A stretch of 64,000 nucleotides of DNA, taken from Paraphysomonas bandaiensis (taxonomy: Eukaryota > Protista > Chrysophyceae). The translations under genes were made by a program, and so were the position numbers. Numbering within the stretch: position 1 is the first letter of the stretch; each line of letters begins with the position of its first letter. The notes under the pieces are model-generated. The model searched no databases and had not been told where the DNA came from. It worked only from the letters and a program-made list of their open reading frames with translations. This document shows, one piece after another, positions 1 to 64,000 of the stretch. The stretch lies in assembly GCA_965644295.1 (NCBI GenBank), contig CBFFRP010000298.1, positions 186,001 through 250,000 on the forward strand, in the 5' to 3' direction.

Positions 1-454
1 GATATCACATTGCACCCTCATCGATAGCACTCCATCTATCTCATGAGGAGATGCTCTCATCATATATAACACAATGGACACGACTCCTCATCACTCGCAC
101 TCCCATCGATAGCACTGCACCCCCATCCACACAATCAGACACATTACTGAATCACCGTGCTCACACTCCATGCGCATGAGATATTCTGATAATTATGCGG
201 GGTCTCTTCAGAGGGTTCATACATTCATCAACCACTACAACATAGCTACAGTACATAACAATAGCAGTCATCATTTCCAGTCTACTTTTTCTGTCATGTT
301 CGTATGAAAACCCCGATTTTCATAAATAATACTGGTTTTATATCCTATATACTGTATGTTTCTACTATAAAAAGCAGTATCACTCCTACTTCTCTGTCCA
401 GTACATTCCAATGGTCACACTTCAGCAGTTGCTTCCAACTACCATCCGCTACCA

Positions 455-723
455 TGTCAAGTTATGACACAATTGGAAGATTTACTAAGTTAACTGGACG
501 AGTATTCACTCATTAATCAAGTTAAGATAAGAGAAGATTATAATAAATATAATAAGCAATATATCACGTTATCTCTACTACCACTCATTTCTAGTACGAT
601 CTTACATCGTCATGATATCACTTCTCATAACACAGTTAACCACTACTGTATTCTCCAGTAACCGTCATAATTCCAATATCTTAGAATTACAGCTTTTAAT
701 TGCTCAAACAGCAAAACTCAACA
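455..723 (-). mobile_element. 5' LTR of an LTR retroelement whose body runs off the left window edge
   Basis: On the minus strand it reads TGTTGAG...CTTGACA and is followed directly by a PBS-like TGGTAGCGG (446-454). It is clearly similar to the solo LTR at 53185-59172. Confidence 0.75.
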
Positions 724-750
724 GGGCCTGTTTAAAAAATCCATCAATAC

Positions 751-937
751 TATTGATGGAACGCTATCTAACAATTGTATTGCAAGATATTGTTCCCTAT
801 CCCTGATAGCTATCATATCATTGGTTCTCATTTCTCATAATAGGGTTAGCTACTACTGCATTCTTAGAGCAACGGTTATAATTCTAATATCTTAGAAACT
901 ACAGCTTTTAATTGCACACAAACAGCAATACTGAACA
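751..937 (-). repeat. Degenerate LTR-like remnant related to 455-723
   Basis: ataattctaatatcttagaaactacagcttttaattgc...aaca parallels 667-723. No TSD found. Confidence 0.4.
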
Positions 938-1108
938 CTACTACCTCCATACTCAATACAGGTTCGAAGAACCCCCTTCCTCCCACGTTTTTTTCAGTGA
1001 AGTTGCATAACTTCAATACATGATGACTAGTAATTCCATTAAAGAACAACGCAACTTTCAGCGCAACACTAAATCTATTGCAATTTTGAATAATGAAAAT
1101 GGCTAGCA

Positions 1109-2419
1109 CTAGGTTTGTAAGTCTGTTCTAAATGAACTGTGACTACAGTCTACATCCACAGATGAGGACGACAACCTATACAACTCCTGCACTACACCTT
1201 CCTGTCTCAAGTACTCGGCATCATTAATATCACACCACTCCTGATCGTCTTTGAAAGGGTACTGAGCGCCCTCGTGTCCAATGAACCGATTCTTATACTT
1301 TTCGAATAGATGATGAGCATCGTAGAAGAGAAGAATCTCGTTTAATTCATTTAGACGAGTGCAATCCCACGGAATATTCTTTGTTAGTATATCGCTACTG
1401 ATCAAGACATCCTCTCTGTCACGCCCAACATATCCCGTGCAACCAGCTATACCCAAGACGTAATTCGCTATGTTCCTCAAACTGATTCTCATATTCATGT
1501 CATGCTCCGCAGCAGCGTACTCCTTCTGTTGATTTAATTTAGACTTTTTATCCAAAAACTGGGGTTGTTGAGCCAAACAACGTATCCCCATAATCTCGCA
1601 TGCGAATGGAGTAATTTCTTCCTGGTCACGACCTCGAATACCGTCATAGTCCATTAAAACTATCGAGTTGTTGCCAAATACCCTCCCATATCTCTGTGCT
1701 AGCTCCTCAATAAACAGTGACACAGACCAGAATTTTTGGTTGTGCACTATCCATGAGCTATAACTGCTCGGCCTTTTGGCATTCTTATTCATTTGAGTGT
1801 AGTATGATTTGAGCCGACTGATAGGGTTTCTGTATGTAATAACAATCTTAACAGCGTCATACCCTTCGCAAATCTCTTTCAGCTCCACAATTTCATCGTG
1901 ATTGAGCACAACTAAATCTTCACTAGAAAATACAACTGATTTTCCTTGGTCGAATGCATTTTTAATGTCACTTCTTGTCCGCTGCAAGTAATAAGCATAT
2001 GTGTGATTGACGATCGATTTGCGGTTACAAAGACGATCCATATACTTTTCGTAATGTGGACAATCTAGCATAGACCATGACCATGGGTACCTGTAATCTA
2101 TCGTTGCATTATGCCGACTTGATTTTGGAAGTCTCAGAGCCATTTCGATATGGCTGTATATTTTGACCCCCGGAGCAAACCCACCAGCTGTAGGCATAAC
2201 CCACCCATGACGAGCAAAATCGTAGTAGCACTCGGCCATTGAGGCTTGTAAGGCTGATGTGCCTGTTTTATGCGGTCCGATATGAATCACAAGCTCACGT
2301 GGACTTCGACTGTTACCATTCACTGGGGCATCTTTAATGTGTCTTAGGCATGGACCAAAGGCTCCAGACACACACCGCCACAAACACAGAATACCGAATA
2401 TAAGAAATACACCCGCCAT
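1109..2419 (-). CDS. Secreted/membrane-anchored P-loop sulfotransferase-like protein (host)
   Basis: 436-aa ORF with a hydrophobic N-terminus, VIHIGPHKTGTSALQ, FSSED and YRNP..R..S motifs. Confidence 0.65.
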   Translation of the reverse strand: MAGVFLIFGILCLWRCVSGAFGPCLRHIKDAPVNGNSRSPRELVIHIGPHKTGTSALQASMAECYYDFARHGWVMPTAGGFAPGVKIYSHIEMALRLPKSSRHNATIDYRYPWSWSMLDCPHYEKYMDRLCNRKSIVNHTYAYYLQRTRSDIKNAFDQGKSVVFSSEDLVVLNHDEIVELKEICEGYDAVKIVITYRNPISRLKSYYTQMNKNAKRPSSYSSWIVHNQKFWSVSLFIEELAQRYGRVFGNNSIVLMDYDGIRGRDQEEITPFACEIMGIRCLAQQPQFLDKKSKLNQQKEYAAAEHDMNMRISLRNIANYVLGIAGCTGYVGRDREDVLISSDILTKNIPWDCTRLNELNEILLFYDAHHLFEKYKNRFIGHEGAQYPFKDDQEWCDINDAEYLRQEGVVQELYRLSSSSVDVDCSHSSFRTDLQT

Positions 2420-2829
2420 GTGATGTGAACTCGGCCCTATTTAAACGTCATAATTTCATACTATAGCCATGGAAAGGACTAGGAAAGTACGGCAATACCA
2501 TATTCGCATATATGGCATACCATACCGCATACAATACTTCGTTGACTTCAAAAATGTAGGCGGGTATACCGGTATACAGTATATCTGGAGGCGGAAAAAT
2601 ATATAGGCAGAGGAAAAAACTCTCGCAGTTTTTTTGTGTCATTTTTCTAAACGGTCGAAAAAACCCCGATGTACACGTACTGTAAGGAAAACTGTAAACC
2701 CCCCCGATCTATGTAAAACTAAAACCAGGATTTTCGGGAGTTGGTGTGTAAAATATTTTGTCATCGTAATATTATCTGATTTCAGGATTTTTGGAAATAC
2801 ATTCTTCCCACCCTTACCTTAATATTAGA

Positions 2830-2996
2830 CTGGGGGTGTTGTGCATATCGATTTCATCGATTTGTTCATCGTCGAAAAATCATCGTTTTTTCATTAAAAA
2901 GTCACTTTTTTTCACTTTTCACTGAAAAAACGATGATTTTTCGATGAAATAAACGATGAACAAATCGATGAAATCGATATGCACAACCACCCCCTG
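2830..2996. mobile_element. Fold-back MITE-like element
   Basis: Long inverted repeat: gggggtg-ttgtgcatatcgatttcatcgatttgttcatcgt ... acgatgaacaaatcgatgaaatcgatatgcacaaccaccccc, plus an inner arm tcgaaaaatcatcgttttttca / tgaaaaaacgatgatttttcga. No TSD seen. Confidence 0.7.
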
Positions 2997-3156
2997 TTTT
3001 TTCCTAAAATCCTGCTATTTTGGTATTTCTATTTCACATTCCCAGCTTTCAGACACACCCTCAAGTGTCGTGTTTTTAGTGTAGTTGTTGTATATGGTGT
3101 CTCATGGGCTAGTAATAGTCCTCATAATATACTTACCTATTGACCCTCTTATCAGC

Positions 3157-4446
3157 ATGTTGACTGCATATTATTATGCCGTCATTATTCTAACAACTAT
3201 AATATATGTGGTATCTGTGTCTGGAAATGATAACTGTCCCAGAGTGGCACTATTCACTATAGCTAGAGACACTGTATGGGTGGTTCCTGACTGGTTGCAG
3301 TATCATGGGGAGTTATTTGGATATGAGAACATATATTTTATAGACCATGGCGGCACTAACCCCATGATGAGAGACATATACTCATACCTTCAGACTGAAA
3401 AACACATGACTATAGCTAAGTTGACAGGAATTGATTTCCCATCTAAGCACTCTGCTCTGAGTAAATTAGCTCACTCAGTATCGGCAAATTACGATATACT
3501 TTTCTTCCTGGACTCTGATGAATTTTTGACAGTTCGCAATAACAACAAAATATCTATCAGTCGGGAAGACATATGTGCAGAATTGGTGTCATTATATGCG
3601 AATACAAGTGCGGTGCGATTAAAAATGCCGAATATAATGTGCCCTTGTCGCCAACCGAACGAGAGTGAAGAGACGCATGGACGGATGGCTGATTGTACAG
3701 ACTTTCTGGTAGAACCACATACTATGCTCTCCAAGACATTTCATAGGGCCGATAGCTTTCAAGCAACGGATCAAGGGAACCACTATGGGTGCACGAAGAA
3801 CCAAACCTGTGGCCCTCTTGAGGGAGATTACCCCACAGACTGTTTCCCTCCAGAAGTGTTGCAAAAAATGAGGAAGTGCACACTGAATGACTTCGAACTG
3901 ACAAAACTATCATTAATGCATTTTCCATGTGGTGGGTATCGTCAGTGGCGACGGAAGTATATGATGCGAGGCTTTGCCTATGGTTACGATGAGATGACCC
4001 CCGAAAGTATCAATCAATTACAACGTTGGCAATATTGGAAATATATATATCCCGAGTACATGAATGAGTCGACAACTTTTTACCAGAGAGAATTTCCAGC
4101 TGTCGATGAAAAAATGGAACACATTACTGTACTGAGTGAGTACGTGCATCGAAATCAATTGGGGCTGGTCGAATTTTGGAGGAAAATTACTGCTTCTGGT
4201 CAACGTGCTGTCAATGGTGAATGTCCTTTTAAAAGGCAAAAACGTCCCACAGACGCTTTGCCTAATAAAACTGAGGGCTGGTTTGACATATTGGGGCAAG
4301 GGTGCGCTAATGACTATTGTCGATGGGTCCAACACCATGGTAAAGTCTTTTGGTCCTGTGCCCTTGCTGGTACGAATGAACCACACACAGCACCTGGCTA
4401 TTATGAATATGCTCTCGACGTACTTCATGCGAAGTTTTCGAATTAG
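3157..4446 (+). CDS. Glycosyltransferase family 2-like protein (host)
   Basis: N-terminal signal/TM, DWLQYH..LFG.ENIYFIDHG and FFLDSDEFL (DxD) motifs. The ORF track starts at 3085 on a non-ATG codon; ATG 3157 is preferred. Confidence 0.7.
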   Translation: MLTAYYYAVIILTTIIYVVSVSGNDNCPRVALFTIARDTVWVVPDWLQYHGELFGYENIYFIDHGGTNPMMRDIYSYLQTEKHMTIAKLTGIDFPSKHSALSKLAHSVSANYDILFFLDSDEFLTVRNNNKISISREDICAELVSLYANTSAVRLKMPNIMCPCRQPNESEETHGRMADCTDFLVEPHTMLSKTFHRADSFQATDQGNHYGCTKNQTCGPLEGDYPTDCFPPEVLQKMRKCTLNDFELTKLSLMHFPCGGYRQWRRKYMMRGFAYGYDEMTPESINQLQRWQYWKYIYPEYMNESTTFYQREFPAVDEKMEHITVLSEYVHRNQLGLVEFWRKITASGQRAVNGECPFKRQKRPTDALPNKTEGWFDILGQGCANDYCRWVQHHGKVFWSCALAGTNEPHTAPGYYEYALDVLHAKFSN

Positions 4447-4829
4447 GATTATAGGAGTAGAACTAATGATCAGTACTTGTTATATTTAATTGTTGAATTT
4501 TGCCTATAGTGAGAAATTAAATACTGTATTTCCAAATTATACTTGTTACACACATTATATACTGTTGTGTGACTATATACAGTTACTGATGTGTGGTCTC
4601 TGTGGTTTTATCAGATGTTACACGAATATGTAGTGCAGTGTTCAAAATAATAATTATAATTCTTACTTGAAAGCGCATTGTGTTCAACATAGCAAGGTTA
4701 AGGTTTACGTGTAGAGCAAAGTTAACTTCAGTAAAATGTCCAATCATTCTAACATTCTTCATTGAGTACAAGTAGTGCTCTTCACAGGGGGCCAAATAGG
4801 CCTAACTTTGATATATGGTAGTTCTGAAC

Positions 4830-5560
4830 CCCTCAACAAAGTCGGATTCGCACGTTTTCGTGGTGTTCTGGGGTCTGGGGGATAAGTACCGAAGACTAAT
4901 ACGTGTCACTTGTGTAGACGTCTTTGGGCCTGACGAATAAACAGACATCCTATCCGGCCCTCAACAAAGTCGGACTCGCACCTTTTCGTGGTGTTCTGGG
5001 GGATAAGTACCGGAGATATTTTCTCTGGGAAACTAACGTGAGCCGCAAACATAGTGAGCTGATATTCTTCTGCCCACTCATAGCCGAATGCTTGTGTGGT
5101 ACAAGGGACACCAATAAGTGTCACTTGTTTAGACGTCTTTGAGCCCTGACGAATAAAAAGGCATCCGGGACAGGACCCACCTGAAGGGTAACCGGGGTAT
5201 TGGACTGCCTGCTGAAGTCAAGCATCCGGGATGTTCACCTTAAGAACTCAGAGCGGAAGTGGTCACACCTTGGTGTTTGCGGCGACGCACAAGCAGCTTT
5301 CGTAGTGTTAAATAGTAGGATAAAAAAAGTGTGTACTGATTAGTTACAGGTAGAGGTCTAACTAGTTTGTCTAGCATTCATCTAGCTACTAAGTTGGTGC
5401 AGGTTTTTAACGCCTATTGCTAATAATAAGACTTTCAATATATCCTATCCGGGGTATTAGGCTGCTTGTTGTTGAAGTCAAGCATCCGGAATGGGCCAAC
5501 CTCAGGACATCCGGGGTATTCGGCTGCCTGATTAAGTCAAGCATCCAGGTTGTTCACCTT
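4830..5560. repeat. Cluster of dispersed imperfect direct repeats
   Basis: ccctcaacaaagtcgga..tcgcac..tttcgtggtgttctgggg occurs at ~4830 and ~4958. gtgtcacttgt.tagacgtcttt occurs at ~4903 and ~5118. ccggggtatt.g.ctgc...aagtcaagcatcc occurs at ~5192, ~5449 and ~5511. Confidence 0.7.
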
Positions 5561-7004
5561 AAGGATTAAAGAAATTCTTAAGTCACGATTGTATATAATA
5601 ATGTTTACTTTTAGTAATATATTAATCATATATGTCAGAATTTTGATAGACGCGATCTTATACAGTCAAAGAGTTTAAGTTTCTCTACTAGTGTTATTCA
5701 TATCATAATATCATCAATTCATGTAAAACAGTTGTTAACTGCATACGAATATACAAAACGCAACAATACCTAAGCCTGAGTCGATGTCATCACACTTTAA
5801 CGAATAGAAGGAAATAACTACACTGTAAATTCACATTACTCATTTGAATAAATATTTCTTATTATTTTTTGCCATTCACTATCTATGGCAAGGAAATGGT
5901 GTTGTCTTTTAGTAATCATTTTCTGCTTGTCTGAATGTTTCAATGGATGGTCCCCGAAGTACTCTCAGAGGTGGCTCCTCCATGGAAATCTACTCTAGAG
6001 TTTCGACATATAAGAAACTCTCGAAGTACTCTATTCATTTCTCAACATATCAATATCAAACAGGGCTGCGTAACAATTAATTGCAATTTAATTGTGCCAA
6101 TTATTGTCTAATTAACTTAATTACTCATTACAAGCACATATAGCATCGTCAGCCGTACTTGCATTCCCCAGATGAGGTGCCATAGATTTGCGCAGATCAC
6201 TCATGTTAATATTTGCTCTACTGTAGTAGTGGAATAAATATACAGGTTTTCGAATGCAAAGAATCAGTAAAAGTCCTGATAATCCATGTCCATACTGCTG
6301 CACGTCCAGTTCGAAGTGAACTACAATCCTGCAGTGTCTTGTGTCTTGTGAGACAGGATAGGAAGAACATGATTGCCACACTACTTCTATATATTCCTCT
6401 TCCTCTTCTGGTAAAAACACAGTCCCACAAAAAGTTACACCTTTTTAGCTCGCTCCAAGCTCAATGTCTCTATTGAGACCGTGGTTGTGTCCCATCAGCG
6501 GGTCCGGGCTCAGACTGTTCCCTTCTCTCCAAGCAGGGCTGCATTTTGAAACACACCACACTGCCGACAAACACCTTGTCTTACCATGTTGTACATGCTC
6601 CCCGTTCGATAACGCTAACGCCGTCAGTTAAACCAAGTGCCTGCACCACTGCAGCGCTGTCTGTTCCTATTGGACATCTCCCTTGCAGACGCATCTGTCT
6701 CACACACCGTTCTCTACGGTTACAACCACTCATCGCATGGCTCGTGCGGGTAGGCACTCGAAAACGGTCCACTTGTTCATTCGCTAACACCCATGCTCTC
6801 CATCGGCCCCGCTACCTTGTAAAACAGGACCATTTCTTGACGACGGCACAAACCAACCCAGCATGGTTGCTCTGTGCGTCTGCAGAGCACCCCCTCACCC
6901 TGTTTGCCTATCATCCCCACAGCCCATACATCTCATTGGATGGACACAGTATTCCGCATACAGTATACCCGACTACTGTACTACTGTGTCCCACAATTTG
7001 CAAA

Positions 7005-7142
7005 TATACTGCATGTACCTGTACATGTACCTGTATACATGTACTGTTGGACACATCACCATGTACATGCACATGTACCTGTATACCTGTACTGTTGGAC
7101 ACATCACCATGTACATGTACCTGTATACCTGTACTGTTGGAC
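7005..7142. repeat. Minisatellite (tgtacatgtacctgtatacctgtactgttggacacatcacca-type, ~3 units)
   Basis: Direct inspection shows 42-48-bp units. Confidence 0.8.
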
Positions 7143-8039
7143 CTCTCTCTCTCTATGTCCAACACACTCATAACTCACCGCTGCACTGTCATACACACGC
7201 ACCTTACACTCTACCTCCTCCACGAAAACCTCCAGACAAACCATCTCCCCTCCCTCCGTCTCTGACACCTTGCCGTCATCTTCCTTCCACACACACTCTA
7301 TGCCTCAGCCTGTACCCCCCTGCACCAACACAGACACTAACAAGGGCAGCTGAGGACGTCCGAGTGTCTCCTCCAGACCATCATCATCATCACGATCATC
7401 TCGTGCATAGGGCTATCAGAGTACCCGACCTTGGCAGACCTAGTTCTGTTGCGCAGTCCCACTCTCCTCAATCAGATGTTGCCTCTTTTGCACCATCACA
7501 CTCCCTCTCGACTCCCTGTTGCTGGACACACCGGATGACCCTCATATCCCACCCCTGTCCAGCTATACACTCTCTTGCATGTGCTCTCTACCGTTGGCTA
7601 AGACAGCAAAAGAGTCGATTTCGACGCTTCTTCACAGTAGGCCATAACCTTTTGCAAGACCTTCATCCACATACCTCCGAGCCACTTGGCACAATGCCTA
7701 AAGGAAGGCCACCAGATCGCCAATATAAGCAGGGTATAGTACTGTGTTCCCCTGGTTGCCGTGAGGTACATAAGGCAGCCCCCGATGCAAATTGCACACA
7801 ATGTATGTGTAGTCTTATTTGTTCCAGTGTTGTAGTAGTAGACTTAGATCACTGCTTTCACTTGTCATGCTGTACGTTGCACAACGTGTCCCCTACATAC
7901 ACATTTCTCATATAGCGCCGGTGAGTCCTAGGACACACGACAATGGCGAAACTCGCAATCAACATCAAGAACGGAAGTGGTCGCACCTTGGTGCTTGCGG
8001 CGACGCACAAGCAGCTTCTGTAGCGTTAAATAGTAGGAT

Positions 8040-8359
8040 TATTGACTAATGACCATTTTCAGATGATTAAGATCGTTGTAAGAGAAGTTTAAGTTAGTCA
8101 AACTAGATAGATTACTTTATTATGATTGTATACACAATTGTGTGTGTTGTCATGTAACACATGTCAACAACATGATAAATTATTTCGTTCATGTCAACCA
8201 CTGCTCAACTTCCGTATCTTGAATCGTCATGATATAATACTTCAGTTTCACAGTTATAGCTATATAGCACCTTTGACTATTGGCTACGTATTACTGTTTT
8301 TCACATTGTATTTAACGTATTCTACAGTACTATCTTAGAGAACCATACGTATTCCAACA
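8040..8359 (-). repeat. copia-1 3' LTR
   Basis: Matches 35436-35755. On the minus strand it is preceded by the PPT (8360-8370) and its ends are TGTTG...CAATA. Confidence 0.95.
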
Positions 8360-8527
8360 CTCCTCCTCAATGTAGAAACGAGTAATCGTCGTTATACTGC
8401 AGCTATATATATATCATCTAGTCATCTTAGGATAAAACGGATGTGAAAATCTTCATAAAGATACTGTGAACATCACACTTCGCTGTAACACAGTTATGTG
8501 GGATTCTTACCCACTAAAAACACACCC

Positions 8528-9336
8528 TTAACCTTTCTTGAACCGCTTCTTCTGATTCTTCTCAACTTCATTTGAAATGCTCCTCTTTTCCCCTGTGATA
8601 GTTTCTTCATGGAGTTTAAAGAGCTTTGTAGATAACGCTTTTGTAAATATGTCGGCCGCCATATCCTTAGTCGATACATGAATCAATCTGGCTGTAGGAA
8701 ATCCTCCATTTACGTGTTCCCGAACCCAGTGGTACTTTATCTGAATATGTTTTGATCTTTTGTGGTAGACTGGATTTTCTGACAGATCTTTTGCACTCTT
8801 GCTGTCCATGAAGAATGGGGTTGGCTTCGTCAATGCGAGTCCTAGCTCTCGTAACACCCCCCGTAGCCACACCAGTTCTTGCATGGCCGCATATTCTGCC
8901 ATATACTCGGACTCCATACTGGAAGTTGCAACTGTAGTCTGCAGTTTGGACTGCCATGCGATTGCTCCAGCACATAAGAATACAATATAACCGGTAGTTG
9001 AACGTCTCGTTAGTATATCACCTGCCCAGTCCGCATCACTAAATACATGTAAATCAAACTTACTCCCACTGAATTTGATTCCTTTGCTGGTGGTGCCTCT
9101 CAAATATTTCAATAAATGAATAGCTAAACGACACGATGCGTATGTAGGATTACTGCTGTATCTCGATAGTAGTCCGATTGCATAGGCGAGATCTGGTCTT
9201 GTGTGGAGTGCGAGATACAGGATTGCTCCAATACTACTACGATACGGAAATTTTGAGACCCATTCCTCCTGTTCTGATGTAAGTTCCCGTTCTGCAGCTA
9301 GTAGTTCTTGTGCATTTGATGGCAACGGAGCTTCCT
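8528..9336 (-). pseudogene. pol: copia-1 pol C-terminal part (end of RT + RNase H), cut off by the insertion
   Basis: PYRSSIGAILYL..TRPDLAYA, FSDADWAG..TRRSTTG, SSMESEY, RSKHIQIKYHWVRE and ADIFTK motifs. Confidence 0.93.
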
Positions 9337-10176
9337 ACACACAGAGAGGCCGAAGGACCGAGGGGCGCTCTTGCCGCTTAGGCATTCTTCCTGAGCCAGA
9401 AGGGCTCTCGTATCGTAATAAAACTTCGTTTTATTACTCTTTCCTTTTCACTCTATCTTTAAATATAATTATATTAATAATACTATACTTTAAATAAAAA
9501 TTAATTACTTTATATAATATTAAATAATTATCTTATAATAAAATAAAAATATAGTTTTGGCATTTTGGCTTTCTGGCATTTTGGCTTTTATGAAAATTAG
9601 AAAAAGTTATAAAATAAAATTTATTATATAGTTTATGTTATAAAAAGCCAGTGCCAAAATGCCAGTTGTGGTGGTGATGATGATGGTGGTGTTGTAACAG
9701 TGATGGTGATGATGATGATGGTGGTGTTGTAACAGTGATGGTTATGTTATAAAAATCCAGTGCCATAATGCCAGTTTCTATTCAAAATATTTTTTCAAAA
9801 TAATTTATCAAAAATATTTATTCTATTCAAAATATTTTTTCAAAATAATTTATCAAAAATATTTATTCTATTCAAAATATTTTTTCAAAATAATTTATTC
9901 TATTCAAAATAATTTTTACGTTATTACCAATTAAAAAATTATTAAAAAGCAAAATGGTTTAAAGAGATAATTTTACTCCAACGAAGATTTAAAATGCCTA
10001 TTTTAAATCTAAGTTGGGGTACAACCCTACACAGATTATAAAACGCTTTAGGCGTTTTAAATCTGCACGGGTGTAAAAAGGCCATGAAAGATGTCAAAAA
10101 GAAAAAACGGATGAAGGTTAATAAATAGTTGAATACACACACGCAACAAACAATAAACAAAATAGTTTTAAAAAAT
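9337..10176 (+). repeat. Left TIR (840 bp)
   Basis: Starts ACACACAGAGAG and is the reverse complement of 30726-31566, with about 5 differences seen. Confidence 0.95.
9777..9915 (+). repeat. 45-bp tandem repeat within the left TIR
   Basis: Unit tctattcaaaatattttttcaaaataatttatcaaaaatatttat, 2 full copies plus partial copies. Confidence 0.85.
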
Positions 10177-10234
10177 ATATAAAAAATATATAAAACAATT
10201 TAAAAAAATAAAATATAATATTATTATATATATC

Positions 10235-12040
10235 ATGTATTTTGAAAAACAAGATTTATTAACATATGACGACATCATTATTCTTATTGATTCAAAATCT
10301 CCAAATGAAAGAGCCCAAATAATAACATCAAAGCTAAAAAAGTATTGCTTCTTTCAAAATGGTGTACTTTATACATATAACAATAAATTTATTGTATACA
10401 ATGCAACGTGTGAAAACAAAGATAATGTATTAATTACAATGATAACAAATTATTTAACTGAATCCTTGAAGAACTTGAGCAAAGAGCAAAGACAGTTAAT
10501 AGAACTTCAAAAGACAAAAGAGTTTAATAAGCTTTGTGAAAATGCAAATGTGAATAAAAACCTTCCACAACTGACAGTGTTGTTACAAGAAGAAGAAATA
10601 AAATTCGGAGCTGACTATTATGAAATACATTATAAGAATGGTTATATTGATTTAAAAACATTAGAGTTTAAACAAAGAATGCAAAATAAACACTTTGTAT
10701 GTAACTATATAAAACGCGATTATATAAAGTCATCAAAATATCAACAAGAGAAAATAAAAAATACACTGAAGAAGATATACCCGAAAAAAGAAGACTTAGA
10801 AACTATTTTATATATATTAGGTTCAGCACTTACAGGAAAAGCAACAAAAGAACAAAAGATATTGTTTTTATTAGGAGTCGGTAGCAATGGAAAATCAACA
10901 ATCATGCAAATAACAGAAAAGGCAATTGAATGCTATTTTGAGACATTAGAAGAAGACTCCTTCTCAATGTCAAATAAGAACCCAGATAAAACCTTTTCAT
11001 CATTTCATGGAAAGCCACATATACGCATGGTATGGATAAATGAACCTAAATGTGATAAAATGAATGCAACAACATTTAAAAAGTTTTGTGAAGGTGAAAT
11101 GAAAGGTAAATTATTATATAAAAATGGAGTTCATAATTTTAATCATAATGCATTACCCATATTTTCAGCAAACCTAATGCCTAATATTAATATTGACGGA
11201 GGCGTAAAGAGAAGATTTAGGGGTTATGTTCATGAGTCTGTATTCGTGACTGACAAATCAAAAGTTAATGAAAAAAAACATATTTATATGACAAATAGAG
11301 ATTTACTTGATAATATTGTGTCTGAAGGTTTATTAGATGCTTGGATAGATATTTTAAGTAAGTTTGCTAATAAGTGGATTAAAGGAGATGAAATTCCATG
11401 TCCTGAAAGCTTTCAAACAGCAACTGATGAAATGATACAAGAAAACGACAAATTTCAGGATTTCATTGATGCTAAATTAGAAATCACAACAAACGGAAAA
11501 GTAGATAGAATAGGAAAAGACGATATGGTAAGATTATATAAAGAGTTATACCATGGTAAAAACATATCAACTCAAACTATGATAAGTTTATTAAAAACTA
11601 AAATAGATTGGGATAGAGAAATAAGATGCAGAGTAACAGGAATAAAAGGTTGTTTTTATAATGTGAGAGAAAGAACATATGTGAAAGAAGATGATGAAGA
11701 AGATAATGAAGACGAAAAACAAAATACTAATGAAGAAGCAGAGAAAGTCAAAACATTGAAAGATGAAATCAAACAATTGAAAAAAAGAATAAAAGAACTT
11801 GAGAAGAGTAATGATGAGAAGACAACAAAAGAAGATAAACTTAATGAAGAGCTAGAAGACATGGATAAATTATTTGACTTTAGTAAAAACACCATAAACA
11901 AGTCAAAGAATAAACTAATCAATACAAATAAGAAGAAAGATGAAGAGAAGAAACTTAATAAAGATGTCAATTTTATAAAGTTACCAGAACAGACAGATTT
12001 GACAGATGAAGACATTAAAAATTTCACTAGTTTTTTTTAA
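10235..12040 (+). CDS. D5-like superfamily 3 helicase
   Basis: Walker A GVGSNGKST, Walker B VWINE and motif C FSAN, with upstream YKNGYIDLKTLEF (D5_N-like), GGVKRRF and an acidic coiled-coil tail. No primase domain recognised. Confidence 0.88.
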   Translation: MYFEKQDLLTYDDIIILIDSKSPNERAQIITSKLKKYCFFQNGVLYTYNNKFIVYNATCENKDNVLITMITNYLTESLKNLSKEQRQLIELQKTKEFNKLCENANVNKNLPQLTVLLQEEEIKFGADYYEIHYKNGYIDLKTLEFKQRMQNKHFVCNYIKRDYIKSSKYQQEKIKNTLKKIYPKKEDLETILYILGSALTGKATKEQKILFLLGVGSNGKSTIMQITEKAIECYFETLEEDSFSMSNKNPDKTFSSFHGKPHIRMVWINEPKCDKMNATTFKKFCEGEMKGKLLYKNGVHNFNHNALPIFSANLMPNINIDGGVKRRFRGYVHESVFVTDKSKVNEKKHIYMTNRDLLDNIVSEGLLDAWIDILSKFANKWIKGDEIPCPESFQTATDEMIQENDKFQDFIDAKLEITTNGKVDRIGKDDMVRLYKELYHGKNISTQTMISLLKTKIDWDREIRCRVTGIKGCFYNVRERTYVKEDDEEDNEDEKQNTNEEAEKVKTLKDEIKQLKKRIKELEKSNDEKTTKEDKLNEELEDMDKLFDFSKNTINKSKNKLINTNKKKDEEKKLNKDVNFIKLPEQTDLTDEDIKNFTSFF

Positions 12041-12096
12041 AATAATATAAAACAATTTAAAATATTAATATATATATTTAATATATATATATACAT

Positions 12097-12420
12097 ATGA
12101 ATTTTACGGTTAAAAATGTTGATATTGTATCAAAAGGTAAATACAAGTTAGGAGCAAAGAGAGTAAAACCTAAAACAGGGAATAAGCTTCAAATAAATGA
12201 TATAAGAACACTTTATAAAGCATTGTTAGATGATAAAGGAATAGATAGACATAAAATAAGCATATCTGTAAAAACCATTGACAATAGATACTTAACAATA
12301 AAGAGTTTTAAAGACAACGAAATTAAAGATTGGGATGATGTAGAATATTTAAAGAACAAAGTTAAAGATGATAAAAAATTTCTTGATTTTGTATATGCTG
12401 ATTTCTATGTGAAAACATAA
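12097..12420 (+). CDS. Hypothetical viral protein (107 aa)
   Basis: Clean ORF between the helicase and the polymerase, carrying the shared upstream motif. Confidence 0.7.
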   Translation: MNFTVKNVDIVSKGKYKLGAKRVKPKTGNKLQINDIRTLYKALLDDKGIDRHKISISVKTIDNRYLTIKSFKDNEIKDWDDVEYLKNKVKDDKKFLDFVYADFYVKT

Positions 12421-12492
12421 ATTAAAATAAATTAATATAAATTAATATAAAATAATATAAAGAATTATTATATATATATAATATATATAGTA

Positions 12493-14007
12493 ATGAGTTT
12501 TAATAAAAAAAAGTTTATCAATAAAAATGGCGAAGAAAGAGTATATAACAAAGAAACAGGCAAAGCGAGTTTTAATAAAAAAAAGTTTATCAATAAAAAT
12601 GGCGAAGAAAGAGTATATAACAAAGAAACAGGCGAAAATAGATATTTAAGATACTTCTATAGAGAGAACGGCAAAACATATTACATGTCACACGACAAAG
12701 ATGATTTGAACTGTCATGCAGACGAGTTATTTAAAGATGGATTGAATAAATATAACTATTTTGAATTGTTTGACGGTTATAAAGGTTCGAAAGAAGGAAT
12801 AATAAAGTATATGAAAGACTTTAAAGAAAGTTGCGATACATTACTAAAAGATGGTATATTTTATAAGAAATATTATAATCATAAGAGCGCTGCAACCCTA
12901 ACTTTTGTAAGATTCTCAAATATGAAAAAGAACAGTATAAGCATAAACAATAAGAAGGTTAGATTAGAAAACATAAACTTTAAAGAATCTTATGTTTTAG
13001 AGAAGTGTCATAATGCTGGTCTTTGTTGTTTAGATGAGAAATATAAAGATGATGTTATAAAGTGTTATGGATATGACTATGGAGCTTTCTATCCTCATAT
13101 TCTGTCTAAAAGTGATTTGAAAATTGCAACAACAAAGCCAGAATATAAGATGATGTCTCAAGATAAGTTTATGAAGAAGTTATCAAAAGGAAAGTTGAAA
13201 TATGGAGTATACAATGTCAAAATAACAATTAAAGAATGTAATAATAAAACAAGTCCTTCACAGTTTTATAAAAAGTTTTCATTTTCAAGTGATGATTGGT
13301 ATACTCATATAGACTTGTCATATGCATATTCACAAAAAGACAACTTTGAATTAGACTTTAAAATTAATGAACAAACGAAAGATTATAACACCATGATATA
13401 TGACAAAGATGACTTAATAGATAGCAAAGTTATATTTGAAAGTTGGTATGACAAATTAAAGAGTATGAAAGATAAGAATAAGAATATGTTAATCAAGCAT
13501 TTAATGTCTAGTATATGGGGTTATTTATGTGAACATAAGAAACTATATTATAATCAAGAAGAGTTTATGAAACTTGATGATGAAGATGTTTCAGACACAA
13601 CAGATAAACACGAAACAAAATATAAGATATTGAAAGAGAAGATGAGTATAGACAGTGATGATAATATAAAGATAAACTTCACATTGATTGACAAAGAACA
13701 ACCATATAAATACAACATAGCAAGAATGAAGCCTTTTTTAATGTCATATTGTCGTTGTTTTGTAGCTGAAATGATAGATAGAGAAGGCATATTAAATGAT
13801 ATAATAAGAATTCATACTGACGGTATAGTATTAAACAGAAAACACGAATTTAAAGACGAATACAAACCATTAAAAGAATCAAAGACAACAGGCAATATAT
13901 TATGGAAAAATACAAATACTTATTTCCATAAGTGTAAAAAGTGTAAGCGCTTATATTCACATAGAACAAATAAATTGATGGGTAAAGATGAAATACATGA
14001 ATGTTAA
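12493..14007 (+). CDS. Short, divergent family-B DNA polymerase (pPolB-derived)
   Basis: Motif A YGYDYGAFYP, motif B KHLMSSIWGYL and motif C IRIHTDGI in the correct order. There is an N-terminal 24-aa-period duplication and a C-terminal CKKC...H.C. Confidence 0.78.
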   Translation: MSFNKKKFINKNGEERVYNKETGKASFNKKKFINKNGEERVYNKETGENRYLRYFYRENGKTYYMSHDKDDLNCHADELFKDGLNKYNYFELFDGYKGSKEGIIKYMKDFKESCDTLLKDGIFYKKYYNHKSAATLTFVRFSNMKKNSISINNKKVRLENINFKESYVLEKCHNAGLCCLDEKYKDDVIKCYGYDYGAFYPHILSKSDLKIATTKPEYKMMSQDKFMKKLSKGKLKYGVYNVKITIKECNNKTSPSQFYKKFSFSSDDWYTHIDLSYAYSQKDNFELDFKINEQTKDYNTMIYDKDDLIDSKVIFESWYDKLKSMKDKNKNMLIKHLMSSIWGYLCEHKKLYYNQEEFMKLDDEDVSDTTDKHETKYKILKEKMSIDSDDNIKINFTLIDKEQPYKYNIARMKPFLMSYCRCFVAEMIDREGILNDIIRIHTDGIVLNRKHEFKDEYKPLKESKTTGNILWKNTNTYFHKCKKCKRLYSHRTNKLMGKDEIHEC

Positions 14008-15020
14008 TTATTTTGATTGTAATCATTAATCATATCTTGAAATCCATCTTCAATTAAGTTTTTCTCAGGTTCCCATGTGCTCTCATTCTTTCTGTAGTTC
14101 TTCCACCATATCAAATATTCAACTTTTTTCTTTTTTGTTCTCTTTCCAATAATTTTATATACTTCATATTTTGTTTCGTCTTCATCTTTAGCTTTCATGA
14201 GTTCATATTCAGAGTAAGATGTATTAGGTAATCCTTCTAATATATATCTGTAATAAGGTTTATCAGTGAAAGAAACAACTCTTATAATCTTCTTTGGTAT
14301 TTGTGAATATCTATAATCACCAACACGAAAATTTTTCGTATTTTGTTTATGTCCTAAAGCATTTTCAGGAGTGTCAAGCTTCTCATAAACAACATCGCCC
14401 ACATTATATTTTGCTTTAATAGAATAGTTAATGAATCCAGGTTCATTAACTGTTAAATTTTCTCTGAATTCATTTAAATCTTTTCTAACTATTGGTATTA
14501 TATCAGTCCATTCGCGAAATACTTTCTTTGTTTCTTTCTCTTTTTTATTCATATAACCATTAAAAAGTCTTGCTAATTGCTTATTTAGGGCTTCAACATT
14601 AGCCATTTGTTTATGTCTATTGGGTAAAGCGACTTTATGTAAAATTGAATTATCATGTAAGTATTTGAAAAAGACACCTTTAAATTCATTTCCGTCATCA
14701 GTTCTTATAGAAGCATAAGGTTTATCAATATATGGTCGTTTAAAGCATTCTTTCATAGCATTTAAGACAGTTTGAGAATCTTTATTCTTAATTGGTTCAA
14801 TGTCAAATCGTCTACTGAATAAATCACATATAACGAAACAGTATCTATATCCTTTTGAAGTTGTAGGAAGTTCCAATAAATCAGCCATCATATTATAATT
14901 AGCTTTTTGAACTGTATTCTTTCTAATGCTATTAAATTTCTTTTGTTTCTTTCCTTCTTTTGTAAATGTTTCATCAATATTTAGTTTCTTTATTATGTCG
15001 TTGAATGATTTCTTATTCAT
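14004..15020 (-). CDS. Retroviral-type (rve) integrase with C-terminal chromodomain
   Basis: DDE triad MMADL / IRTDDGNEF / ANVEALN. The chromodomain reads YEVYKIIGKR....VEYLIWWKNY...STWEPEKNL. Confidence 0.92.
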   Translation of the reverse strand: MNKKSFNDIIKKLNIDETFTKEGKKQKKFNSIRKNTVQKANYNMMADLLELPTTSKGYRYCFVICDLFSRRFDIEPIKNKDSQTVLNAMKECFKRPYIDKPYASIRTDDGNEFKGVFFKYLHDNSILHKVALPNRHKQMANVEALNKQLARLFNGYMNKKEKETKKVFREWTDIIPIVRKDLNEFRENLTVNEPGFINYSIKAKYNVGDVVYEKLDTPENALGHKQNTKNFRVGDYRYSQIPKKIIRVVSFTDKPYYRYILEGLPNTSYSEYELMKAKDEDETKYEVYKIIGKRTKKKKVEYLIWWKNYRKNESTWEPEKNLIEDGFQDMINDYNQNN

Positions 15021-15119
15021 ATATATTATGTGTATATATAAAATATAAAATATCTATTTGCTTAATTTTATATAAAGTCATTTAAAAAAATAAAAATATA
15101 TAGTATTATTATAACATAC

Positions 15120-15326
15120 ATGAATAAGTCAGAAAAGAATATTGCTTATCAAAAGGAATACTACAAGAAGAATAAAGACAAACTAATAGCTTATAATTGT
15201 AAAAAAGTCAAATGTGAATTATGCAATAGGGAAGTTTGTAAAAACAGAATTAAATTACATTACAAAACGGCATTATGTAAGAGAACACAAGAAGAGAAAA
15301 AGATGATTGAAGAAAGAAAGAAATAA
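15120..15326 (+). CDS. Small zinc-finger protein
   Basis: KEYYKKNKDK...CELC...H..T..C pattern, with the shared upstream motif. Confidence 0.7.
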   Translation: MNKSEKNIAYQKEYYKKNKDKLIAYNCKKVKCELCNREVCKNRIKLHYKTALCKRTQEEKKMIEERKK

Positions 15327-15382
15327 ATTAATAATTATTATAAAATGGTTTAAAAACTTATAAATATATATATATTATTATA

Positions 15383-15889
15383 ATGGCTGAAGAATGGAAA
15401 GTGATTGATGGATACAACAATAATTATAGTGTATCAAATAAAGGAAATATAAAGAATAACAAGACAAATAAGATATTGAAGCAAGCTATAAATAGAGACG
15501 GATATAATAAACTTTGTCTCTCTATGAATGGAAAGAAAAAAACAATTGATATACATAGATTGGTTGCAATGGCTTTTATACCAAATCCAGAAAATAAGCC
15601 TTGTGTAGACCATGTAAATAATATAAAAACAGACAACAATGTCAATAATTTGAGATGGGTTACAAATTCAGAGAATAATTATAACCAAAAGTTAAGCAAA
15701 GCAAATACATCTGGCGTGAAAGGAGTGTCTTATAACAAAAAAGATAAGAAATGGAGAGCGAAAATACAATTAGACGGCATTTCAATTCACCTTGGAAATT
15801 TTGACACAATCGAAGAAGCAAAACAAGCAAGAATAAAAAGAGCAAATGAAGCATTCGGAGTCTTCATAAATGCCTGTGAAAGAGAATAA
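15383..15889 (+). CDS. NUMOD4-HNH-AP2 homing endonuclease-like protein
   Basis: EEWKVIDGY..YSVSNKG (NUMOD4), HRLVA.AF...VDH.N..K.DN..NNLRWVT.SEN (HNH) and SGVKGVSY....KKWRAKI......HLG.F....EA..AR (AP2). Confidence 0.9.
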   Translation: MAEEWKVIDGYNNNYSVSNKGNIKNNKTNKILKQAINRDGYNKLCLSMNGKKKTIDIHRLVAMAFIPNPENKPCVDHVNNIKTDNNVNNLRWVTNSENNYNQKLSKANTSGVKGVSYNKKDKKWRAKIQLDGISIHLGNFDTIEEAKQARIKRANEAFGVFINACERE

Positions 15890-16219
15890 GAATCCTACAT
15901 AACAATAACAATGAATATAATGAATACGACACATATAACCAAACAAAGACAATATACCTGATATGCACTCATAATGACATCATATTTCCTTTATTTCCAT
16001 GCTTGTTATATATCACAATGATATAGACACAATGACAATGAATATTATGAATGAATATATATATAATGTATATATATACTCGTAGACACATAAACAACAC
16101 AACAGCATCACAACAACAACACAACATACACACCAACACAACAAACAACACAAAAATACAGAAAATATACAGACTAAAAATATTACATTTATATATTTAA
16201 ATCATGTCATCACGTATTA

Positions 16220-16438
16220 GGAAAGACGTTTGGAGTCGTTCCGGATGAAATAGTCTGTGGCGGCAGATGAAATAATCTGGTTCGATTCCCTATGCCGCCA
16301 CATTGAAAAAAGGCGTTTTTCTGAAAAAAAATGGAACTCAAATACTGTTAATGCTAGGCTTGGACCACATTAACACACATGAGGGTTCCAAACCATTTTT
16401 GGGGGAATTCCTTTACAACAATGGTTTGGAATCCTCAT
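16220..16438 (+). ncRNA. Candidate structured non-coding RNA with Pol III B-box
   Basis: GC-richer island in the only long intergenic gap. It has GGTTCGATTCC at 16279-16289, a 10-bp stem 16256-16265/16293-16302, a T5 run at 16316-16320 and a 19-bp stem 16379-16397/16420-16438. Confidence 0.4.
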
Positions 16439-16630
16439 AGCACCCATTTTGCTATAAAATAATCTTGAAAAGTCCCAATTTTGCTAAAACAAAACGACAA
16501 AATCCCAATTTTTATATAAAAACCTTGATTTATATAAAAAACCTTAATTTTAGAAATAAAACCCCCAATTTTTTTAAAAACCCTCAATTTAATTATAGAA
16601 TATAATAATGTTGTTGTATTATATATATAG

Positions 16631-18373
16631 ATGTCAATTTATACAAAGCCGAAAACAAGCAATAATGCCATTTTCAATGCAGAAAATCATAAACAGATTG
16701 AAACAGCAAGAGTAATATTAAATATGGCGGAATATGCAAGATTAGACAATGCTAAATTTACAGCGAACGTTGAAATCTTGAATGGTAATAACTTAACCAT
16801 AAACAATGAACCCCAAACAGTTGCTTTCACAGATTCAAAAAATAATATGTTGTCAGATATGAATACAAGATTATTAAACCTCACTGGAAATGAAATACAA
16901 ACATTAGACGGTATAAATACCAATGAAACTATACAATCACAATTAGATACATTGACAGCAAGTTTTAATGGTCTTGATGCTCTCCAAGATATAGACTTAA
17001 TTAATATACCGAATTTACAAACGGATGTGGCAAATTTACAAGCCCAAGATATAGCATTACAGAACAATATAAATTCTAAACATGATATAATCGATCTGAA
17101 TAATAAGTTATATTCTTCATTAGTGTATGATTCAACAGAATTAGACACAATAGATAATATTATTTCTAGTTTGAAGACTCAAATAACAAGTAATGATACA
17201 GACATAACAAACTTACAAAGTGACAAACACGATTTAATAGATGTAAATAACAAGTTGGATTCTGGATTAGTTTATGACTCAACAGAATTAGACACAATAG
17301 ATAATATAATTTCTAGTTTGAAGACTCAAATAACAAGTAATGATACAGACATAACAAACTTACAAAGTGACAAACATGATTTAATAGATGTAAATAACAA
17401 GTTGGACTCTTCATTAGTGTATGATTCAGCAGAATTAGATACAATAGATAATATAATAGTAAATTTACAAGGTCAAATAACAAGTAATGATACAGATATA
17501 ACAAACTTACAAAGTGATAAACATGATTTAATAGACGTAAATAACAGGTTAGATTCTTCATTAGTATATGACTCAACAGAATTAAACACAATGGATAATA
17601 TTATTTCTAGTTTGAATGCTCAAATAACAAGCAATGACACAGATATAACAAACTTACAAAGTGACAAACATGATTTAATAGATGTAAATAATAAACTTGA
17701 TTCATCATTAGTTTATGACTCGACAGAATTAAACACAATGGATAATATTATTTCTAGTTTGAAGACTCAAATAACAAGCAATGACACAGATATAACAAAC
17801 TTACAAAGTGATAAACATGATATAATCGATGTAAACAATAAATTGGATTCATCTTTAGTTTATGACTCTACATTTACTGATACAATTGATAACTTGCTAA
17901 GTACAATAGACGGCAATATTACAACACTTGAAAATACAAAATTGAATTTAACAGGAGGAACAATGACAGGAAATATAACAACTAAACAAATAAGCGAATC
18001 CATCAGCACAACATATACGTTTTCTTCAAATGTGTTGACATATAATTATAGCAATGGTTCAATCATATATTTCAATGGTTTAACAAGTGATACAAATTTT
18101 GAACTTGATATAACGAATATTAATTCAAGTAACTTAACAAATACTTCTTTCACAGTGTCAGTTATAATAGACACATCAACATATAAGGCATATATAAACA
18201 CTTTAAAAGTTAATACAGTTTCAGAAACGTTGAATGTGTCAGGAGGACTCGCAAATATTAATGTAGACGATGTGACAACATCAGGAGCAATATTACAAAC
18301 AATAACAATAATATATACTAATTCAGGAACATCACCAACGAAAGTAATATCAAATATAGGTTCATATTATTAA
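16631..18373 (+). CDS. Fibre-like virion protein with 49-aa tandem repeats
   Basis: 147-bp repeats start at 17078, 17225, 17372, 17519, 17666 and 17813 (partial). It has an LTGGTMTGNI fibre-type motif, a beta-rich C-terminus and an N-terminus shared with 28313-29368. Confidence 0.7.
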   Translation: MSIYTKPKTSNNAIFNAENHKQIETARVILNMAEYARLDNAKFTANVEILNGNNLTINNEPQTVAFTDSKNNMLSDMNTRLLNLTGNEIQTLDGINTNETIQSQLDTLTASFNGLDALQDIDLINIPNLQTDVANLQAQDIALQNNINSKHDIIDLNNKLYSSLVYDSTELDTIDNIISSLKTQITSNDTDITNLQSDKHDLIDVNNKLDSGLVYDSTELDTIDNIISSLKTQITSNDTDITNLQSDKHDLIDVNNKLDSSLVYDSAELDTIDNIIVNLQGQITSNDTDITNLQSDKHDLIDVNNRLDSSLVYDSTELNTMDNIISSLNAQITSNDTDITNLQSDKHDLIDVNNKLDSSLVYDSTELNTMDNIISSLKTQITSNDTDITNLQSDKHDIIDVNNKLDSSLVYDSTFTDTIDNLLSTIDGNITTLENTKLNLTGGTMTGNITTKQISESISTTYTFSSNVLTYNYSNGSIIYFNGLTSDTNFELDITNINSSNLTNTSFTVSVIIDTSTYKAYINTLKVNTVSETLNVSGGLANINVDDVTTSGAILQTITIIYTNSGTSPTKVISNIGSYY

Positions 18374-18374
18374 A

Positions 18375-18500
18375 AATAATTTATTCTATTCAAAATATTT
18401 TTTCAAAATAATTTATCAAAAATATTTATTCTATTCAAAATATTTTTTCAAAATAATTTATTCTATTCAAAATATTTTTTCAAAATAATTTATCAAAAAT
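18375..18500 (+). repeat. Internal copy of the 45-bp TIR repeat
   Basis: Same unit as 9777-9915, located immediately after the fibre stop codon. Confidence 0.85.
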
Positions 18501-18545
18501 ATATAAAACAATTTAAAAAAATATTATATATATATATTATATATC

Positions 18546-18713
18546 ATGCCTAGAGAAATTAAAAGAAAGTGTAAACATTGTGATAAAACTATAAAAAGAA
18601 TAAACAATGATTGGGAATCAAGAGAATATCATAAGAAATGTTATAAAGAGATTGAAGAGATGAAGTCAATGATTATGAATATGGAGAAATATAAGAAGAT
18701 GTATAATTTATAA
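18546..18713 (+). CDS. 55-aa CxxC...HxxC zinc-finger protein (below the ORF-track cutoff)
   Basis: MPREIKRKCKHCDKTIKRINNDWESREYHKKCYKEIEEM...; preceded by AAAACAATTTAAAA and TATATA like the other viral genes. Confidence 0.65.
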   Translation: MPREIKRKCKHCDKTIKRINNDWESREYHKKCYKEIEEMKSMIMNMEKYKKMYNL

Positions 18714-18776
18714 ATTTTGTTGTCATTATAGTTAGTTAGTATTATATATACATATGTATATGTAACGTTTCAAAAA

Positions 18777-19100
18777 TTAATAGCCTTGTTCAGGTTTAAT
18801 ATAAGAACCGTGTGAATCATCATATTCTTTTAATAGCTTTTTTCGTTTTTCATAAGCTTTAGTTTTTTCAAGTTGTTCACTTGGTAAGTTTCTATTAATA
18901 GGATTCTTATAATATATTTGTTGTCTTTCATCTAATAATTCAATACTTTTCAATTTCTTTTGTATATCCAAGTCTTTAATCAATGCTTTATATTCATCTA
19001 TTTTTTGATTCAGTTCATTAATTTCTCTTTGAACTTGTGGTTTTCTAGATTTAGGAATACTGTATAATTCATTTTTTAAACAAATAACAAAATCTGCCAT
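18777..19100 (-). CDS. Hypothetical coiled-coil viral protein
   Basis: 107-aa ORF with a TATATA tract upstream. Confidence 0.6.
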   Translation of the reverse strand: MADFVICLKNELYSIPKSRKPQVQREINELNQKIDEYKALIKDLDIQKKLKSIELLDERQQIYYKNPINRNLPSEQLEKTKAYEKRKKLLKEYDDSHGSYIKPEQGY

Positions 19101-19212
19101 AAAGTATATATAATATGTTTATATAAAAATATAGTTTTCAAATTTAATAAAAATAATAATTTTATTATAAAACAATTTAAAAAACTAATTTTATATATAT
19201 AATATATATATT

Positions 19213-19587
19213 ATGAAAACTTTAACAATTGACATTGAAGAAATTGACAGTTTATATTCAAAGCTACAAAATGATAAAGAAATAAGATGTATTGTATTTA
19301 AAGATTCGAAAATGAATGAAATATTAACAAGACCTTTTGACATGAACGTTCGCAATTATGATGAATATATGATACGTACAGAAGTATCTATGAGAAAACT
19401 AAATAAAATTATTAAAAATATTCCTAACACAATAACACATCTTGAATTTACTAAACCTATTTGTTGGTATGAAAAAGAAGTTTTCAAATATTTACCTCAA
19501 AGCATACTTAAAATTAAAAATGAAAACAATCACATAATGACTAGAGAAGAAATTAAAAAGTATTCCAAACAAACATCTTATAAATGA
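19213..19587 (+). CDS. Hypothetical protein with FNIP-like repeat fragments
   Basis: IPNTITHLEF and LPQSILKIK resemble FNIP/IP22 repeat units. Confidence 0.6.
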   Translation: MKTLTIDIEEIDSLYSKLQNDKEIRCIVFKDSKMNEILTRPFDMNVRNYDEYMIRTEVSMRKLNKIIKNIPNTITHLEFTKPICWYEKEVFKYLPQSILKIKNENNHIMTREEIKKYSKQTSYK

Positions 19588-19601
19588 CGTAATTTTTAAA
19601 T

Positions 19602-20288
19602 TTATTCTCCAATAACTTTGTCAGGTTTTAAATATTTCAAAGCGTCTGTACTATGTGATTTAAAAGGGTTATTTGTTTTAGCATTAAATACTTTAGTTTT
19701 ATTTTTTTTATTATTATTAAAATAATTTAATGATGATACAGGGTCATTGCTTGTTTTAATGTCTGTTTGATTTGATTGATTTTTTTTTAACATTTCAAAA
19801 GGTGATATTGCCTTATTAAATGTAATAACGTTTTTTGAATTCTTCCCTACTTCTTCTGCAACGATGCCACCTAAAGAATGCCCTAATGTGTGCATGTTTT
19901 CAGTTCCATATTTCTTTTCTGCTTTCTTTTGTATTTTTTTAGCATGTTTAAATCTATTTCCTCTATATCCAAATAATAAGCCTGTATCAGTCATCATATC
20001 TTTTTTAGAGTTTGTCCCACGATGAACAACAACGGGCATATTATTTTCTTCATCATAATAAACTTTTGTTCTATTTCCAGATAAATGCTTATCAACTTTA
20101 AAATTACCTACATCTTTGTTTTTTTTATTATATGAAGACTTTAATAATTTTCTTGTTTCATCTGCTGTTAAAGCACCACCTTTCATTTCATAATATAATG
20201 CTCTGCACACAGGGTCTGATAAGGCTTCATTATACTTCATATTATTTTGTTCGCTATATTGTTTTACGTGTTGTATCCATTTAGACAT
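19602..20288 (-). CDS. Lipase-like alpha/beta hydrolase with a small N-terminal helical domain
   Basis: VVHRGT, GHSLGG nucleophile elbow, DPVS and SHS. Probable start is MSKW at 20288 (track start 20312). Confidence 0.85.
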   Translation of the reverse strand: MSKWIQHVKQYSEQNNMKYNEALSDPVCRALYYEMKGGALTADETRKLLKSSYNKKNKDVGNFKVDKHLSGNRTKVYYDEENNMPVVVHRGTNSKKDMMTDTGLLFGYRGNRFKHAKKIQKKAEKKYGTENMHTLGHSLGGIVAEEVGKNSKNVITFNKAISPFEMLKKNQSNQTDIKTSNDPVSSLNYFNNNKKNKTKVFNAKTNNPFKSHSTDALKYLKPDKVIGE

Positions 20289-20419
20289 ATTAATACTATA
20301 TATATTACACATATATAATAAAATGAAATAGTTTTATAATGCGATTAATAAAATTGGGAATATTTTTTGAATAATAACTTTAACTAGAATCTCAACAATC
20401 AACGATTTAATGAGAGCCT

Positions 20420-20956
20420 TTAAGAAGCTTTCATCGTCATTGAAAAAAAAATTCTAAGTCTTGTTGCTAATCTTCTGAATATGTTACTTCTTTTAACTTT
20501 ATACATTACATTATTGATACTATGTAATAAATATGTTTCATCATTGTTAAAATATGGTTTCATTATTTCAACAACAGCTTCCATTTTCATATTGTTTCTT
20601 TGTTCTTTATCACCATAAATAAAAAAATATTCAGCAATATCTAAGACAGCCACTAATAATTCACTATCATATTTATTGCTTCTTGGATCAAGAGGCTTTA
20701 AAGTTTCCTTCAAGTTTTCTAAGAACACAGCTTTTTGATTATCTAGTTTATACTTCTTTCTTAAGTTTCTATATGATTTAAGCCGCTTAAGATTATGATT
20801 GTAAAGTGTTTTTGGTGGTAATTCACGCATTGATTCTTGCTTTTGAATAACAGGAGCCTTAAATGAATCAAAAGGATTTGAATCAGATTCAACAATTGAT
20901 TTATATGTTTCAGGCATAGCGTCTGTTGGTTTACTAGGAACAGTCAATTTTTTCAT
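20420..20956 (-). CDS. Hypothetical viral protein; possible -1 frameshift extension to 20334
   Basis: 178-aa ORF that ends just after a T9 run (see findings). Confidence 0.75.
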   Translation of the reverse strand: MKKLTVPSKPTDAMPETYKSIVESDSNPFDSFKAPVIQKQESMRELPPKTLYNHNLKRLKSYRNLRKKYKLDNQKAVFLENLKETLKPLDPRSNKYDSELLVAVLDIAEYFFIYGDKEQRNNMKMEAVVEIMKPYFNNDETYLLHSINNVMYKVKRSNIFRRLATRLRIFFSMTMKAS

Positions 20957-21009
20957 CTATATATATATAAATTGCAGATTTAAAAAATTATATAATTCTT
21001 TAACATAAA

Positions 21010-21510
21010 TTAAAAATATTTCTTCAAGTCATTTTCATAGATTTCTTTGAATCTTCTTTTTAGTATCTTCACATTCTTTTCTGTGTTACTTGTATCAAAA
21101 GGTTTAAGAAATAAGTTTAAATGATAACCTAAACTTCTTATATCATCTTTAAAACTTCTTAGATTATTGAAATGATAAAGAAAGTAAACACAATAAAAAC
21201 CACAGGAAGTGTCTTTTATGCCTTGTATTTGGTCACATGAATATATTAACTTCTTCTTATTACAAAAACTTATAACTTCTCTAGGAGGTGCAATTCCATA
21301 TGAATCAAAATATACACAAGTTTTTTTAAAACACTTCAAAGCTACCCAATGAGAACCCGTACCTTTATCACTATCTTCTAAGTTTATAATATAATTGCCA
21401 TTTTCTTTTGCTTTACCTAATAACTTATTCTTACTCACTATTTGATTAAGATTTATACCTTTCAACATAAGATAATGTGTCAAATCTATGTTACTTGTTG
21501 TGTAATCCAT
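21010..21510 (-). CDS. Adenain/Ulp1-like cysteine maturation protease
   Basis: IINL......GSHWVAL, YFDSYG and QIQ.....SCGFYC give the H-D-Q-C catalytic set. Confidence 0.92.
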   Translation of the reverse strand: MDYTTSNIDLTHYLMLKGINLNQIVSKNKLLGKAKENGNYIINLEDSDKGTGSHWVALKCFKKTCVYFDSYGIAPPREVISFCNKKKLIYSCDQIQGIKDTSCGFYCVYFLYHFNNLRSFKDDIRSLGYHLNLFLKPFDTSNTEKNVKILKRRFKEIYENDLKKYF

Positions 21511-21527
21511 TATATATTATATTCACA

Positions 21528-22316
21528 TTATTTTTTCTTTCCACAATGAGAACAATAACAACAAGTATTAGGCAAACTTGATATTCCAGGGTCAAAACCA
21601 GGATGTCCAGCTCTAACTAGATTACTTCCATCGTCTTTAAGTTTAACGGGTTTCTTTCCTTTGTAATCCACTTCTATAACTCCAGCACCCAATGTTCTAA
21701 ATGATGAGCCAGTAGTAAGTTTTTTTTTAACTTTCTTCACTTGCTTTGATGGAAGATAAGGATTACCACTTCCTTCAGTTGGAGGAGAATTTGAAGATTG
21801 AGTATTAGCATGTTCTCTTAGTGAATTAAAATCATTAACAAATTGACTTCTTTTCTTTTCATCTTTTCTATCTTCAATATGGTCCACACCACTTCTAACT
21901 AACTTATCACCTAAACGGGTTGTGGCATTCAATAGATTATATGAATCACTAACAACGGGAATGCCTAAATCACCAACAACAGCAAAATCATTAACAGTGT
22001 TTTTAACCTTTCTTGAAGTATTTTTAACCTTTCTTCCTAAGTTTGGGTCTTTGAATGTCTTTTTAACTTGTTTCTTAGTCTTATTGAAAGCACTTCTAAT
22101 GTTTTGTTTTAGATTACCACCTTCAATTTCATTATTGTCTAATGTTAGTCGCGTTCCTTTTGACTTATTATAAGAGTTTTCAATTTTTTTCAAGTTCTTG
22201 TCAGATAAAGCAACTGGAAAGCCAAAGCCGATTTGGTCTGGTCTAACTTGTATATTGTGTCCGTTTGATAACTTTCTTAATTGAGCTTCAGATAGATTGA
22301 GTTTTACTTGATGCAT
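21528..22316 (-). CDS. Basic putative core protein
   Basis: LS.AQLRKL..G...KG.RLTL...IEGG N-terminal domain, Lys/Arg-rich, located between the MCP and protease genes. Confidence 0.65.
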   Translation of the reverse strand: MHQVKLNLSEAQLRKLSNGHNIQVRPDQIGFGFPVALSDKNLKKIENSYNKSKGTRLTLDNNEIEGGNLKQNIRSAFNKTKKQVKKTFKDPNLGRKVKNTSRKVKNTVNDFAVVGDLGIPVVSDSYNLLNATTRLGDKLVRSGVDHIEDRKDEKKRSQFVNDFNSLREHANTQSSNSPPTEGSGNPYLPSKQVKKVKKKLTTGSSFRTLGAGVIEVDYKGKKPVKLKDDGSNLVRAGHPGFDPGISSLPNTCCYCSHCGKKK

Positions 22317-22383
22317 TATATATATATTATGTTGAGATAATAATTAGTTTATATTAAATATTATCATACTAAAAATATTTTGT

Positions 22384-24072
22384 TTAATCTACTCTTTTTC
22401 CTGTTGCTACTTCAATTCCGAATGATTTCTCTTGTTCAATGAAGATATTAAAATCAAGTGGTTTCGGGCTGCTTATATTACATTCAAGCTGGATAGATAA
22501 GGGAACGCTTTCGTCATCAGTGTGTTTACGTTTTAAATCTACCACAATATAACCGTATGTATTAATGAAGTCTTTTAAATTGATTCTTGAACTACATAAA
22601 CCAGTCGTTAAGTTAAAATTTACTCCATATTTACCATTTAACTCTCTCATAAACATATCATATGAATAATTAATTTGATTAGGATATAAATTAACACTTG
22701 ATACTTTAACTTGAAGATTTTGAATGGTATAAGGACTACAGGTTGCGGGCTCAGTTGTGAAAGGTGATTGAAACGGGTGAATTTGATTTGTTCCATTGGC
22801 GGATGAACTAATATAAGGACAAATTATCATCCTCTTTACATGTGATAGGCCATTTGTAATAAGTTCATTGACTTGAGATGACTTATTGAAAAGTTGGAAC
22901 AAAACGACATCATTATAAATAAGTTGTTGTTGTGGGCTCTCTAAATATCTTTTCTGGAGAGCAGGTTTCATTGTATAAGAAGGAATGTGAAGAAAACAGT
23001 TTTGTTCCTTACATGGAGTAACATTAAGTGTATTGTGTGGGTAAAATTGGGGTTTTGCTATGTTACTACTGATTGTCAACACTGTTCCATCTGGAATTGT
23101 GTATCCACCACAGTATATATTGTCTGCAACTGATGAGTTATTCGCACCGCCAAATAAACTGTTATATTGAGAACTACACACCATTAAGGGGTTACTTCCT
23201 CTTCCGTTAAAATCTGCTGGAGAAAATGACATTGTGTCGTTATCTGTTTTAGTCACTTTGAATATACACTGGTTAAAATTTATTGTTATTTTGAAAAGAC
23301 CACCTTTCATGGGAGGAGATTTCTCAAATATACTTGAAAGGTCTTTAAGACGAATAATTTCAGTATGATAATAGGCTTTATATGTTGCAGTATTCACAAC
23401 ATAACTGCGATTCATTTCTTTAATTTTTTCATTATTACCCACTACCAAATTTCTTTTAGATTCATTGAGTGTATCAACAACTTTATTAAAAACTTGTTGT
23501 CTTTCATACATTCCTTTATTACATTTATTGATGTAATCAATACCATTTAAATGATTTATAGCGTTATTGTTATTCATTAATCCGTTCGCTTCATCATAGC
23601 TCCATGAATCCGGTGTGTCTTTGGCATATGATATTGTGTTTCCGTTCACATATTCATCATCTAATGACATTTCTGAATGTTGTTTAAATATTAAGTATTG
23701 ATTAATATTTCGTGTTTCTTGGACTCCCCATTGATTTTGGTATTGAATGGTTATTGAATCTATCATATTTAAACTTGAATTTTTCCTACATAGTAACAAA
23801 TCACTCTCTTTTATGTGCGCTGCTGTAAAGTCAACGGGATTACCACCGTTTTCACCAGTCACAACATCCACTATTGGAATTGTAAAAAATCCATTTTTGT
23901 AATCACATATTTTGCCATTGTTACTAAGTGTGGTAGTTTCAAATATTGTTTGATTACTTGAATAATTACCTGAAGTTTGCAAATCACTTACTTTGCTATA
24001 ATCCCACTCCACAAAGTCACTTACATTCTCATGTGCTTGTTCAAAAGATTGGTCAACTATTGCCTTGTCCAT
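22384..24072 (-). CDS. Major capsid protein (double jelly-roll, PLV-type)
   Basis: 562 aa and beta-rich, with GNYSSNQTIFETTTLSNNG..DYKNGFFTIP, IDSITIQY and YGYIVVDL motifs. It lies in the morphogenesis cluster with mCP, ATPase and protease. Family assignment is from recalled similarity and context. Confidence 0.82.
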   Translation of the reverse strand: MDKAIVDQSFEQAHENVSDFVEWDYSKVSDLQTSGNYSSNQTIFETTTLSNNGKICDYKNGFFTIPIVDVVTGENGGNPVDFTAAHIKESDLLLCRKNSSLNMIDSITIQYQNQWGVQETRNINQYLIFKQHSEMSLDDEYVNGNTISYAKDTPDSWSYDEANGLMNNNNAINHLNGIDYINKCNKGMYERQQVFNKVVDTLNESKRNLVVGNNEKIKEMNRSYVVNTATYKAYYHTEIIRLKDLSSIFEKSPPMKGGLFKITINFNQCIFKVTKTDNDTMSFSPADFNGRGSNPLMVCSSQYNSLFGGANNSSVADNIYCGGYTIPDGTVLTISSNIAKPQFYPHNTLNVTPCKEQNCFLHIPSYTMKPALQKRYLESPQQQLIYNDVVLFQLFNKSSQVNELITNGLSHVKRMIICPYISSSANGTNQIHPFQSPFTTEPATCSPYTIQNLQVKVSSVNLYPNQINYSYDMFMRELNGKYGVNFNLTTGLCSSRINLKDFINTYGYIVVDLKRKHTDDESVPLSIQLECNISSPKPLDFNIFIEQEKSFGIEVATGKRVD

Positions 24073-24114
24073 ATTGTATAATATATACTTAGATTATAAA
24101 ATATTTTATAATAA

Positions 24115-24335
24115 ATTATTTGAAAAATTATTTTGAATAGAATAAATATTTTTGAATAGAATAAATATTTTATAATAAAATATTTTGAATAGAATAAATA
24201 TTTTTGATAAATATTTTTGAAAAAATATTTTGAATAGAATAAATATTTTTGATAAATATTTTTGAAAAAATATTTTGAATAGAATAAATATTTTTGATAA
24301 ATATTTTTGAAAAAATATTTTGAATAGAATAAAAT
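24115..24335 (-). repeat. Internal array of the 45-bp repeat upstream of MCP
   Basis: tattttgaatagaataaatatttttgataaatatttttgaaaaaa x3 (24181-24315) plus partial units. Confidence 0.88.
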
Positions 24336-24338
24336 ATT

Positions 24339-24638
24339 CTATACTTTTAAATTAGCAAATTTTTTTAATCTTTCCATTGATACATTGTTTACACTCTGAA
24401 ATAACTCATCTTTGGTTCTCTCTTGTCCTTTCCCTTCTGTTCTTGGTTTCACCTTAATACTAATTAGTTTATCACTTAAACTTATATTAGGTTTCTTTGT
24501 GTTTTCCACTTTCTGTTTATGTTCAATAATTACGTCTTCTTTTATCTTATCTTCTTTTGTTTCTTCTTGTATTTCTTTTCTATGAGAAGGAATTACTTGT
24601 CTTCTCATTGTTCCACCTATCATTTTATAATATGACAT
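24339..24638 (-). CDS. Hypothetical basic viral protein (99 aa)
   Basis: ORF between mCP and MCP with an N-terminal MIGG. Confidence 0.65.
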   Translation of the reverse strand: MSYYKMIGGTMRRQVIPSHRKEIQEETKEDKIKEDVIIEHKQKVENTKKPNISLSDKLISIKVKPRTEGKGQERTKDELFQSVNNVSMERLKKFANLKV

Positions 24639-24681
24639 ATCGTATATAATAGTATTATATAAAAAAATATACTATATCGTT

Positions 24682-25569
24682 TTAATCTTTATCAGGACTC
24701 TTAATAATTAACATTATAACCGTTTCAGCGTCTCTTATATCTAATCTTCTCATATCTTGGTCGTATAGTTCTATTGTAAAACTTGAATATAAAGCATCTC
24801 TCACTTTAACAAATGACTCTGTTTTTGGTTCTCTATCTATCATACCTCCAAATTCAACACTACCACTTGTAAATGAATATAACAGTCCATCAGGATTGCT
24901 AAAGCCGTTTTGAGTAGTCATTGAACAAACAACGTTTATAGAGCTAACAGGCGTCATATTTGGTGTTTTATCAGATAAAAAAGTTATATTTGTACTTGAT
25001 GCTATTGATGGGTACGATCCATTAGAATATCCTATTAAGCCTCCAAATGAAGAAAAATTTGAAACAACTAGTTGAGGTGTTGTGGCTGTTGAAGGATAAG
25101 ACCAAGTCTCTGAACCTTTGACGAAATCTGTTCCCGCTTGTGCTGCTGTCATCATTGCATATACATTCAATTGAACTGAATAATAACTTACATTTGAAAT
25201 GAATTCTATGTGATAAGCAAAATCACCCGTGCTTTGTTGAATCAAGTAATGACCCCTTTTCTCTAGTTCAGATTGTAAAAATTTATTCAATAATTCAACT
25301 GTATAAAATCCATCTGGAATTGTAATATCTATAGTTGTGTTCAAGTCTCCTGCATTGTCAAACCATACATATGAAAACTTATTGTTTCTGAAATAATCTG
25401 ATATATTAAACCAACTGTAATACATATTTATGCTTTGAATAGCTAATGAACAATCATTTAGTCGTAATGATTGATTAAAAGTATATTTGAATACTGAATT
25501 CTTTGAACCTGAAACTATATTATTTTTATTTAATATAATTGTATTGTAGTTATAATTTGTGTCTGACAT
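24682..25569 (-). CDS. Minor capsid (penton) protein
   Basis: FKYTF...SLAIQSINMYYSWFNIS...NNKF...ITIPDGFY...LN and C-terminal IELYDQ, the usual single jelly-roll penton pattern. Confidence 0.85.
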   Translation of the reverse strand: MSDTNYNYNTIILNKNNIVSGSKNSVFKYTFNQSLRLNDCSLAIQSINMYYSWFNISDYFRNNKFSYVWFDNAGDLNTTIDITIPDGFYTVELLNKFLQSELEKRGHYLIQQSTGDFAYHIEFISNVSYYSVQLNVYAMMTAAQAGTDFVKGSETWSYPSTATTPQLVVSNFSSFGGLIGYSNGSYPSIASSTNITFLSDKTPNMTPVSSINVVCSMTTQNGFSNPDGLLYSFTSGSVEFGGMIDREPKTESFVKVRDALYSSFTIELYDQDMRRLDIRDAETVIMLIIKSPDKD

Positions 25570-25607
25570 TATATAATATTTACTTATATAATAATTTTTG
25601 TAAATAG

Positions 25608-26066
25608 TTATTCTAAACTATTTAAGATTTCATTTAACTGTTCATCATCTATTCTACCTATCTTATTAAGTCTTTTCAATATGTCTATTCCTTCTTTCAA
25701 TACTTCATTGCTGTTGTTTCCTGCTTGAATACTCCCTTGTAATAGTTCAAATCGCTTTAATAAATCTTCTTCCGTTAGTTCTGGCTCTTTGTATTTCAAT
25801 TCTGTCTTTGCTCCTGATTGTGTCATTATGATGTTAAATAATTTCTTCTCTTCTTCTGTTAATCGTTTTATCATTTCATAATTTAGTTCATTTGTGTCAA
25901 TTAAGTTTAACAACACACTCGCAAACTCGGGGCTTATTGTTTGTGTCTTTATATATCTGCTGAATGGTGACCCTGTTTCATATAATACCATTAGTTTATT
26001 ATCTAATAGCTTCATTACATTTATTTGTAGTTTGTAAAACTTCTTGTAGTTCTTTTTAATTGTCAT
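25608..26066 (-). CDS. Hypothetical virion-module protein with RFELLQGSIQAGNN motif
   Basis: 152-aa ORF; the motif resembles small conserved Polinton/PLV proteins (recalled, not searched). Confidence 0.7.
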   Translation of the reverse strand: MTIKKNYKKFYKLQINVMKLLDNKLMVLYETGSPFSRYIKTQTISPEFASVLLNLIDTNELNYEMIKRLTEEEKKLFNIIMTQSGAKTELKYKEPELTEEDLLKRFELLQGSIQAGNNSNEVLKEGIDILKRLNKIGRIDDEQLNEILNSLE

Positions 26067-26115
26067 TATTATATAATATACTATTATATTATATTATATT
26101 TTATACTATTGAATA

Positions 26116-27534
26116 TTAACCAAATCTAACTCTCATACTTCCAATCTTTTTAATCTTTAATCCGTTGCCATCTTTTATAATGTCTTCTTGTGGTTCTTCT
26201 TCTACTTCATCTTCATCGTCATCTTTTCTTTTCATTTCTTCTTCTTCTCTTCTTATATCGTGTATAGTTCGTGTAATTGATTTTCTCGGTTCTCTTGGTT
26301 GTTTTGCTTCTCCTATATCTCTTTCACCTCCTTGTGCTAGTCTATTTCTCACTATGTTATGTACAGTTTTAAAATTATCACCAGTTACAGTGTTATATAT
26401 GGTCTTTTTTCGAACAGTTGATGCTCCTCTTCCAGTTTCCGTGAAGAGTTTTCTAACTCCGTTATAATCATCTTTGTCTTGTTGACTCGCTTTTTCTTTA
26501 CTCGTTTTATAATCATCTTCTTTTCCTAGTCTTAAAATGCTTGTTAATCGTTGCATTTTTCTGTTAACATCTTCCAATTCTTCCATACTCATATTATTTA
26601 CCCTACCAATTGCTCTTTGTGTTTCTTCATTATATTCTTCTTTCTCTTCTTTCATCTCAGTCTCTTCTTTCTCTTCTTTCTCTTCGTCAAAGTCAAAGTC
26701 ATAATCAGTGTTGCTATAAATATGAAAATCTTTATCTTGATCTGTTATTGATGATATTGAATCAGAAACTGAGTAATCATCATAAAGTGAGTAATCATCA
26801 GAAACTGGGTAATTTTGAAATTGTCTTGCGAAACTTTCTAATGATTTTTTGTCTATCTTTTGTATTTCTGGAACAATTGTATCTTCATCAAATTCTTCAT
26901 CAAAATCAGGTAAATCTGACATTTCATAAGCTTGTTTCACTTTGCTTTCTCCATACTTCTTAATCAATGATTCTAAAGTTAGTTGCAATGCTTCAAGTCT
27001 ATCATTTAAATCATTTTTAGTTTCGTTTGATATACCCGCTATATTAGTTAAATGTCGTATTATTGCATCAACTTCTTGTTCTGATGATAAAAGATTTCTT
27101 ATTCCTGATGTGTTTTTTTGATTTTCAAGATATCTATGTACAAAGTCATACATTTCTTGCGCTCTCACTTTACCTACCTTATTAGATAAAGAAGAAAACA
27201 TACCTAAAAAATATTTGTTAAAGTCAACAAAGTTTTTATATCTACTATTCTTTAATTTATTCAAAAAGTCTTGTGCCTCGTTACCGTCATTTTTAAACAA
27301 CTTCAAAGCGTTCTTTTGTGCTGTCTGTGATTGTAATACTTTATCTTCTTCTTTTTCTGCTAGTGTTCTATTATCTCTTAGTTCTGGTGTTATACCTTCT
27401 TTTAAGTGTTGTTGCTCTTCTGATATATTCTTACTAATGTCTGATAATATTTTTAAGTCGTTTAGTTCCTTTTGTCTAAAATATTTTGCTCTTTCCTTTG
27501 GACTCAATCTTCTTATTTCAAAACTTGATAACAT
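26116..27534 (-). CDS. Hypothetical charged/coiled-coil viral protein
   Basis: 472-aa ORF with acidic tracts, located downstream of the ATPase. Confidence 0.75.
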   Translation of the reverse strand: MLSSFEIRRLSPKERAKYFRQKELNDLKILSDISKNISEEQQHLKEGITPELRDNRTLAEKEEDKVLQSQTAQKNALKLFKNDGNEAQDFLNKLKNSRYKNFVDFNKYFLGMFSSLSNKVGKVRAQEMYDFVHRYLENQKNTSGIRNLLSSEQEVDAIIRHLTNIAGISNETKNDLNDRLEALQLTLESLIKKYGESKVKQAYEMSDLPDFDEEFDEDTIVPEIQKIDKKSLESFARQFQNYPVSDDYSLYDDYSVSDSISSITDQDKDFHIYSNTDYDFDFDEEKEEKEETEMKEEKEEYNEETQRAIGRVNNMSMEELEDVNRKMQRLTSILRLGKEDDYKTSKEKASQQDKDDYNGVRKLFTETGRGASTVRKKTIYNTVTGDNFKTVHNIVRNRLAQGGERDIGEAKQPREPRKSITRTIHDIRREEEEMKRKDDDEDEVEEEPQEDIIKDGNGLKIKKIGSMRVRFG

Positions 27535-27569
27535 CTTTTTATATATAATAACAACATATTTTTTTATAA

Positions 27570-28286
27570 TTAAAATGCTTCTATATTTAATATTTCATTG
27601 AAGTTCTTTCTGAATGCTCTTTCACTTGGCGCTTCTAAATCAATTAATAAAAAGTTCGTTATTTTGTCATCTATACAATACTGATACATGTTTAATAATT
27701 GCTCAATACTTCCATTTAAAGCATGATTTCTCATTAAATAAGTTATATCTCTTTTTCCACTTATCTTCTTCATTATTAAATAATTTAATTGCTCTCTAAC
27801 TAGTGTTGGAACTTTTGCATATTTCTGAGTCAAATACATTAATGATATACCTATTTTGCGACCTCTTAAGAACATTTCACCTATTATATCTTGATTCTTC
27901 TCATTAACTAAGTCATCAAATATAATTAGCGTTTGTCCGAAATATTCTTTATCAATGTTAACACTTCTTAAATGCTCTAGTCCTTCATGAATTTCAAATA
28001 AGTCATCATTGTCTTCTAACTTACTTTCTAAGTATTCATATAACGGTTCTTTCTTGTTTCTTGTATACAAGATAATCTTGTGAAACGTATTATTCATAAT
28101 ACAAATCATGTTCAAAACTATGTTCGATTTACCTGCTCCAGATGCTCCAACGATTAACATTCTGAAAGGAACTTTTATTCCATGTTTTCCATAGTTAGGA
28201 TTAATAGATTCTGTTTGAAAGGCTTTTACTTCGTCTAATTCATAAAAATTTACTATATCAACCATCTTATACTGTATATATAACAT
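27570..28286 (-). CDS. A32/FtsK-HerA family DNA packaging ATPase
   Basis: PFRMLIVGASGAGKS, LIIFDD and RGRK.GIS...LTQ.Y..VP..VR. The true start may be MVDI at 28265. Confidence 0.93.
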   Translation of the reverse strand: MLYIQYKMVDIVNFYELDEVKAFQTESINPNYGKHGIKVPFRMLIVGASGAGKSNIVLNMICIMNNTFHKIILYTRNKKEPLYEYLESKLEDNDDLFEIHEGLEHLRSVNIDKEYFGQTLIIFDDLVNEKNQDIIGEMFLRGRKIGISLMYLTQKYAKVPTLVREQLNYLIMKKISGKRDITYLMRNHALNGSIEQLLNMYQYCIDDKITNFLLIDLEAPSERAFRKNFNEILNIEAF

Positions 28287-28312
28287 TGTTTAGAAAAATA
28301 TATTCATTCTTT

Positions 28313-29368
28313 TTATATTTGTGTAATTTCTATTGTTGATTTTAAAGTGGTATCACTGCTTGCACCATCAAAATTAAAATCAGAATCAAATGATAAAGTA
28401 TATGTTGATAATTCATCTACAGTTATATAGAAAGAAATTTCACCTGTTATATATTCAATAGAACCTCTATTAGCTTTCCAATGTTGCCCAGATTTTCTTG
28501 ACTTTTTATGTAAAACATTATTCTTATGTAATTCGATATGAGTAAAAAAATGGTTAATAGATTCAAGTGTTCCAAGTTCATATTGATGTATGATTAAGAA
28601 TCTACCTAATTTTTTAATATAACCGAAGCTATCAAAAAAGTCATCTACATCTGGCGTATATGGCGCTAAAACATTATATTCACTCGTATATGATATATTA
28701 ACGCTTGATGCATATAACACACCAGAACCAATTGAAATAATTCCTGAAACATTACCATTAGTGATATTTGTTGAATTATAACCTATCATTTCACCTTTGT
28801 TAAATTCATATAATTTTGATATGCTACCTAAACCATGTCCTAAGGCGTCTAATTGATTTTGAATGTTTGATGAAACATTATTTAGTTTGTTTAATTCGTC
28901 GTTTGTTATTAATCCATCTCCTATTAAACCACAACTTATTCTATTTCCTGATGTTATTAAATCTTGTTTTCCTGTTTCATAGTTATCATATGTCGTTTTT
29001 AAATTATTTGTAAAGGCCACTGTTTGTTCACTTAGATTTGGAAATATTATTTTTGATACTTCTACACTTCCTGAAATTGACGTATTCGTTCCATCATATG
29101 ATAGATTAGTTGCTTTTGTTTTCGTATTTTCAATGTCTGTTTTTAAATTGTCTGTCATTGCCGTTGTTTGTATTGAATCGTCATTAAACAATAATTGTCC
29201 ATCTCCATATAAATTCAATGATTGCAAAACTAGAGTTCCACTCATTACATCTCCACTCTTTTGAATATATCCTGTTAAGTCAACGTCAACAATGCTATCT
29301 TTTATATATGTGTAATTTGAAGGGTTAAATACTCCATTTGATGGTTTCGGTTTGGGGTAAATACTCAT
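28313..29368 (-). CDS. Second fibre-like protein
   Basis: MSIYPKPK...FNPSNY N-terminus, SGDVMSGTL, QTVAFT and IQNQLDAL motifs shared with 16631-18373. Confidence 0.68.
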   Translation of the reverse strand: MSIYPKPKPSNGVFNPSNYTYIKDSIVDVDLTGYIQKSGDVMSGTLVLQSLNLYGDGQLLFNDDSIQTTAMTDNLKTDIENTKTKATNLSYDGTNTSISGSVEVSKIIFPNLSEQTVAFTNNLKTTYDNYETGKQDLITSGNRISCGLIGDGLITNDELNKLNNVSSNIQNQLDALGHGLGSISKLYEFNKGEMIGYNSTNITNGNVSGIISIGSGVLYASSVNISYTSEYNVLAPYTPDVDDFFDSFGYIKKLGRFLIIHQYELGTLESINHFFTHIELHKNNVLHKKSRKSGQHWKANRGSIEYITGEISFYITVDELSTYTLSFDSDFNFDGASSDTTLKSTIEITQI

Positions 29369-29440
29369 GGTTATATATATTTATACTATATAATTATTTA
29401 ATGTGAAAATTACAAATTATTTTATAACATCAATATATAT

Positions 29441-30238
29441 ATGTCATTAACTTCTATTATCAATATTGCTAATCACATTAACAAATATAATGTCGTTCAA
29501 GGTAATACAAATACACAATACCAAACAAATGTCACTTTTCCAACGTCTTTTGCAGGTCTTCCAACTGCTTTTAATGGTCAAGATGTTTTTGATACTCATA
29601 TAACTAAGTCTTATTCTGGCGGAAGTGGTGTGACTGCTTATGCAAATGGAAATTATAACTTAATTTGTTCTTCATATGGTAGATACAGAACAGCCGACCC
29701 TTTAAATTCATGTAACTTATTATTTGATGATAGTGATGAGACGTTCTGGGGTAATAACAGATATAACAGCGGACCAAATGGTATTGATAATTACAGAGAT
29801 GGCGTTTTTCATGCTATGCCTTCTGGTGAAGCTTATGATGATACAACAGGTAATTACATTGGTAGCAATGGAACAGATTATTATTTTTCAACTACATATG
29901 ATACATCACAATCAATAGCTGGCGAATGGGTTCAAGTTCAATTACCTTATAAAATTCGTTTAACATCTATATCAACTCAAGAAAGAAGCACACCACAAGA
30001 GAGAACAATGAAAGCATGCTATATATTGGGGTCTGATGATGGCACAACTTGGAATTATATTGATGATGTAGCATTTCCAGGAACACAAGATTCAACTTTG
30101 TTCACTGAAGCAGTTACAACAACTAAAAGATATTCAATTATAAGAATTGTTATTGCCTCAGCAGGTTATATTATGTTTAACACTATCAATTTTAGATTGA
30201 CAGGTGATACATGGAGTTTAGATTCAACAACTGAATAA
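29441..30238 (+). CDS. Discoidin/F5-8 type C-like (galactose-binding fold) protein
   Basis: GEWVQVQLP..IRLTSI, YILGSDDGTTW and RYSIIRIVI. Confidence 0.72.
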   Translation: MSLTSIINIANHINKYNVVQGNTNTQYQTNVTFPTSFAGLPTAFNGQDVFDTHITKSYSGGSGVTAYANGNYNLICSSYGRYRTADPLNSCNLLFDDSDETFWGNNRYNSGPNGIDNYRDGVFHAMPSGEAYDDTTGNYIGSNGTDYYFSTTYDTSQSIAGEWVQVQLPYKIRLTSISTQERSTPQERTMKACYILGSDDGTTWNYIDDVAFPGTQDSTLFTEAVTTTKRYSIIRIVIASAGYIMFNTINFRLTGDTWSLDSTTE

Positions 30239-30267
30239 TATTTTTATCTAACATATATATATATATA

Positions 30268-30675
30268 ATGGGTTATGGAATTAAATATTTTGATTGTTGT
30301 GGACATGTTGATAGTGAATTAAACGGTTATTATGATGAAGATAACGATAAATTTATTCATACAAAATTATCAAATTGCTGTGAAAAACCTTTGAATAAAT
30401 CAGAAGGTGAAATTAATAATATACTTAATAAATATTGTAGAAGATATATAAGCTCTCGTACATTATCATATCCATCTAAAGAAATATTAGAAGATTATAT
30501 TTCTAGAAACAATTTAAAAGAAAGGAAAAATGAAAATATATTCAAAAAATTATATTTATGGGATAAATTTTGGGAGTCCATTATGTATGTTATTGAAAAT
30601 GAAGGAGATGAGAAAAAAATGAAAACAAAAAAGTGGAAATACTCTTTAAATGTTATTGATAACTTGATGTATTGA
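30268..30675 (+). CDS. Hypothetical viral protein
   Basis: 135-aa ORF with TATATA immediately upstream. Confidence 0.62.
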   Translation: MGYGIKYFDCCGHVDSELNGYYDEDNDKFIHTKLSNCCEKPLNKSEGEINNILNKYCRRYISSRTLSYPSKEILEDYISRNNLKERKNENIFKKLYLWDKFWESIMYVIENEGDEKKMKTKKWKYSLNVIDNLMY

Positions 30676-30725
30676 AACAATTTAATATAATGTTTTAATT
30701 TAAAAAAATTAAAACAGTAAAAGGA

Positions 30726-31566
30726 ATTTTTTAAAACTATTTTGTTTATTGTTTGTTGCGTGTGTGTATTCAACTATTTATTAACCTTCATCTGCTTTTT
30801 CTTTTTGACATCTTTCATGGCCTTTTTACACCCGTGCAGATTTAAAACGCCTAAAGCGTTTTATAATCTGTGTAGGGTTGTACCCCAACTTAGATTTAAA
30901 ATAGGCATTTTAAATCTTCGTTGGAGTAAAATTATCTCTTTAAACCATTTTGCTTTTTAATAATTTTTTAATTGGTAATAACGTAAAAATTATTTTGAAT
31001 AGAATAAATTATTTTGAAAAAATATTTTGAATAGAATAAATATTTTTGATAAATTATTTTGAAAAAATATTTTGAATAGAATAAATATTTTTGATAAATT
31101 ATTTTGAAAAAATATTTTGAATAGAAACTGGCATTATGGCACTGGATTTTTATAACATAACCATCACTGTTACAACACCACCATCATCATCATCACCATC
31201 ACTGTTACAACACCACCATCATCATCACCACCACAACTGGCATTTTGGCACTGGCTTTTTATAACATAAACTATATAATAAATTTTATTTTATAACTTTT
31301 TCTAATTTTCATAAAAGCCAAAATGCCAGAAAGCCAAAATGCCAAAACTATATTTTTATTTTATTATAAGATAATTATTTAATATTATATAAAGTAATTA
31401 ATTTTTATTTAAAGTATAGTATTATTAATATAATTATATTTAAAGATAGAGTGAAAAGGAAAGAGTAATAAAACGAAGTTTTATTACGATACGAGAGCCC
31501 TTCTGGCTCAGGAAGAATGCCTAAGCGGCAAGAGCGACCCCTCGGCCCTTCGTCCTCTCTGTGTGT
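30726..31566 (-). repeat. Right TIR (841 bp)
   Basis: Reverse complement of 9337-10176; ends CTCTCTGTGTGT. Confidence 0.95.
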
Positions 31567-34398
31567 TTCCTTATTCTTTCTACTGTTTCCCATGACATGG
31601 TTGAATTTCTGAATCACTTTCTCCGCATACTTCGATTGATCTAGTTTGAACCAGTCTTCGCCTCTCGTGATTCGAATATTTAGGAAACTTTGGCACTCTC
31701 CCATGTCCCTCATTTCAAACGTTTGGCAGAACTTGTTCTTGACAAAAACAAGGAATTCAAAATCCACAGATGCGATAATGATGTCATCTACATACAGGAG
31801 TAATAACATAAGTTTGCCTTGGTGCCAACGATAATATAAGCAGGTATCTAACACGCATGATCTAAACTGCATTGACTTTATGAATTTATCGATGTGGCGA
31901 TTCCACTGACGCGGTGAGGCTCGTAAACCATATAGTGCTTTGATGAGTTTAAAGCACCATCCATTGCTGAGCTCCTCATCTGGAGGTGGGTACATGTAGA
32001 CATCTTCATCTAAATTTGCATAACAAAATGCAGAACTGACATCAAGCTGGTGTACATGCATATGGAACATAAAAGCAATTGCAATCACGAGCCTGATAGT
32101 TATCCCTTTTACGACCGGTGCAAATGTAGATGGCTCCTCCTCAGTTTTCTCCTGAAGATTTCCTAGTGCGACTAGTCGAGCTTTATACTTCTGTATGTTG
32201 CCTAGTATGTCACGCTTGAGTTTGTGAACATACTTACATCTGATTAATTTGACCCCAGATGGTCGACGTACTATCTTCAAAACGCCTCTTCGTAAAAGAG
32301 CTTTCTTCTCTATTCGTCTGGCTGTTCTCCATTCGTCCGCTTGAGGGGACCTTTCCGCCTCTAGAAAACTGTTCGGTTCATGGACGTGTTTATTCTCAGT
32401 ACTCTCCTCTGAATCCATGACATTTACATCGGCATCCATTACCTCTATCATGTTAATTTCTCCTAACACTGAAGCATTAGCTAGCCTCCTCCGTAAACGC
32501 TTACGTTTCTCTGCATCCCTTTTAGATACTCTCTGTAGGGTATTAGTACTGTTAGAATTTATAGTATCAGTATATTCAGGTACTCCCTGAGCTGCATCTT
32601 CATCAAGTACTCCTTGAGTCATATCTTCATCAGGTGCTCCCTGAATAATACCATGGTTAACTAGCTGCTCCTGATGGCTCTCAGGCGCTGGGATAGTGGA
32701 CGTACTCCGTCCATCAGTGGTACTAGAGGCGTCCCTCGTTCCCGTATATCCCGTGTATCCAGGCGTATTCCTTGTCATTACCTGAACATCTTCTATATGT
32801 ATGGGTACCTTCTGCTCAATGTGGGTTCTCCCCGCAGTTACAAGTGACCGATAACCAACAATGACACCCTTTCTTTCTACCACTCTGGTGGTCTTGTACA
32901 ACAGCCCGTCTTCATCGTCTATGTGAAAAGTCTTCACGAGATGCTGATAATCATTCACCGTCTTTGGTCTAGGTGCTGTTCGTACTCGGAGAGCGTCGAT
33001 TTCTGCGTAATATTCTTCGGTGCGGGAAGGTATACTCTCATCTGTGAGTATGTGTACACACGTAATTACCTTATCGGTTGCTGGGAGATACACCTGGTAT
33101 CCAACTTTATCTTCCGAATATCCCACTAGGTATCCAATCTTTGATTTATCGTCCCAGTCCTTTCGCCTGTCCGCCTTAGGTGTCAATATATAAGTTTTGC
33201 ACCCCCATACTCTAAAATATTTCAAACTGGGTGGCTGACCCGTGACATACTCATATGGGGACATGTATCCTCTGTCCGTCCTTGTAGGGAGTCTGATCAG
33301 TGTATAGCGAGCAGCATGATACGCGTCTAACCAGAATGGAACCGGTAGGCCTGACTGCAACAACATCGCCAACGCCATCTCTGATGCAGTCCTGAATTTT
33401 CGCTCCTCTACTGCATTCATTTCCGGACTATCTGTTGAAGACCAAGTATGTTTGTAGCAGCCTTGTGATCTCAAATAGCTCCTAAGTTCTTGATTTATGA
33501 GTTCTCCAGCTCCATCAGCGTGGTAGTGGTCCACTCTCAGCTTATATTGCCTAATCTCTCCTTCGAACACCTCTCTAAAAAACTGAATCACTTCTTCTTT
33601 AGTACGCTGGTTTACGCCTTTTACCCAGAACATCCTACTCGGGTGATGAGTTAGTTTGATCACGTAGCGCTCATCACCTCGAGCGGGAGTATTCAGAAAT
33701 ACTTGCACATCAGCCGATATGTCCGGCTTGACATCCGTATCCTCCTTTGTGTGAAACGAAACTCTCGTAATCTTTGATCTGGCACATATGCTACAGAGAC
33801 AAGATTTTTTTAATTCAGTCTTCGATAGGTGCTTCCTCTGCAGATTTGAGCCAGTGAACAACATCCTTCTATGTGCCTCCGTTAGAGCCCCTTTGTTGAA
33901 ATGGCCCATTCTCCTATGCAGCAGTTCCAGCTCGTCCTCACCAGTCCTATCGCTAAGATTTACTTCACAATTACTCGGTGTTGACACATCTGGAAGCTCC
34001 AACAGCTGCTGAGTTGGAACTGCAGTCATTCCATTCTTCATGGGTCCCTCCAGTACCAGCTCACCGGTATTACAGTCATAAATTTGGATCCCATACCACA
34101 CCGTGAATCGATAGCCCATTTCGTTCAGCTTACGTCCGGAGCACAGGCATCGATTGATCTGATCTGAAATTTCTATGTCTCTCCATGCTCCACGGGAACC
34201 CACACTTGTGATATGAATCTCTGATCCCTTCTTAGATCCGTTTATCACCTTTGATGTATTCATATGAGTGTCAAGCATGGTCACATCATTCATTAAGAAC
34301 ATTGATGATGAACAGCATGTATCTATGTATGTATAGTGTTCAGCAGTACCAATCATACAACATGTGTCACTTATCATATATATCAACAGCGCAGTCAT
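31567..34398 (-). pseudogene. pol: copia-1 pol N-terminal part (PR, INT, most of RT), interrupted
   Basis: YIDTCCS (protease-like), LLHRRMGH...CSIC, HADGAGE/ERKFR (integrase), KYKARLVALG, HQLDV..AF, LYGLR and LYVDD. Confidence 0.93.
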
Positions 34399-35497
34399 AA
34401 AGCATATTCGCTTCGGACTCCGAGTCAGACTCGGTTCCTCCTCTGCGGATATTCTCGAATGTGAAAACCTTCCCAGATTTCTGGGGTTTCTTGGTCTTTC
34501 CAGTCGAATTTCGGGGACATTCGTTCGCGCGATGGTTTTTGGATTTGCATACTCTGCATCCTGTATATTCCTTACTGCCCGGTCTTTGTCCCTTCGTTTC
34601 CCCCTTTTTCTTCCTACATTGTTCTGTATTATGATTGTGTATTATACCTTTCTTCGAGCAATAAGTGCACTTCCTCTTTGTAGATACTCTCTCTTTCTTT
34701 CGAGGCTTTTCAATATGATTCAGCTCCTCCGTGCTCTTGCGCTTCTTCTCTATGATTTTCCTCCCATACTTGGTGTCGTCGAACTGTTCGATACGTTTGG
34801 ATAGCAATTCATATGGTACATCATCGGGCATTAAATACAGGGCATAATTCAAACCGTCATATTCATCACTGATAATTCCCTCCTTCAGCCTACTAATTTT
34901 TGATTCTTCCGTTACCGTTTGGTTATGCGCCTGAAGTTCACGAAGAAGCAGCTCAAAACGCAGTACATACTCTTTCGCGGTCTCCCCTGGCTTCATCTCG
35001 AATGATCCAAACTGAGCAAGCAAAGCACTAATCTTGTTTTGTGTTCCCCCTTCAAAACACGATTTAAGAGTGCTAACCATCTCTCTGGCGCTGAACTTAT
35101 TAACTCTTCCTTCAGCTGCCTTGAACTCCTTGTGCTTCAGATGAAACTTCTGCAGCGCCTTCGGAGATCGCTTCACCGCCTCTCTGCAGTATGAGTAAGC
35201 AATTGCATTCGCCTTCCAATACTTGTCCACCGCTTCTTTGTAGGACTTGGTCTCAAGACTATTCAGGGGTTGAATTCCGAAATCCTCTTCCTCTGGTGGC
35301 CTTTCTAGAGCCACCTCACTCTGCTCCTTTCTCATAAGGAACGTCTCAAAGTCTTCGATCCATTGTTCAACGTTGCTCTCGTCGAACCATGGAACATCAG
35401 CTCTATCCTCCTTCTCTCCTCCGCATTCGCTACCATATTGACTAATGACCATTTTCAGATGATTAAGATCGTTGTAAGAGAAGTTTAAGTTAGTCAA
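34367..35497 (-). CDS. gag: copia-1 gag
   Basis: MKPGETAKEYVLRF (UBN2-like) and two zinc knuckles (CTYC......H....C; CRVC....H....C). The ORF begins within the LTR and reads through the PBS. Confidence 0.85.
   Translation of the reverse strand: MTNLNFSYNDLNHLKMVISQYGSECGGEKEDRADVPWFDESNVEQWIEDFETFLMRKEQSEVALERPPEEEDFGIQPLNSLETKSYKEAVDKYWKANAIAYSYCREAVKRSPKALQKFHLKHKEFKAAEGRVNKFSAREMVSTLKSCFEGGTQNKISALLAQFGSFEMKPGETAKEYVLRFELLLRELQAHNQTVTEESKISRLKEGIISDEYDGLNYALYLMPDDVPYELLSKRIEQFDDTKYGRKIIEKKRKSTEELNHIEKPRKKERVSTKRKCTYCSKKGIIHNHNTEQCRKKKGETKGQRPGSKEYTGCRVCKSKNHRANECPRNSTGKTKKPQKSGKVFTFENIRRGGTESDSESEANMLYDCAVDIYDK
35427..35435 (-). promoter_or_regulatory. Primer-binding site (probably tRNA-iMet)
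   Basis: TGGTAGCGA abuts the 5' LTR; the same 9-mer occurs in copia-2. Confidence 0.75.
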
Positions 35498-35755
35498 ACT
35501 AGATAGATTACTTTATTATGATTGTATACACAATTGTGTGTGTTGTCATGTAACACATGTCAACAACATGATAAATTATTTCGTTCATGTCAACCACTGC
35601 TCAACTTCCGTATCTTGAATCGTCATGATATAATACTTCAGTTTCACAGTTATAGCTATATAGCACCTTTGACTATTGGCTACGTATTACTGTTTTTCAC
35701 ATTGTATTTAACGTATTCTACAGTACTATCTTAGAGAACCATACGTATTCCAACA
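35436..35755 (-). repeat. copia-1 5' LTR
   Basis: Matches 8040-8359 and is followed on the plus strand by TSD AGGAT. Confidence 0.95.
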
Positions 35756-36791
35756 AGGATAATGGAATTTGTGCTGATTAGTTATGGGTAGAGGTCTAAC
35801 TAGTATGTATAGCATTCAACTAGCCACTATATTGGCACAGGTTTTTAACGCCTATTGCTAAATAAAAAGACTTTCAATATATATACTTCTATATATATCT
35901 AAAACTAGAAGGGTATTGAGCATTCCATATATACTAGGTATCGAGCTGAACTCTTTTTTGTAGGTCAAAATCAAGAGAAAAGACACATAATCGACCCTTC
36001 AAAGAAACAGTACCTCTCTTAATGTAAATAAAACGTTATAATGAGAGACCTACCTTCCCACCATTGTAATAGCCATTAAGGGCGATAAATGGCCATCGTG
36101 TGCTTATACTATATAGTTAATATTTGCCAATTAATTGCTATTTAATTGCAATCTTCCAGCGAGCAATTATAATTGAAATTATTACGTATGTTTCATGCAA
36201 TTAAATTGCAATTCAATTAATTGTTACGCATCCCTTGTCGTTATGCATTAAGTATTATATAAGTAGATCACCAGCACTCTTTTAGATATCTTAAAACCCA
36301 CTAACAAACTGCCGTATCTGACGATACTTCAGTTTCGCAGTTTTATAGCTATACAGTATTCGACTAGGTCATATACTACTTCTAGATAATAGATACACTA
36401 CAGTAAGTTCTGGTGTAACTTAATACTACCTATTAGTCGCAGTTCTTGCCTGATGGCAGTTGATATTTGATATACGGCATCCGTAGTACTGTACTAATGC
36501 TATTATGCTATTGCCAGGTTGGTTTTACATACTTTAGAGTGACAAATACATATTAGATAAGCTGCCGCAGTGAGAGGTTTGCGTTATATACCTCAATCAC
36601 AGCCTCATTAAATGAGTAGAGCTATATCGCCTACTTTAGCTTCTTTCTACAGTCGCTACTTACGTACCAAACACATAATGTGAGCCGCAGTCTCGCAACT
36701 GTAGCCATCAAGGTGGACAATTGCGAAGTACCACACGATGTAAATTTATAGAATACGTACTTCACAATAGCCTCCCCATATAATTCAGCAA

Positions 36792-37565
36792 TTAGGCAAC
36801 CTTTACTCGCACTTTTTTCTTGCTCATGCCGCTGTACTTACCAAACCACCCAGAAAACCAATGCAAATGCATGACGAGAGTAAGAACAAGAAGGTAAATC
36901 ATGGGAAGGTAGCCGTTGCAATATATCTCGTGTGCAAGCAAACAACTGTGGTAAACGATACGTAGAACGAAAAAAGAAATGCCGAAGCCCATGTCGGAGC
37001 GATAAGAGGGGCATATTGTTCCCAGAGCAAGAATGAAAGTGGGGATTTCTTCCAAGGTGCAGTACACAAAGGCTGTGGTGAAAGGACCAGACGTTGAAGT
37101 AAAAAAGCCATTACCAGTAATAGCAAATACCATCAACCAGGTATACATTGTGTGGTGGAAATAACTGCTCAACCACCCAAGTTCATCGCGATAGAATATT
37201 ACACCCATCAGGAGATCCATGACATTGGCGCATGCGAAAGTAGTACAGGTTATAAGGCCGAGGTTATTGATACCGTGAAGTAGAGACTCACCATTTTTAC
37301 CCAAGTAAAAAGAACTATCAAATTCTGGCACAGTAATAGCCATATAAAATATTCCAATTGCAGACATAATGAATGAGTTTACAAGTGTTATACACCACGA
37401 GAGTTTCCGTTTAGTATCAACAAGGCTACGGCCAAGGGCAACCACTAATAGATATGTAGCCACTGTGTAAAGAATCACAGGTACTATATTATCCATATTA
37501 AAGCTATTGTCTGTTGCCCACTTTGATACATCGAAATCAAGCAGTGAGCCGGATATATTGTCCAT
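36792..37565 (-). CDS. TLC (TRAM/LAG1/CLN8)-domain membrane protein (host)
   Basis: Multi-TM protein with SYFHH, EIPTFIL and FFVLRIVYH. The start may be further upstream (track start 37643). Confidence 0.7.
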   Translation of the reverse strand: MDNISGSLLDFDVSKWATDNSFNMDNIVPVILYTVATYLLVVALGRSLVDTKRKLSWCITLVNSFIMSAIGIFYMAITVPEFDSSFYLGKNGESLLHGINNLGLITCTTFACANVMDLLMGVIFYRDELGWLSSYFHHTMYTWLMVFAITGNGFFTSTSGPFTTAFVYCTLEEIPTFILALGTICPSYRSDMGFGISFFVLRIVYHSCLLAHEIYCNGYLPMIYLLVLTLVMHLHWFSGWFGKYSGMSKKKVRVKVA

Positions 37566-38136
37566 AATCTCTCTATTTAATCTAGTTTTGCTTAGCCTCT
37601 TTAGATTACGTGTTTTCTTCAAAAGGTAATGGCCAAAAGGCATTCAATGTGAAGTTTTTCACAATCTTAAGATGACTAAAGAGTTAAATTAATATGAATA
37701 TAGGAGTGATATAATGACAGTGTAGAGACGCACTGGAGCTGTGACGCTTGTCTCACTCACACGCACCTGTCATACAGTACCTAAAACTCGTTTCTCTGTC
37801 TTAATATTCATTTTTATATCTAAAAATCTGGAGTTTTGTGGAAATCCTAATCTAGAAATCTGGACATTGCAGGTGAAGTACAAAAAGTGTTGTGTACTGA
37901 TGTACATACATACACTGGTGCAGTACAGTAGCATGCACATACAGTAGTACACTGTAACTATAAGGAGTATCTGTATAGAGTTGTGGACTCAGTTTGGGTT
38001 TTTTTGTTGCTTTCTGATTTCTGATTTAAAATATTTCAAATAACACTCTTACTTCTATAAATCCATACATGGTACAGCTGAGTGGGTGCTCATAGTTTCA
38101 TTAGAACACTCCGATTCATCTTATTTCATTGTGAAC

Positions 38137-41100
38137 ATGGATGTATCTGTCGATGATGCTCCTGATATTAATATTGATGATGAAATTGGTATGGAAGAGA
38201 TGTATCATAATGAATATATGGACTATGAAGAGAACATGTTTGATATGGATATGATAGAAGAAGAGGGTCCTTCAGACCAGTCAGCTACACAGCAACCTGA
38301 AATTCCATTGACCCCTACACAGAGCAGTGATTCAGTGTCAAAATCACCTGATCGGACCAGTCTGCATAGCACCAGTGCGTCTATTAGTTCAGTAGTGAGA
38401 AGGTTTTTTCTGTTATCTTATATTTTGTGTGATCATGACATTATATTTATAGTGCTACAAAGAATAGGCATTTTTCTCCATCTAGTACACGTGTATCTAC
38501 TCGTGGACCGCAGCTGAAAGCTCTGCTTACATCTGCATCTCTGACTACTCAAGACCCTCCATATACTATGCATGATGCTTCTTCTTATCTGAAGGATCGA
38601 CCCCCACTTGGCATGGAGCACGTGACTATAACCCTTGCTGACGGCACACGGAAGTATGTCGTCCGCAGAGAAGCAAGAGATTGCAATACAACTGCACCCT
38701 CTTCAGGTCATTTACTCTCTCAAAGCATGGCAGAAGTGTCTCGTGAAGCGGAAAATAGAAAGATACTCAAGTTAGCAGAAATGAATGCTATGGAGGAATC
38801 CAAAGCAAACATGGCATCTATTGCTGTCATTGATGTGAGTTTTACATTTCCTGTGCTATATATGTTGATATATTTTGCTCTCTACAATTTGGTATGATAT
38901 GTGTGAATCACACAGGGAAAAACTGGCGATCATAAAAGTCTGTGGGTGGATAAGTATGCACCCCGGAGCTTTTCCCAACTATTGAGCCAGGAGAAAACGA
39001 ATCGGGAAGTACTTCGCGCTGTAAAACTCTGGGACAAGCATGTTTTTGGTATTGATACGGAGCACCTGCAGCCACAACATGGAGGTGGCAGAGATAAACA
39101 AGAGAAGAAAGACCAGAAGGGCGCAGATGGTCAAGATATACATGAGTATTTTAGTACTGATCAGCGAGACAAGAGACCTTACCACAAGGTGGAGTCGCTT
39201 GCTTCCAGTACCGTTAAATAATTTACTGATGTATCTTGTGTAGGTTATTCTATTGACGGGCCCTCCTGGCACAGGTTTGTTTTTCAGTGTACAGAGCTTT
39301 GATTCACACCTATATAGACGTATATACAGTATATATATCAATAATATATCTGCTATGCATGCCTCATCGTTCTTCTCTGTAGGAAAAACCACTCTTGCCC
39401 ATATCGTGGCCTCACATTGTGGGTATCGTCCCGTAGAGATGAATGCTTCGGATGACCGCTCAGTTGATGCATTGCGTGATGTGATATCACGTTCAATGGG
39501 CAACACTACACTGGACAGCCTGACGGGTGGGGAAGGGACGTTGGAGAATCGACCCAATTGCGTTATATTAGATGAGATAGATGGCATGGATGGACGGGCG
39601 CCAATCGATGCCCTGGTAAATATAATAAAAACACCGTTGTACCAGAGCACAGGTACTGGCAAAAAGAAGAGCGGAAAAGGCCGGATCGTTCTCACCCGTC
39701 CAGTGATATGTATATGCAATGATCAATTTGCACCAATGCTCCGAGAACTCAGGGCTATTGCCAAAGTATTCGTGTTTGGTCCACCCTCTGAGACTCGTTT
39801 GGTGCAACGACTGAAGCACGTTTGTGCAGCTGAAGGACTACACCACGTTAGCCCCACCGCTTTGTCATCTCTCTGTCATGCCTCCGGGTCAGACATTCGG
39901 TCCGCTATCAACACCCTTCAGTTTGCTGCACTCCGAGTGGCCATGGAACGCAATCGATCGCGCTCAAAAGACCCTCGACTAACTGCTGATACATCCTATG
40001 ATTTCAGCCGTTTATTGAACTCGATGCTCCTGGGTGGCCTAAAAGACGAGAGACAGGATGTGTTTCAGCTATGGCGGAAAATATTTTCGTCGAAGAATCT
40101 GTCAGACACAGGAATGAAGCGGCTAGCCGCGTTAATCAGTTCCCAACCTGGGACTGAGATAGATGTAGATGCCTACCGGACTAGTCGTCCCTCTCAGGCT
40201 ATGGATGTGTTCGACTCAGTAATGGGATTCGGTGACAATCAATTGGTGATGATGGGGGTGTTTGAGAATTTTTTGTCCGTGCGATACACAGACCCTACTT
40301 TCCAGCGCACTGCTACGGCATCCGATTGGTTGTCATGGGGAGATGTGCTAGAGGGGAAACAATTTTCTGGAGACTCTGGAAGTCAGTACATGACCGTCTA
40401 CGTGCCAGCTGTTGCTAGTGTAGTACATATGGTGTGTTCCACAGACTCACCAGGACAGAAGTTATCTTTTCCTTCGAAGGTGGGGCTATGTTGGGTTGTA
40501 TATATGAACGTTTTTCTTTAGACTGCCGTGCGCCTTATCTGCTCTGTTTTCAGGACCGCTCGGTGTGGTTTACTAAACAGCAAAAAGAAAATATTCTGAA
40601 ACACTTCTTTGAGGGTGCAGTGCTTGGGTCCTCTGTGGTGCATTCTAAGCATGTATGATCGATATAATTTTTATAGGCCTATAGTTAATTACATTCTGAT
40701 TACAGGCCTCAGCTGTGGATGTCATTCCTCTGCTCTTGGATACAATGTCTCTCTCTGGAACAATTAATGTGCGACCTGGTCCTATGCAGATGTTATCTGG
40801 CCCTGAGAAGGACCGAGTGAACTGTACGTGATGTGTAATTTGGTATCTGTTTTTTTGCTGATATGTATGTGGCTACAGCTGTTGCCAAGATCATGGTTGC
40901 ATGTGGACTGCAATATGAGCGGAGCCAGACGTCATCCAAGACTTCTTACGGTCCTTCTCGAAACAAAGACGACGGTGCGATTTCTACACGATGATGTAAT
41001 GATGATTCATCTATATATTGCTGCAGGCATGTTTCAATTGGTACCCGCTATAAACCAACTGGTGTCATATTCAGCGGAATATGAGTTGGAGCACAGACGG

Positions 41101-41644
41101 CGACCTATACCGTCTGAGCTACGACATAATTTGTACCTTGAGGTGAGAGGGATTCTTCTAGAGGCCCTACTGAACAAGTCTCGTGGAGAAAGTGGCGACA
41201 TCGAGGGAGAGCATGAGCTTGAGGTAGGACTTGCACTCCGCCAATGATTCCGCATGTCTTATGTGGCGATATATGACAGGGCGGTCAGTCTAGTCCAAGT
41301 ACGAACAAGCGAGAACCTCCACAATCATCAGAAGTAGTAGTTGAAGCCGATACAAGTGTTTCTGAGCAGATAATATCTGGTCCACCAACAAAGAAAGCAA
41401 AGTTGAATGCAATGGGATTCTTCAGAAAGGTTTGTTGTTATCACTTAACAAATTTGATTTGTTACTTTTTTTTCAGGGAGGAAAAGGAACCTCTCAATCT
41501 AAGGGTTCCACATCAGATGCTAAGGCAAAGGCTCTTGCAGTGGCAAAGGCTGCTCGCAATGATGTGGTGCGGTTTAAGTTCAACCAAGGGTTTTCTAATG
41601 CTGTTAAACGACCTGTGAACATATCTGAATTTATGAGAAAATAG
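38137..41644 (+). CDS. CTF18: Chromosome transmission fidelity protein 18 (RFC-like clamp loader), multi-exon
   Basis: WVDKYAP.SF..LL, Walker A GPPGT/GKTT split by a GT-AG intron, [35 protein letters not shown] and C-terminal [15 protein letters not shown]. Confidence 0.88.
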
Positions 41645-44600
41645 GTAATTTCTTTTTCATTTTCATTTTAGTCGTTGATTAGTGTAGCCTGCATGTGAAT
41701 TAGTATTTAAAGTGAACATATGATACATAATAAATTTATCACTGACAATGAAGCATTAAATTTCAAGTAATTAGCATGATTTGTTGAGAGATAACTATAC
41801 CCTAGTATATGTGTTCTCTGTATGGAATAAGTAACAAGTTGCAAAAATGTGTTAATAAAAAGGTCCGGAACGTGTAGATCAAAGTCAACTGATATGATGT
41901 GTCGAATGTCGAAGTATTGGTAGGAGGCATAAAGAACATACGACATTTATTAAGGTTAAACATTAATGAATATTCACATCATGCAGCTTTATGACCTACA
42001 ACGAGTACGATTCATCACTGTTGACTTGAAACGGAATGCCAAGGCAGAACAGTGTACACGCAATTCTTTCATCCCCAGGCAATATTTCAAGTACAACAGT
42101 GAACATTCAACAGCATGACAGTCACAACGCTAATATTTATTAGCTGAAGGAAAATTGTAATGATATATTCAGATTAATGTTGTCATACTTTGGGATCTTC
42201 AACACCTGTAACTAACACTGACTGTAAGTACAACTCACAAAATTCACTCTCGCAATCACCATTATGCTGCCATTGAGGTGTTCATAATCTTGTCGTACTC
42301 CACGTAAAGGTAAATGTGGGTATAGAGTCATAGTACTCCCGAAACTGCAGTTAATTGTTTTACTAAAAGATGAAAGAGAAAACAGTGATATCTATATGTA
42401 TACGAGCTCTTGAGGAGTGTATCTATATGTATACGAGCTCTTGAGGTGTTCATGAGGATAGCATATGGAAAGTATACTGTAGCTTTGGAAAAGCTGTTTT
42501 TCACCTTCGTTTGTGATCTCAGTTGCCGGAAAGGAATATAATGATCACATGGTTCTCATATTACGCTCATGTGGATAACTTAACTTTATATGGTGGTGGG
42601 ATGCAGAGATACAAGCATATCCATAGCTATATCTATACCACCATAGCATACTGCTGCAGAGTATTGTACATAAATCCAGATGTGGTGCTTTTTATATTTT
42701 ATATTCTAAAAATCAATGGTTTTGAAATGCACAATTTCGTTTCTTTGGTATTTTCAGTTCGATTCCTACATTGTATGTTGAACACATATCATACCAAAAT
42801 ACCAGTACGACTTGGCCGACCGTATCAATATACACACACCGTACACCGCACATCAGCATGCAATCGTCGTGTACATGTACTCTGTACACACAACAGGCAG
42901 CAGCAGTACTCTGTATATGTACAGAAGTGTATGGTGTGTTGCTTATATATGAACTGTACAATTTAAAATAACATCAATTCAACTGCATCATAGTGGTTGC
43001 AATCATATATTACTCCTCTACCTGGCCCTCCTATTCCCTCCTATACCCTCCTATGAATATTCAATAGTAATCAATCCAATAGAAAGATGGATGCTGTGCT
43101 TCTTAACTACTATCGCGTGTTATGGTCAGAGTTTGTTATCTTATATGATGCAGCAACTGTATACCATAAGAGAAGACCCACTGGAAAATCTGTTAAAGAG
43201 TTTGGAGAGGGACTTCACGCATTAGTTAAATCAGAAATCAATTCCAATTCGCCAGCTTTCTATGACGATGATGAAATATTAGACTTTTCTGAAGGTATGA
43301 ATGAGTTATTCGGAACTGTCATACAATGAGTTGATGTATGTATATATGCAGATAGAGTTATTAGAAAAGTATTATGGCAGTTTACACATGGTGTGGTTTT
43401 GGAATTTATTGCCGAAGAACTTTCTCAATACCCTTTCTGGGCTGCTAAAGTAGTAACGGTCGTAAATAAGTCCTATAGAGAGGACGTCAACGTGCTTCGT
43501 TCTGCATTCAGATTTTTTGAACATACCTACGCAAGGGGGGGCATCCGAGCCATATTCGAGGTAAATCAGTCTTTTCATGCTGTTTAATGTTTTCAATTGA
43601 GTAATTGATAGGGCAATGTTCCATATCTGGCAGCTGCGGCAGTTGTTAACTACGACCACTTACAGAAGACGATGCGTGGGTTCATTACTGTGCTAGAGTG
43701 AGTAAAATATTGCATTTTTGTGTGTTGTCACGTTGTGCAGGTCCCATCTTCCTCGCCTTCCGTCTTCTAGTCTCTCTCTTAATCAACAAGGGAAGGGTCA
43801 AAAATCCGCAAAGCGGAGGCGATCCAATGATTTTGACGGGGCAAAAAAGAACGAGGTACAGTCTAGTTGGACCTTGGCGGTGGGTATACCTGTGGTGGCG
43901 TTTGTCTTGTTTACATGTTGCCTTAATTAGAGCACTGCTGGGCGGGTAGCCATCGCAGTTATGGTTCACCCCCTTCTCCTTCTCTCAGTGCGAATGATTA
44001 CGGACCCACAGCTGCGGTCTCAAAATTGGTGAGAGTTAAGCGTATTTGTTTGTGTTATATGTGCTGTTGCTATGTCAATTTTCTCCCGATATGTGCATGT
44101 GATGTCTTTCGGGTATAGGTTGTCAGCTTATTGGTCCCTAGTCTCCACCCAGGGAATTCCTGTTCTCTACACTGGACTCAGGTAACGCTGTTCTTCTATA
44201 GACAAGTGAAATACACGCACTAAGATGTGCTCTCCCTGACTAATATGTTGTACTGAGGATATTGAATTGTATTAAGTTTATGTCTGTTGCATACATTGAA
44301 GTTTACATGATATGATAATGGTGATTTGTTATAGGATATCTTTGTCCCTCGCATTGTTGCCGCTTAAGCCAGTATATTCATTGGGTGTGCCAGAATGCGT
44401 TCTTTTTCGCCGCATGTCGGGCCAGGTATATTGTATTCCGATATTCTCGGTACCAATCTTACGTGGATAACAACAGGGCGTGGAGGATCGTTTTGGTGGG
44501 TCGTTTTCAGTGATATACAGTGCACTTGTGGAGGAGGGGGCGCTTGGCCTGGTTGGATATGGCATACTCACAGCCGCCCAGGTCATTCCGGGGTTTCTCA

Positions 44601-45587
44601 GCTTTGTTGCCTCCAGGTATTTCGTGTTCACTGTCTCTCTTGCTTGTCTGTGCGGGTGTGATTCGATGCGTTTGATTCCAGATGGTGCCTGTGGTTGATA
44701 TGCGGGTCGTCCAGGCAGAGAGATAGGCAACACAGGAGGCGCAAGGCGGTAGGTTGCTATGATTAGCACGATAGCTATTATAACGGGCCCCCTGTACAGG
44801 TATTGGAGGCACAGTGGGGAAAGAGTCAAGCCAAGTAATTTTGTCGGCACCGACGAATTTTCCATCCTGGTATATTACATTACGAGGTCAGCCATGTGGC
44901 AATAGTAAATACCTCCAGATTCTTCATTTCTGTTAGCTTTAGCAACTGTATTAGAGTAGTCGGTACATAGATAGTAAACCTAGCTATAATGTTTAGTGCA
45001 GAAGGGGTAATAGATATGTAGAAATAGATTTACTTCTGCGACTGGACTTGTTAACTGGCAAGTGCTTAGTAACAATAATTTTTGCTTATGTCAATAGTTT
45101 AAAGTATTAAATTGTGCATCATTTATCATTTATATATCTTCCAGCCGTCATGATAATTATATTATACTCCATATATTTATCATCTGACTGAACGATAATA
45201 AGAATTTCACATGTAGCTGTCTGGCCCTCATTACGTGAAAATGCCGGGTTCTACACTTCCATTCACGTAAATAATTATTAAGATTATTTTCTTGTTAGCG
45301 TAGGGCTTAGTCCTTAGTCATGACTCTGAATACTGTAATGAGTAGGTATGAAGTATGAAGACAGAGACAGCAAGTAAGTAACATGTATCTTATGAGTCAG
45401 TTAAAATTGGTTTAACTTTCGTAACCAGAAAACGGACGTTAATAAATGTAAACGATAATATAATAGTTCAAATATGCTACTCCACATACGAGAAATGCTT
45501 TATCCACATAACGTAGCCCAAGTTGAACTCTTAGCATCGTAATACATCAAGAAGACGACAATCATCATAGCCGATGACAGAAACTAA

Positions 45588-46294
45588 TCAGTCCATAGGA
45601 GAAAAGTATGTTATTTGTCCCCCTCGCTTCTTCTTCGCGATGTCATACGCATCCCACTCCTGTACAACAGATATATTACCCGACAGCACTAGCACAAAAT
45701 ATATACTGATACCATTTCTATTTCTCCATCTTCAGTTAAGCGTCGTGTATGAAGTACATGTATGCCAGACGTTTTGCTCACAGGCTCTAGATCCATGTAT
45801 AAGAGCTTCTTCTCCTCGTCCGCCCAGACCTTGGCAAGAACATTGTCATTGTCAGGTTTAGCCTCAATCGCCTCTGCATTTTCCTTGCTGGTCCCAATTT
45901 TAAAAGTCGCTGACCATTCCTTTTGTCCCCCAAAGTCTTTCGAAAACTTCATAACACCATCAGATATTTCAATCTTGTGATGCAGAGTATACATCATTGA
46001 GCTCGCCAGTTTCCTGAGAACAAAATTATATCCCAAAAACGGGAGCCACTTCGATTCCAAATCAGGACAGCGAGTTTGAATCCAGTCTCCATTGAATTCA
46101 GTTTTCCAGTCACCTGAATCATTTTTTTTCTTTTTCTTGGTTGTTTTATCGTTTTTAAGAGTATAGTTTACAGGCTCATTGCTACTCTTGTTATGAACTA
46201 TATGAAAATATATTATCAATGCCCCAACTAATACGGAATATATTGGCACAAAAACATCCAATGCTCCAGTGAATGTAATCGGGGGTAGATCCAT
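45588..46294 (-). CDS. N-terminally anchored FABP/lipocalin-like protein (2 exons)
   Basis: TM segment, FNGDW..., beta-barrel pattern and HTRRL..DG. A predicted intron at 45660-45712 gives the C-terminus EWDAYDIAKKKRGGQITYFSPMD*. Confidence 0.55.
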
Positions 46295-47382
46295 TAGTAT
46301 AATGCTCTGAGATTATTAGATTTAATAGTAATTATGCATATGATCATAGATTTGATGGTGGGAATACCCTAATTAGCTATAGATACATGTGTATGACTGA
46401 TGGTGACCTATAACAATGTACCTGTGTATGCGGTACAACAGTACGGAGTGGATTCTGTTCGTTGTTCTTGCCTGAAAGTGGCCCATCCCTACAGTGATGT
46501 AGTAGATATTAGGATATCCAGGTGTAGAAAACGAACTACAATAACGATTTTACAGAAAGTAGCGATTTTGTAAGTAAAGCGCATATTTTATTGCTAAAAT
46601 TCAAGACCACCAGCATATTTTCCGTCAATGAAAGATTTTAAAGCAACAGACGGATAAATTTCAAAGAAAGATATCAACGGAGTTCACTCTGTGGCTCGAG
46701 ACGAGGATTCTTCTCTGCTAACAGATCACAAGTAGTAGTACTCTGTGTATTCACTGCGAATACTCGCAAGTAACATTGCTTACCTTATATTTGCAGTATG
46801 ATGCGACTGGTGTGTTCGCAAGTGTAACAGAGAGTATTTCTCACAAGGGGAGTGGCAAGTTACTAGTCACATGGATACAGAATGAGCTAATCTCACTTGT
46901 TGTAATAACTTATTCCAAACTATTGGATTAGGGGAATATTTGTATCATGTATTTCAGAGAGTGGCTGCTTTTACGACACTCAGATGTAATGGAGTGGGCG
47001 ACAGTTAGTAAAAGTAATAGGAAGCATCCCCAAACCTCCTCTTAAGTTGAAAGGGATAAGAGCCACATTAATGAATGTGTTAGTTATAATAAATATTTTT
47101 GTTTGAAGCAATGAATATAGTGAAGCTTCATCAGTATAGTGAAACAATATCATTGGATTGGACGATAAATTTCCACTGGAAGAAGCACGTATTTGTGCAG
47201 TAGTAAATTTGAAGCAGTAATTATTTAACTCTATGTTATAACTTTGCAACACACCAAAATCTCCGGCGACTTACTTACAAATTCAAAGCAACGTATTCCG
47301 TTATTTAGTTTCAAATAGTATCCACATATTAAACAGCCACTATTTAATGGAGAAGTGATTTCGTTATAGTATCCTAACAGAT

Positions 47383-48645
47383 TTAACATCGTTCTAAAAT
47401 GACTGCATATCCCTGTCCTACACCCACACACATAGTAATAAGCCCATATTTCTTCTGTCTTCTCTGTAGTTCTAAAGCTGCGGAGAGCACTATCCGTGCA
47501 CCAGACATACCCAATGGGTGGCCAAGAGCTATAGCCCCCCCATTTGGATTAACACGTTCGTCATCGTCATCTATTCCCCACTCCCGGAGGCATCCAAGAC
47601 TTTGGGCAGCAAACGCTTCATTGAGTTCGATTATATCGATATCTGACCACTTCAGACCAGCACTTTGTAGAGCCTTGTTGGCGGCAGGTACTGGCCCCAG
47701 TCCCATTAGAGAAGGTTCCACGCCTGCTGCAGCTGAACAAACTACCCGTGCTAGAGGAGACAGCCCATTCATCCGAAGCCCCTGCTCAGAGGCTAGGAGC
47801 AATGCTGCAGCCCCGTCATTAAGACCTGAGGAGTTCCCTGCCGTCACAGAGCCACCCTCGCGGAATACGGGGCGAAGCGCTGCTAGACCATCCGCTGTGC
47901 TATCCATTCGCAAAAATTCGTCAGTTTCTACAGCCTTAGTAGGTTTCCCCGGTACTGATGGTACGTGAACCGACATAATTTCATCGGCAAGCCGGCCACT
48001 TCTAAAGGCAGCAGCTGCCTTTTGCTGGCTTCGGAGTGCAAACGCATCCTGGTCGGCTCTGGAAATATTCAATTTATCCGCCACATTTTCAGCGGTTTCA
48101 CCCATAGCTTCGACGCCGTATATTTTTTTTAGCTATATTCGCAAGTCTTTAGTTACAAGTTCTCTAGGGAGAATGTGTAAACGTACCTGGGGGTTTACAA
48201 ATCTCCAACCGAAGCTAGAGTCATAGAGTTTCTGGTCTCGACCAAATGACTTGGAGGCTTTGCTCATTACCAGAGGACCACGAGTCATGTGTTCTACACC
48301 ACCTGCAATAGCAAGGTTATACTCACCGAGCTGAAGCGACTTGCAAGCATCTGCAACGGCGCATAATCCCGATGCACAAAGTCTGTTTACAGTTATCCCC
48401 GGAACAGTTACAGGGTATCCGGCAAGGAGAAGAGACATGCGTGCAATATTTCTGTTGTCTTCTCCAGCTTGGTTAGCACACCCCATGATAACATCCCCTA
48501 TATCTGAGAAGTCTACCTCTGCGTTACTGTTTCTGATGCCTCTCAGCACTGCTGCACACAGATCATCTGTTCTTATATGCGAGAGGCTGCCTCCAAATTT
48601 TCCGATAGGACTGCGAAGTCCATTGACAATGTAAGCATGATGCAT
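47383..48645 (-). CDS. Thiolase of bacterial PcaF/PaaJ (3-oxoadipyl-CoA thiolase) type, one intron
   Basis: NQAGEDNRNIARM, NRLCASG, GWRFVNP, NEAFA, GHPLG and MCVGVGQG. A 54-nt GT-AG intron (48133-48186) joins FVNPQ/LKKIYGVEAMGETAENVA. Confidence 0.88.
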
Positions 48646-48996
48646 TGACTTTGACTCGTTCAAAGTGGAATGATATAATGTGTATGTATCCTCGTATGAT
48701 ATAATGCATAGGTATGTAGCACTTACTGCTACAAAGTCTATATATATATCGACGGTGAGCCTATCATATTGTAGTATAAGGTGAATAAGTTATATGATTC
48801 GCTGTGGTTGGGTGTATGTATGTATGTATAGTCCATGGTACTGGTGTACGTGCTGTAGTATATAGCATATATCTGCCTGTGTGTTGCTGGTATGTGTATG
48901 ATGCTGATATCTGGAAGCAATCAATAGATCAGAGTGTGGTAATTAATTGACCTCATCCACATTAATCAAATCACATCATTCTTCACTACAATTGTA

Positions 48997-50140
48997 ATGA
49001 TGTACGATAAAATAGTTTGTATTGTATTGCTCATATCGATTCCACAGACTGTATGCAGAATAATCGCCACTGAGGATGATATTGTCACTGTACATCATGT
49101 AGTGGAGTATTTAAGAGGTGGAGTGGCAATTGTCAGGAATCTTATGCCTGAATTAAAACATGAGTATGTTCATGATGAAATTTTTCGTGCTGACTCTTTA
49201 GCACGACTGAAGTATACACAGTATTCGTTTGAATATTTCAAGCGAGGGGAATGTGACTGCAAAAATGTGTATGGTTTGGATTGTGGAACATTTTACGAAG
49301 AGGAGTTATATCGAGACGAGGATTTGCCTTTGGAAGCAGCAAAGTTCTTATTTGAGAGAAATTATGCATATATGGTGTGCTGTTCAGAAAACTTTCAGAG
49401 AGCTTTCCCTAACAGACCAGCTGGTCTGCCATACTTTCAAACTATAAATTTGCATCGTAGGAATAAGTTTATATATGACATGGCTGTTCAGCACAAACTC
49501 GGAAGGGCTGCAGCGTTGTTGTTGCAACACCCAACTGTACGGTTATACCAGACAACCCTATTCGTCAAAAATGCTAGTGCTATTAATAAAGGAACTTCTT
49601 GGCACCATGACCTCAATATGGTAGATGTATACTTTCACTTCGTAAACTGCGTAGTAACTTGTGCGTCAGGTTCCGTTAGACGTGAATGCTGGAGGTTATG
49701 TGACTTTCTGGTGTCCATTGACTTCTCTTAGGGTCGAAGATGGCGACTCAGTTCTCAAGTTTGCTCATGGGAGCCATCGGGACCGTGCCTATGGTCACTG
49801 GTATAGCGACGAGAAGCCTATGCCGATGGATGTCATCAACAAACGGTACAGTATCGTAGAAGTGTCTGAATTCGAAGTAGGTGATTGTACCGCACACGAT
49901 GGCTGGATCCTCCATGCTGCCAATGAGCAGATGAACAGGAAACAAGCCCGAGTAGCGATAGGTTTCAGTTTTGTTGCTGGAAATGCTAGGAGATTGGAAG
50001 ATTTGCACGCTACCGGGTCGCGACCATGGAGAAGTGTCAAAATCGAGGACGAGTTGTCATATGCAGATTGGATATACGACATCAAAGGCGGAGAGATAAT
50101 AGATCACCCATTGCTTCCAGTAGTGTATAGTGAAGTGTAA
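48997..50140 (+). CDS. PhyH-like Fe(II)/2-oxoglutarate dioxygenase (2 exons)
   Basis: TSWHHD, TFWCPL, GSH, GDCTAHDGWILHAA and R motifs; intron at 49621-49669. Confidence 0.8.
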
Positions 50141-50696
50141 TTGCTTACTATAATCGTAGATATGTATGTATCGTGGACTGAGGTTTACAGTGTGAGTTTA
50201 CTAGGTTTTATTTATTATGGCACTTAAGAAACTTAGGAAATGTACAGAGGGGATATAAATATATTGTTATATTGAAACTTATGTGCCCACAGTGTGTATT
50301 GTGGTAATCGGTAATATATCATTGATATTGATGTAAAACCGACCTGATAGACCTATATTTGGGGAACATCATTTTCATGGATATCATAGAATATAGCTAA
50401 CACCTACGGTTTCAGTAAATGCTCTTTATTGTCACACTTTTTCAACACTTCTATAGTAGCTTGAAATTTGCCAACGGCTTATATCGGGGAAAGCATTTTT
50501 CAGCTTGTCTGGATCTATAAATATTACAAATCATAATTATAAACAGTATATTTATTAAAAGCAAGATAAATCTAAAATTTCCCTGAGTTCAACATTATTT
50601 TTCTTCTGCCACAAGTGTGTAAGTCCGTCAATAGTTATGTCGTAATATTGTAGTAGTGCATATCTATGATGCTGTAGTAAACTAAAGTGCACCAGT

Positions 50697-51551
50697 TCAT
50701 GCACTAGCATCCAGTTTATATTTTTCTTCGTTGTCTAGAACCCTTAGCAAAGTTGATCTCGCGAACCTATGCCCTTTCTCTCCTGCAGTATAAAGTAGCT
50801 GTACTGCACGTGGAAGATCTTTCTTTCCGGCTTCTCCAGTCATCAGCATATCAGCTACCATATATTGCGCGCATGTATGGTTAAGACTGGCGGCAAGTTC
50901 AAACATACCGTAAGCAGTAGCATTATCTTCTTCTATGTATGGGCTGGCCCCACCAGTATAGTGCAGAACTGCAAGCTCGTATATCGCTTGTGGGTATCCC
51001 ATTTCTGCGGCTTGTTTCAAGAGTTGTACTCCCCTCTTGTCATCTCTATCCACTCCAAGACCCTCCAGTAAACATACCGCTGCAGCAGTCATACCGCGAA
51101 CATCTCCGGTATTTGCTAGCCACTCATAGAGTTGCATACCCTCTGCCGGGTCCACACAGTTGAAAAGTAAAGCCGTTCCAAGGTGAAACTTTGTATCTAG
51201 ACATTCCTTACTTAATTTATTAACATCTTGTGTAGAATTGCACTCTTTTAGCGCACTCCTGAGAGACGGAATGTCATCGACTTTCGGCTGGTGCTCTGGC
51301 CATGCTCTGGCTGGAAGTTTTCGCCAGTGATCCTCGTCACGGATCCAACGCTCACGCATCTCTTGTTCCTGGGCACGGAGGCGGAGTATTTCCGCAGTGA
51401 ATGCATCACTACCATGACTAGAGTTAGAAGAATCGCTCGATTCGCATTCTGCTGTTAAGGAGCAATAACATTTGGCTAATGTAATATTAGTGCAGACGAA
51501 CAACTGCGCCCTTGTATTAAGGAGTAATCTACGCATAATACAACTGACCAA
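50697..51551 (-). CDS. Sel1-repeat protein
   Basis: GLGVDRD...GV.LL.QAAE.GYP.A.YELA repeats. Confidence 0.8.
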   Translation of the reverse strand: MVSCIMRRLLLNTRAQLFVCTNITLAKCYCSLTAECESSDSSNSSHGSDAFTAEILRLRAQEQEMRERWIRDEDHWRKLPARAWPEHQPKVDDIPSLRSALKECNSTQDVNKLSKECLDTKFHLGTALLFNCVDPAEGMQLYEWLANTGDVRGMTAAAVCLLEGLGVDRDDKRGVQLLKQAAEMGYPQAIYELAVLHYTGGASPYIEEDNATAYGMFELAASLNHTCAQYMVADMLMTGEAGKKDLPRAVQLLYTAGEKGHRFARSTLLRVLDNEEKYKLDASA

Positions 51552-52027
51552 TGCAATACCAACGCTATTTAAAGATGATAGAGTGTACAGCTATGTCCAA
51601 TACGGCCTCTATATATGTAGACGTTCTGATAAGACTGACTTGCTTGTTCTGGTGTGTTAAGTGGTCGCTCTGTGGAAGCTGCAGTAGCCAATGAACTGAA
51701 GGCAGTAAAAACCCACGTTCCTTCGAGAATAACCTAAAAAACGGTGTTTTCTATGGATTCTGTTCTGCTCTAAAACTGCACAAAGAGAATCTAAAAAATC
51801 CCGCTTTTTATATACAGTACGAAGTGCTGTATACTGCTGTATGTACAGTACACTATATCGCACTCTGTTGATCTGGATCTGGTGCGCAGATATCTGTAAA
51901 GCATATGTATGTATGTATGTGGGCTGTAGACTGTAGATCAACTCTACATGCACATACACACTATAGAGCGACTATATTTCCACCCACCTCTAATCCAATC
52001 CATCCATCACACACACATACATATATC

Positions 52028-52999
52028 ATGGACGATTACTCTGATCTTTCTGATCTTGAGAGAGTTCGATTAGAGAATATACGGAAGAATGCAGAGTTTT
52101 TGGCAGCTATCGGATTAGAGGCAGCCAGAGCACCTCTAAACACCCATTTGGCTTCAAAGACAATAGAAAAGAAGCCCTCATTAAAACGTAAATCAGTGGA
52201 TCGTACAAGTAGTAACAGTAGTAGCTCGGTGGGGTTAAGGAGATCCTCTAGACTGAAAGGTGAATCTGGAGAGTCTGTTGTCCAGGTACATCTCCTGTAT
52301 GCTTGAGTATGTACCGCTAATTATTTTTATCGAAAGCCCCAACCCGAAGAAGTGGTTGAAGAAGCGAAAGATCCTCTAACAACGATTCCTGTGGTAAGTC
52401 TGTTTTACATGTGTGCTGATTTACTCTATCATAGTGGAATGATAAAATGTGTGATGCAATTATAATTACGATAGGTGTTGCGTGATGCATATATTCTATA
52501 CGATATTATACTGTTAACGTTTAGTGATATATACCGTTTAATTCAGGACTCAGACGGCCTGGATGACTATGAATTTGAAGTGTTTGCAGCTCTGAAAAAA
52601 TGGCGGCTAAGTCGATGCCGAGAGTTGGAAATCGAGCCGTATAAGATATTTCAGAATAGAACCCTTTGTGAAATAGTAAGAAGGAGACGAAACGACCCGA
52701 ACTGGGCACGGCTATATATTGAAAATACGAAGCAGATAGATGTCGATAGCGGTTGTGCAGCTGAAGTCAAGGAAAGCGACCGCGAGGAAGAAAATGCCAG
52801 CGATATGAATGTCAAGGATATATCCGACAATTTTACACGTGTTTGTGAAGACCTCTTGATGTGTTGGGGCATAGGGCAGAGTAAAGTCAAGAAAGATGGA
52901 GGATTTGCACACGAAGCCATAGCGGTGTTAGATAGTAGAGATGACCTGGCCGAGTTGCTAGTTAAATCAGTGCAGAATTTTCGAAAACTAGATGATTAA
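52028..52999 (+). CDS. HRDC-domain-containing protein, multi-exon
   Basis: VFAALKKWRLSRCRELEIEPYKIFQNRTLCEI..R (HRDC-like) with N-terminal LERVRLENIRKNAEFL. Confidence 0.65.
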
Positions 53000-53349
53000 G
53001 TGAACTACTCCGGGCTGTTTGTACTCCTATTCTCACTATTTATGTGTTGAATAATTAATGTTTCATAAATATGATATTTGGGTAGACGTAAAACAGTATA
53101 CTATCATCGCATTTCATTTTACATGTGGTAGCTCTAAACTCTAAAGTAACCTTGCGTAGCTACGAGTTCAATGTCACTGCTACATGTTGAGTTCTGCTGT
53201 TGGAGCAATTGAAAGCTGTAGTTCTAAGGTATTGGAATTATGACCATTAGTCGAAGAATACAGTAGTGGTTAACAGTATTATGAGAACTAACAACATGAT
53301 GGCTACTGTAGTAATGAAACTGAATATTATAGTGATCATACAAGATAAT

Positions 53350-56300
53350 AATAAAGAATTGATCTTTATAATAGTAAAACAATGTTGTGATTATTAGAAT
53401 GTAAGTAATGAACACGATAGAGTGAAAATTATGAATAACAATATAGAACGTACTATCATGCACAACGGAATAGTTAGAAATGTAACTGATAATGACGACG
53501 TTATGATGACGATCACGTATCTTCGACAGATACTCTCTCTAATTCAGTTCATGGTATATTTCATTGAACATTATAACTCACAGATACAATCATGTATTAA
53601 GCTGAATCCTAATACGCCCCCTCAATGAAATAATCAGTGAACCGTAGATAATAGAGAGAATATGAACTTATGCACACTGAGAGTAAAAACCAGAGTAGCA
53701 GTCACTAGTCAATAATAAGCGAACTGCAGAGATGCCATATTGTGAGACCATCCTTCTAGTCCAGCATCATATATTGAATAAAAGTAAAAAAAATGGTAAA
53801 AACTCCGTGTAACTCAAACTAGCCACCTAGGTCGCTTGTGGCTTGATAATTGTGATTTAGGTGTCTCTGAGGTTGTTGATCGCTTTCTGTTGCTGCTGGA
53901 TGGGATGTCGAACCCAGCTCCCCCCATCAATGTAGTTCGCAATTGAAGAAAATTAGTTGTTCCTAGTGGTTTCGTGAGAAGGTCGGCTAACATTGACGTG
54001 GTGGGAATATGATCAACAGTCAATTGGTTTTCGGCAATATTTTCTCGAATGAAATGATACCGTATCGCAATATGTTTCGTACGACGATGATGAGTAGGAT
54101 TGTAACATAATTGGACTGCCCCTTTATTATCGCACCAAATAGTTGTTGAGAATGGAAGTTTGAAACCAATTTCTGATAATAAAGAGCGTAGCCATAATGC
54201 TTCCTGAGCTGTTGACGATAGAGCCATATACTCAGCTTCAGTAGATGACAATGCCACAGTTGTCTGTAATCGAGATTGCCATGATATAAGACAATTACCT
54301 ATGAGGTGACACCGTGCCCAATCGCTATCGCAGTATCCTGACAATGTTATGTGGGATCCAGAATATATCAATCCTTGCTTAGCAGTGCCTTTGAGATACC
54401 TAAGAACATGTAACGCAGCATTACAGGTAGTTAGATTAGGCATATCAGAAAATCTGGCAAGAGTATTGACTGCGTAAGCGATATCCGGTCGAGTGCATAC
54501 AGCTAGATACATCAGGGAACCTATGAGCTCCTTGTAGGGGAAATTCTGAACATAACTTTGATTTGACTCTGAAAGATGATTGTATTCATGTAAATCATAG
54601 TTGAAAGACAGTAACATAGGTGTTGACATGGGTTTACAGTTGGACATATTGAATTTGTCCAGTAGTTTTCTGACATATTGCTCCTGACTGAGAGTCGTGA
54701 TATTTTTGTCAAAATCTTGATGAATGGAGATGCCCAGGTAATAATCTAGGAGTCCGAGATCCGTAATTTCGAACTTTTTGGATAAATGGTCTTTGAATTG
54801 TTGGATATCAGTGTCGGATGTAGATGCTATAATAATATCATCCACATACATGGCTATTAGCATAATCCTGCCATTAATCTGCTTTTTGAATATACACGGG
54901 TCAGATATTAGTCTGGTGAAACCCATATCTAGCATAAAATTTGTACAGCACTTATACCAGTTAAGACCTGCTTGCTTTAGACCATAGATGCTTTTCATCA
55001 GGTTGAGGACTTTTCCGTCAGGGACGTCCATGCCAGGAGGGGGATGCATGTATATGTCCTCTTCGAGGTCAGCATTGATGTACGCAGTTGTGAAATCGAT
55101 TTGGTGCAATTTGAGTTTCATAATAGTCGAAAGGGCAATAATTGTACGTAGTGATGTAGCCTTCGCGACGGGGCTGTATGTATCATTATAATCGATGCCT
55201 TGGATTTGAGTAAAACCCTGTGCGACCAGCCGAGCCTTGAATTTGATATCATTCTGTTTTATTTTTATTTTGAATATGAGTTTCCCCTTTATGGCTCTTG
55301 CTCCAGGTGGTAACGCAGTGTATCTCCAGCATCCTTTCCTCTGAAGAGTGGATATTTCTCTGTTGATAGCATCGATCCACTGCTGTTTATATTTACCTGA
55401 AATAGCATCTTGAACACTCTTTGGTGCATCAGTTAGCTCGTCAATGTCATCGCAATTACTGATAGCATGCATAACAATATCAATATTGTTTGTATGTGAT
55501 TTTGATATACATCGTGTGTCATGTGCCATATGATTTACTACATGTTTAGCATTTACATCACATGTATATACACCATCACCAAGTTTATGTATATTTACAA
55601 TTACCCGTTTCCTGGCCATTCTCCTGCTTCGGAGAACACTCTTTCTACCAGCTAAAAATTGTTGTTTTGCTGTAGCACGGACCTTACTTGGCCCTTCAGG
55701 TGTACCCTGATTTTCCCAATCTCCCGATGAATCAGCAGGCTTGTTGCAGCGTTTGGCCACACGCTGACGCACACGATCCACTTGACCGTGTGGTGCCGGA
55801 TTCGGCACTAGATTCCCATTGAATTGTTTCGAAGGGCGAGTCTTCGCTATCTTTGCATCGGAGTGGGTAGGTTCACACCGATGGCTGCTGATTCTCTCCT
55901 GCGCGGCATCATGATATCTTCGATTCACGCCACTCCCCCTGGAAGTAGCGACTGGCGCTGGAGATCCATTAACTGTATCGGGGTCTTGATCTGATTTGCT
56001 GGATTTATGTATTGGGGTTTTCGATCGAGAAGTATTACATTTGAGACCAACTGCTTTGAGTTCTATGTATTCTTCAGTGTACTTTTCGACGTCTGCAGCA
56101 TGAATGGGGTCGTCGAGCTGGATGAGTCGTGTCTTGTCACCGCTGTCGTCCACTAGACCACGATACGCTGCGATTAATCCTTTTCTGAGCTTTATTTGAG
56201 TTGTTACATATGTTAATCCATCGTCTGGATCTACATGAGCTAGACCTATGAGATATTTGAAACTTTCTACTGTCCTGGAGGTCTCATTCTCTCTGAAGAT

Positions 56301-59029
56301 CTCATTTATCTCTTTAAAATATCTCTTATCCGCTGGTGGAACACATTCGTTGAAAAATACATGTCCTGATATAACAAAATCTCTTAATGCGGGAACAAAG
56401 ACTATATATCCAGGACCATCCTCTCGATAGCCCATAAAATACCCAGGCCAGCTATGTCTGTCCCAATTGTTCTTTCGGAGACTGGAATCGACATTCACAA
56501 AGCATTTACATCCCCATATTCTGGCATAACTCAAGTCTGGTATTTCGTTTTCGATAAACTGAAGTGGAGACACAAATCCTTTAGCTGTTTGACACGGTAA
56601 CCTGTTCTTGATGTGTATTGTCGCCTTTGAGGCTTGTTCCCAGAAATTCGGTGGGAGTCCAGAGTCGATAAGGCTGCTGAGTGCTCGTTCTTTAGTTGTC
56701 CGCCATGATCGCTCTTGGAATGGGTTATCCTCGGGGGTATACGGGGAGTTGAAAGTCCATGTAGCCCCTATTGATTGAAGATACTCTAGAACTTTTCTTG
56801 ATACCAGCTCCTTCCCCCCATCCGCATGATAATGTTGTAGGCGTTTGCCTTTACTATGTAGATACATAACGACTTTCTGGATGGATTGGATGACAAAATC
56901 TTCATCTCTCGTTGGTCCGTAGGAGTCCCATTGGTGTCTGGAAGCTACATCTGTCATCCCGAGTATGTAACGGTTGCCAGTAATGATTGCCTCTGGTGCA
57001 TGAGGTCCAGAAAAATCGGCTACTACTAGCTCCCCCAGCTCATTCGCTCTTCTTACACGCTTGAGCAGCATTTGTCTGATAGCGTGTCTATGTTTTCGGC
57101 GATGAGATTTACCACTAGCACAACCATCACATAGGCCACCCGGTAAAGAAGTAGCATTCATCTCCGACTTCGTTAACTTAATACCCGTTACTAATTTTGA
57201 CTGTACAGCTTTCTGTATGAGTCCAATTGAAGAATGTGCCAATCTCTTTTGTGCTAGGATTGCGAGTGGGCCTGAAGCAGTTGAAGCAAGGTGGGATTCG
57301 TCAAGAGGAGTACCGAGGTCTGTTAACGGAATTTCATATAGGCCTCCAACTCTCTTACCCTTTGATAGGAGTATTTCATCTTTATATATCTCAACTGATT
57401 GGTTTCCGAACAAGATTTTATACCCTAGGTCATCTAATTGGCTGATGGACACGAGTGTCCTTGAAGCATGGTCCACGTGCTTGCACTTGGGAATAATACC
57501 AAGTCTTCCATGTCCTGAAGAGGTCATAGTTGATCCTGACTTAGCTGTTTGAATGTCGGTGAGGCATTCCTCATAATTGGTGATGTATCCGGCTTCAGGT
57601 GTGATGGAGACTGTGCAGCCAGAATCAAGGGTCCCCATTCCGGCTTCTTGATCAAAAACGAAGTTCGTTTCGTCGTTTGTTGGATATCCGACTCCTCCGA
57701 AGTCTCGTCCTTTCTGTTGTAGTGGACCACTGTCTTCATAATCTGCAAACTGGTCGGATTCGTCGTTTTCAGTGCTCTGGTGGGTCTGGAATCTAACTTT
57801 TTTGAATTTCCTACTGGTTGATTTGTTTCCAGAGGAATTCTTCATCTGTTGGATTCTTTCCCATGAGTGTTTGCATTCTGAAGCGATGTGTCCTTTTCCA
57901 TCGCATCGGAAACACTTAATGTCCTTGTCAGTTCTCTTGTCATGTTTCGGTTTATTGGAACGGTTTCTGAAAGATGTCCCCTTTTTGCGCTTGGAATTCA
58001 CTTTACTTTTGAAAAATGGGGGTTTTGAGGCTGCAAGCTGAATACTGTCGGTTCTTGTTTCTTCGTTGCTTGACAAGAGCATTCCAACAGACGAGCTTCC
58101 TAATCCGCGTAGTCTGCGTATGAGTGTTTTGTAGTCATCGATAGGGTGCATCTGCAGGTTGATTGCCAGTTCTCGATACGTCATATTTTCTTTGGATACC
58201 AGGCCTTGTCGAATGCGTGAGATGAGATCTTGGTCACTTATCCGATGACCATAATTAATCAGCTTGTTTCGGAGCTTTTCGACAGCGTCAAGAAAGTTGA
58301 TTATCGACTGACCTTTTTTGATTTTTATGCTCTGAAACTGGCCAATCAGATCGGTGATTACATCGTTAGTCGTTTTTTCTTTGAAGTGGTTGAGCAAGTC
58401 CGTCCAGGCGGTTTTTCCGTCTCCATCGGGGACGTTCTCCAAAATCCCCTCAGCCTCTTCATCCTGACCAATGATAGAGCTTGCAATGACTGACCATAGG
58501 TAGTTATTACCTTCATCATAATATCGTTTCGCATCCTGATACTGTTCGAGTCGATACTGGTAGTCCTCGTCATCTGAGTTTTCTCCTGCTTCAGGCTCAA
58601 TTGGGTGATCGTTCTGTAGAGTATAAACGATCTTAGGCTTTCTGTAAAACCATGCACGGCACTTCTTCGCGTCGAACTTTGGCATTGAGTCTTTCTGTTT
58701 TTCGGTTGTTGAATCCGAGTCGGTTGAGTCGTAACTTGTAACTTTAACTGACATCTCGCTACCAAATAAAGAATTGATCTTTATAATAGTAAAACAATGT
58801 TGTGATTATTAGAATGTAAGTAATGAACACGATAGAGTGAAAATTATGAATAACAATATAGAACGTACTATCATGCACAACGGAATAGTTAGAAATGTAA
58901 CTGATAATGACGACGTTATGATGACGATCACGTATCTTCGACAGATACTCTCTCTAATTCAGTTCATGGTATATTTCATTGAACATTATAACTCACAGAT
59001 ACAATCATGTATTAAGCTGAATCCTAATA
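53350..59029 (-). mobile_element. Ty1/copia retrotransposon copia-2 (5,680 bp)
   Basis: 265-bp LTRs at 53350-53614 and 58765-59029, TSD ATAAT (53345-53349 and 59030-59034), PBS TGGTAGCGA (58756-58764) and PPT GAGGGGGCG. Confidence 0.94.
53814..58754 (-). CDS. copia-2 gag-pol polyprotein (11-aa deletion in RNase H)
   Basis: CFRC...GH....C, LDSGC, HADGGKE, FKARLVAQGF, YVDD and CDSDW. It lacks the TRRSTTAFTFF segment present in copia-3. Confidence 0.92.
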   Translation of the reverse strand: MSVKVTSYDSTDSDSTTEKQKDSMPKFDAKKCRAWFYRKPKIVYTLQNDHPIEPEAGENSDDEDYQYRLEQYQDAKRYYDEGNNYLWSVIASSIIGQDEEAEGILENVPDGDGKTAWTDLLNHFKEKTTNDVITDLIGQFQSIKIKKGQSIINFLDAVEKLRNKLINYGHRISDQDLISRIRQGLVSKENMTYRELAINLQMHPIDDYKTLIRRLRGLGSSSVGMLLSSNEETRTDSIQLAASKPPFFKSKVNSKRKKGTSFRNRSNKPKHDKRTDKDIKCFRCDGKGHIASECKHSWERIQQMKNSSGNKSTSRKFKKVRFQTHQSTENDESDQFADYEDSGPLQQKGRDFGGVGYPTNDETNFVFDQEAGMGTLDSGCTVSITPEAGYITNYEECLTDIQTAKSGSTMTSSGHGRLGIIPKCKHVDHASRTLVSISQLDDLGYKILFGNQSVEIYKDEILLSKGKRVGGLYEIPLTDLGTPLDESHLASTASGPLAILAQKRLAHSSIGLIQKAVQSKLVTGIKLTKSEMNATSLPGGLCDGCASGKSHRRKHRHAIRQMLLKRVRRANELGELVVADFSGPHAPEAIITGNRYILGMTDVASRHQWDSYGPTRDEDFVIQSIQKVVMYLHSKGKRLQHYHADGGKELVSRKVLEYLQSIGATWTFNSPYTPEDNPFQERSWRTTKERALSSLIDSGLPPNFWEQASKATIHIKNRLPCQTAKGFVSPLQFIENEIPDLSYARIWGCKCFVNVDSSLRKNNWDRHSWPGYFMGYREDGPGYIVFVPALRDFVISGHVFFNECVPPADKRYFKEINEIFRENETSRTVESFKYLIGLAHVDPDDGLTYVTTQIKLRKGLIAAYRGLVDDSGDKTRLIQLDDPIHAADVEKYTEEYIELKAVGLKCNTSRSKTPIHKSSKSDQDPDTVNGSPAPVATSRGSGVNRRYHDAAQERISSHRCEPTHSDAKIAKTRPSKQFNGNLVPNPAPHGQVDRVRQRVAKRCNKPADSSGDWENQGTPEGPSKVRATAKQQFLAGRKSVLRSRRMARKRVIVNIHKLGDGVYTCDVNAKHVVNHMAHDTRCISKSHTNNIDIVMHAISNCDDIDELTDAPKSVQDAISGKYKQQWIDAINREISTLQRKGCWRYTALPPGARAIKGKLIFKIKIKQNDIKFKARLVAQGFTQIQGIDYNDTYSPVAKATSLRTIIALSTIMKLKLHQIDFTTAYINADLEEDIYMHPPPGMDVPDGKVLNLMKSIYGLKQAGLNWYKCCTNFMLDMGFTRLISDPCIFKKQINGRIMLIAMYVDDIIIASTSDTDIQQFKDHLSKKFEITDLGLLDYYLGISIHQDFDKNITTLSQEQYVRKLLDKFNMSNCKPMSTPMLLSFNYDLHEYNHLSESNQSYVQNFPYKELIGSLMYLAVCTRPDIAYAVNTLARFSDMPNLTTCNAALHVLRYLKGTAKQGLIYSGSHITLSGYCDSDWARCHLIGNCLISWQSRLQTTVALSSTEAEYMALSSTAQEALWLRSLLSEIGFKLPFSTTIWCDNKGAVQLCYNPTHHRRTKHIAIRYHFIRENIAENQLTVDHIPTTSMLADLLTKPLGTTNFLQLRTTLMGGAGFDIPSSSNRKRSTTSETPKSQLSSHKRPRWLV

Positions 59030-59196
59030 ATAATGGCGATGTAAGATCGTACGAGAAATGATTGGTCGTAGAGAAAACATGAAATTGATGAATGAGAGGA
59101 GATATTGATTATGACTTTATAGTACACGTCCAGTTAACTTAGAAAATCATCCAATTGTGTCATAGCTTGACACTACAACTAAATAAGATTTAAGCT

Positions 59197-62100
59197 TATT
59201 AGTAAAACAATGTTGTGATTATTAGAGTGTAAGTAATGAACACGATAGAGTGAAAATTATAAATAACAATATAGAATGTACTATCATGCACAACGGAATA
59301 GTTAGAAGTGTAACTGATAATGACGACGTTATGATGACGATCACGTATCTTCGACAGATACTCTCTCTAATTCAGTTCATGGTATATTTCATTGAACATT
59401 ATAACTCACAGATACAATCATGTATTAAGCTGAATCCTAATACGCCTCCTCAATGAAATAATCAGTGAATCGTAGATAATAGAGAGAATATGAACTTATG
59501 CACACTGAGAGTAAAAACCAGAGTAGCAGTCACTAGTCAATAATAAGCGAACTGCAGAGATGCCATATTGTGAGACCATCCTTCTAGTCCAGCATCATGT
59601 ATTGAATAAAAATAAAAAAAAATGGTAAAAACTCCGTGTAACTCAAACTAGCCACCTAGGTCGCTTGTGGCTTGTTAATTGTGATTTAGGTGTCTCTGAG
59701 GTTGTTGATCGCTTTCTGTTGCTGCTGGATGGGATGTCGAACCCAGCTCCCCCCATCAATGTAGTTCGCAATTGAAGAAAATTAGTTGTTCCTAGTGGTT
59801 TCGTGAGAAGATCGGCTAACATTGACGTGGTGGGAATATGGTCAACAGTCAATTGGTTTTCGGCAATATTTTCTCGAATGAAATGATACCGTATCGCAAT
59901 ATGTTTCGTACGACGATGATGAGTAGGATTGTAGCATAATTGGACTGCCCCTTTATTATCGCACCAAATAGTTGTTGAGAATGGAAGTTTGAAACCAATT
60001 TCTGATAATAAAGAGCGTAGCCATAATGCTTCCTGAGCTGCTGACGATAGAGCCATATACTCAGCTTCAGTAGATGACAATGCCACAGTTGTCTGTAATC
60101 GAGATTGCCATGATATAAGACAATTACCTATGAAGAATGTAAAAGCTGTAGTGGACCGTCGAGTGAGGTGACATCGTGCCCAATCGCTATCGCAGTATCC
60201 TGACAATGTTATGTGGGATCCAGAATATATCAATCCTTGCTTAGCAGTGCCTTTGAGATACCTAAGAACATGTAACGCAGCATTACAGGTAGTTAGATTA
60301 GGCATATCAGAAAATCTGGCAAGAGTATTGACTGCGTAGGCGATATCCGGTCGAGTGCATACAGCTAGATACATCAGGGAACCTATGAGCTCCTTGTAAG
60401 GGAAATTCTGAACATAACTTTGATTTGACTCTGAAAGATGATTGTATTCATGTAAATCATAGTTGAAAGACAGTAACATAGGTGTTGACATGGGTTTACT
60501 GTTGGACATGTTGAATTTGTCCAGCAGTTTTCTGACATACTGCTCCTGACTGAGAGTCGTGATATTTTTGTCAAAATCTTGATGAATGGAGATGCCCAAG
60601 TAATAATCTAGGAGTCCGAGATCCGTAATTTCGAACTTTTTGGATAAATGATCTTTGAATTGTTGGATATCAGTGTCGGATGTAGATGCTATAATAATAT
60701 CGTCCACATACATGGCTATTAGCATAATCCTGCCATTAATCTGCTTTTTGAATATACACGGGTCAGATATTAGTCTGGTGAAACCCATATCTAGCATAAA
60801 ATTTGTACAGCACTTATACCAGTTAAGACCTGCTTGCTTTAGACCATAGATGCTTTTCATCAGTTTGAGGACTTTTCCGTCAGGGACGTCCATGCCAGGA
60901 GGGGGATACATGTATATGTCCTCTTCGAGGTCAGCATTGATGTACGCAGTTGTGAAATCGATTTGGTGCAATTTGAGTTTCATAATAGTCGAAAGGGCAA
61001 TAATTGTACGTAGGGATGTAGCCTTCGCGACGGGGCTGTATGTATCATTGTAATCGATGCCTTGGATTTGAGTAAAACCCTGTGCGACTAGTCGAGCCTT
61101 GAATTTGATATCATTCTGTTTTCTTTTTATTTTGAATATGAGTTTCCCCTTTATGGCTCTTGCTCCAGGTGGTAACGCAGTGTATCTCCAGCACCCTTTC
61201 CTCTGAAGAGTGGATATTTCTCTATTGATAGCATCGATCCACTGCTGTTTATATTTACCTGAAATAGCATCTTGAACACTCTTTGGTGTATCGGTTAGCT
61301 CGTCAATGTCATCGCAATTACTGATAGCATGCATAACAATATCAATATTGTTAGTATGTAATTTTGATATACATTGTGTGTCATGTGCCATATGATTTAC
61401 TACATGTTTAGCATTTACATCACATGTATATACACCATCACCAAGTTTATGTATATTTACGATTACCCGTTTCCTGGCCATTCTCCTGCTTCGGAGAACA
61501 CTCTTTCTACCAGCTAAAAATTGTTGTTTTGCTGTAGCACGGACCTTACTTGGCCCTTCAGGTGTACCCTGATTTTCCCAATCTCCCGATGAATCAGCAG
61601 GCTTGTTGCAGCGTTTGGCCACACGCTGACGCACACGATCCACTTGACCGTGTGGTGCCGGATTCGGCACTAGATTCCCATTGAATTTTTTCGGAGGGCG
61701 AGTCTTCGCTATCTTTGCATCGGAGTGGGTAGGTTCACACCGATGGCTGCTGATTCTCTCCTGCGCGGCATCATGATGTCTTCGATTCACGCCACTCCCC
61801 CTGGAAGTAGCGGCTGGCGCTGGAGATCCATTAACTGTATCGGGGTCTCGATCTGATTTGCTGGATTTATGTATTGGGGTTTTCGATCGAGAAGTATTAC
61901 ATTTGAGACCAACTGCTTTGAGTTCTATGTATTCTTCAGTGTACTTTTCGACGTCTGCAGCATGAATGGGGTCGTCGAGCTGGATGAGTCGTGTCTTGTC
62001 ACCGCTGTCGTCCACTAGACCACGATACGCTGCGATTAATCCTTTTCTGAGCTTTATTTGAGTTGTTACATATGTTAATCCATCGTCTGGATCTACATGA

Positions 62101-64000
62101 GCTAGACCTATGAGATATTTGAAACTTTCTACTGTCCTGGAGGTCTCATTCTCTCTGAAGATCTCATTTATCTCTTTAAAATATCTCTTATCCGCTGGTG
62201 GAACACATTCGTTGAAAAATACATGTCCTGATATAACAAAATCTCTTAATGCGGGAACAAAGACTATATATCCAGGACCATCCTCTCGATAGCCCATAAA
62301 ATACCCAGGCCAGCTATGTCTGTCCCAATTGTTCTTTCGGAGACTGGAATCGATATTCACAAAGCATTTACATCCCCATATTCTGGCATAACTCAAGTCT
62401 GGTATTTCGTTTTCGATAAACTGAAGTGGAGACATAAATCCTTTAGCTGTTTGACACGGTAGCCTGTTCTTGATGTGTATTGTCGCCTTTGAGGCTTGTT
62501 CCCAGAAATTCGGTGGGAGTCCAGAGTCGATAAGGCTGCTGAGTGCTCGTTCTTTAGTTGTCCGCCATGATCGCTCTTGGAATGGGTTATCCTCGGGGGT
62601 ATACGGGGAGTTGAAAGTCCATGTAGCCCCTATTGATTGAAGATACTCTAGAACTTTTCTTGATACCAGCTCCTTCCCCCCATCCGCATGATAATGTTGT
62701 AGTCGTTTGCCTTTACTATGTAGATACATGACAACTTTCTGGATGGATTGGATGACGAAATCTTCATCTCTCGTTGGTCCGTAGGAGTCCCATTGGTGTC
62801 TGGAAGCTACATCTGTCATCCCGAGTATGTAACGGTTGCCAGTAATGATTGCCTCTGGTGCATGGGGTCCAGAAAAATCGGCTACTACTAGCTCCCCCAG
62901 CTCATTTGCTCTTCTTACACGCTTGAGCAGCATTTGTCTGATAGCGTGTCTATGTTTTCGGCGATGAGATTTACCACTAGCACAACCATCACATAGGCCA
63001 CCCGGTAAAGAAGTAGCATTCATCTCCGACTTCGTTAACTTAATACCCGTTACTAATTTTGACTGTACAGCTTTCTGTATGAGTCCAATTGAAGAATGTG
63101 CCAATCTCTTATGTGCTAGAGTTGCGAGTGGGCCTGAAGCAGTTGAAGCAAGGTGGGATTCGTCAATAGGAGTACCGAGGTCTGTTAATGGAATTTCATA
63201 TAGGCCTCCAACTCTCTTACCCTTTGATAGCAGTATTTCATCTTTATATATCTCAACTGATTGGTTTCCGAACAAGATTTTATACCCTAGGTCATCTAAT
63301 TGGCTGATGGACACGAGTGTCCTCGAAGCATGGTCCACGTGCTTGCACTTGGGGATAATACCAAGTCTTCCATGTCCTGAAGAGGTCATAGTCGATCCTG
63401 ACTTAGCTGTTTGAATGTCGGTGAGGCATTCCTCATAATTGGTGATGTATCCGGCTTCAGGTGTGATGGAGACTGTGCAGCCAGAATCAAGGGTTCCCAT
63501 TCCGGCTTCTTGATCAAAAACGAAGTTCGTTTCGTCGTTTGTTGGATATCCGACTCCTCCGAAGTCTCGTCCTTTCTGTTGTAGTGGACCACTGTCTTCA
63601 TAATCTGCAAACTGGTCGGATTCGTCGTTTTCAGTGCTCTGGTGGGTCTGGAATCTAACTTTTTTGAATTTCCTACTGGTTGATTTGTTTCCAGAGGAAC
63701 TCTTCATTTGTTGGATCCTTTCCCATGAGTGTTTGCATTCTGAAGCGATGTGTCCTTTTCCATCGCATCGGAAACACTTAATGTCCTTGTCAGTTCTCTT
63801 GTCATGTTTCGGTTTATTGGAACGGTTTCTGAAAGATGTCCCCTTTTTGCGCTTGGAATTCACTTTACTTTTGAAAAATGGGGGTTTTGAGGCTGCAAGC
63901 TGAATACTGTCGGTTTTTGTTTCTTCGTTGCTTGACAAGAGCATTCCAACAGACGAGCTTCCTAATCCGCGTAGTCTGCGTATGAGTGTTTTGTAGTCAT
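59197..64000 (-). mobile_element. Ty1/copia retrotransposon copia-3 (same family as copia-2), truncated by the window edge
   Basis: 3' LTR at 59197-59442 (TATTAG...CTAATA), PPT, and a pol nearly identical to copia-2. Confidence 0.92.
59643..64000 (-). CDS. copia-3 gag-pol polyprotein (5' part outside the window)
   Basis: Open frame with zinc knuckle, PR, INT, RT and an intact RNase H. Confidence 0.92.
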   Translation of the reverse strand, partial: DYKTLIRRLRGLGSSSVGMLLSSNEETKTDSIQLAASKPPFFKSKVNSKRKKGTSFRNRSNKPKHDKRTDKDIKCFRCDGKGHIASECKHSWERIQQMKSSSGNKSTSRKFKKVRFQTHQSTENDESDQFADYEDSGPLQQKGRDFGGVGYPTNDETNFVFDQEAGMGTLDSGCTVSITPEAGYITNYEECLTDIQTAKSGSTMTSSGHGRLGIIPKCKHVDHASRTLVSISQLDDLGYKILFGNQSVEIYKDEILLSKGKRVGGLYEIPLTDLGTPIDESHLASTASGPLATLAHKRLAHSSIGLIQKAVQSKLVTGIKLTKSEMNATSLPGGLCDGCASGKSHRRKHRHAIRQMLLKRVRRANELGELVVADFSGPHAPEAIITGNRYILGMTDVASRHQWDSYGPTRDEDFVIQSIQKVVMYLHSKGKRLQHYHADGGKELVSRKVLEYLQSIGATWTFNSPYTPEDNPFQERSWRTTKERALSSLIDSGLPPNFWEQASKATIHIKNRLPCQTAKGFMSPLQFIENEIPDLSYARIWGCKCFVNIDSSLRKNNWDRHSWPGYFMGYREDGPGYIVFVPALRDFVISGHVFFNECVPPADKRYFKEINEIFRENETSRTVESFKYLIGLAHVDPDDGLTYVTTQIKLRKGLIAAYRGLVDDSGDKTRLIQLDDPIHAADVEKYTEEYIELKAVGLKCNTSRSKTPIHKSSKSDRDPDTVNGSPAPAATSRGSGVNRRHHDAAQERISSHRCEPTHSDAKIAKTRPPKKFNGNLVPNPAPHGQVDRVRQRVAKRCNKPADSSGDWENQGTPEGPSKVRATAKQQFLAGRKSVLRSRRMARKRVIVNIHKLGDGVYTCDVNAKHVVNHMAHDTQCISKLHTNNIDIVMHAISNCDDIDELTDTPKSVQDAISGKYKQQWIDAINREISTLQRKGCWRYTALPPGARAIKGKLIFKIKRKQNDIKFKARLVAQGFTQIQGIDYNDTYSPVAKATSLRTIIALSTIMKLKLHQIDFTTAYINADLEEDIYMYPPPGMDVPDGKVLKLMKSIYGLKQAGLNWYKCCTNFMLDMGFTRLISDPCIFKKQINGRIMLIAMYVDDIIIASTSDTDIQQFKDHLSKKFEITDLGLLDYYLGISIHQDFDKNITTLSQEQYVRKLLDKFNMSNSKPMSTPMLLSFNYDLHEYNHLSESNQSYVQNFPYKELIGSLMYLAVCTRPDIAYAVNTLARFSDMPNLTTCNAALHVLRYLKGTAKQGLIYSGSHITLSGYCDSDWARCHLTRRSTTAFTFFIGNCLISWQSRLQTTVALSSTEAEYMALSSAAQEALWLRSLLSEIGFKLPFSTTIWCDNKGAVQLCYNPTHHRRTKHIAIRYHFIRENIAENQLTVDHIPTTSMLADLLTKPLGTTNFLQLRTTLMGGAGFDIPSSSNRKRSTTSETPKSQLTSHKRPRWLV

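What the first reader, a model, noticed from the sequence alone, without database searches (positions are those of the whole stretch)
9332..31571. Intact-looking 22-kb Polinton-like virus/virophage integrated inside the RT gene of a young copia retrotransposon
Seen: ~840-bp TIRs, TSD TTCCT and about 24 uninterrupted ORFs, including a full morphogenesis module. Removing the element plus one TSD copy restores pol in frame (...HVMGNSRKNKE|APLPSNAQELL...). The host copia LTRs look identical, so both insertions appear recent. Known: PolB + SF3 helicase + rve integrase + lipase + FNIP-like genes is a mavirus-like inventory, and mavirus-like elements can act as inducible defence against giant viruses. 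Inference: this may be a reactivatable provirus of an undescribed lineage, combining that gene set with a PLV-type capsid. It may favour transposon-rich sites through its chromodomain integrase.
Basis: partly seen in the sequence, partly recalled or inferred. Interest (0 to 1): 0.9.

Follow-up and report, generated by a model that had tools for sequence, protein, structure and literature searches.

The report
Gossevirus provirus with split priming protein
A complete-looking 22-kb DNA virus of the known Gossevirus group sits inside a young retrotransposon of a marine protist, and its short mavirus-type polymerase is paired with a small unannotated gene that likely encodes the missing protein primer for viral DNA replication.

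Summary
The element spans 9337-31566, with 840-nt TIRs, TSD TTCCT and 23 unbroken ORFs, inside the RT of a copia whose LTRs are identical. Other runs show the empty copia site.

It is not an undescribed lineage and not a virophage by capsid. MCP, penton, protease and gene order place it in the Gossevirus (GKS1) group; one relative is a published GKS1 genome. Depth ratios suggest tens of copies, and the copia family is about as numerous, so nesting is unremarkable. Chromodomain targeting and giant-virus reactivation are untested.

What is new lies in the replication cassette: SF3 helicase, a 107-aa gene, a short pPolB, and rve integrase. The polymerase folds like mavirus pPolB but lacks its terminal-protein and vOTU domains. 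The 107-aa gene has no Pfam family, 757 homologous clusters and one invariant tyrosine. It precedes 31 of 32 such polymerases and is absent beside 5 of 5 fused ones, whose N-terminal domain it weakly matches. It is likely a stand-alone terminal protein (about 0.7; fold not modelled).

The parts
9337..31566 (.). Endogenous Gossevirus-group virus, 22,230 bp
   Evidence: TIRs, TSD, GC step
9332..9336 (+). Left TSD TTCCT
31567..31571 (+). Right TSD TTCCT
9337..10176 (+). Left TIR (840 nt), holding a 45-nt AT-rich repeat array at about 9758-9924
30726..31566 (-). Right TIR; 4 mismatches and 1 indel against the left
10235..12040 (+). D5-like SF3 helicase without primase domain, 601 aa
   Evidence: PHROG primase-helicase families E 4e-27 over residues 40-476; weak D5_N; Walker A at residue 214
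12097..12420 (+). 107-aa protein, likely stand-alone terminal (priming) protein; invariant Tyr84
12493..14007 (+). Short mavirus-type protein-primed DNA polymerase B, 504 aa with a 24-aa in-frame duplication; no TP, vOTU or exonuclease motifs
14004..15020 (-). rve integrase with C-terminal chromodomain, 338 aa
   Evidence: Pfam rve 3.9e-9, Chromo 4.3e-13; HP1 match 1.3e-11
15120..15326 (+). 68-aa zinc-finger-like protein
   Evidence: weak Pfam; homologues in 15 of 71 polymerase loci
15383..15889 (+). NUMOD4-HNH-AP2 endonuclease; skipped in some copies
   Evidence: joint 15320-15844 in X4 and X7
16631..18373 (+). Fibre-like protein with six 49-aa repeats, 580 aa (function inferred)
   Evidence: homologues in L009, L011
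18546..18713 (+). 55-aa Cys/His-rich ORF, unknown
18777..19100 (-). 107-aa ORF, unknown
19213..19587 (+). 124-aa ORF, FNIP-like only by eye
   Evidence: no FNIP hit
19602..20312 (-). Lipase-like alpha/beta hydrolase, GHSLGG motif
   Evidence: homologues in 8 of 25 capsid loci
20420..20956 (-). 178-aa ORF, unknown
   Evidence: homologues in L009, L011
21010..21510 (-). Adenain-like maturation cysteine protease
   Evidence: Peptidase_C5 4.5e-5, above cut-off; 19 of 25 loci
21528..22316 (-). 262-aa basic protein after the MCP, likely core protein
   Evidence: 2 of 25 loci; like orf17 of the reference Gossevirus by eye
22384..24072 (-). Double jelly-roll major capsid protein, Gossevirus (PC_0014/GKS1) type, 562 aa
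24339..24638 (-). 99-aa ORF between penton and MCP
   Evidence: same position as orf14 of the reference
24682..25569 (-). Minor capsid protein (penton), 295 aa
   Evidence: 20 of 25 loci; like reference orf13 annotated as penton, by eye
25608..26066 (-). 152-aa conserved Gossevirus protein
   Evidence: 12 of 25 loci
26116..27534 (-). 472-aa acidic protein, unknown
   Evidence: 1 of 25 loci
27570..28286 (-). A32-like packaging ATPase
   Evidence: Pox_A32 1.2e-16; 17 of 25 loci
28313..29368 (-). 351-aa fibre-like protein (inferred)
29441..30238 (+). F5/8 type C carbohydrate-binding domain protein
   Evidence: Pfam 1.5e-8
30268..30675 (+). 135-aa ORF, unknown
8040..8359 (-). Host copia 3' LTR
8528..9336 (-). 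Host copia pol, part after the insertion (end of RT, RNase H by position)
31567..34398 (-). Host copia pol, part before the insertion (protease, integrase, RT)
   Evidence: RVT_2 2e-53, profile cut at 233 of 244
34367..35452 (-). Host copia gag
   Evidence: Retrotran_gag_2
35436..35755 (-). Host copia 5' LTR, identical to the 3' LTR

Best explanation
This is a recently integrated, intact-looking Gossevirus-group provirus, one of likely tens of related copies in a marine stramenopile genome, that carries a mavirus-type replication cassette in which the terminal protein is likely split off as its own 107-aa gene. Shown: boundaries, gene set, capsid group, cassette order, loss of the TP/vOTU region from the polymerase. 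Inferred mechanism: the rve integrase joined the linear TIR-bounded genome into host DNA, making the 5-bp duplication and inactivating one copia copy. On activation the 107-aa protein would be deoxynucleotidylated on Tyr84 and prime synthesis from both ends by the exonuclease-less polymerase, with the SF3 helicase unwinding; no vOTU cleavage would be needed. MCP, penton, ATPase and protease would build particles, with fibres and lipase for entry. The copia site is most likely one tolerated site among many; a chromodomain bias to silenced chromatin is possible. The trigger is unknown; giant-virus co-infection is my leading guess (about 0.5).
For: Capsid group: an MCP profile retrieved 25 viral loci. 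L016 matches by sample id and length (18,118 bp) a row labelled PC_0014/GKS1 in Table S4 of PMC7805220; its MCP is 30% identical (E 2e-57). The reference Gossevirus has the same ATPase-penton-MCP-basic protein block and recognisable sequences by eye. Protease in 19, penton 20, ATPase 17, lipase 8 of 25 loci. The model is a double jelly roll nearest virophage MCPs at 8-14% identity, as reported for Gosseviruses. Polymerase: best viral fold match mavirus pPolB, E 3e-22, TM 0.63; the family aligns to residues 278-597 of a 632-aa fused relative (prob 99.7); 39 full-length loci are 387-471 aa. Terminal protein: upstream of 31 of 32 evaluable short polymerases (the single window sequence alone finds 21 of 71 loci); 757 clusters, best 150 all 79-168 aa; Tyr84 in 130 of 130; no separate copy in 5 of 5 fused loci, where the best profile match is the polymerase's own N-terminal domain. 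Multi-copy: single-contig depths of virus 1350-1690 against unique flank 42.7 in X5, and about 199 against 3.4 in X16.
Against: The sequence link of the 107-aa family to the fused N-terminal domain is weak: hhalign probability 3%, P 0.015 (best of 11 windows; reversed control P 0.25), hmmsearch whole-sequence E 0.022, domain 2e-4, in 1 of 5 fused proteins; no match to P0131 alone or to PRD1 terminal protein. Its fold was not modelled. The 31 of 32 count uses a profile built from 26 of those loci. Only the best 150 of 757 family members were seen. Gossevirus membership rests on one published genome among 12 sample ids looked up plus by-eye comparison; the GKS1 HMM was not available, and the window MCP sits in a subclade apart from L016. 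None of the 25 capsid relatives carries this polymerase in the fetched DNA. No particle, excision or expression evidence was obtained; contig depth is a rough guide only.
Confidence: 0.7

Rival explanations
1. Same Gossevirus provirus, but the 107-aa protein is an accessory DNA-binding or processivity factor, and the short polymerase starts synthesis some other way (primer-independent, hairpin or host primer).
For: Similarity to known terminal proteins is not statistically significant. The little-finger fold is itself a DNA-binding domain.
Against: The only invariant residue is a tyrosine at the position expected for a linking residue; the gene is present with short and absent with fused polymerases; the ends are simple TIRs.
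Confidence: 0.22
2. It is a bona fide virophage (Virophaviricetes, mavirus-like) acting as inducible defence.
For: Mavirus-type polymerase, separate SF3 helicase, rve integrase, protease, lipase; MCP fold nearest Sputnik and mavirus MCP.
Against: MCP only 8-14% identical to virophage MCPs; 0 of 63 MCP family members hit a virophage capsid Pfam; MCP belongs with GKS1. An AT-flanked TCTA lies within 120 nt upstream of 0 of 23 ORFs. A virophage lifestyle remains possible without membership.
Confidence: 0.03
3. The integrase chromodomain actively targets LTR retrotransposons, so the nesting reflects a preference.
For: Chromodomain aligns to HP1 with the three aromatic positions kept (cage residues recalled). 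Viruses of this kind are often found in repeat regions.
Against: One site only. Copia DNA is 16,118 of 41,770 non-viral bases of this window and the copia family is about as deep as the virus family, so chance plus tolerance suffices. No sequence specificity was found for endogenous maviruses.
Confidence: 0.3
4. The nesting is an assembly chimera of two multi-copy repeats.
For: No listed contig piece bridges either junction; both elements are multi-copy; the two TIRs carry different family variants.
Against: A precise 5-bp duplication with the copia frame continuing exactly, and a single TTCCT at empty sites in three runs, is what integration makes and misjoins rarely do.
Confidence: 0.04

Closest known systems
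Gossevirus (GKS1, MCP cluster PC_0014) group; PMC7805220, PMC10120064, bioRxiv 10.64898/2026.06.19.733378
   Same: MCP family, penton, A32 ATPase, core cysteine protease, lipase, gene block, about 22 kb with TIRs, endogenous in stramenopiles; some members have pPolB plus rve.
   Different: Marine subclade (19 sequences at 42-92% identity, support 1.0); replication by the short split mavirus-type cassette, seen in none of the 25 capsid relatives fetched but in L029 and probably L053.
Mavirus and endogenous mavirus-like elements; pMVRE group 1 (PMC8547959, PMC13215967)
   Same: Exonuclease-less pPolB with the altered motif C, separate SF3 helicase, rve integrase, low GC against the host, 5-bp TSD, association with retrotransposons.
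   Different: Capsid is not virophage-type; the polymerase lacks the fused TP and vOTU domains that mavirus has; here the virus is inside the retrotransposon, not the reverse; reactivation not shown.
Stand-alone terminal proteins of PRD1, adenoviruses and a coral polinton (bioRxiv 10.1101/2024.03.18.585575)
   Same: Separate gene next to the polymerase; predicted four-strand, two-helix pattern with a Tyr/Ser linking residue before the last strand.
   Different: Only about 107 aa, without the helical extensions that paper describes for stand-alone TPs; vOTU is wholly lost here, whereas adenoviruses and the coral element keep it on the polymerase; no detectable sequence match to PRD1 TP.
Canonical Maverick/Polinton (Polintoviricetes groups 1 and 2)
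   Same: pPolB, rve, ATPase, protease, MCP, penton, TIRs, TSD.
   Different: Polymerase is less than half the length with no exonuclease; MCP is a different family; protist host.

Membership tests
Gossevirus (GKS1) | MCP of cluster PC_0014 / GKS1 profile | tested here: met
   Indirect: 30% identity, E 2e-57 to L016, a published PC_0014 genome; by-eye match to the reference MCP. The GKS1 HMM itself was not available.
Gossevirus (GKS1) | Cysteine protease as core gene | tested here: met
   Peptidase_C5; 19 of 25 relatives
Gossevirus (GKS1) | Lipase/phospholipase in about half of members | tested here: met
   GHSLGG hydrolase; 8 of 25 relatives
Gossevirus (GKS1) | ATPase groups with Gosseviruses in a reference tree | not tested
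   No reference tree; ATPase is 44% identical to that of L016
Gossevirus (GKS1) | Stramenopile (or cryptophyte) host | tested here: inconclusive
   Host genes are in a marine protist transcriptome set; best named CTF18 hits carry ochrophyte labels (49% and lower). Chrysophyte is a guess.
Virophaviricetes (virophages) | Virophage-type MCP | tested here: not met
   8-14% identity in fold matches; 0 of 63 hit virophage capsid Pfams
Virophaviricetes (virophages) | Replication depends on a giant virus | not testable with these tools
   Needs culture
Mavirus-type replication module (pMVRE group 1) | Exonuclease-less pPolB with separate SF3 helicase and rve integrase | tested here: met
Mavirus-type replication module (pMVRE group 1) | TP and vOTU domains fused to the polymerase | tested here: not met
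   First 200 or so residues of fused relatives are absent
Maverick/Polinton groups 1-2 | Full pPolB (TP-vOTU-exonuclease-palm) | tested here: not met
   480-aa polymerase without those motifs
Maverick/Polinton groups 1-2 | TIRs, 5-6 bp TSD, rve integrase, full morphogenesis set | tested here: met
PRD1-type terminal protein | Four-stranded sheet with two helices (little-finger fold) | not tested
PRD1-type terminal protein | Conserved Tyr/Ser linking residue between second helix and last strand | tested here: inconclusive
   Tyr84 in 130 of 130 at about that place; secondary structure inferred by eye
PRD1-type terminal protein | Homology to the D1 domain of fused pPolBs | tested here: inconclusive
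   P 0.015, probability 3%, best of 11 windows; none to single sequences
PRD1-type terminal protein | Covalent attachment to genome 5' ends | not testable with these tools
   Needs biochemistry

The most novel reading that the evidence does not exclude
A widespread branch of mavirus-type polymerases has shed its terminal-protein and protease domains and uses a minimal 107-aa stand-alone primer (757 unannotated clusters). Helicase, primer, polymerase and chromodomain integrase travel as one cassette between unrelated capsid lineages, and this marine Gossevirus family, present as many intact copies in a culturable protist, is an inducible provirus that could give the first Gossevirus particles.
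Probability: 0.45. Interest if true: 0.72.

Novelty: new variant of a known kind. Interest (0 to 1): 0.5.

Why it matters
It gives a testable function and catalytic residue to a large unannotated protein family, and would add an independent split of the terminal protein, this time with full loss of vOTU, to the history of protein-primed polymerases. A two-protein priming system of about 110 plus 410 aa without exonuclease is simple to reconstitute. Gosseviruses are described as the protist sister group of Polintons; I saw no isolate in the passages read, and a multi-copy intact family in a protist that appears to be in culture is a practical place to look. The copia nesting gives only a relative date: the virus arrived after a retrotransposition too young to have a single LTR difference.

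Tried and rejected
No whole genome was held, so insertion sites could not be mapped. Single-protein scans with the MCP found nothing in viral or metagenome contigs. Pfam names no family for the MCP (0 of 63) or the 107-aa family; PDB sequence search of that family gave only chance hits; the atlas gave no usable hit. hhalign to PRD1 TP and to P0131 alone was negative. Three ORFs wrongly picked for the first alignment (L058-L060 rows) were dropped. No Rfam family or tRNA in the window. Marine and hydrocarbon metagenome runs hold the virus, but both that I laid also hold the host copia at similar depth, so I reject them as evidence of free virions. My first idea that the polymerase N-terminal hairpin is a vOTU remnant was dropped: it corresponds to the region after vOTU in P0131. 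Ten of 12 sample ids looked up in Table S4 gave no row and one gave a different contig. Earlier-findings look-ups returned nothing.
Full report
Observation. The element runs from 9337 to 31566 and is flanked by TTCCT on both sides. Its TIRs align over 840 nt with 4 mismatches and 1 indel. GC is 27% against 41.5% outside. It holds 23 unbroken ORFs of 55 aa or more. It interrupts the RT of a minus-strand copia: the two pol halves, translated separately, are in frame across one TSD copy, and the LTRs (8040-8359, 35436-35755) differ at 0 of 320 positions. Contigs of runs X4, X5 and X15 show the same copia site empty. No listed piece bridges a virus-copia junction, but the tables are cut and only contigs were available. 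The virus is younger than a very young copia copy.

Host and copy number. A neighbouring host protein is letter for letter in a marine protist transcriptome collection, another is 98% identical to one, and its best named relatives carry ochrophyte labels. A chrysophyte is my guess, from the literature on hosts. Sixteen of 24 listed runs hold half or more of the sampled words. All 7 runs laid hold both virus and copia. In X5 single contigs have depth 42.7 on unique flank, 1350-1690 on well-matching virus and 1628-2211 on copia; in X16 3.4, about 199 and 93-112. The tool warns that depth is no copy number, but tens of copies of each is the simple reading. Copies vary: the HNH gene is skipped in X4 and X7, the 72-nt polymerase duplication is absent in X3 and X7 contigs, and in X15 and X16 other sequence abuts the inner edge of the TIR. 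Five close MCPs differ from the window's at 31-45 residues.

Capsid module. The MCP has 74 homologues, no Pfam and a confident double-jelly-roll model (pLDDT 87.9) nearest virophage and giant-virus MCPs at 14% identity or less. A profile fetched 25 viral loci with protease in 19, penton 20, ATPase 17, the 152-aa gene 12 and lipase 8. One, L016, matches a genome listed as PC_0014/GKS1 in Table S4 of PMC7805220 (supplement rows). The reference Gossevirus of Table S2 has a recognisably similar MCP, penton, ATPase, protease and post-MCP protein in the same block (by eye). Gosseviruses are defined by this MCP, a core protease and frequent lipase, and are endogenous in chrysophytes and oomycetes (PMC7805220 passages; PMC10120064 passages; bioRxiv 10.64898/2026.06.19.733378, parts 1-3 of 5) and in cryptophytes, mostly with rve integrase (PMC12220804 passages and sections 10-11). 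In a midpoint-rooted tree of 88 MCPs (all 25 loci, 62 of 74 homologues, the window) the window falls in a 19-member clade, support 1.0, apart from L016. So: known group, probably an unnamed marine subclade.

Replication cassette. The polymerase family is 387-471 aa in 39 full-length loci, has the palm motifs with RIHTDG and no exonuclease motifs. Its model (pLDDT 88.4) matches mavirus pPolB best (E 3e-22, TM 0.63). Mavirus pPolB is TP-vOTU-palm and lacks the same Asp in motif C (bioRxiv 10.1101/2024.03.18.585575, passages and parts 1-2 of the results). The short family aligns to residues 278-597 of a 632-aa fused relative; such fused forms (624-652 aa, five more) keep an N-terminal domain and vOTU Cys/His motifs that the short forms lack. 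The order helicase, small gene, polymerase, opposing integrase recurs (integrase opposite in 57 of 57 loci with both) with Gossevirus-type (L029) and other capsids (L026 tested; L030, L046 by eye). Mavirus-type polymerase with SF3 helicase and chromodomain is known (PMC13215967, results part 1), as is replicase swapping between capsid types (bioRxiv 10.64898/2026.10.13.758929, passages and section 13; bioRxiv 10.64898/2026.07.28.741278, passages).

The 107-aa gene. The window sequence alone finds homologues in 21 of 71 polymerase loci; a profile finds one in 31 of the 32 loci with a full-length polymerase and 480 nt or more upstream (26 of these loci seeded the profile). The family has 757 clusters at E 0.001 or better, the best 150 all 79-168 aa, and no Pfam. 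Tyr84 is the only invariant residue in 130 sequences. The hydrophobic pattern fits the strand-helix order described for PRD1-type terminal proteins, whose linking Tyr or Ser lies before the last strand; that reading is by eye. In the 5 fused loci there is no separate homologue within 3 kb, and the profile's best match is the N-terminal domain of one fused polymerase (domain E 2e-4, whole E 0.022); profile-profile comparison to six N-terminal domains gives 67 collinear columns, P 0.015, probability 3%, best of 11 windows. Comparisons with single sequences were negative. Position, size, complementary distribution and the tyrosine make a stand-alone terminal protein likely (about 0.7); homology is not proven. 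Three searches and term look-ups in three papers (PMC12721341 passages) did not show this architecture described; subscription papers and bioRxiv supplements were not searched.

Targeting, promoters, lifestyle. The chromodomain aligns with HP1 (E 1e-11) and keeps its aromatic positions (their role is recalled). With copia at 39% of the non-viral window one nested site shows no preference; endogenous maviruses showed no sequence specificity and 18 of 29 sites near repeats (PMC8547959 passages). A motif TATAAA-N4-TTTAAA precedes six non-structural genes and no structural gene (6 of 8 matches in the window; pattern chosen after inspection), and TATATA lies within 3 nt of the start in 14 of 23 ORFs against 0.6 in shuffles: likely two expression classes. 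The mavirus TCTA motif does not mark the genes. Nothing here shows induction or defence.

Verdict. Real, recent, intact-looking Gossevirus provirus; the nesting is ordinary. The split polymerase-primer cassette is the part worth following. New variant of a known kind; interest 0.5.

Noticed in passing
window 34250-34520: Host copia gag and pol are in different frames, with an open pol frame overlapping the gag end; a programmed frameshift or a sequence error. The LTR ends TG...TA, not TG...CA.
   Followed up: partly
window 9758-9924, 18366-18505, 24099-24338, 30959-31171: Arrays of a 45-nt AT-rich unit in both TIRs and at two internal sites, one just upstream of the MCP; possible regulatory arrays or recombination points for module exchange.
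   Followed up: partly
window 10235-16100 against 16100-30700: In X1, X3 and X7 the replication half has about half the contig depth of the structural half, suggesting that some copies pair this capsid with another replication module.
   Followed up: partly
window 15890-16630: 740-nt non-coding gap with CA-rich runs and inverted repeats; no Rfam match. Possible origin or module boundary.
   Followed up: partly
window 53369-64000: Two further closely related copia elements in tandem with long unbroken ORFs (1646 and 1433 aa).
   Followed up: no
window 35436-35755: Loose ends at the copia LTR edges in several runs show many other insertion sites of this copia family.
   Followed up: no
L098-L102, P0131: Fused mavirus-type polymerases (624-652 aa) occur in viral contigs with varied neighbours, including apparent non-virophage capsids.
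   Followed up: partly
window 1109-4446: Host sulfotransferase and glycosyltransferase genes, each a single long ORF, lie next to the repeat cluster.
   Followed up: no

Follow-up and report, generated by a model that had tools for sequence, protein, structure and literature searches.

A candidate Pol III-type structured RNA with an internal B box in an integrated Polinton-type virus

Endogenous Polinton-like viruses (PLVs) and virophages fill many protist genomes and have been assessed mostly via their protein genes. The systems that come closest to the locus described here include the adenovirus VA RNAs I and II (Rfam family RF00102). According to PMC4378190, VA RNA is both a Dicer substrate and a PKR decoy, and RNase Z processes the TMERs, in which a tRNA is joined to pre-miRNAs. 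The promoters of EBER1 and EBER2 are of type 2, and to their A and B boxes they add further elements upstream, among them a TATA-like box (PMC8223928, PMC4378190). From PLVs and virophages themselves, tRNA, 5S and other Rfam-type RNAs are reported, and PMC12220804 counts 558 tRNAs in 8,300 genomes. In two supplementary files of the same source, RF00102, vault, EBER and SRP RNAs gave no match. An earlier note on the DNA analysed here had been aware of no host-Pol III small RNA described from a Polinton-like virus: this has to be qualified, given the tRNA and 5S genes that PMC12220804 reports from PLVs and virophages. On a non-tRNA Pol III RNA of a Polinton-like virus we found no paper in a search with most subscription journals outside its coverage. 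If the candidate described below holds up, Rfam and ARAGORN screens of PLVs miss RNAs of this sort.

The virus that carries the candidate occupies positions 9337-31566 (no strand assigned) of a 64-kb window, by which we mean the whole stretch of DNA that was analysed. It is an intact endogenous Polinton/Maverick-type virus of 22.2 kb with 27% GC, terminal inverted repeats (TIRs) and a target-site duplication (TSD): the TSD at its ends measures 5 bp, the inverted arms are perfect over 815 nt, and the non-coding TIR ends are ~870 nt long each. Its 23 ORFs encode an rve integrase-chromodomain protein, an A32 packaging ATPase, an adenain-like protease, a D5-like helicase, an HNH-AP2 nuclease and a 562-aa capsid protein, whose model (pLDDT 86.5, from a 43-sequence alignment) has its closest PDB neighbours in the mavirus and Sputnik capsids (E 4e-13, 8-11% identity). 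An ORF of 504 aa, with no Pfam hit, is presumably pPolB, judging by family B polymerase motifs that were picked out by eye. TIRs, TSD, rve integrase, A32 ATPase, protease and double jelly-roll capsid make up the full set of features by which we assign the element to the Polinton/Maverick type. It has split a copia retrotransposon in two, and the copia pieces on both sides (31405-35452 and 8528-8917), together with identical repeats at 8040 and 35436, suggest that the insertion was recent. The flanks resemble compact eukaryotic genes with short introns, near-identical DNA is present in marine and hydrocarbon metagenomes and in several organisms, and the host is probably a marine protist.

Strong hairpins lie within the TIRs at ~9980-10070 and, in mirror position, at ~30835-30925 (z -4.8 and -9.0), and a 45-nt AT-rich tandem repeat, possibly a protein-binding or origin site, recurs in both TIRs (9758-9924, 30959-31171) and at two internal intergenic sites (18366-18505, 24099-24341). 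The plus-strand gene of a NUMOD4-HNH-AP2 endonuclease (15383-15889), upstream of the gap that holds the candidate, is missing in some copies and forms a removable insert (15324-15937): one contig of sequencing run X17 joins 15323 to 15938. Variants of this HNH gene are many, 80-90% identical, with depths of 500-1,500 in likely-RNA runs. On the other side of the gap, ORF 16631-18373 encodes a fibre-like protein of 580 aa with 147-nt (49-aa) tandem repeats. The module is preceded by a CA-rich tract (16082-16175), and ORF 16631 by several CCCAATTTT-type repeats (16443-16595).

The gap itself (15890-16630) is with 741 nt the longest between the 23 ORFs, the runner-up measuring 266 nt, and no other 100 nt of the element are as rich in GC as the island within it (47% versus 27% overall). 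Both a long gap and a GC-richer island had been claimed in the earlier note, and the motifs that it had named were all confirmed in place: a 16-nt stem-loop in two copies (16242-16257 and 16264-16279), a perfect 10-bp stem (16256-16265/16293-16302), a run of five Ts (T5) at 16316-16320, and a perfect B box (GGTTCRANNCC), GGTTCGATTCC, at 16279-16289 on the plus strand, which is the sole strict B box in the window. On the 3' side of GGTTCGATTCC, 5 nt from the T-loop closing C, a 7-nt acceptor-like strand (16293-16299) is followed by A16300. Two of the proposed structures stood only as letters. A 5' hairpin (16220-16227/16235-16242) is present with seven of its eight pairs but is absent from the predicted RNA fold, and the stem-loop copies are there but in the predicted fold make up the arms and the internal loop of a rod. 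Over 64 kb a strict B box by itself is not rare, turning up in 30 of 100 shuffled windows. When the element was shuffled it arose 11 times in 300, and when the gap was shuffled 21 times in 5000; a B box together with the acceptor geometry arose 6 times in 5000 shuffled gaps.

The combination of a B box with T-loop and acceptor geometry suggests descent from a captured tRNA gene. That the island is nevertheless not a tRNA, as had been stated, was confirmed: ARAGORN called none, no Rfam tRNA match appeared at E up to 10, and the sequence has neither D nor anticodon arm, a T stem of 3/5 pairs, and 12 nt between acceptor strand and T stem. The Rfam search of the island gave nothing near the gathering score, and the VA RNA covariance model was absent among the 6 and 11 Rfam matches at E up to 10. 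Weak Rfam matches to miRNA and snoRNA families were dropped, their scores being far below gathering, as were, by eye, hammerhead and C/D-box readings, whose core motifs are incomplete; a bacterial promoter scan stayed at chance level and is irrelevant here. Within the window, no second copy of the module was found in the other 42 kb of host DNA, no flanking target-site (direct) repeat was found around it, and its complementarity to possible targets does not go beyond 12 nt.

Folding of 16205/16215-16322 gave z scores of -3.3 to -4.0, with none of 200 shuffles as stable. The predicted minimum free energy (MFE) fold contains a rod hairpin (16232-16289, plus strand) of 19 pairs, four of them G-U. 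Its three helices (7, 6 and 6 bp) are separated by a tandem U-U loop and by a symmetric 6x6 internal loop, GAAAUA/GAAAUA, and it is capped by an apical loop of 4 nt. In this model the module does not appear as a plain inverted duplication, because the arms of the rod are inverted copies but its loops are direct copies. Modest support for a plus-strand RNA comes from the four imperfect stem positions of the predicted rod, which are all G-U on the plus strand and non-standard and unpaired on the minus strand; with DNA folding parameters the rod is not the best fold. The alternative is a tRNA-like fold (16256-16302, plus strand), in which the 10-bp acceptor-like stem encloses the T-loop and a broken T stem. 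Rod and tRNA-like stem are predicted to be mutually exclusive, the MFE being -34.8 kcal/mol with the rod versus -29.0 with the 10-bp stem forced. The tRNA-like stem would win only in an RNA that starts near 16250-16257, for which the pair probability of the 10-bp stem is 1.0, versus 0.00-0.02 for a start at 16205-16220. A terminal stem between the 5' and 3' ends, which in VA RNA accompanies a long apical stem, is part of the best fold when the RNA reaches at least 16321 and lies 1.8 kcal/mol above the best when it ends at 16320.

Behind the first T5, a second hairpin domain (16332-16390, plus strand) with 8-bp basal and 8-bp upper stems would be part of a read-through form. It is followed by a 19-bp hairpin (16379-16438, plus strand; z -7.0), which overlaps a second T5, lies mostly at background depth, and could serve as a terminator, belong to a precursor from which processing takes it away, or be a palindrome of the DNA. 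Of the two variants recorded within its stem (16432, 16433), each still pairs, as read by eye. In a single variant contig of run X16 both arms beside the apical loop of the rod are changed and, by eye, still pair with one bulge, and the apical loop and the B-box side are kept; being one event in one contig, this is not a covariation test.

Depth was profiled over 14900-17000 in four of 24 matching runs: X15, X16 and X17, which stem from one organism and three studies, and X18, a poly(A) marine metatranscriptome recorded as RNA. X15 and X16 are RNA by guess only and X17 is flagged 'probably DNA'; we regard all three as very probably RNA runs, because they contain few of the element's words (a share of 0.13-0.23, versus 0.64-0.67 in three other runs of the same organism) and are under half the size of those other runs. 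Measured as summed, flat contig depth, which is a poor measure of expression and blind to ends and strand, the means over 16249-16319 and 16320-16390 were 126,304 and 55,635 in X15, 3,596 and 11,569 in X16, and 5,067 and 13,119 in X17, with 40-144 over ORF 16631 in the same runs. The ratio of the peak to ORF 16631 was 1,319 (X15), 205 (X16) and 257 (X17), in runs guessed to be RNA, and that to the multi-variant HNH gene 153, 28 and 12, respectively. Depth rises within 16178-16319 and is back to background after ~16390; all five bins over 14900-15254 are empty, which alone proves nothing.

Among the runs, all from a single organism, the peak ratio varies by a factor of six, and this spread suits expression more than copy number. 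Sequence running on into unlike DNA amounts to only 1%, 7% and 1% of what was aligned in the three runs, the module contigs extend along the viral flanks, and several variants of the module occur within one organism, the variant contigs diverging after 16356. A-only loose ends after 16311, found in 5 contigs of X15 and 2 of X17, suit a plus-strand RNA, although the same picture would arise from a copy whose interior contains a single long A run. X18 has no peak (depth ~5); its 266-nt contig, which aligns to 16177-16330 with 23 changes and 1 gap, appears to be a diverged homologue of the module. Abundant sequence is thus placed on the module and the hairpin behind it, and it is likely that abundant RNA comes from the module while the neighbouring viral protein genes stay low.

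The earlier note had proposed a plus-strand RNA that ends, after ~60-100 nt, in the first U run. Support was found for a structured plus-strand unit that contains a B box, alongside a very strong depth peak in the three likely-RNA runs and a diverged copy in X18, but not for the proposed length or for a simple end at the first T5. In X15 the depth is 6,897 at 16231 and 133,561 at 16278 and still 61,019 at 16323, then 5,747 at 16377 and 143 at 16432; in X16 and X17 it is higher past the T5, exceeding at 16323 the value at 16278, with its maximum around 16323 and none before 16249. Contigs cross the T5 and carry A-run length variants behind it. Since much of the signal passes the first T5 towards the second, we infer a transcribed unit of ~180 nt, not only 60-100, and place the candidate RNA gene at 16219-16400 on the plus strand, with putative ends that give ~100 nt to the first T5 and ~180 nt by read-through. 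The first T5 (16316-16320, plus strand), between A runs at 16306-16311 and 16324-16331, would be a leaky Pol III stop, and the second (16396-16400, plus strand), before or at which the signal fades, would end the long form. For yeast Pol III, PMC9278858 gives five Ts as minimal and six as needed for fairly efficient termination, so that read-through of a T5 is compatible with Pol III, on a rule that is that of budding yeast and may not be the host's. Oligo(dT) selection would also enrich transcripts that read through, as their A run is longer.

On the promoter side, a TATA-like hexamer (16190-16195, plus strand) stands ~30 nt upstream of the putative start, and the diverged X18 contig, which aligns from 16177, retains this stretch. 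The hexamer is not diagnostic, because the same kind of AT-rich motif precedes most genes of the element; a 14-codon ATG frame (16204-16248) follows it. The best A-box candidate (16218-16228, plus strand) is weak, with 1 mismatch to TRGYNNARNNG and 62 nt before the B-box G, and would need a start near 16205-16210; it is one of five with at most 2 mismatches in 16190-16270. The A-box-like letters in the 10-bp stem are merely 22 nt from the B-box G. The internal B box of a type 2 Pol III gene is present, and Pol III transcription of the module is plausible from its letters.

Conservation in related elements, which the earlier note had looked to for support, was not found. Starting from 74 capsid homologues we compared 27 related loci with 28-49% capsid identity, a set that leaves out the two closest capsids (92% and 71% identity); most of the loci are partial, and L155, L145 and L146 cover ~85-90% of contigs of 23-25 kb. 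By B-box scan, BLAST, ARAGORN and a one-sequence covariance model (a weak model, best E 1.2), the module is in none of the 27. An intergenic strict B box occurs in none of them, two relaxed matches lying in partial contigs without the module (L160 and L164); ARAGORN found no tRNA in any of the 27, and Rfam gave no match at gathering score in the 8 that were scanned. The closest of the 27, L155, is nearly complete and has in the matching neighbourhood just an AT-rich gap of 202 nt. Given that none of the 27 relatives, L155 included, carries the module, the RNA is not essential to the clade; so far the module seems confined to this lineage and near variants.

Pattern scans of IMG/VR returned at least 120 stretches, with no B box in those checked, a further 12, none of them module-like, and 11 that are GC-rich contigs without the module, and a downstream 17-mer matched 81 stretches, none with a B box within 110 nt upstream; these pattern matches are chance or phage. 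The strict stem plus B-box pattern was found in no metagenome contig, IMG/VR yielded no relatives by capsid alone or by close alignment, and phage records gave no match to the module. One of the related loci, L144 (15,234 nt, 46% capsid identity), is a Polinton-type contig inside a bacterial metagenome-assembled genome and probably mis-binned; the module search in that genome bin gave only short chance matches. Another, L168, has intergenic stacked hairpins at ~8360-8640, which are without a B box and unlike the module.

The island is real and structured, and it is probably transcribed at a very high level, probably by Pol III. As its best explanation we regard, with moderate confidence, a lineage-specific Pol III-type viral RNA that works like the VA and EBER RNAs. 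TFIIIC would bind the internal B box, aided by the upstream TATA-like element and the weak A box, and plus-strand transcription would start near 16205-16220, part of it stopping at the first T5 (~100 nt) and part continuing to the second (~180 nt). The 5' domain would fold as the rod, with its 5' end able to pair with the first U run, and removal of the 5' part would switch the rod to the tRNA-like stem. The resulting RNA would be a protein-binding decoy that looks like dsRNA, most likely for RNA-silencing or dsRNA-sensing proteins of the host; such a function, analogous to that of VA RNA for Dicer, is put forward only tentatively. Possible, though on the whole doubtful, is the far-reaching version, in which a dormant endogenous Polinton/virophage-like virus of a marine protist uses host Pol III to express, at the level of the cell's top transcripts, an RNA from a structural family that is new: a pseudo-twofold rod, switchable to a tRNA mimic, whose internal loop is GAAAUA/GAAAUA. 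Such an RNA would correspond, in protists, to the VA and EBER RNAs, and its target would be host silencing or a giant virus that co-infects the cell.

The same Pol III gene could have another product, if the transcript were a TMER-like precursor whose tRNA-like stem is the site where RNase P and/or RNase Z cleaves, freeing the 16332-16390 hairpin for Dicer. The layout of tRNA-like stem, hairpin(s) and T5 is in keeping with this, as are X16 and X17, with no depth before 16249 and their maximum around 16323, the dominance of the 10-bp stem once the 5' part is gone, and variants whose differences fall towards the top of the 3' hairpin. However, D and anticodon arms are lacking, the T stem is broken, neither ARAGORN nor Rfam calls a tRNA, at full length the RNA favours the rod, in which the tRNA-like stem is lost, and the 5' drop in depth is also expected from a reverse-transcriptase stop at a GC stem; we hold such a precursor to be unlikely. 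We are likewise rather sceptical of a captured multi-copy host Pol III gene or SINE, in which case most of the signal would stem from copies in the host or reflect DNA copy number. Capture of tRNA and rRNA genes from hosts does occur in PLVs (PMC12220804), the module is missing from the 27 relatives, GC-richer than the virus and present in several variants in one organism, and X17 is flagged as probably DNA. Yet the window's other 42 kb of host DNA hold no second copy, neither a flanking target-site repeat nor an Rfam family was found, and the contigs follow the viral flanks, with little sequence entering unlike DNA.

Alternatively, Pol II or a giant-virus-type polymerase might produce an abundant polyadenylated ncRNA from the usual AT-rich promoter, ending at the 19-bp hairpin, and the B box would be a relic; hairpin-directed polyadenylation occurs in mimivirus and Sputnik. 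The upstream motif shared with the protein genes points in this direction, together with T5 read-through, A-rich loose ends and the strong 3' hairpin, and PMC11464507 reports ncRNAs with high expression from megaviruses and a suspicion of such RNAs in transpoviron TIRs. But the depth over genes that share the motif is 12-fold to more than 1,000-fold lower, the A tails follow the templated A run at 16311 and not the hairpin, and the B box is kept perfect, with the X16 variant aligning through it, and we judge this origin improbable. A purely DNA-level element, be it a cruciform, an origin or a TFIIIC-bound insulator with no meaningful RNA, would suit the palindromic arms and the other non-coding hairpins in the TIRs; it is very improbable in view of the depth peak over the module, the G-U rather than random mismatches, and a rod that is not best with DNA parameters.

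If the module does encode a lineage-specific Pol III-type viral RNA, some elements of this kind would be transcriptionally active through a small RNA even as expression of their protein genes remains low. This would provide a handle on element persistence and on host protection versus manipulation. Viral Pol III RNAs (VA, EBER, TMER, BocaSR) would then extend from vertebrate viruses to a protist virus. The generality of such a finding is limited by the absence of the module from relatives; the candidate is directly testable in a cultured host.

As the candidate would be, the adenovirus VA RNAs I and II are highly structured and very abundant Pol III RNAs, ~160 nt long and with an internal promoter, and adenovirus belongs to the same broad virus lineage as the Polinton. 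In contrast to VA RNA, the candidate has no Rfam match, lies in an integrated element, is not clade-wide, and has a host that is probably a protist; we know of no PKR-type target in protists. EBER1 and EBER2 would resemble it as abundant structured Pol III RNAs with high output while viral protein genes are quiet, but they come from an unrelated virus and share no sequence or Rfam similarity with the candidate, for which no conserved homologues were found. With the TMERs of MHV68 it would share a tRNA-like 5' part followed by hairpins and Pol III transcription, RNase Z processing being a trait of the TMERs. These keep a canonical A box and tRNA-like structure, whereas the candidate has a weak A box, a broken T stem and a precursor predicted to prefer the rod; its acceptor-like stem and T-loop are present but fold only in a 5'-shortened RNA. 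The tRNA and 5S genes of PLVs and virophages are, as such genes are in general, Pol III genes, and would in this respect be similar to the candidate as Pol III-type genes within Polinton-like genomes. They are Rfam or ARAGORN matches, with no expression reported in the available portion of PMC12220804, whereas neither tool detects the candidate. A Pol III product from a small DNA virus is also known in BocaSR, the small RNA of the parvovirus human bocavirus 1, which acts in viral DNA replication (PMC11194592). The candidate appears to belong to none of the VA, EBER and TMER families, and by analogy it would work most like the VA and EBER RNAs.

Follow-up and report, generated by a model that had tools for sequence, protein, structure and literature searches.

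The element and its genes

The window, by which we mean the whole stretch of 64,000 nucleotides analysed here, contains an intact endogenous Polinton-like virus (Table 1). Its two TIR arms are 815 nt each and 100% complementary, and a Pfam scan found an rve integrase with a chromodomain, an A32 ATPase, an adenain-like protease and an HNH nuclease. Since the TIRs and the target-site duplication occur together with the rve integrase, the A32 packaging ATPase and the adenain-like protease, the element was placed with the Polinton-like viruses of the Maverick type, and its predicted gene content is the set of such a virus. The element has a GC content of 27% and 20 genes totalling 5,825 codons. 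The ORFs at 22384-24072, 24682-25569 and 12493-14007 had no Pfam match; from their size, position and motifs we take them to be putative capsid and polymerase genes. The last of these, of 504 aa, has what we assume to be polymerase-B-like motifs and is short for a protein-primed polymerase. It carries a duplicated 21-aa repeat at its N-terminus, and 4 nt are shared with the convergent integrase gene. An AT-rich repeat of the TIRs (9776-9898 and 30985-31126) recurs inside the element at 18364-18505 and 24099-24338, where the copies occupy intergenic gaps and may be replication or regulatory signals.

The flanks of the element are eukaryotic with retrotransposon-like ORFs. We take the segments 8528-9325 and 31405-34398 (minus strand) to be the two halves of a Copia-type retrotransposon pol ORF, into which the element was apparently inserted with duplication of TTCCT. 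Further away, at 53814-58754 and 59643-63944, two long retrotransposon-like ORFs lie in tandem on the minus strand and are near-identical.

The gene studied here encodes a protein of 178 aa and lies between genes for a protease and a putative lipase. The structure predicted for the 178-aa protein is all-helical with a pLDDT of 92.

Table 1. Features of the element and of the region around the 178-aa gene. Positions are those of the window.
Feature	Position	Strand	Remarks
Intact endogenous Polinton-like virus	9337..31566		22,230 bp; long TIRs and 5-bp target-site duplication TTCCT
Downstream neighbour: alpha/beta hydrolase, putative lipase	19602..20312	minus	weak Pfam matches, E 0.003, below cut-off
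-1 frame extension	20334..20444	minus	36 codons and stop; no ATG
Hairpin of the initial annotation	20400..20442	minus	folds as drawn, -13.3 kcal/mol
178-aa frame-0 ORF (short form)	20420..20956	minus	all-helical; C-terminal basic amphipathic helix and Phe-Phe
T9 slippery run	20443..20451	minus	AGA ATT TTT TTT TCA; A9 on the plus strand
Upstream neighbour: adenain-like cysteine protease (Peptidase_C5)	21010..21510	minus	Pfam E 4.5e-5

A slippery run close to the end of the gene

Codons 169-171 of the 178-aa ORF contain the heptamer U_UUU_UUU in frame (20450-20444 on the minus strand), and the TAA stop of frame 0 follows 7 codons later at 20422-20420. A shift to the -1 frame at the run would add the codons 20444-20337 up to a stop at 20336-20334, 21 nt short of the lipase-like ORF. 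The predicted long form of about 207 aa ends in a hydrophobic helix punctuated by lysines, with an uncharged C-terminal end. The run, the in-frame U-UUU-UUU, the stop 7 codons on and the open -1 frame of 36 codons were all found as the initial annotation had described them. Heptamers of this type occur 50 times in the 20 genes of the element; being commonplace at 27% GC, the motif alone is no evidence, and it is its conservation that exceeds chance. The primase-helicase-like gene at 10235-12040 also ends in Phe-Phe with T_TTT_TTT; there the -1 frame is shut after 4 codons, and this site is probably due to chance.

The length of the homopolymer was checked in sequencing runs that contain the window sequence, among which marine metagenomes were prominent, which makes a marine protist the likely host. 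No indel was observed at 20443-20451 in the runs X3, X5 and X10. In the run X1, deletions of 2 nt (depth 3774 of 25227) and of 1 nt (1732) were present at this position. X1 also had deletions in five further homopolymers, all of them free of deletions in X3 and X5, and its deletions look like run-specific noise, with the reservation that contigs drop rare true variants. When close protein relatives were aligned, 16 of 16 terminated in frame 0. The changes in their last codons, T174M and S178F, both fall at wobble positions of the -1 frame, and T174M was confirmed in DNA. The T9 run is not an assembly error. Contigs of the RNA-type runs X15, X16, X18 and X19 do not reach across the site, which says nothing about expression. 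In X1 and X3 the region 20100-21100 showed a very high summed contig depth, which is not a copy number, and many variant letters; this points to numerous related element copies in those organisms.

The initial annotation had also proposed a hairpin as the stimulator of the shift, which is probably not the case. The hairpin starts 1 nt after the run and was not better than shuffled sequences (z -1.07; 25 of 200 shuffles as good), and with a spacer of 5-6 nt the z-scores were 0.05 and -0.27. In a relative with 88% identity, three of the five changes at paired positions of the hairpin break pairs. Read in the -1 frame, the changes that this relative has behind the run are either silent or conservative.

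The family of the 178-aa protein

A profile search with the 178-aa protein gave 177 representatives at E<=0.001, and a second one, of a word-indexed database, added one further protein and no names. Nearly all of the 150 matches listed stop soon after the basic helix and Phe-Phe, or Lys-Lys. Two of 166 proteins, P0072 and P0085, continue in frame through the helix and Phe-Phe into a tail like that of the -1 frame in the window. A Pfam search of 118 members found no family shared across them; a single member touched Phage_TAC_12 with an E of 0.008. Searches with the model of the 178-aa protein for similar folds gave nothing at E<=0.001 (best Z 5.5), which is not proof of a new fold, and the protein had no match in PDB sequences, PHROGs, GenBank phages or ESM Atlas features. 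Scans of viral contigs with single proteins, either the 178-aa protein or the capsid protein, gave no matches.

Homologous loci were retrieved from viral and metagenome contigs with degenerate DNA patterns whose last residue is 162, 166 or 167, upstream of Phe-Phe. Of 128 loci fetched, 9 lacked the family gene and were dropped. The remaining 119 and the window made up 120 loci, which fell into 67 clusters at 90% identity; the clusters are 22-50% identical to the window. The genes next to the family gene encode protease, capsid, ATPase and integrase. One locus (L010:2148-7042) is a virophage contig, where the family gene lies with Sputnik-type major and minor capsid genes. The predicted protein thus represents an unnamed family that is common to Polinton-like viruses and a virophage. 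Of the two neighbours to which the initial annotation had linked the gene, the protease has a homologue directly upstream of the family gene in 7 other clusters (36 clusters have at least 900 nt upstream). The link to the lipase is not conserved: among the 66 other clusters, a single one has a homologue of it near the family gene.

The -1 tail is conserved

The frame-0 end of the family is short and variable, with the stop 11-32 codons past Arg162 in 66 of 67 clusters. Beyond this stop, the -1 frame was open for at least 15 codons in 66 of 67 clusters and the +1 frame in 21. A hydrophobic tail was present in the -1 frame of 63 clusters compared to 2 in the +1 frame; since the clusters are related to each other, p-values from such counts are inflated. 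Clustering at 50% left the tail in 20 of 22 clusters and the heptamer in 19. When a profile of the tail was run over the 120 loci, it matched the -1 frame of 112, frame 0 of one and the +1 frame of one; 6 gave no match, and two of these are incomplete. A profile built without the window ranked the -1 tail of the window first among 1,801 window segments (E 1.3e-5). There is no ATG in the tail in 46 of 65 clusters. A DNA pattern that starts from the tail gave 2 loci, neither with the family gene.

Selection on the tail was analysed in pairs of loci with at least 70% identity. For this, 106 of the 120 loci were usable, and the 14 without a complete tail of ordinary length were left out. In 30 disjoint pairs, the differences at the three codon positions of the -1 frame were 85, 11 and 160. 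The pN/pS was 0.17 for the -1 frame, compared to 0.90 and 9.39 for the other frames, and by this measure the -1 frame is under purifying selection. The homology of the tails and the pN/pS indicate that the tail is real coding sequence. The homologues strongly support the proposal of a programmed -1 shift that adds a genuine hydrophobic tail. A second point that had been taken as a sign of coding, the echo of the segment YFNNDETYL at the start of the tail, is present in 2 of 67 clusters and is due to chance.

A few loci depart from this pattern. L046 and L117 have no reachable tail. In L051, deletions behind but not within the run have joined the tail to frame 0, so that only the long form can be made. 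In L032 the tail is in the +1 frame behind a T8 run and a near stop, possibly as a +1/-2 variant or by an error. Divergent or longer tails were found in L027, L028, L049, L052 and L120; in all of these except L028 the -1 frame runs on for 47-59 codons beyond the stop and includes additional hydrophobic segments ahead of the usual end. Some of the exceptional loci may be decayed copies or assembly faults.

The slippery signal across the family

We then looked at the position of the heptamer relative to the near-invariant Arg162. It was found 6-12 codons past this residue in 61 of 67 clusters, compared to 96 of 981 control windows from the same genes, and in 55 clusters Z was not G. Homopolymer runs of at least 8 were present in 54 of 67 clusters, compared to 12 of 981 control windows; the runs span 6 to 10, with at least 9 in 32 clusters and 7 or fewer in 13. 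The T-runs exceed the length that a bare heptamer would require, since 50 of 57 reach at least 8 where 52% would be expected. Phenylalanine was encoded by TTT and TTC in a ratio of 133:4 at the site and of 303:91 in the core. The last -1 stop and the frame-0 stop are no more than 3-5 codons apart in 12 of 65 clusters, and the run makes up the stretch between them. The run is the predicted entry point into the tail frame. In L002, L055 and L111, where slipping on the T-run would lead onto a -1 stop, an A-run behind it is used instead.

A canonical heptamer was absent in 6 of 67 clusters, and five of these (L016, L035, L082, L085 and L120) have kept the tail. In four of the five, the frame-0 stop is directly behind the run, and L085 has a run of T6. 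The heptamer phase is not kept by four runs, three of T7 and one of A7.

Most members had no 3' structure beyond that of the controls (median z -0.05; 4 of 59 under z -2). A canonical stem-loop 5-9 nt after the heptamer was absent from the window and the T-run members and was found in one lineage only, that with A_AAA_AAC. As the window has no stem-loop at this spacer, its site does not belong to the canonical structure-stimulated class of -1 sites.

In the exceptional lineage (L014, L023 and L118) there is no T-run. An in-frame A_AAA_AAC lies a few codons earlier instead, and the -1 frame is open from there. A stem-loop follows 6-7 nt after A_AAA_AAC in the three clusters, with z-scores of -3.2, -3.7 and -1.9 for a hairpin that was chosen after a scan. 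The stem showed no two-sided covariation. In a tree built without 3 short rows of the 67, the three clusters form one branch among T-run sisters, so that the switch to A_AAA_AAC counts as one evolutionary event. Six of the eight T-run sisters have a -1 stop at the position of A_AAA_AAC. This heptamer is among the most shift-prone ones for mammalian ribosomes and the usual spacer is 5-9 nt, according to the part of PMC5009743 on such signals. A_AAA_AAC with the predicted hairpin at 6-7 nt is a textbook ribosomal layout.

How the tail is reached

From the comparison of the loci, it is very probable that the end of the gene holds a recoding site which is conserved and leads into a -1 tail under selection. 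We consider -1 ribosomal frameshifting the probable route into this tail. A fraction of the ribosomes would slip back one base at the run, so that a short form and a longer, tail-bearing form would be made. In the window the shift would take place on Phe codons and in other lineages on Lys-Asn or Lys-Lys codons. The T-run members would rely on long runs with overlapping heptamers instead of a 3' structure, often with the frame-0 stop directly behind, and the basic nascent helix upstream of the run may add a pause. In the A_AAA_AAC lineage, the stem-loop 6-7 nt downstream would act as the stimulator. The Semliki Forest virus 6K/TF site is described in PMC5009743, of which parts were available to us, as having no functional 3' structure.

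The main competing explanation is that the RNA polymerase, either the host Pol II or the enzyme of a giant virus, slips on the run of T or A and inserts an extra base into some transcripts, so that the long form is made by normal translation. The T9 of the window and the excess length of most runs over the heptamer fit this, as do the four T7 and A7 runs that are out of phase. In the sections available of the two articles, slippage on 9 A or T is efficient for the bacterial polymerase (PMC5009743), and indels by the yeast Pol II grow exponentially as the tract becomes longer (PMC5650487). The dnaX gene of Thermus thermophilus resembles the gene of the window in its T9 run and its two products per gene (PMC5009743, in part), but there the slipping enzyme is a bacterial polymerase, and the relatives of the window gene with A6C and a hairpin, or with T6-T7, have runs too short for the mechanism described. 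L014, L023 and L118 keep the tail with A6C only, where A6 is short for a polymerase to stutter on, and with a stem-loop at the spacing of ribosomal sites. The T6 of L085 and the 13 clusters with runs of 7 or fewer also speak against polymerase slippage. In addition, the signal is common to an integrated element and a virophage, for which the polymerases may differ and the host ribosomes would be shared. On balance we consider slippage of the polymerase unlikely as the route to the tail, and both routes may act.

It is very unlikely that the tail is joined by splicing, with the T-run as a polypyrimidine tract, or arises as a small peptide of its own by reinitiation or from a non-AUG start. The host is eukaryotic and a frame-compatible GT..AG pair was found in 58 of 59 clusters, though this is expected by chance. 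No YAG lies between the run and the tail in 8 clusters, including the window. The commonest GT[AG] position is common to 29 of 67 clusters, and the top ones precede the site, within the coding core. A pyrimidine tract is missing from the lineages with an A-run or with A_AAA_AAC. For a separate peptide, an early Met is present in 19 of 63 tails, against which stands the lack of ATG in most clusters noted above. Against either version, the in-frame fusions hold the helix, Phe-Phe and the tail together.

Slightly less likely still is a switch at the DNA level (phase variation) or a sequencing error, where copies with other run lengths would make the long protein and those with T9 would be off or broken. 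The deletions of 1 and 2 nt in X1 could be seen in this light, as could the in-frame fusions in 2 of 166 proteins and in one of 120 loci, L051. A mutable switch would scatter the frames, but they were found at 112:1:1 (-1:0:+1) despite the runs of 6 to 10. There was no length variant in X3, X5 and X10, the fusion in L051 does not lie in the run, and A6C is hardly mutable. That an AT-rich open stretch lies by chance behind a Phe-Phe kept for protein reasons is hardly credible, for all the commonplace heptamers of the element and the insignificant hairpin of the window, given the homology of the tails and their low pN/pS over lineages of 22-50% identity and the preference for TTT over TTC at the site.

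The tail and its proposed role

Behind a Lys or Arg, the uncharged C-terminal end is 9-11 residues long in 63 of 63 tails measured. This is too short for a usual single-pass tail-anchored membrane helix, for which about 18-20 uncharged residues would be needed. A tail that docks onto or inserts into the membrane surface is more likely than a membrane-spanning one. The distinction made earlier between a soluble and a membrane-associated isoform is right about the hydrophobic tail and too simple otherwise, since a basic amphipathic helix is already found at the end of the short form, and the uncharged end of the tail is so short.

Under -1 ribosomal frameshifting, the long form would be the minority, and many short and few long copies would be combined at a fixed ratio in one assembly, as for G and GT of phage lambda. 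The long form would tie the assembly to a membrane during particle assembly or exit. The family gene lies within morphogenesis modules, by protease, capsid and ATPase genes, also in the virophage. The likeness to lambda G/GT lies in a near-terminal shift that adds a conserved end to a short, variable frame-0 end. We put forward the fixed ratio with a membrane-tethering long form as a tentative proposal, by analogy, which is somewhat less probable than not to be correct in this form.

Relation to known systems

Lambda G/GT, as presented in part of PMC5009743, is also found in the morphogenesis region of a dsDNA virus, with a -1 shift close to the gene's 3' end, a short and a C-terminally extended product, and a ratio set by the shift. 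Unlike the gene of the window, it belongs to a bacterial tailed phage, is located among tail genes and has a T domain that binds the major tail protein. The gene of the window comes from a family of eukaryotic Polinton-like viruses and a virophage, has a short hydrophobic tail and shares no family with G/GT. Membership in the G/GT chaperones was rejected from its non-tail neighbours, the lack of a PHROG match and the lack of a Pfam family in common, and the likeness is one of working only.

The 6K/TF shift of alphaviruses is, in the same portions of PMC5009743, another -1 shift of a eukaryotic virus that alters the hydrophobicity of a C-terminus, with stimulators that vary by lineage. In contrast to the window gene, where a hydrophobic end is added, the shift in this RNA virus polyprotein removes one, and there is no homology. 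Closer by virus type are the -1 sites predicted for Penton and Hexon-Adenain of adintoviruses (PMC11071296, in part), which are slippery sites near the 3' end in Polinton-type viruses and would give an alternative C-terminus. These are capsid genes of animal viruses with cysteine-rich tails, unlike the gene described here, and the sites are software predictions that the authors call hypothetical; the passage on them gives no test of conservation or selection. The element itself resembles the Gossevirus group and other endogenous Polinton-like viruses of PMC10120064 in being integrated, TIR-flanked, about 20 kb long and from a protist, with an rve integrase and capsid genes (putative in the element), and the Gosseviruses also have a cysteine protease. 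In the parts of that article available to us, frameshifts are mentioned three times, unlike here as assembly errors or search settings.

The gene and its signal were not described in the portions consulted of the literature on frameshifting in Polinton-like viruses, virophages and mavirus (including PMC10120064, PMC11071296, PMC5009743, PMC5650487 and bioRxiv 10.1101/2022.07.28.501842), where supplementary tables of surveys may list the family under a cluster number. The cases from eukaryotic DNA viruses in the portion of PMC5009743 concerned are special cases in herpesviruses.

Taken together, we propose a widespread family with a conserved -1 ribosomal frameshift, reached by two interchangeable signals (a bare long U- or A-run, or A_AAA_AAC with a hairpin), that would supply a fixed membrane-docking minority of the protein. 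It would be a counterpart of G/GT in eukaryotic tailless viruses and the first such recoding signal there to be backed by conservation and selection in the literature searched. We assign this reading as a whole a probability of roughly 0.6.

Conserved functional frameshifting is familiar from RNA viruses and tailed phages. The signal described here extends over no fewer than 22 lineages below 50% identity, from abundant protist viruses as well as a virophage, and leads to a form of the protein that gene callers have overlooked, with the tail present in just the two database proteins. One gene supplies natural pairs of stimulator-free and hairpin-driven sites that are directly comparable. For viruses generally taken to have naked capsids, the tail would suggest that their cycle includes a step at a membrane.
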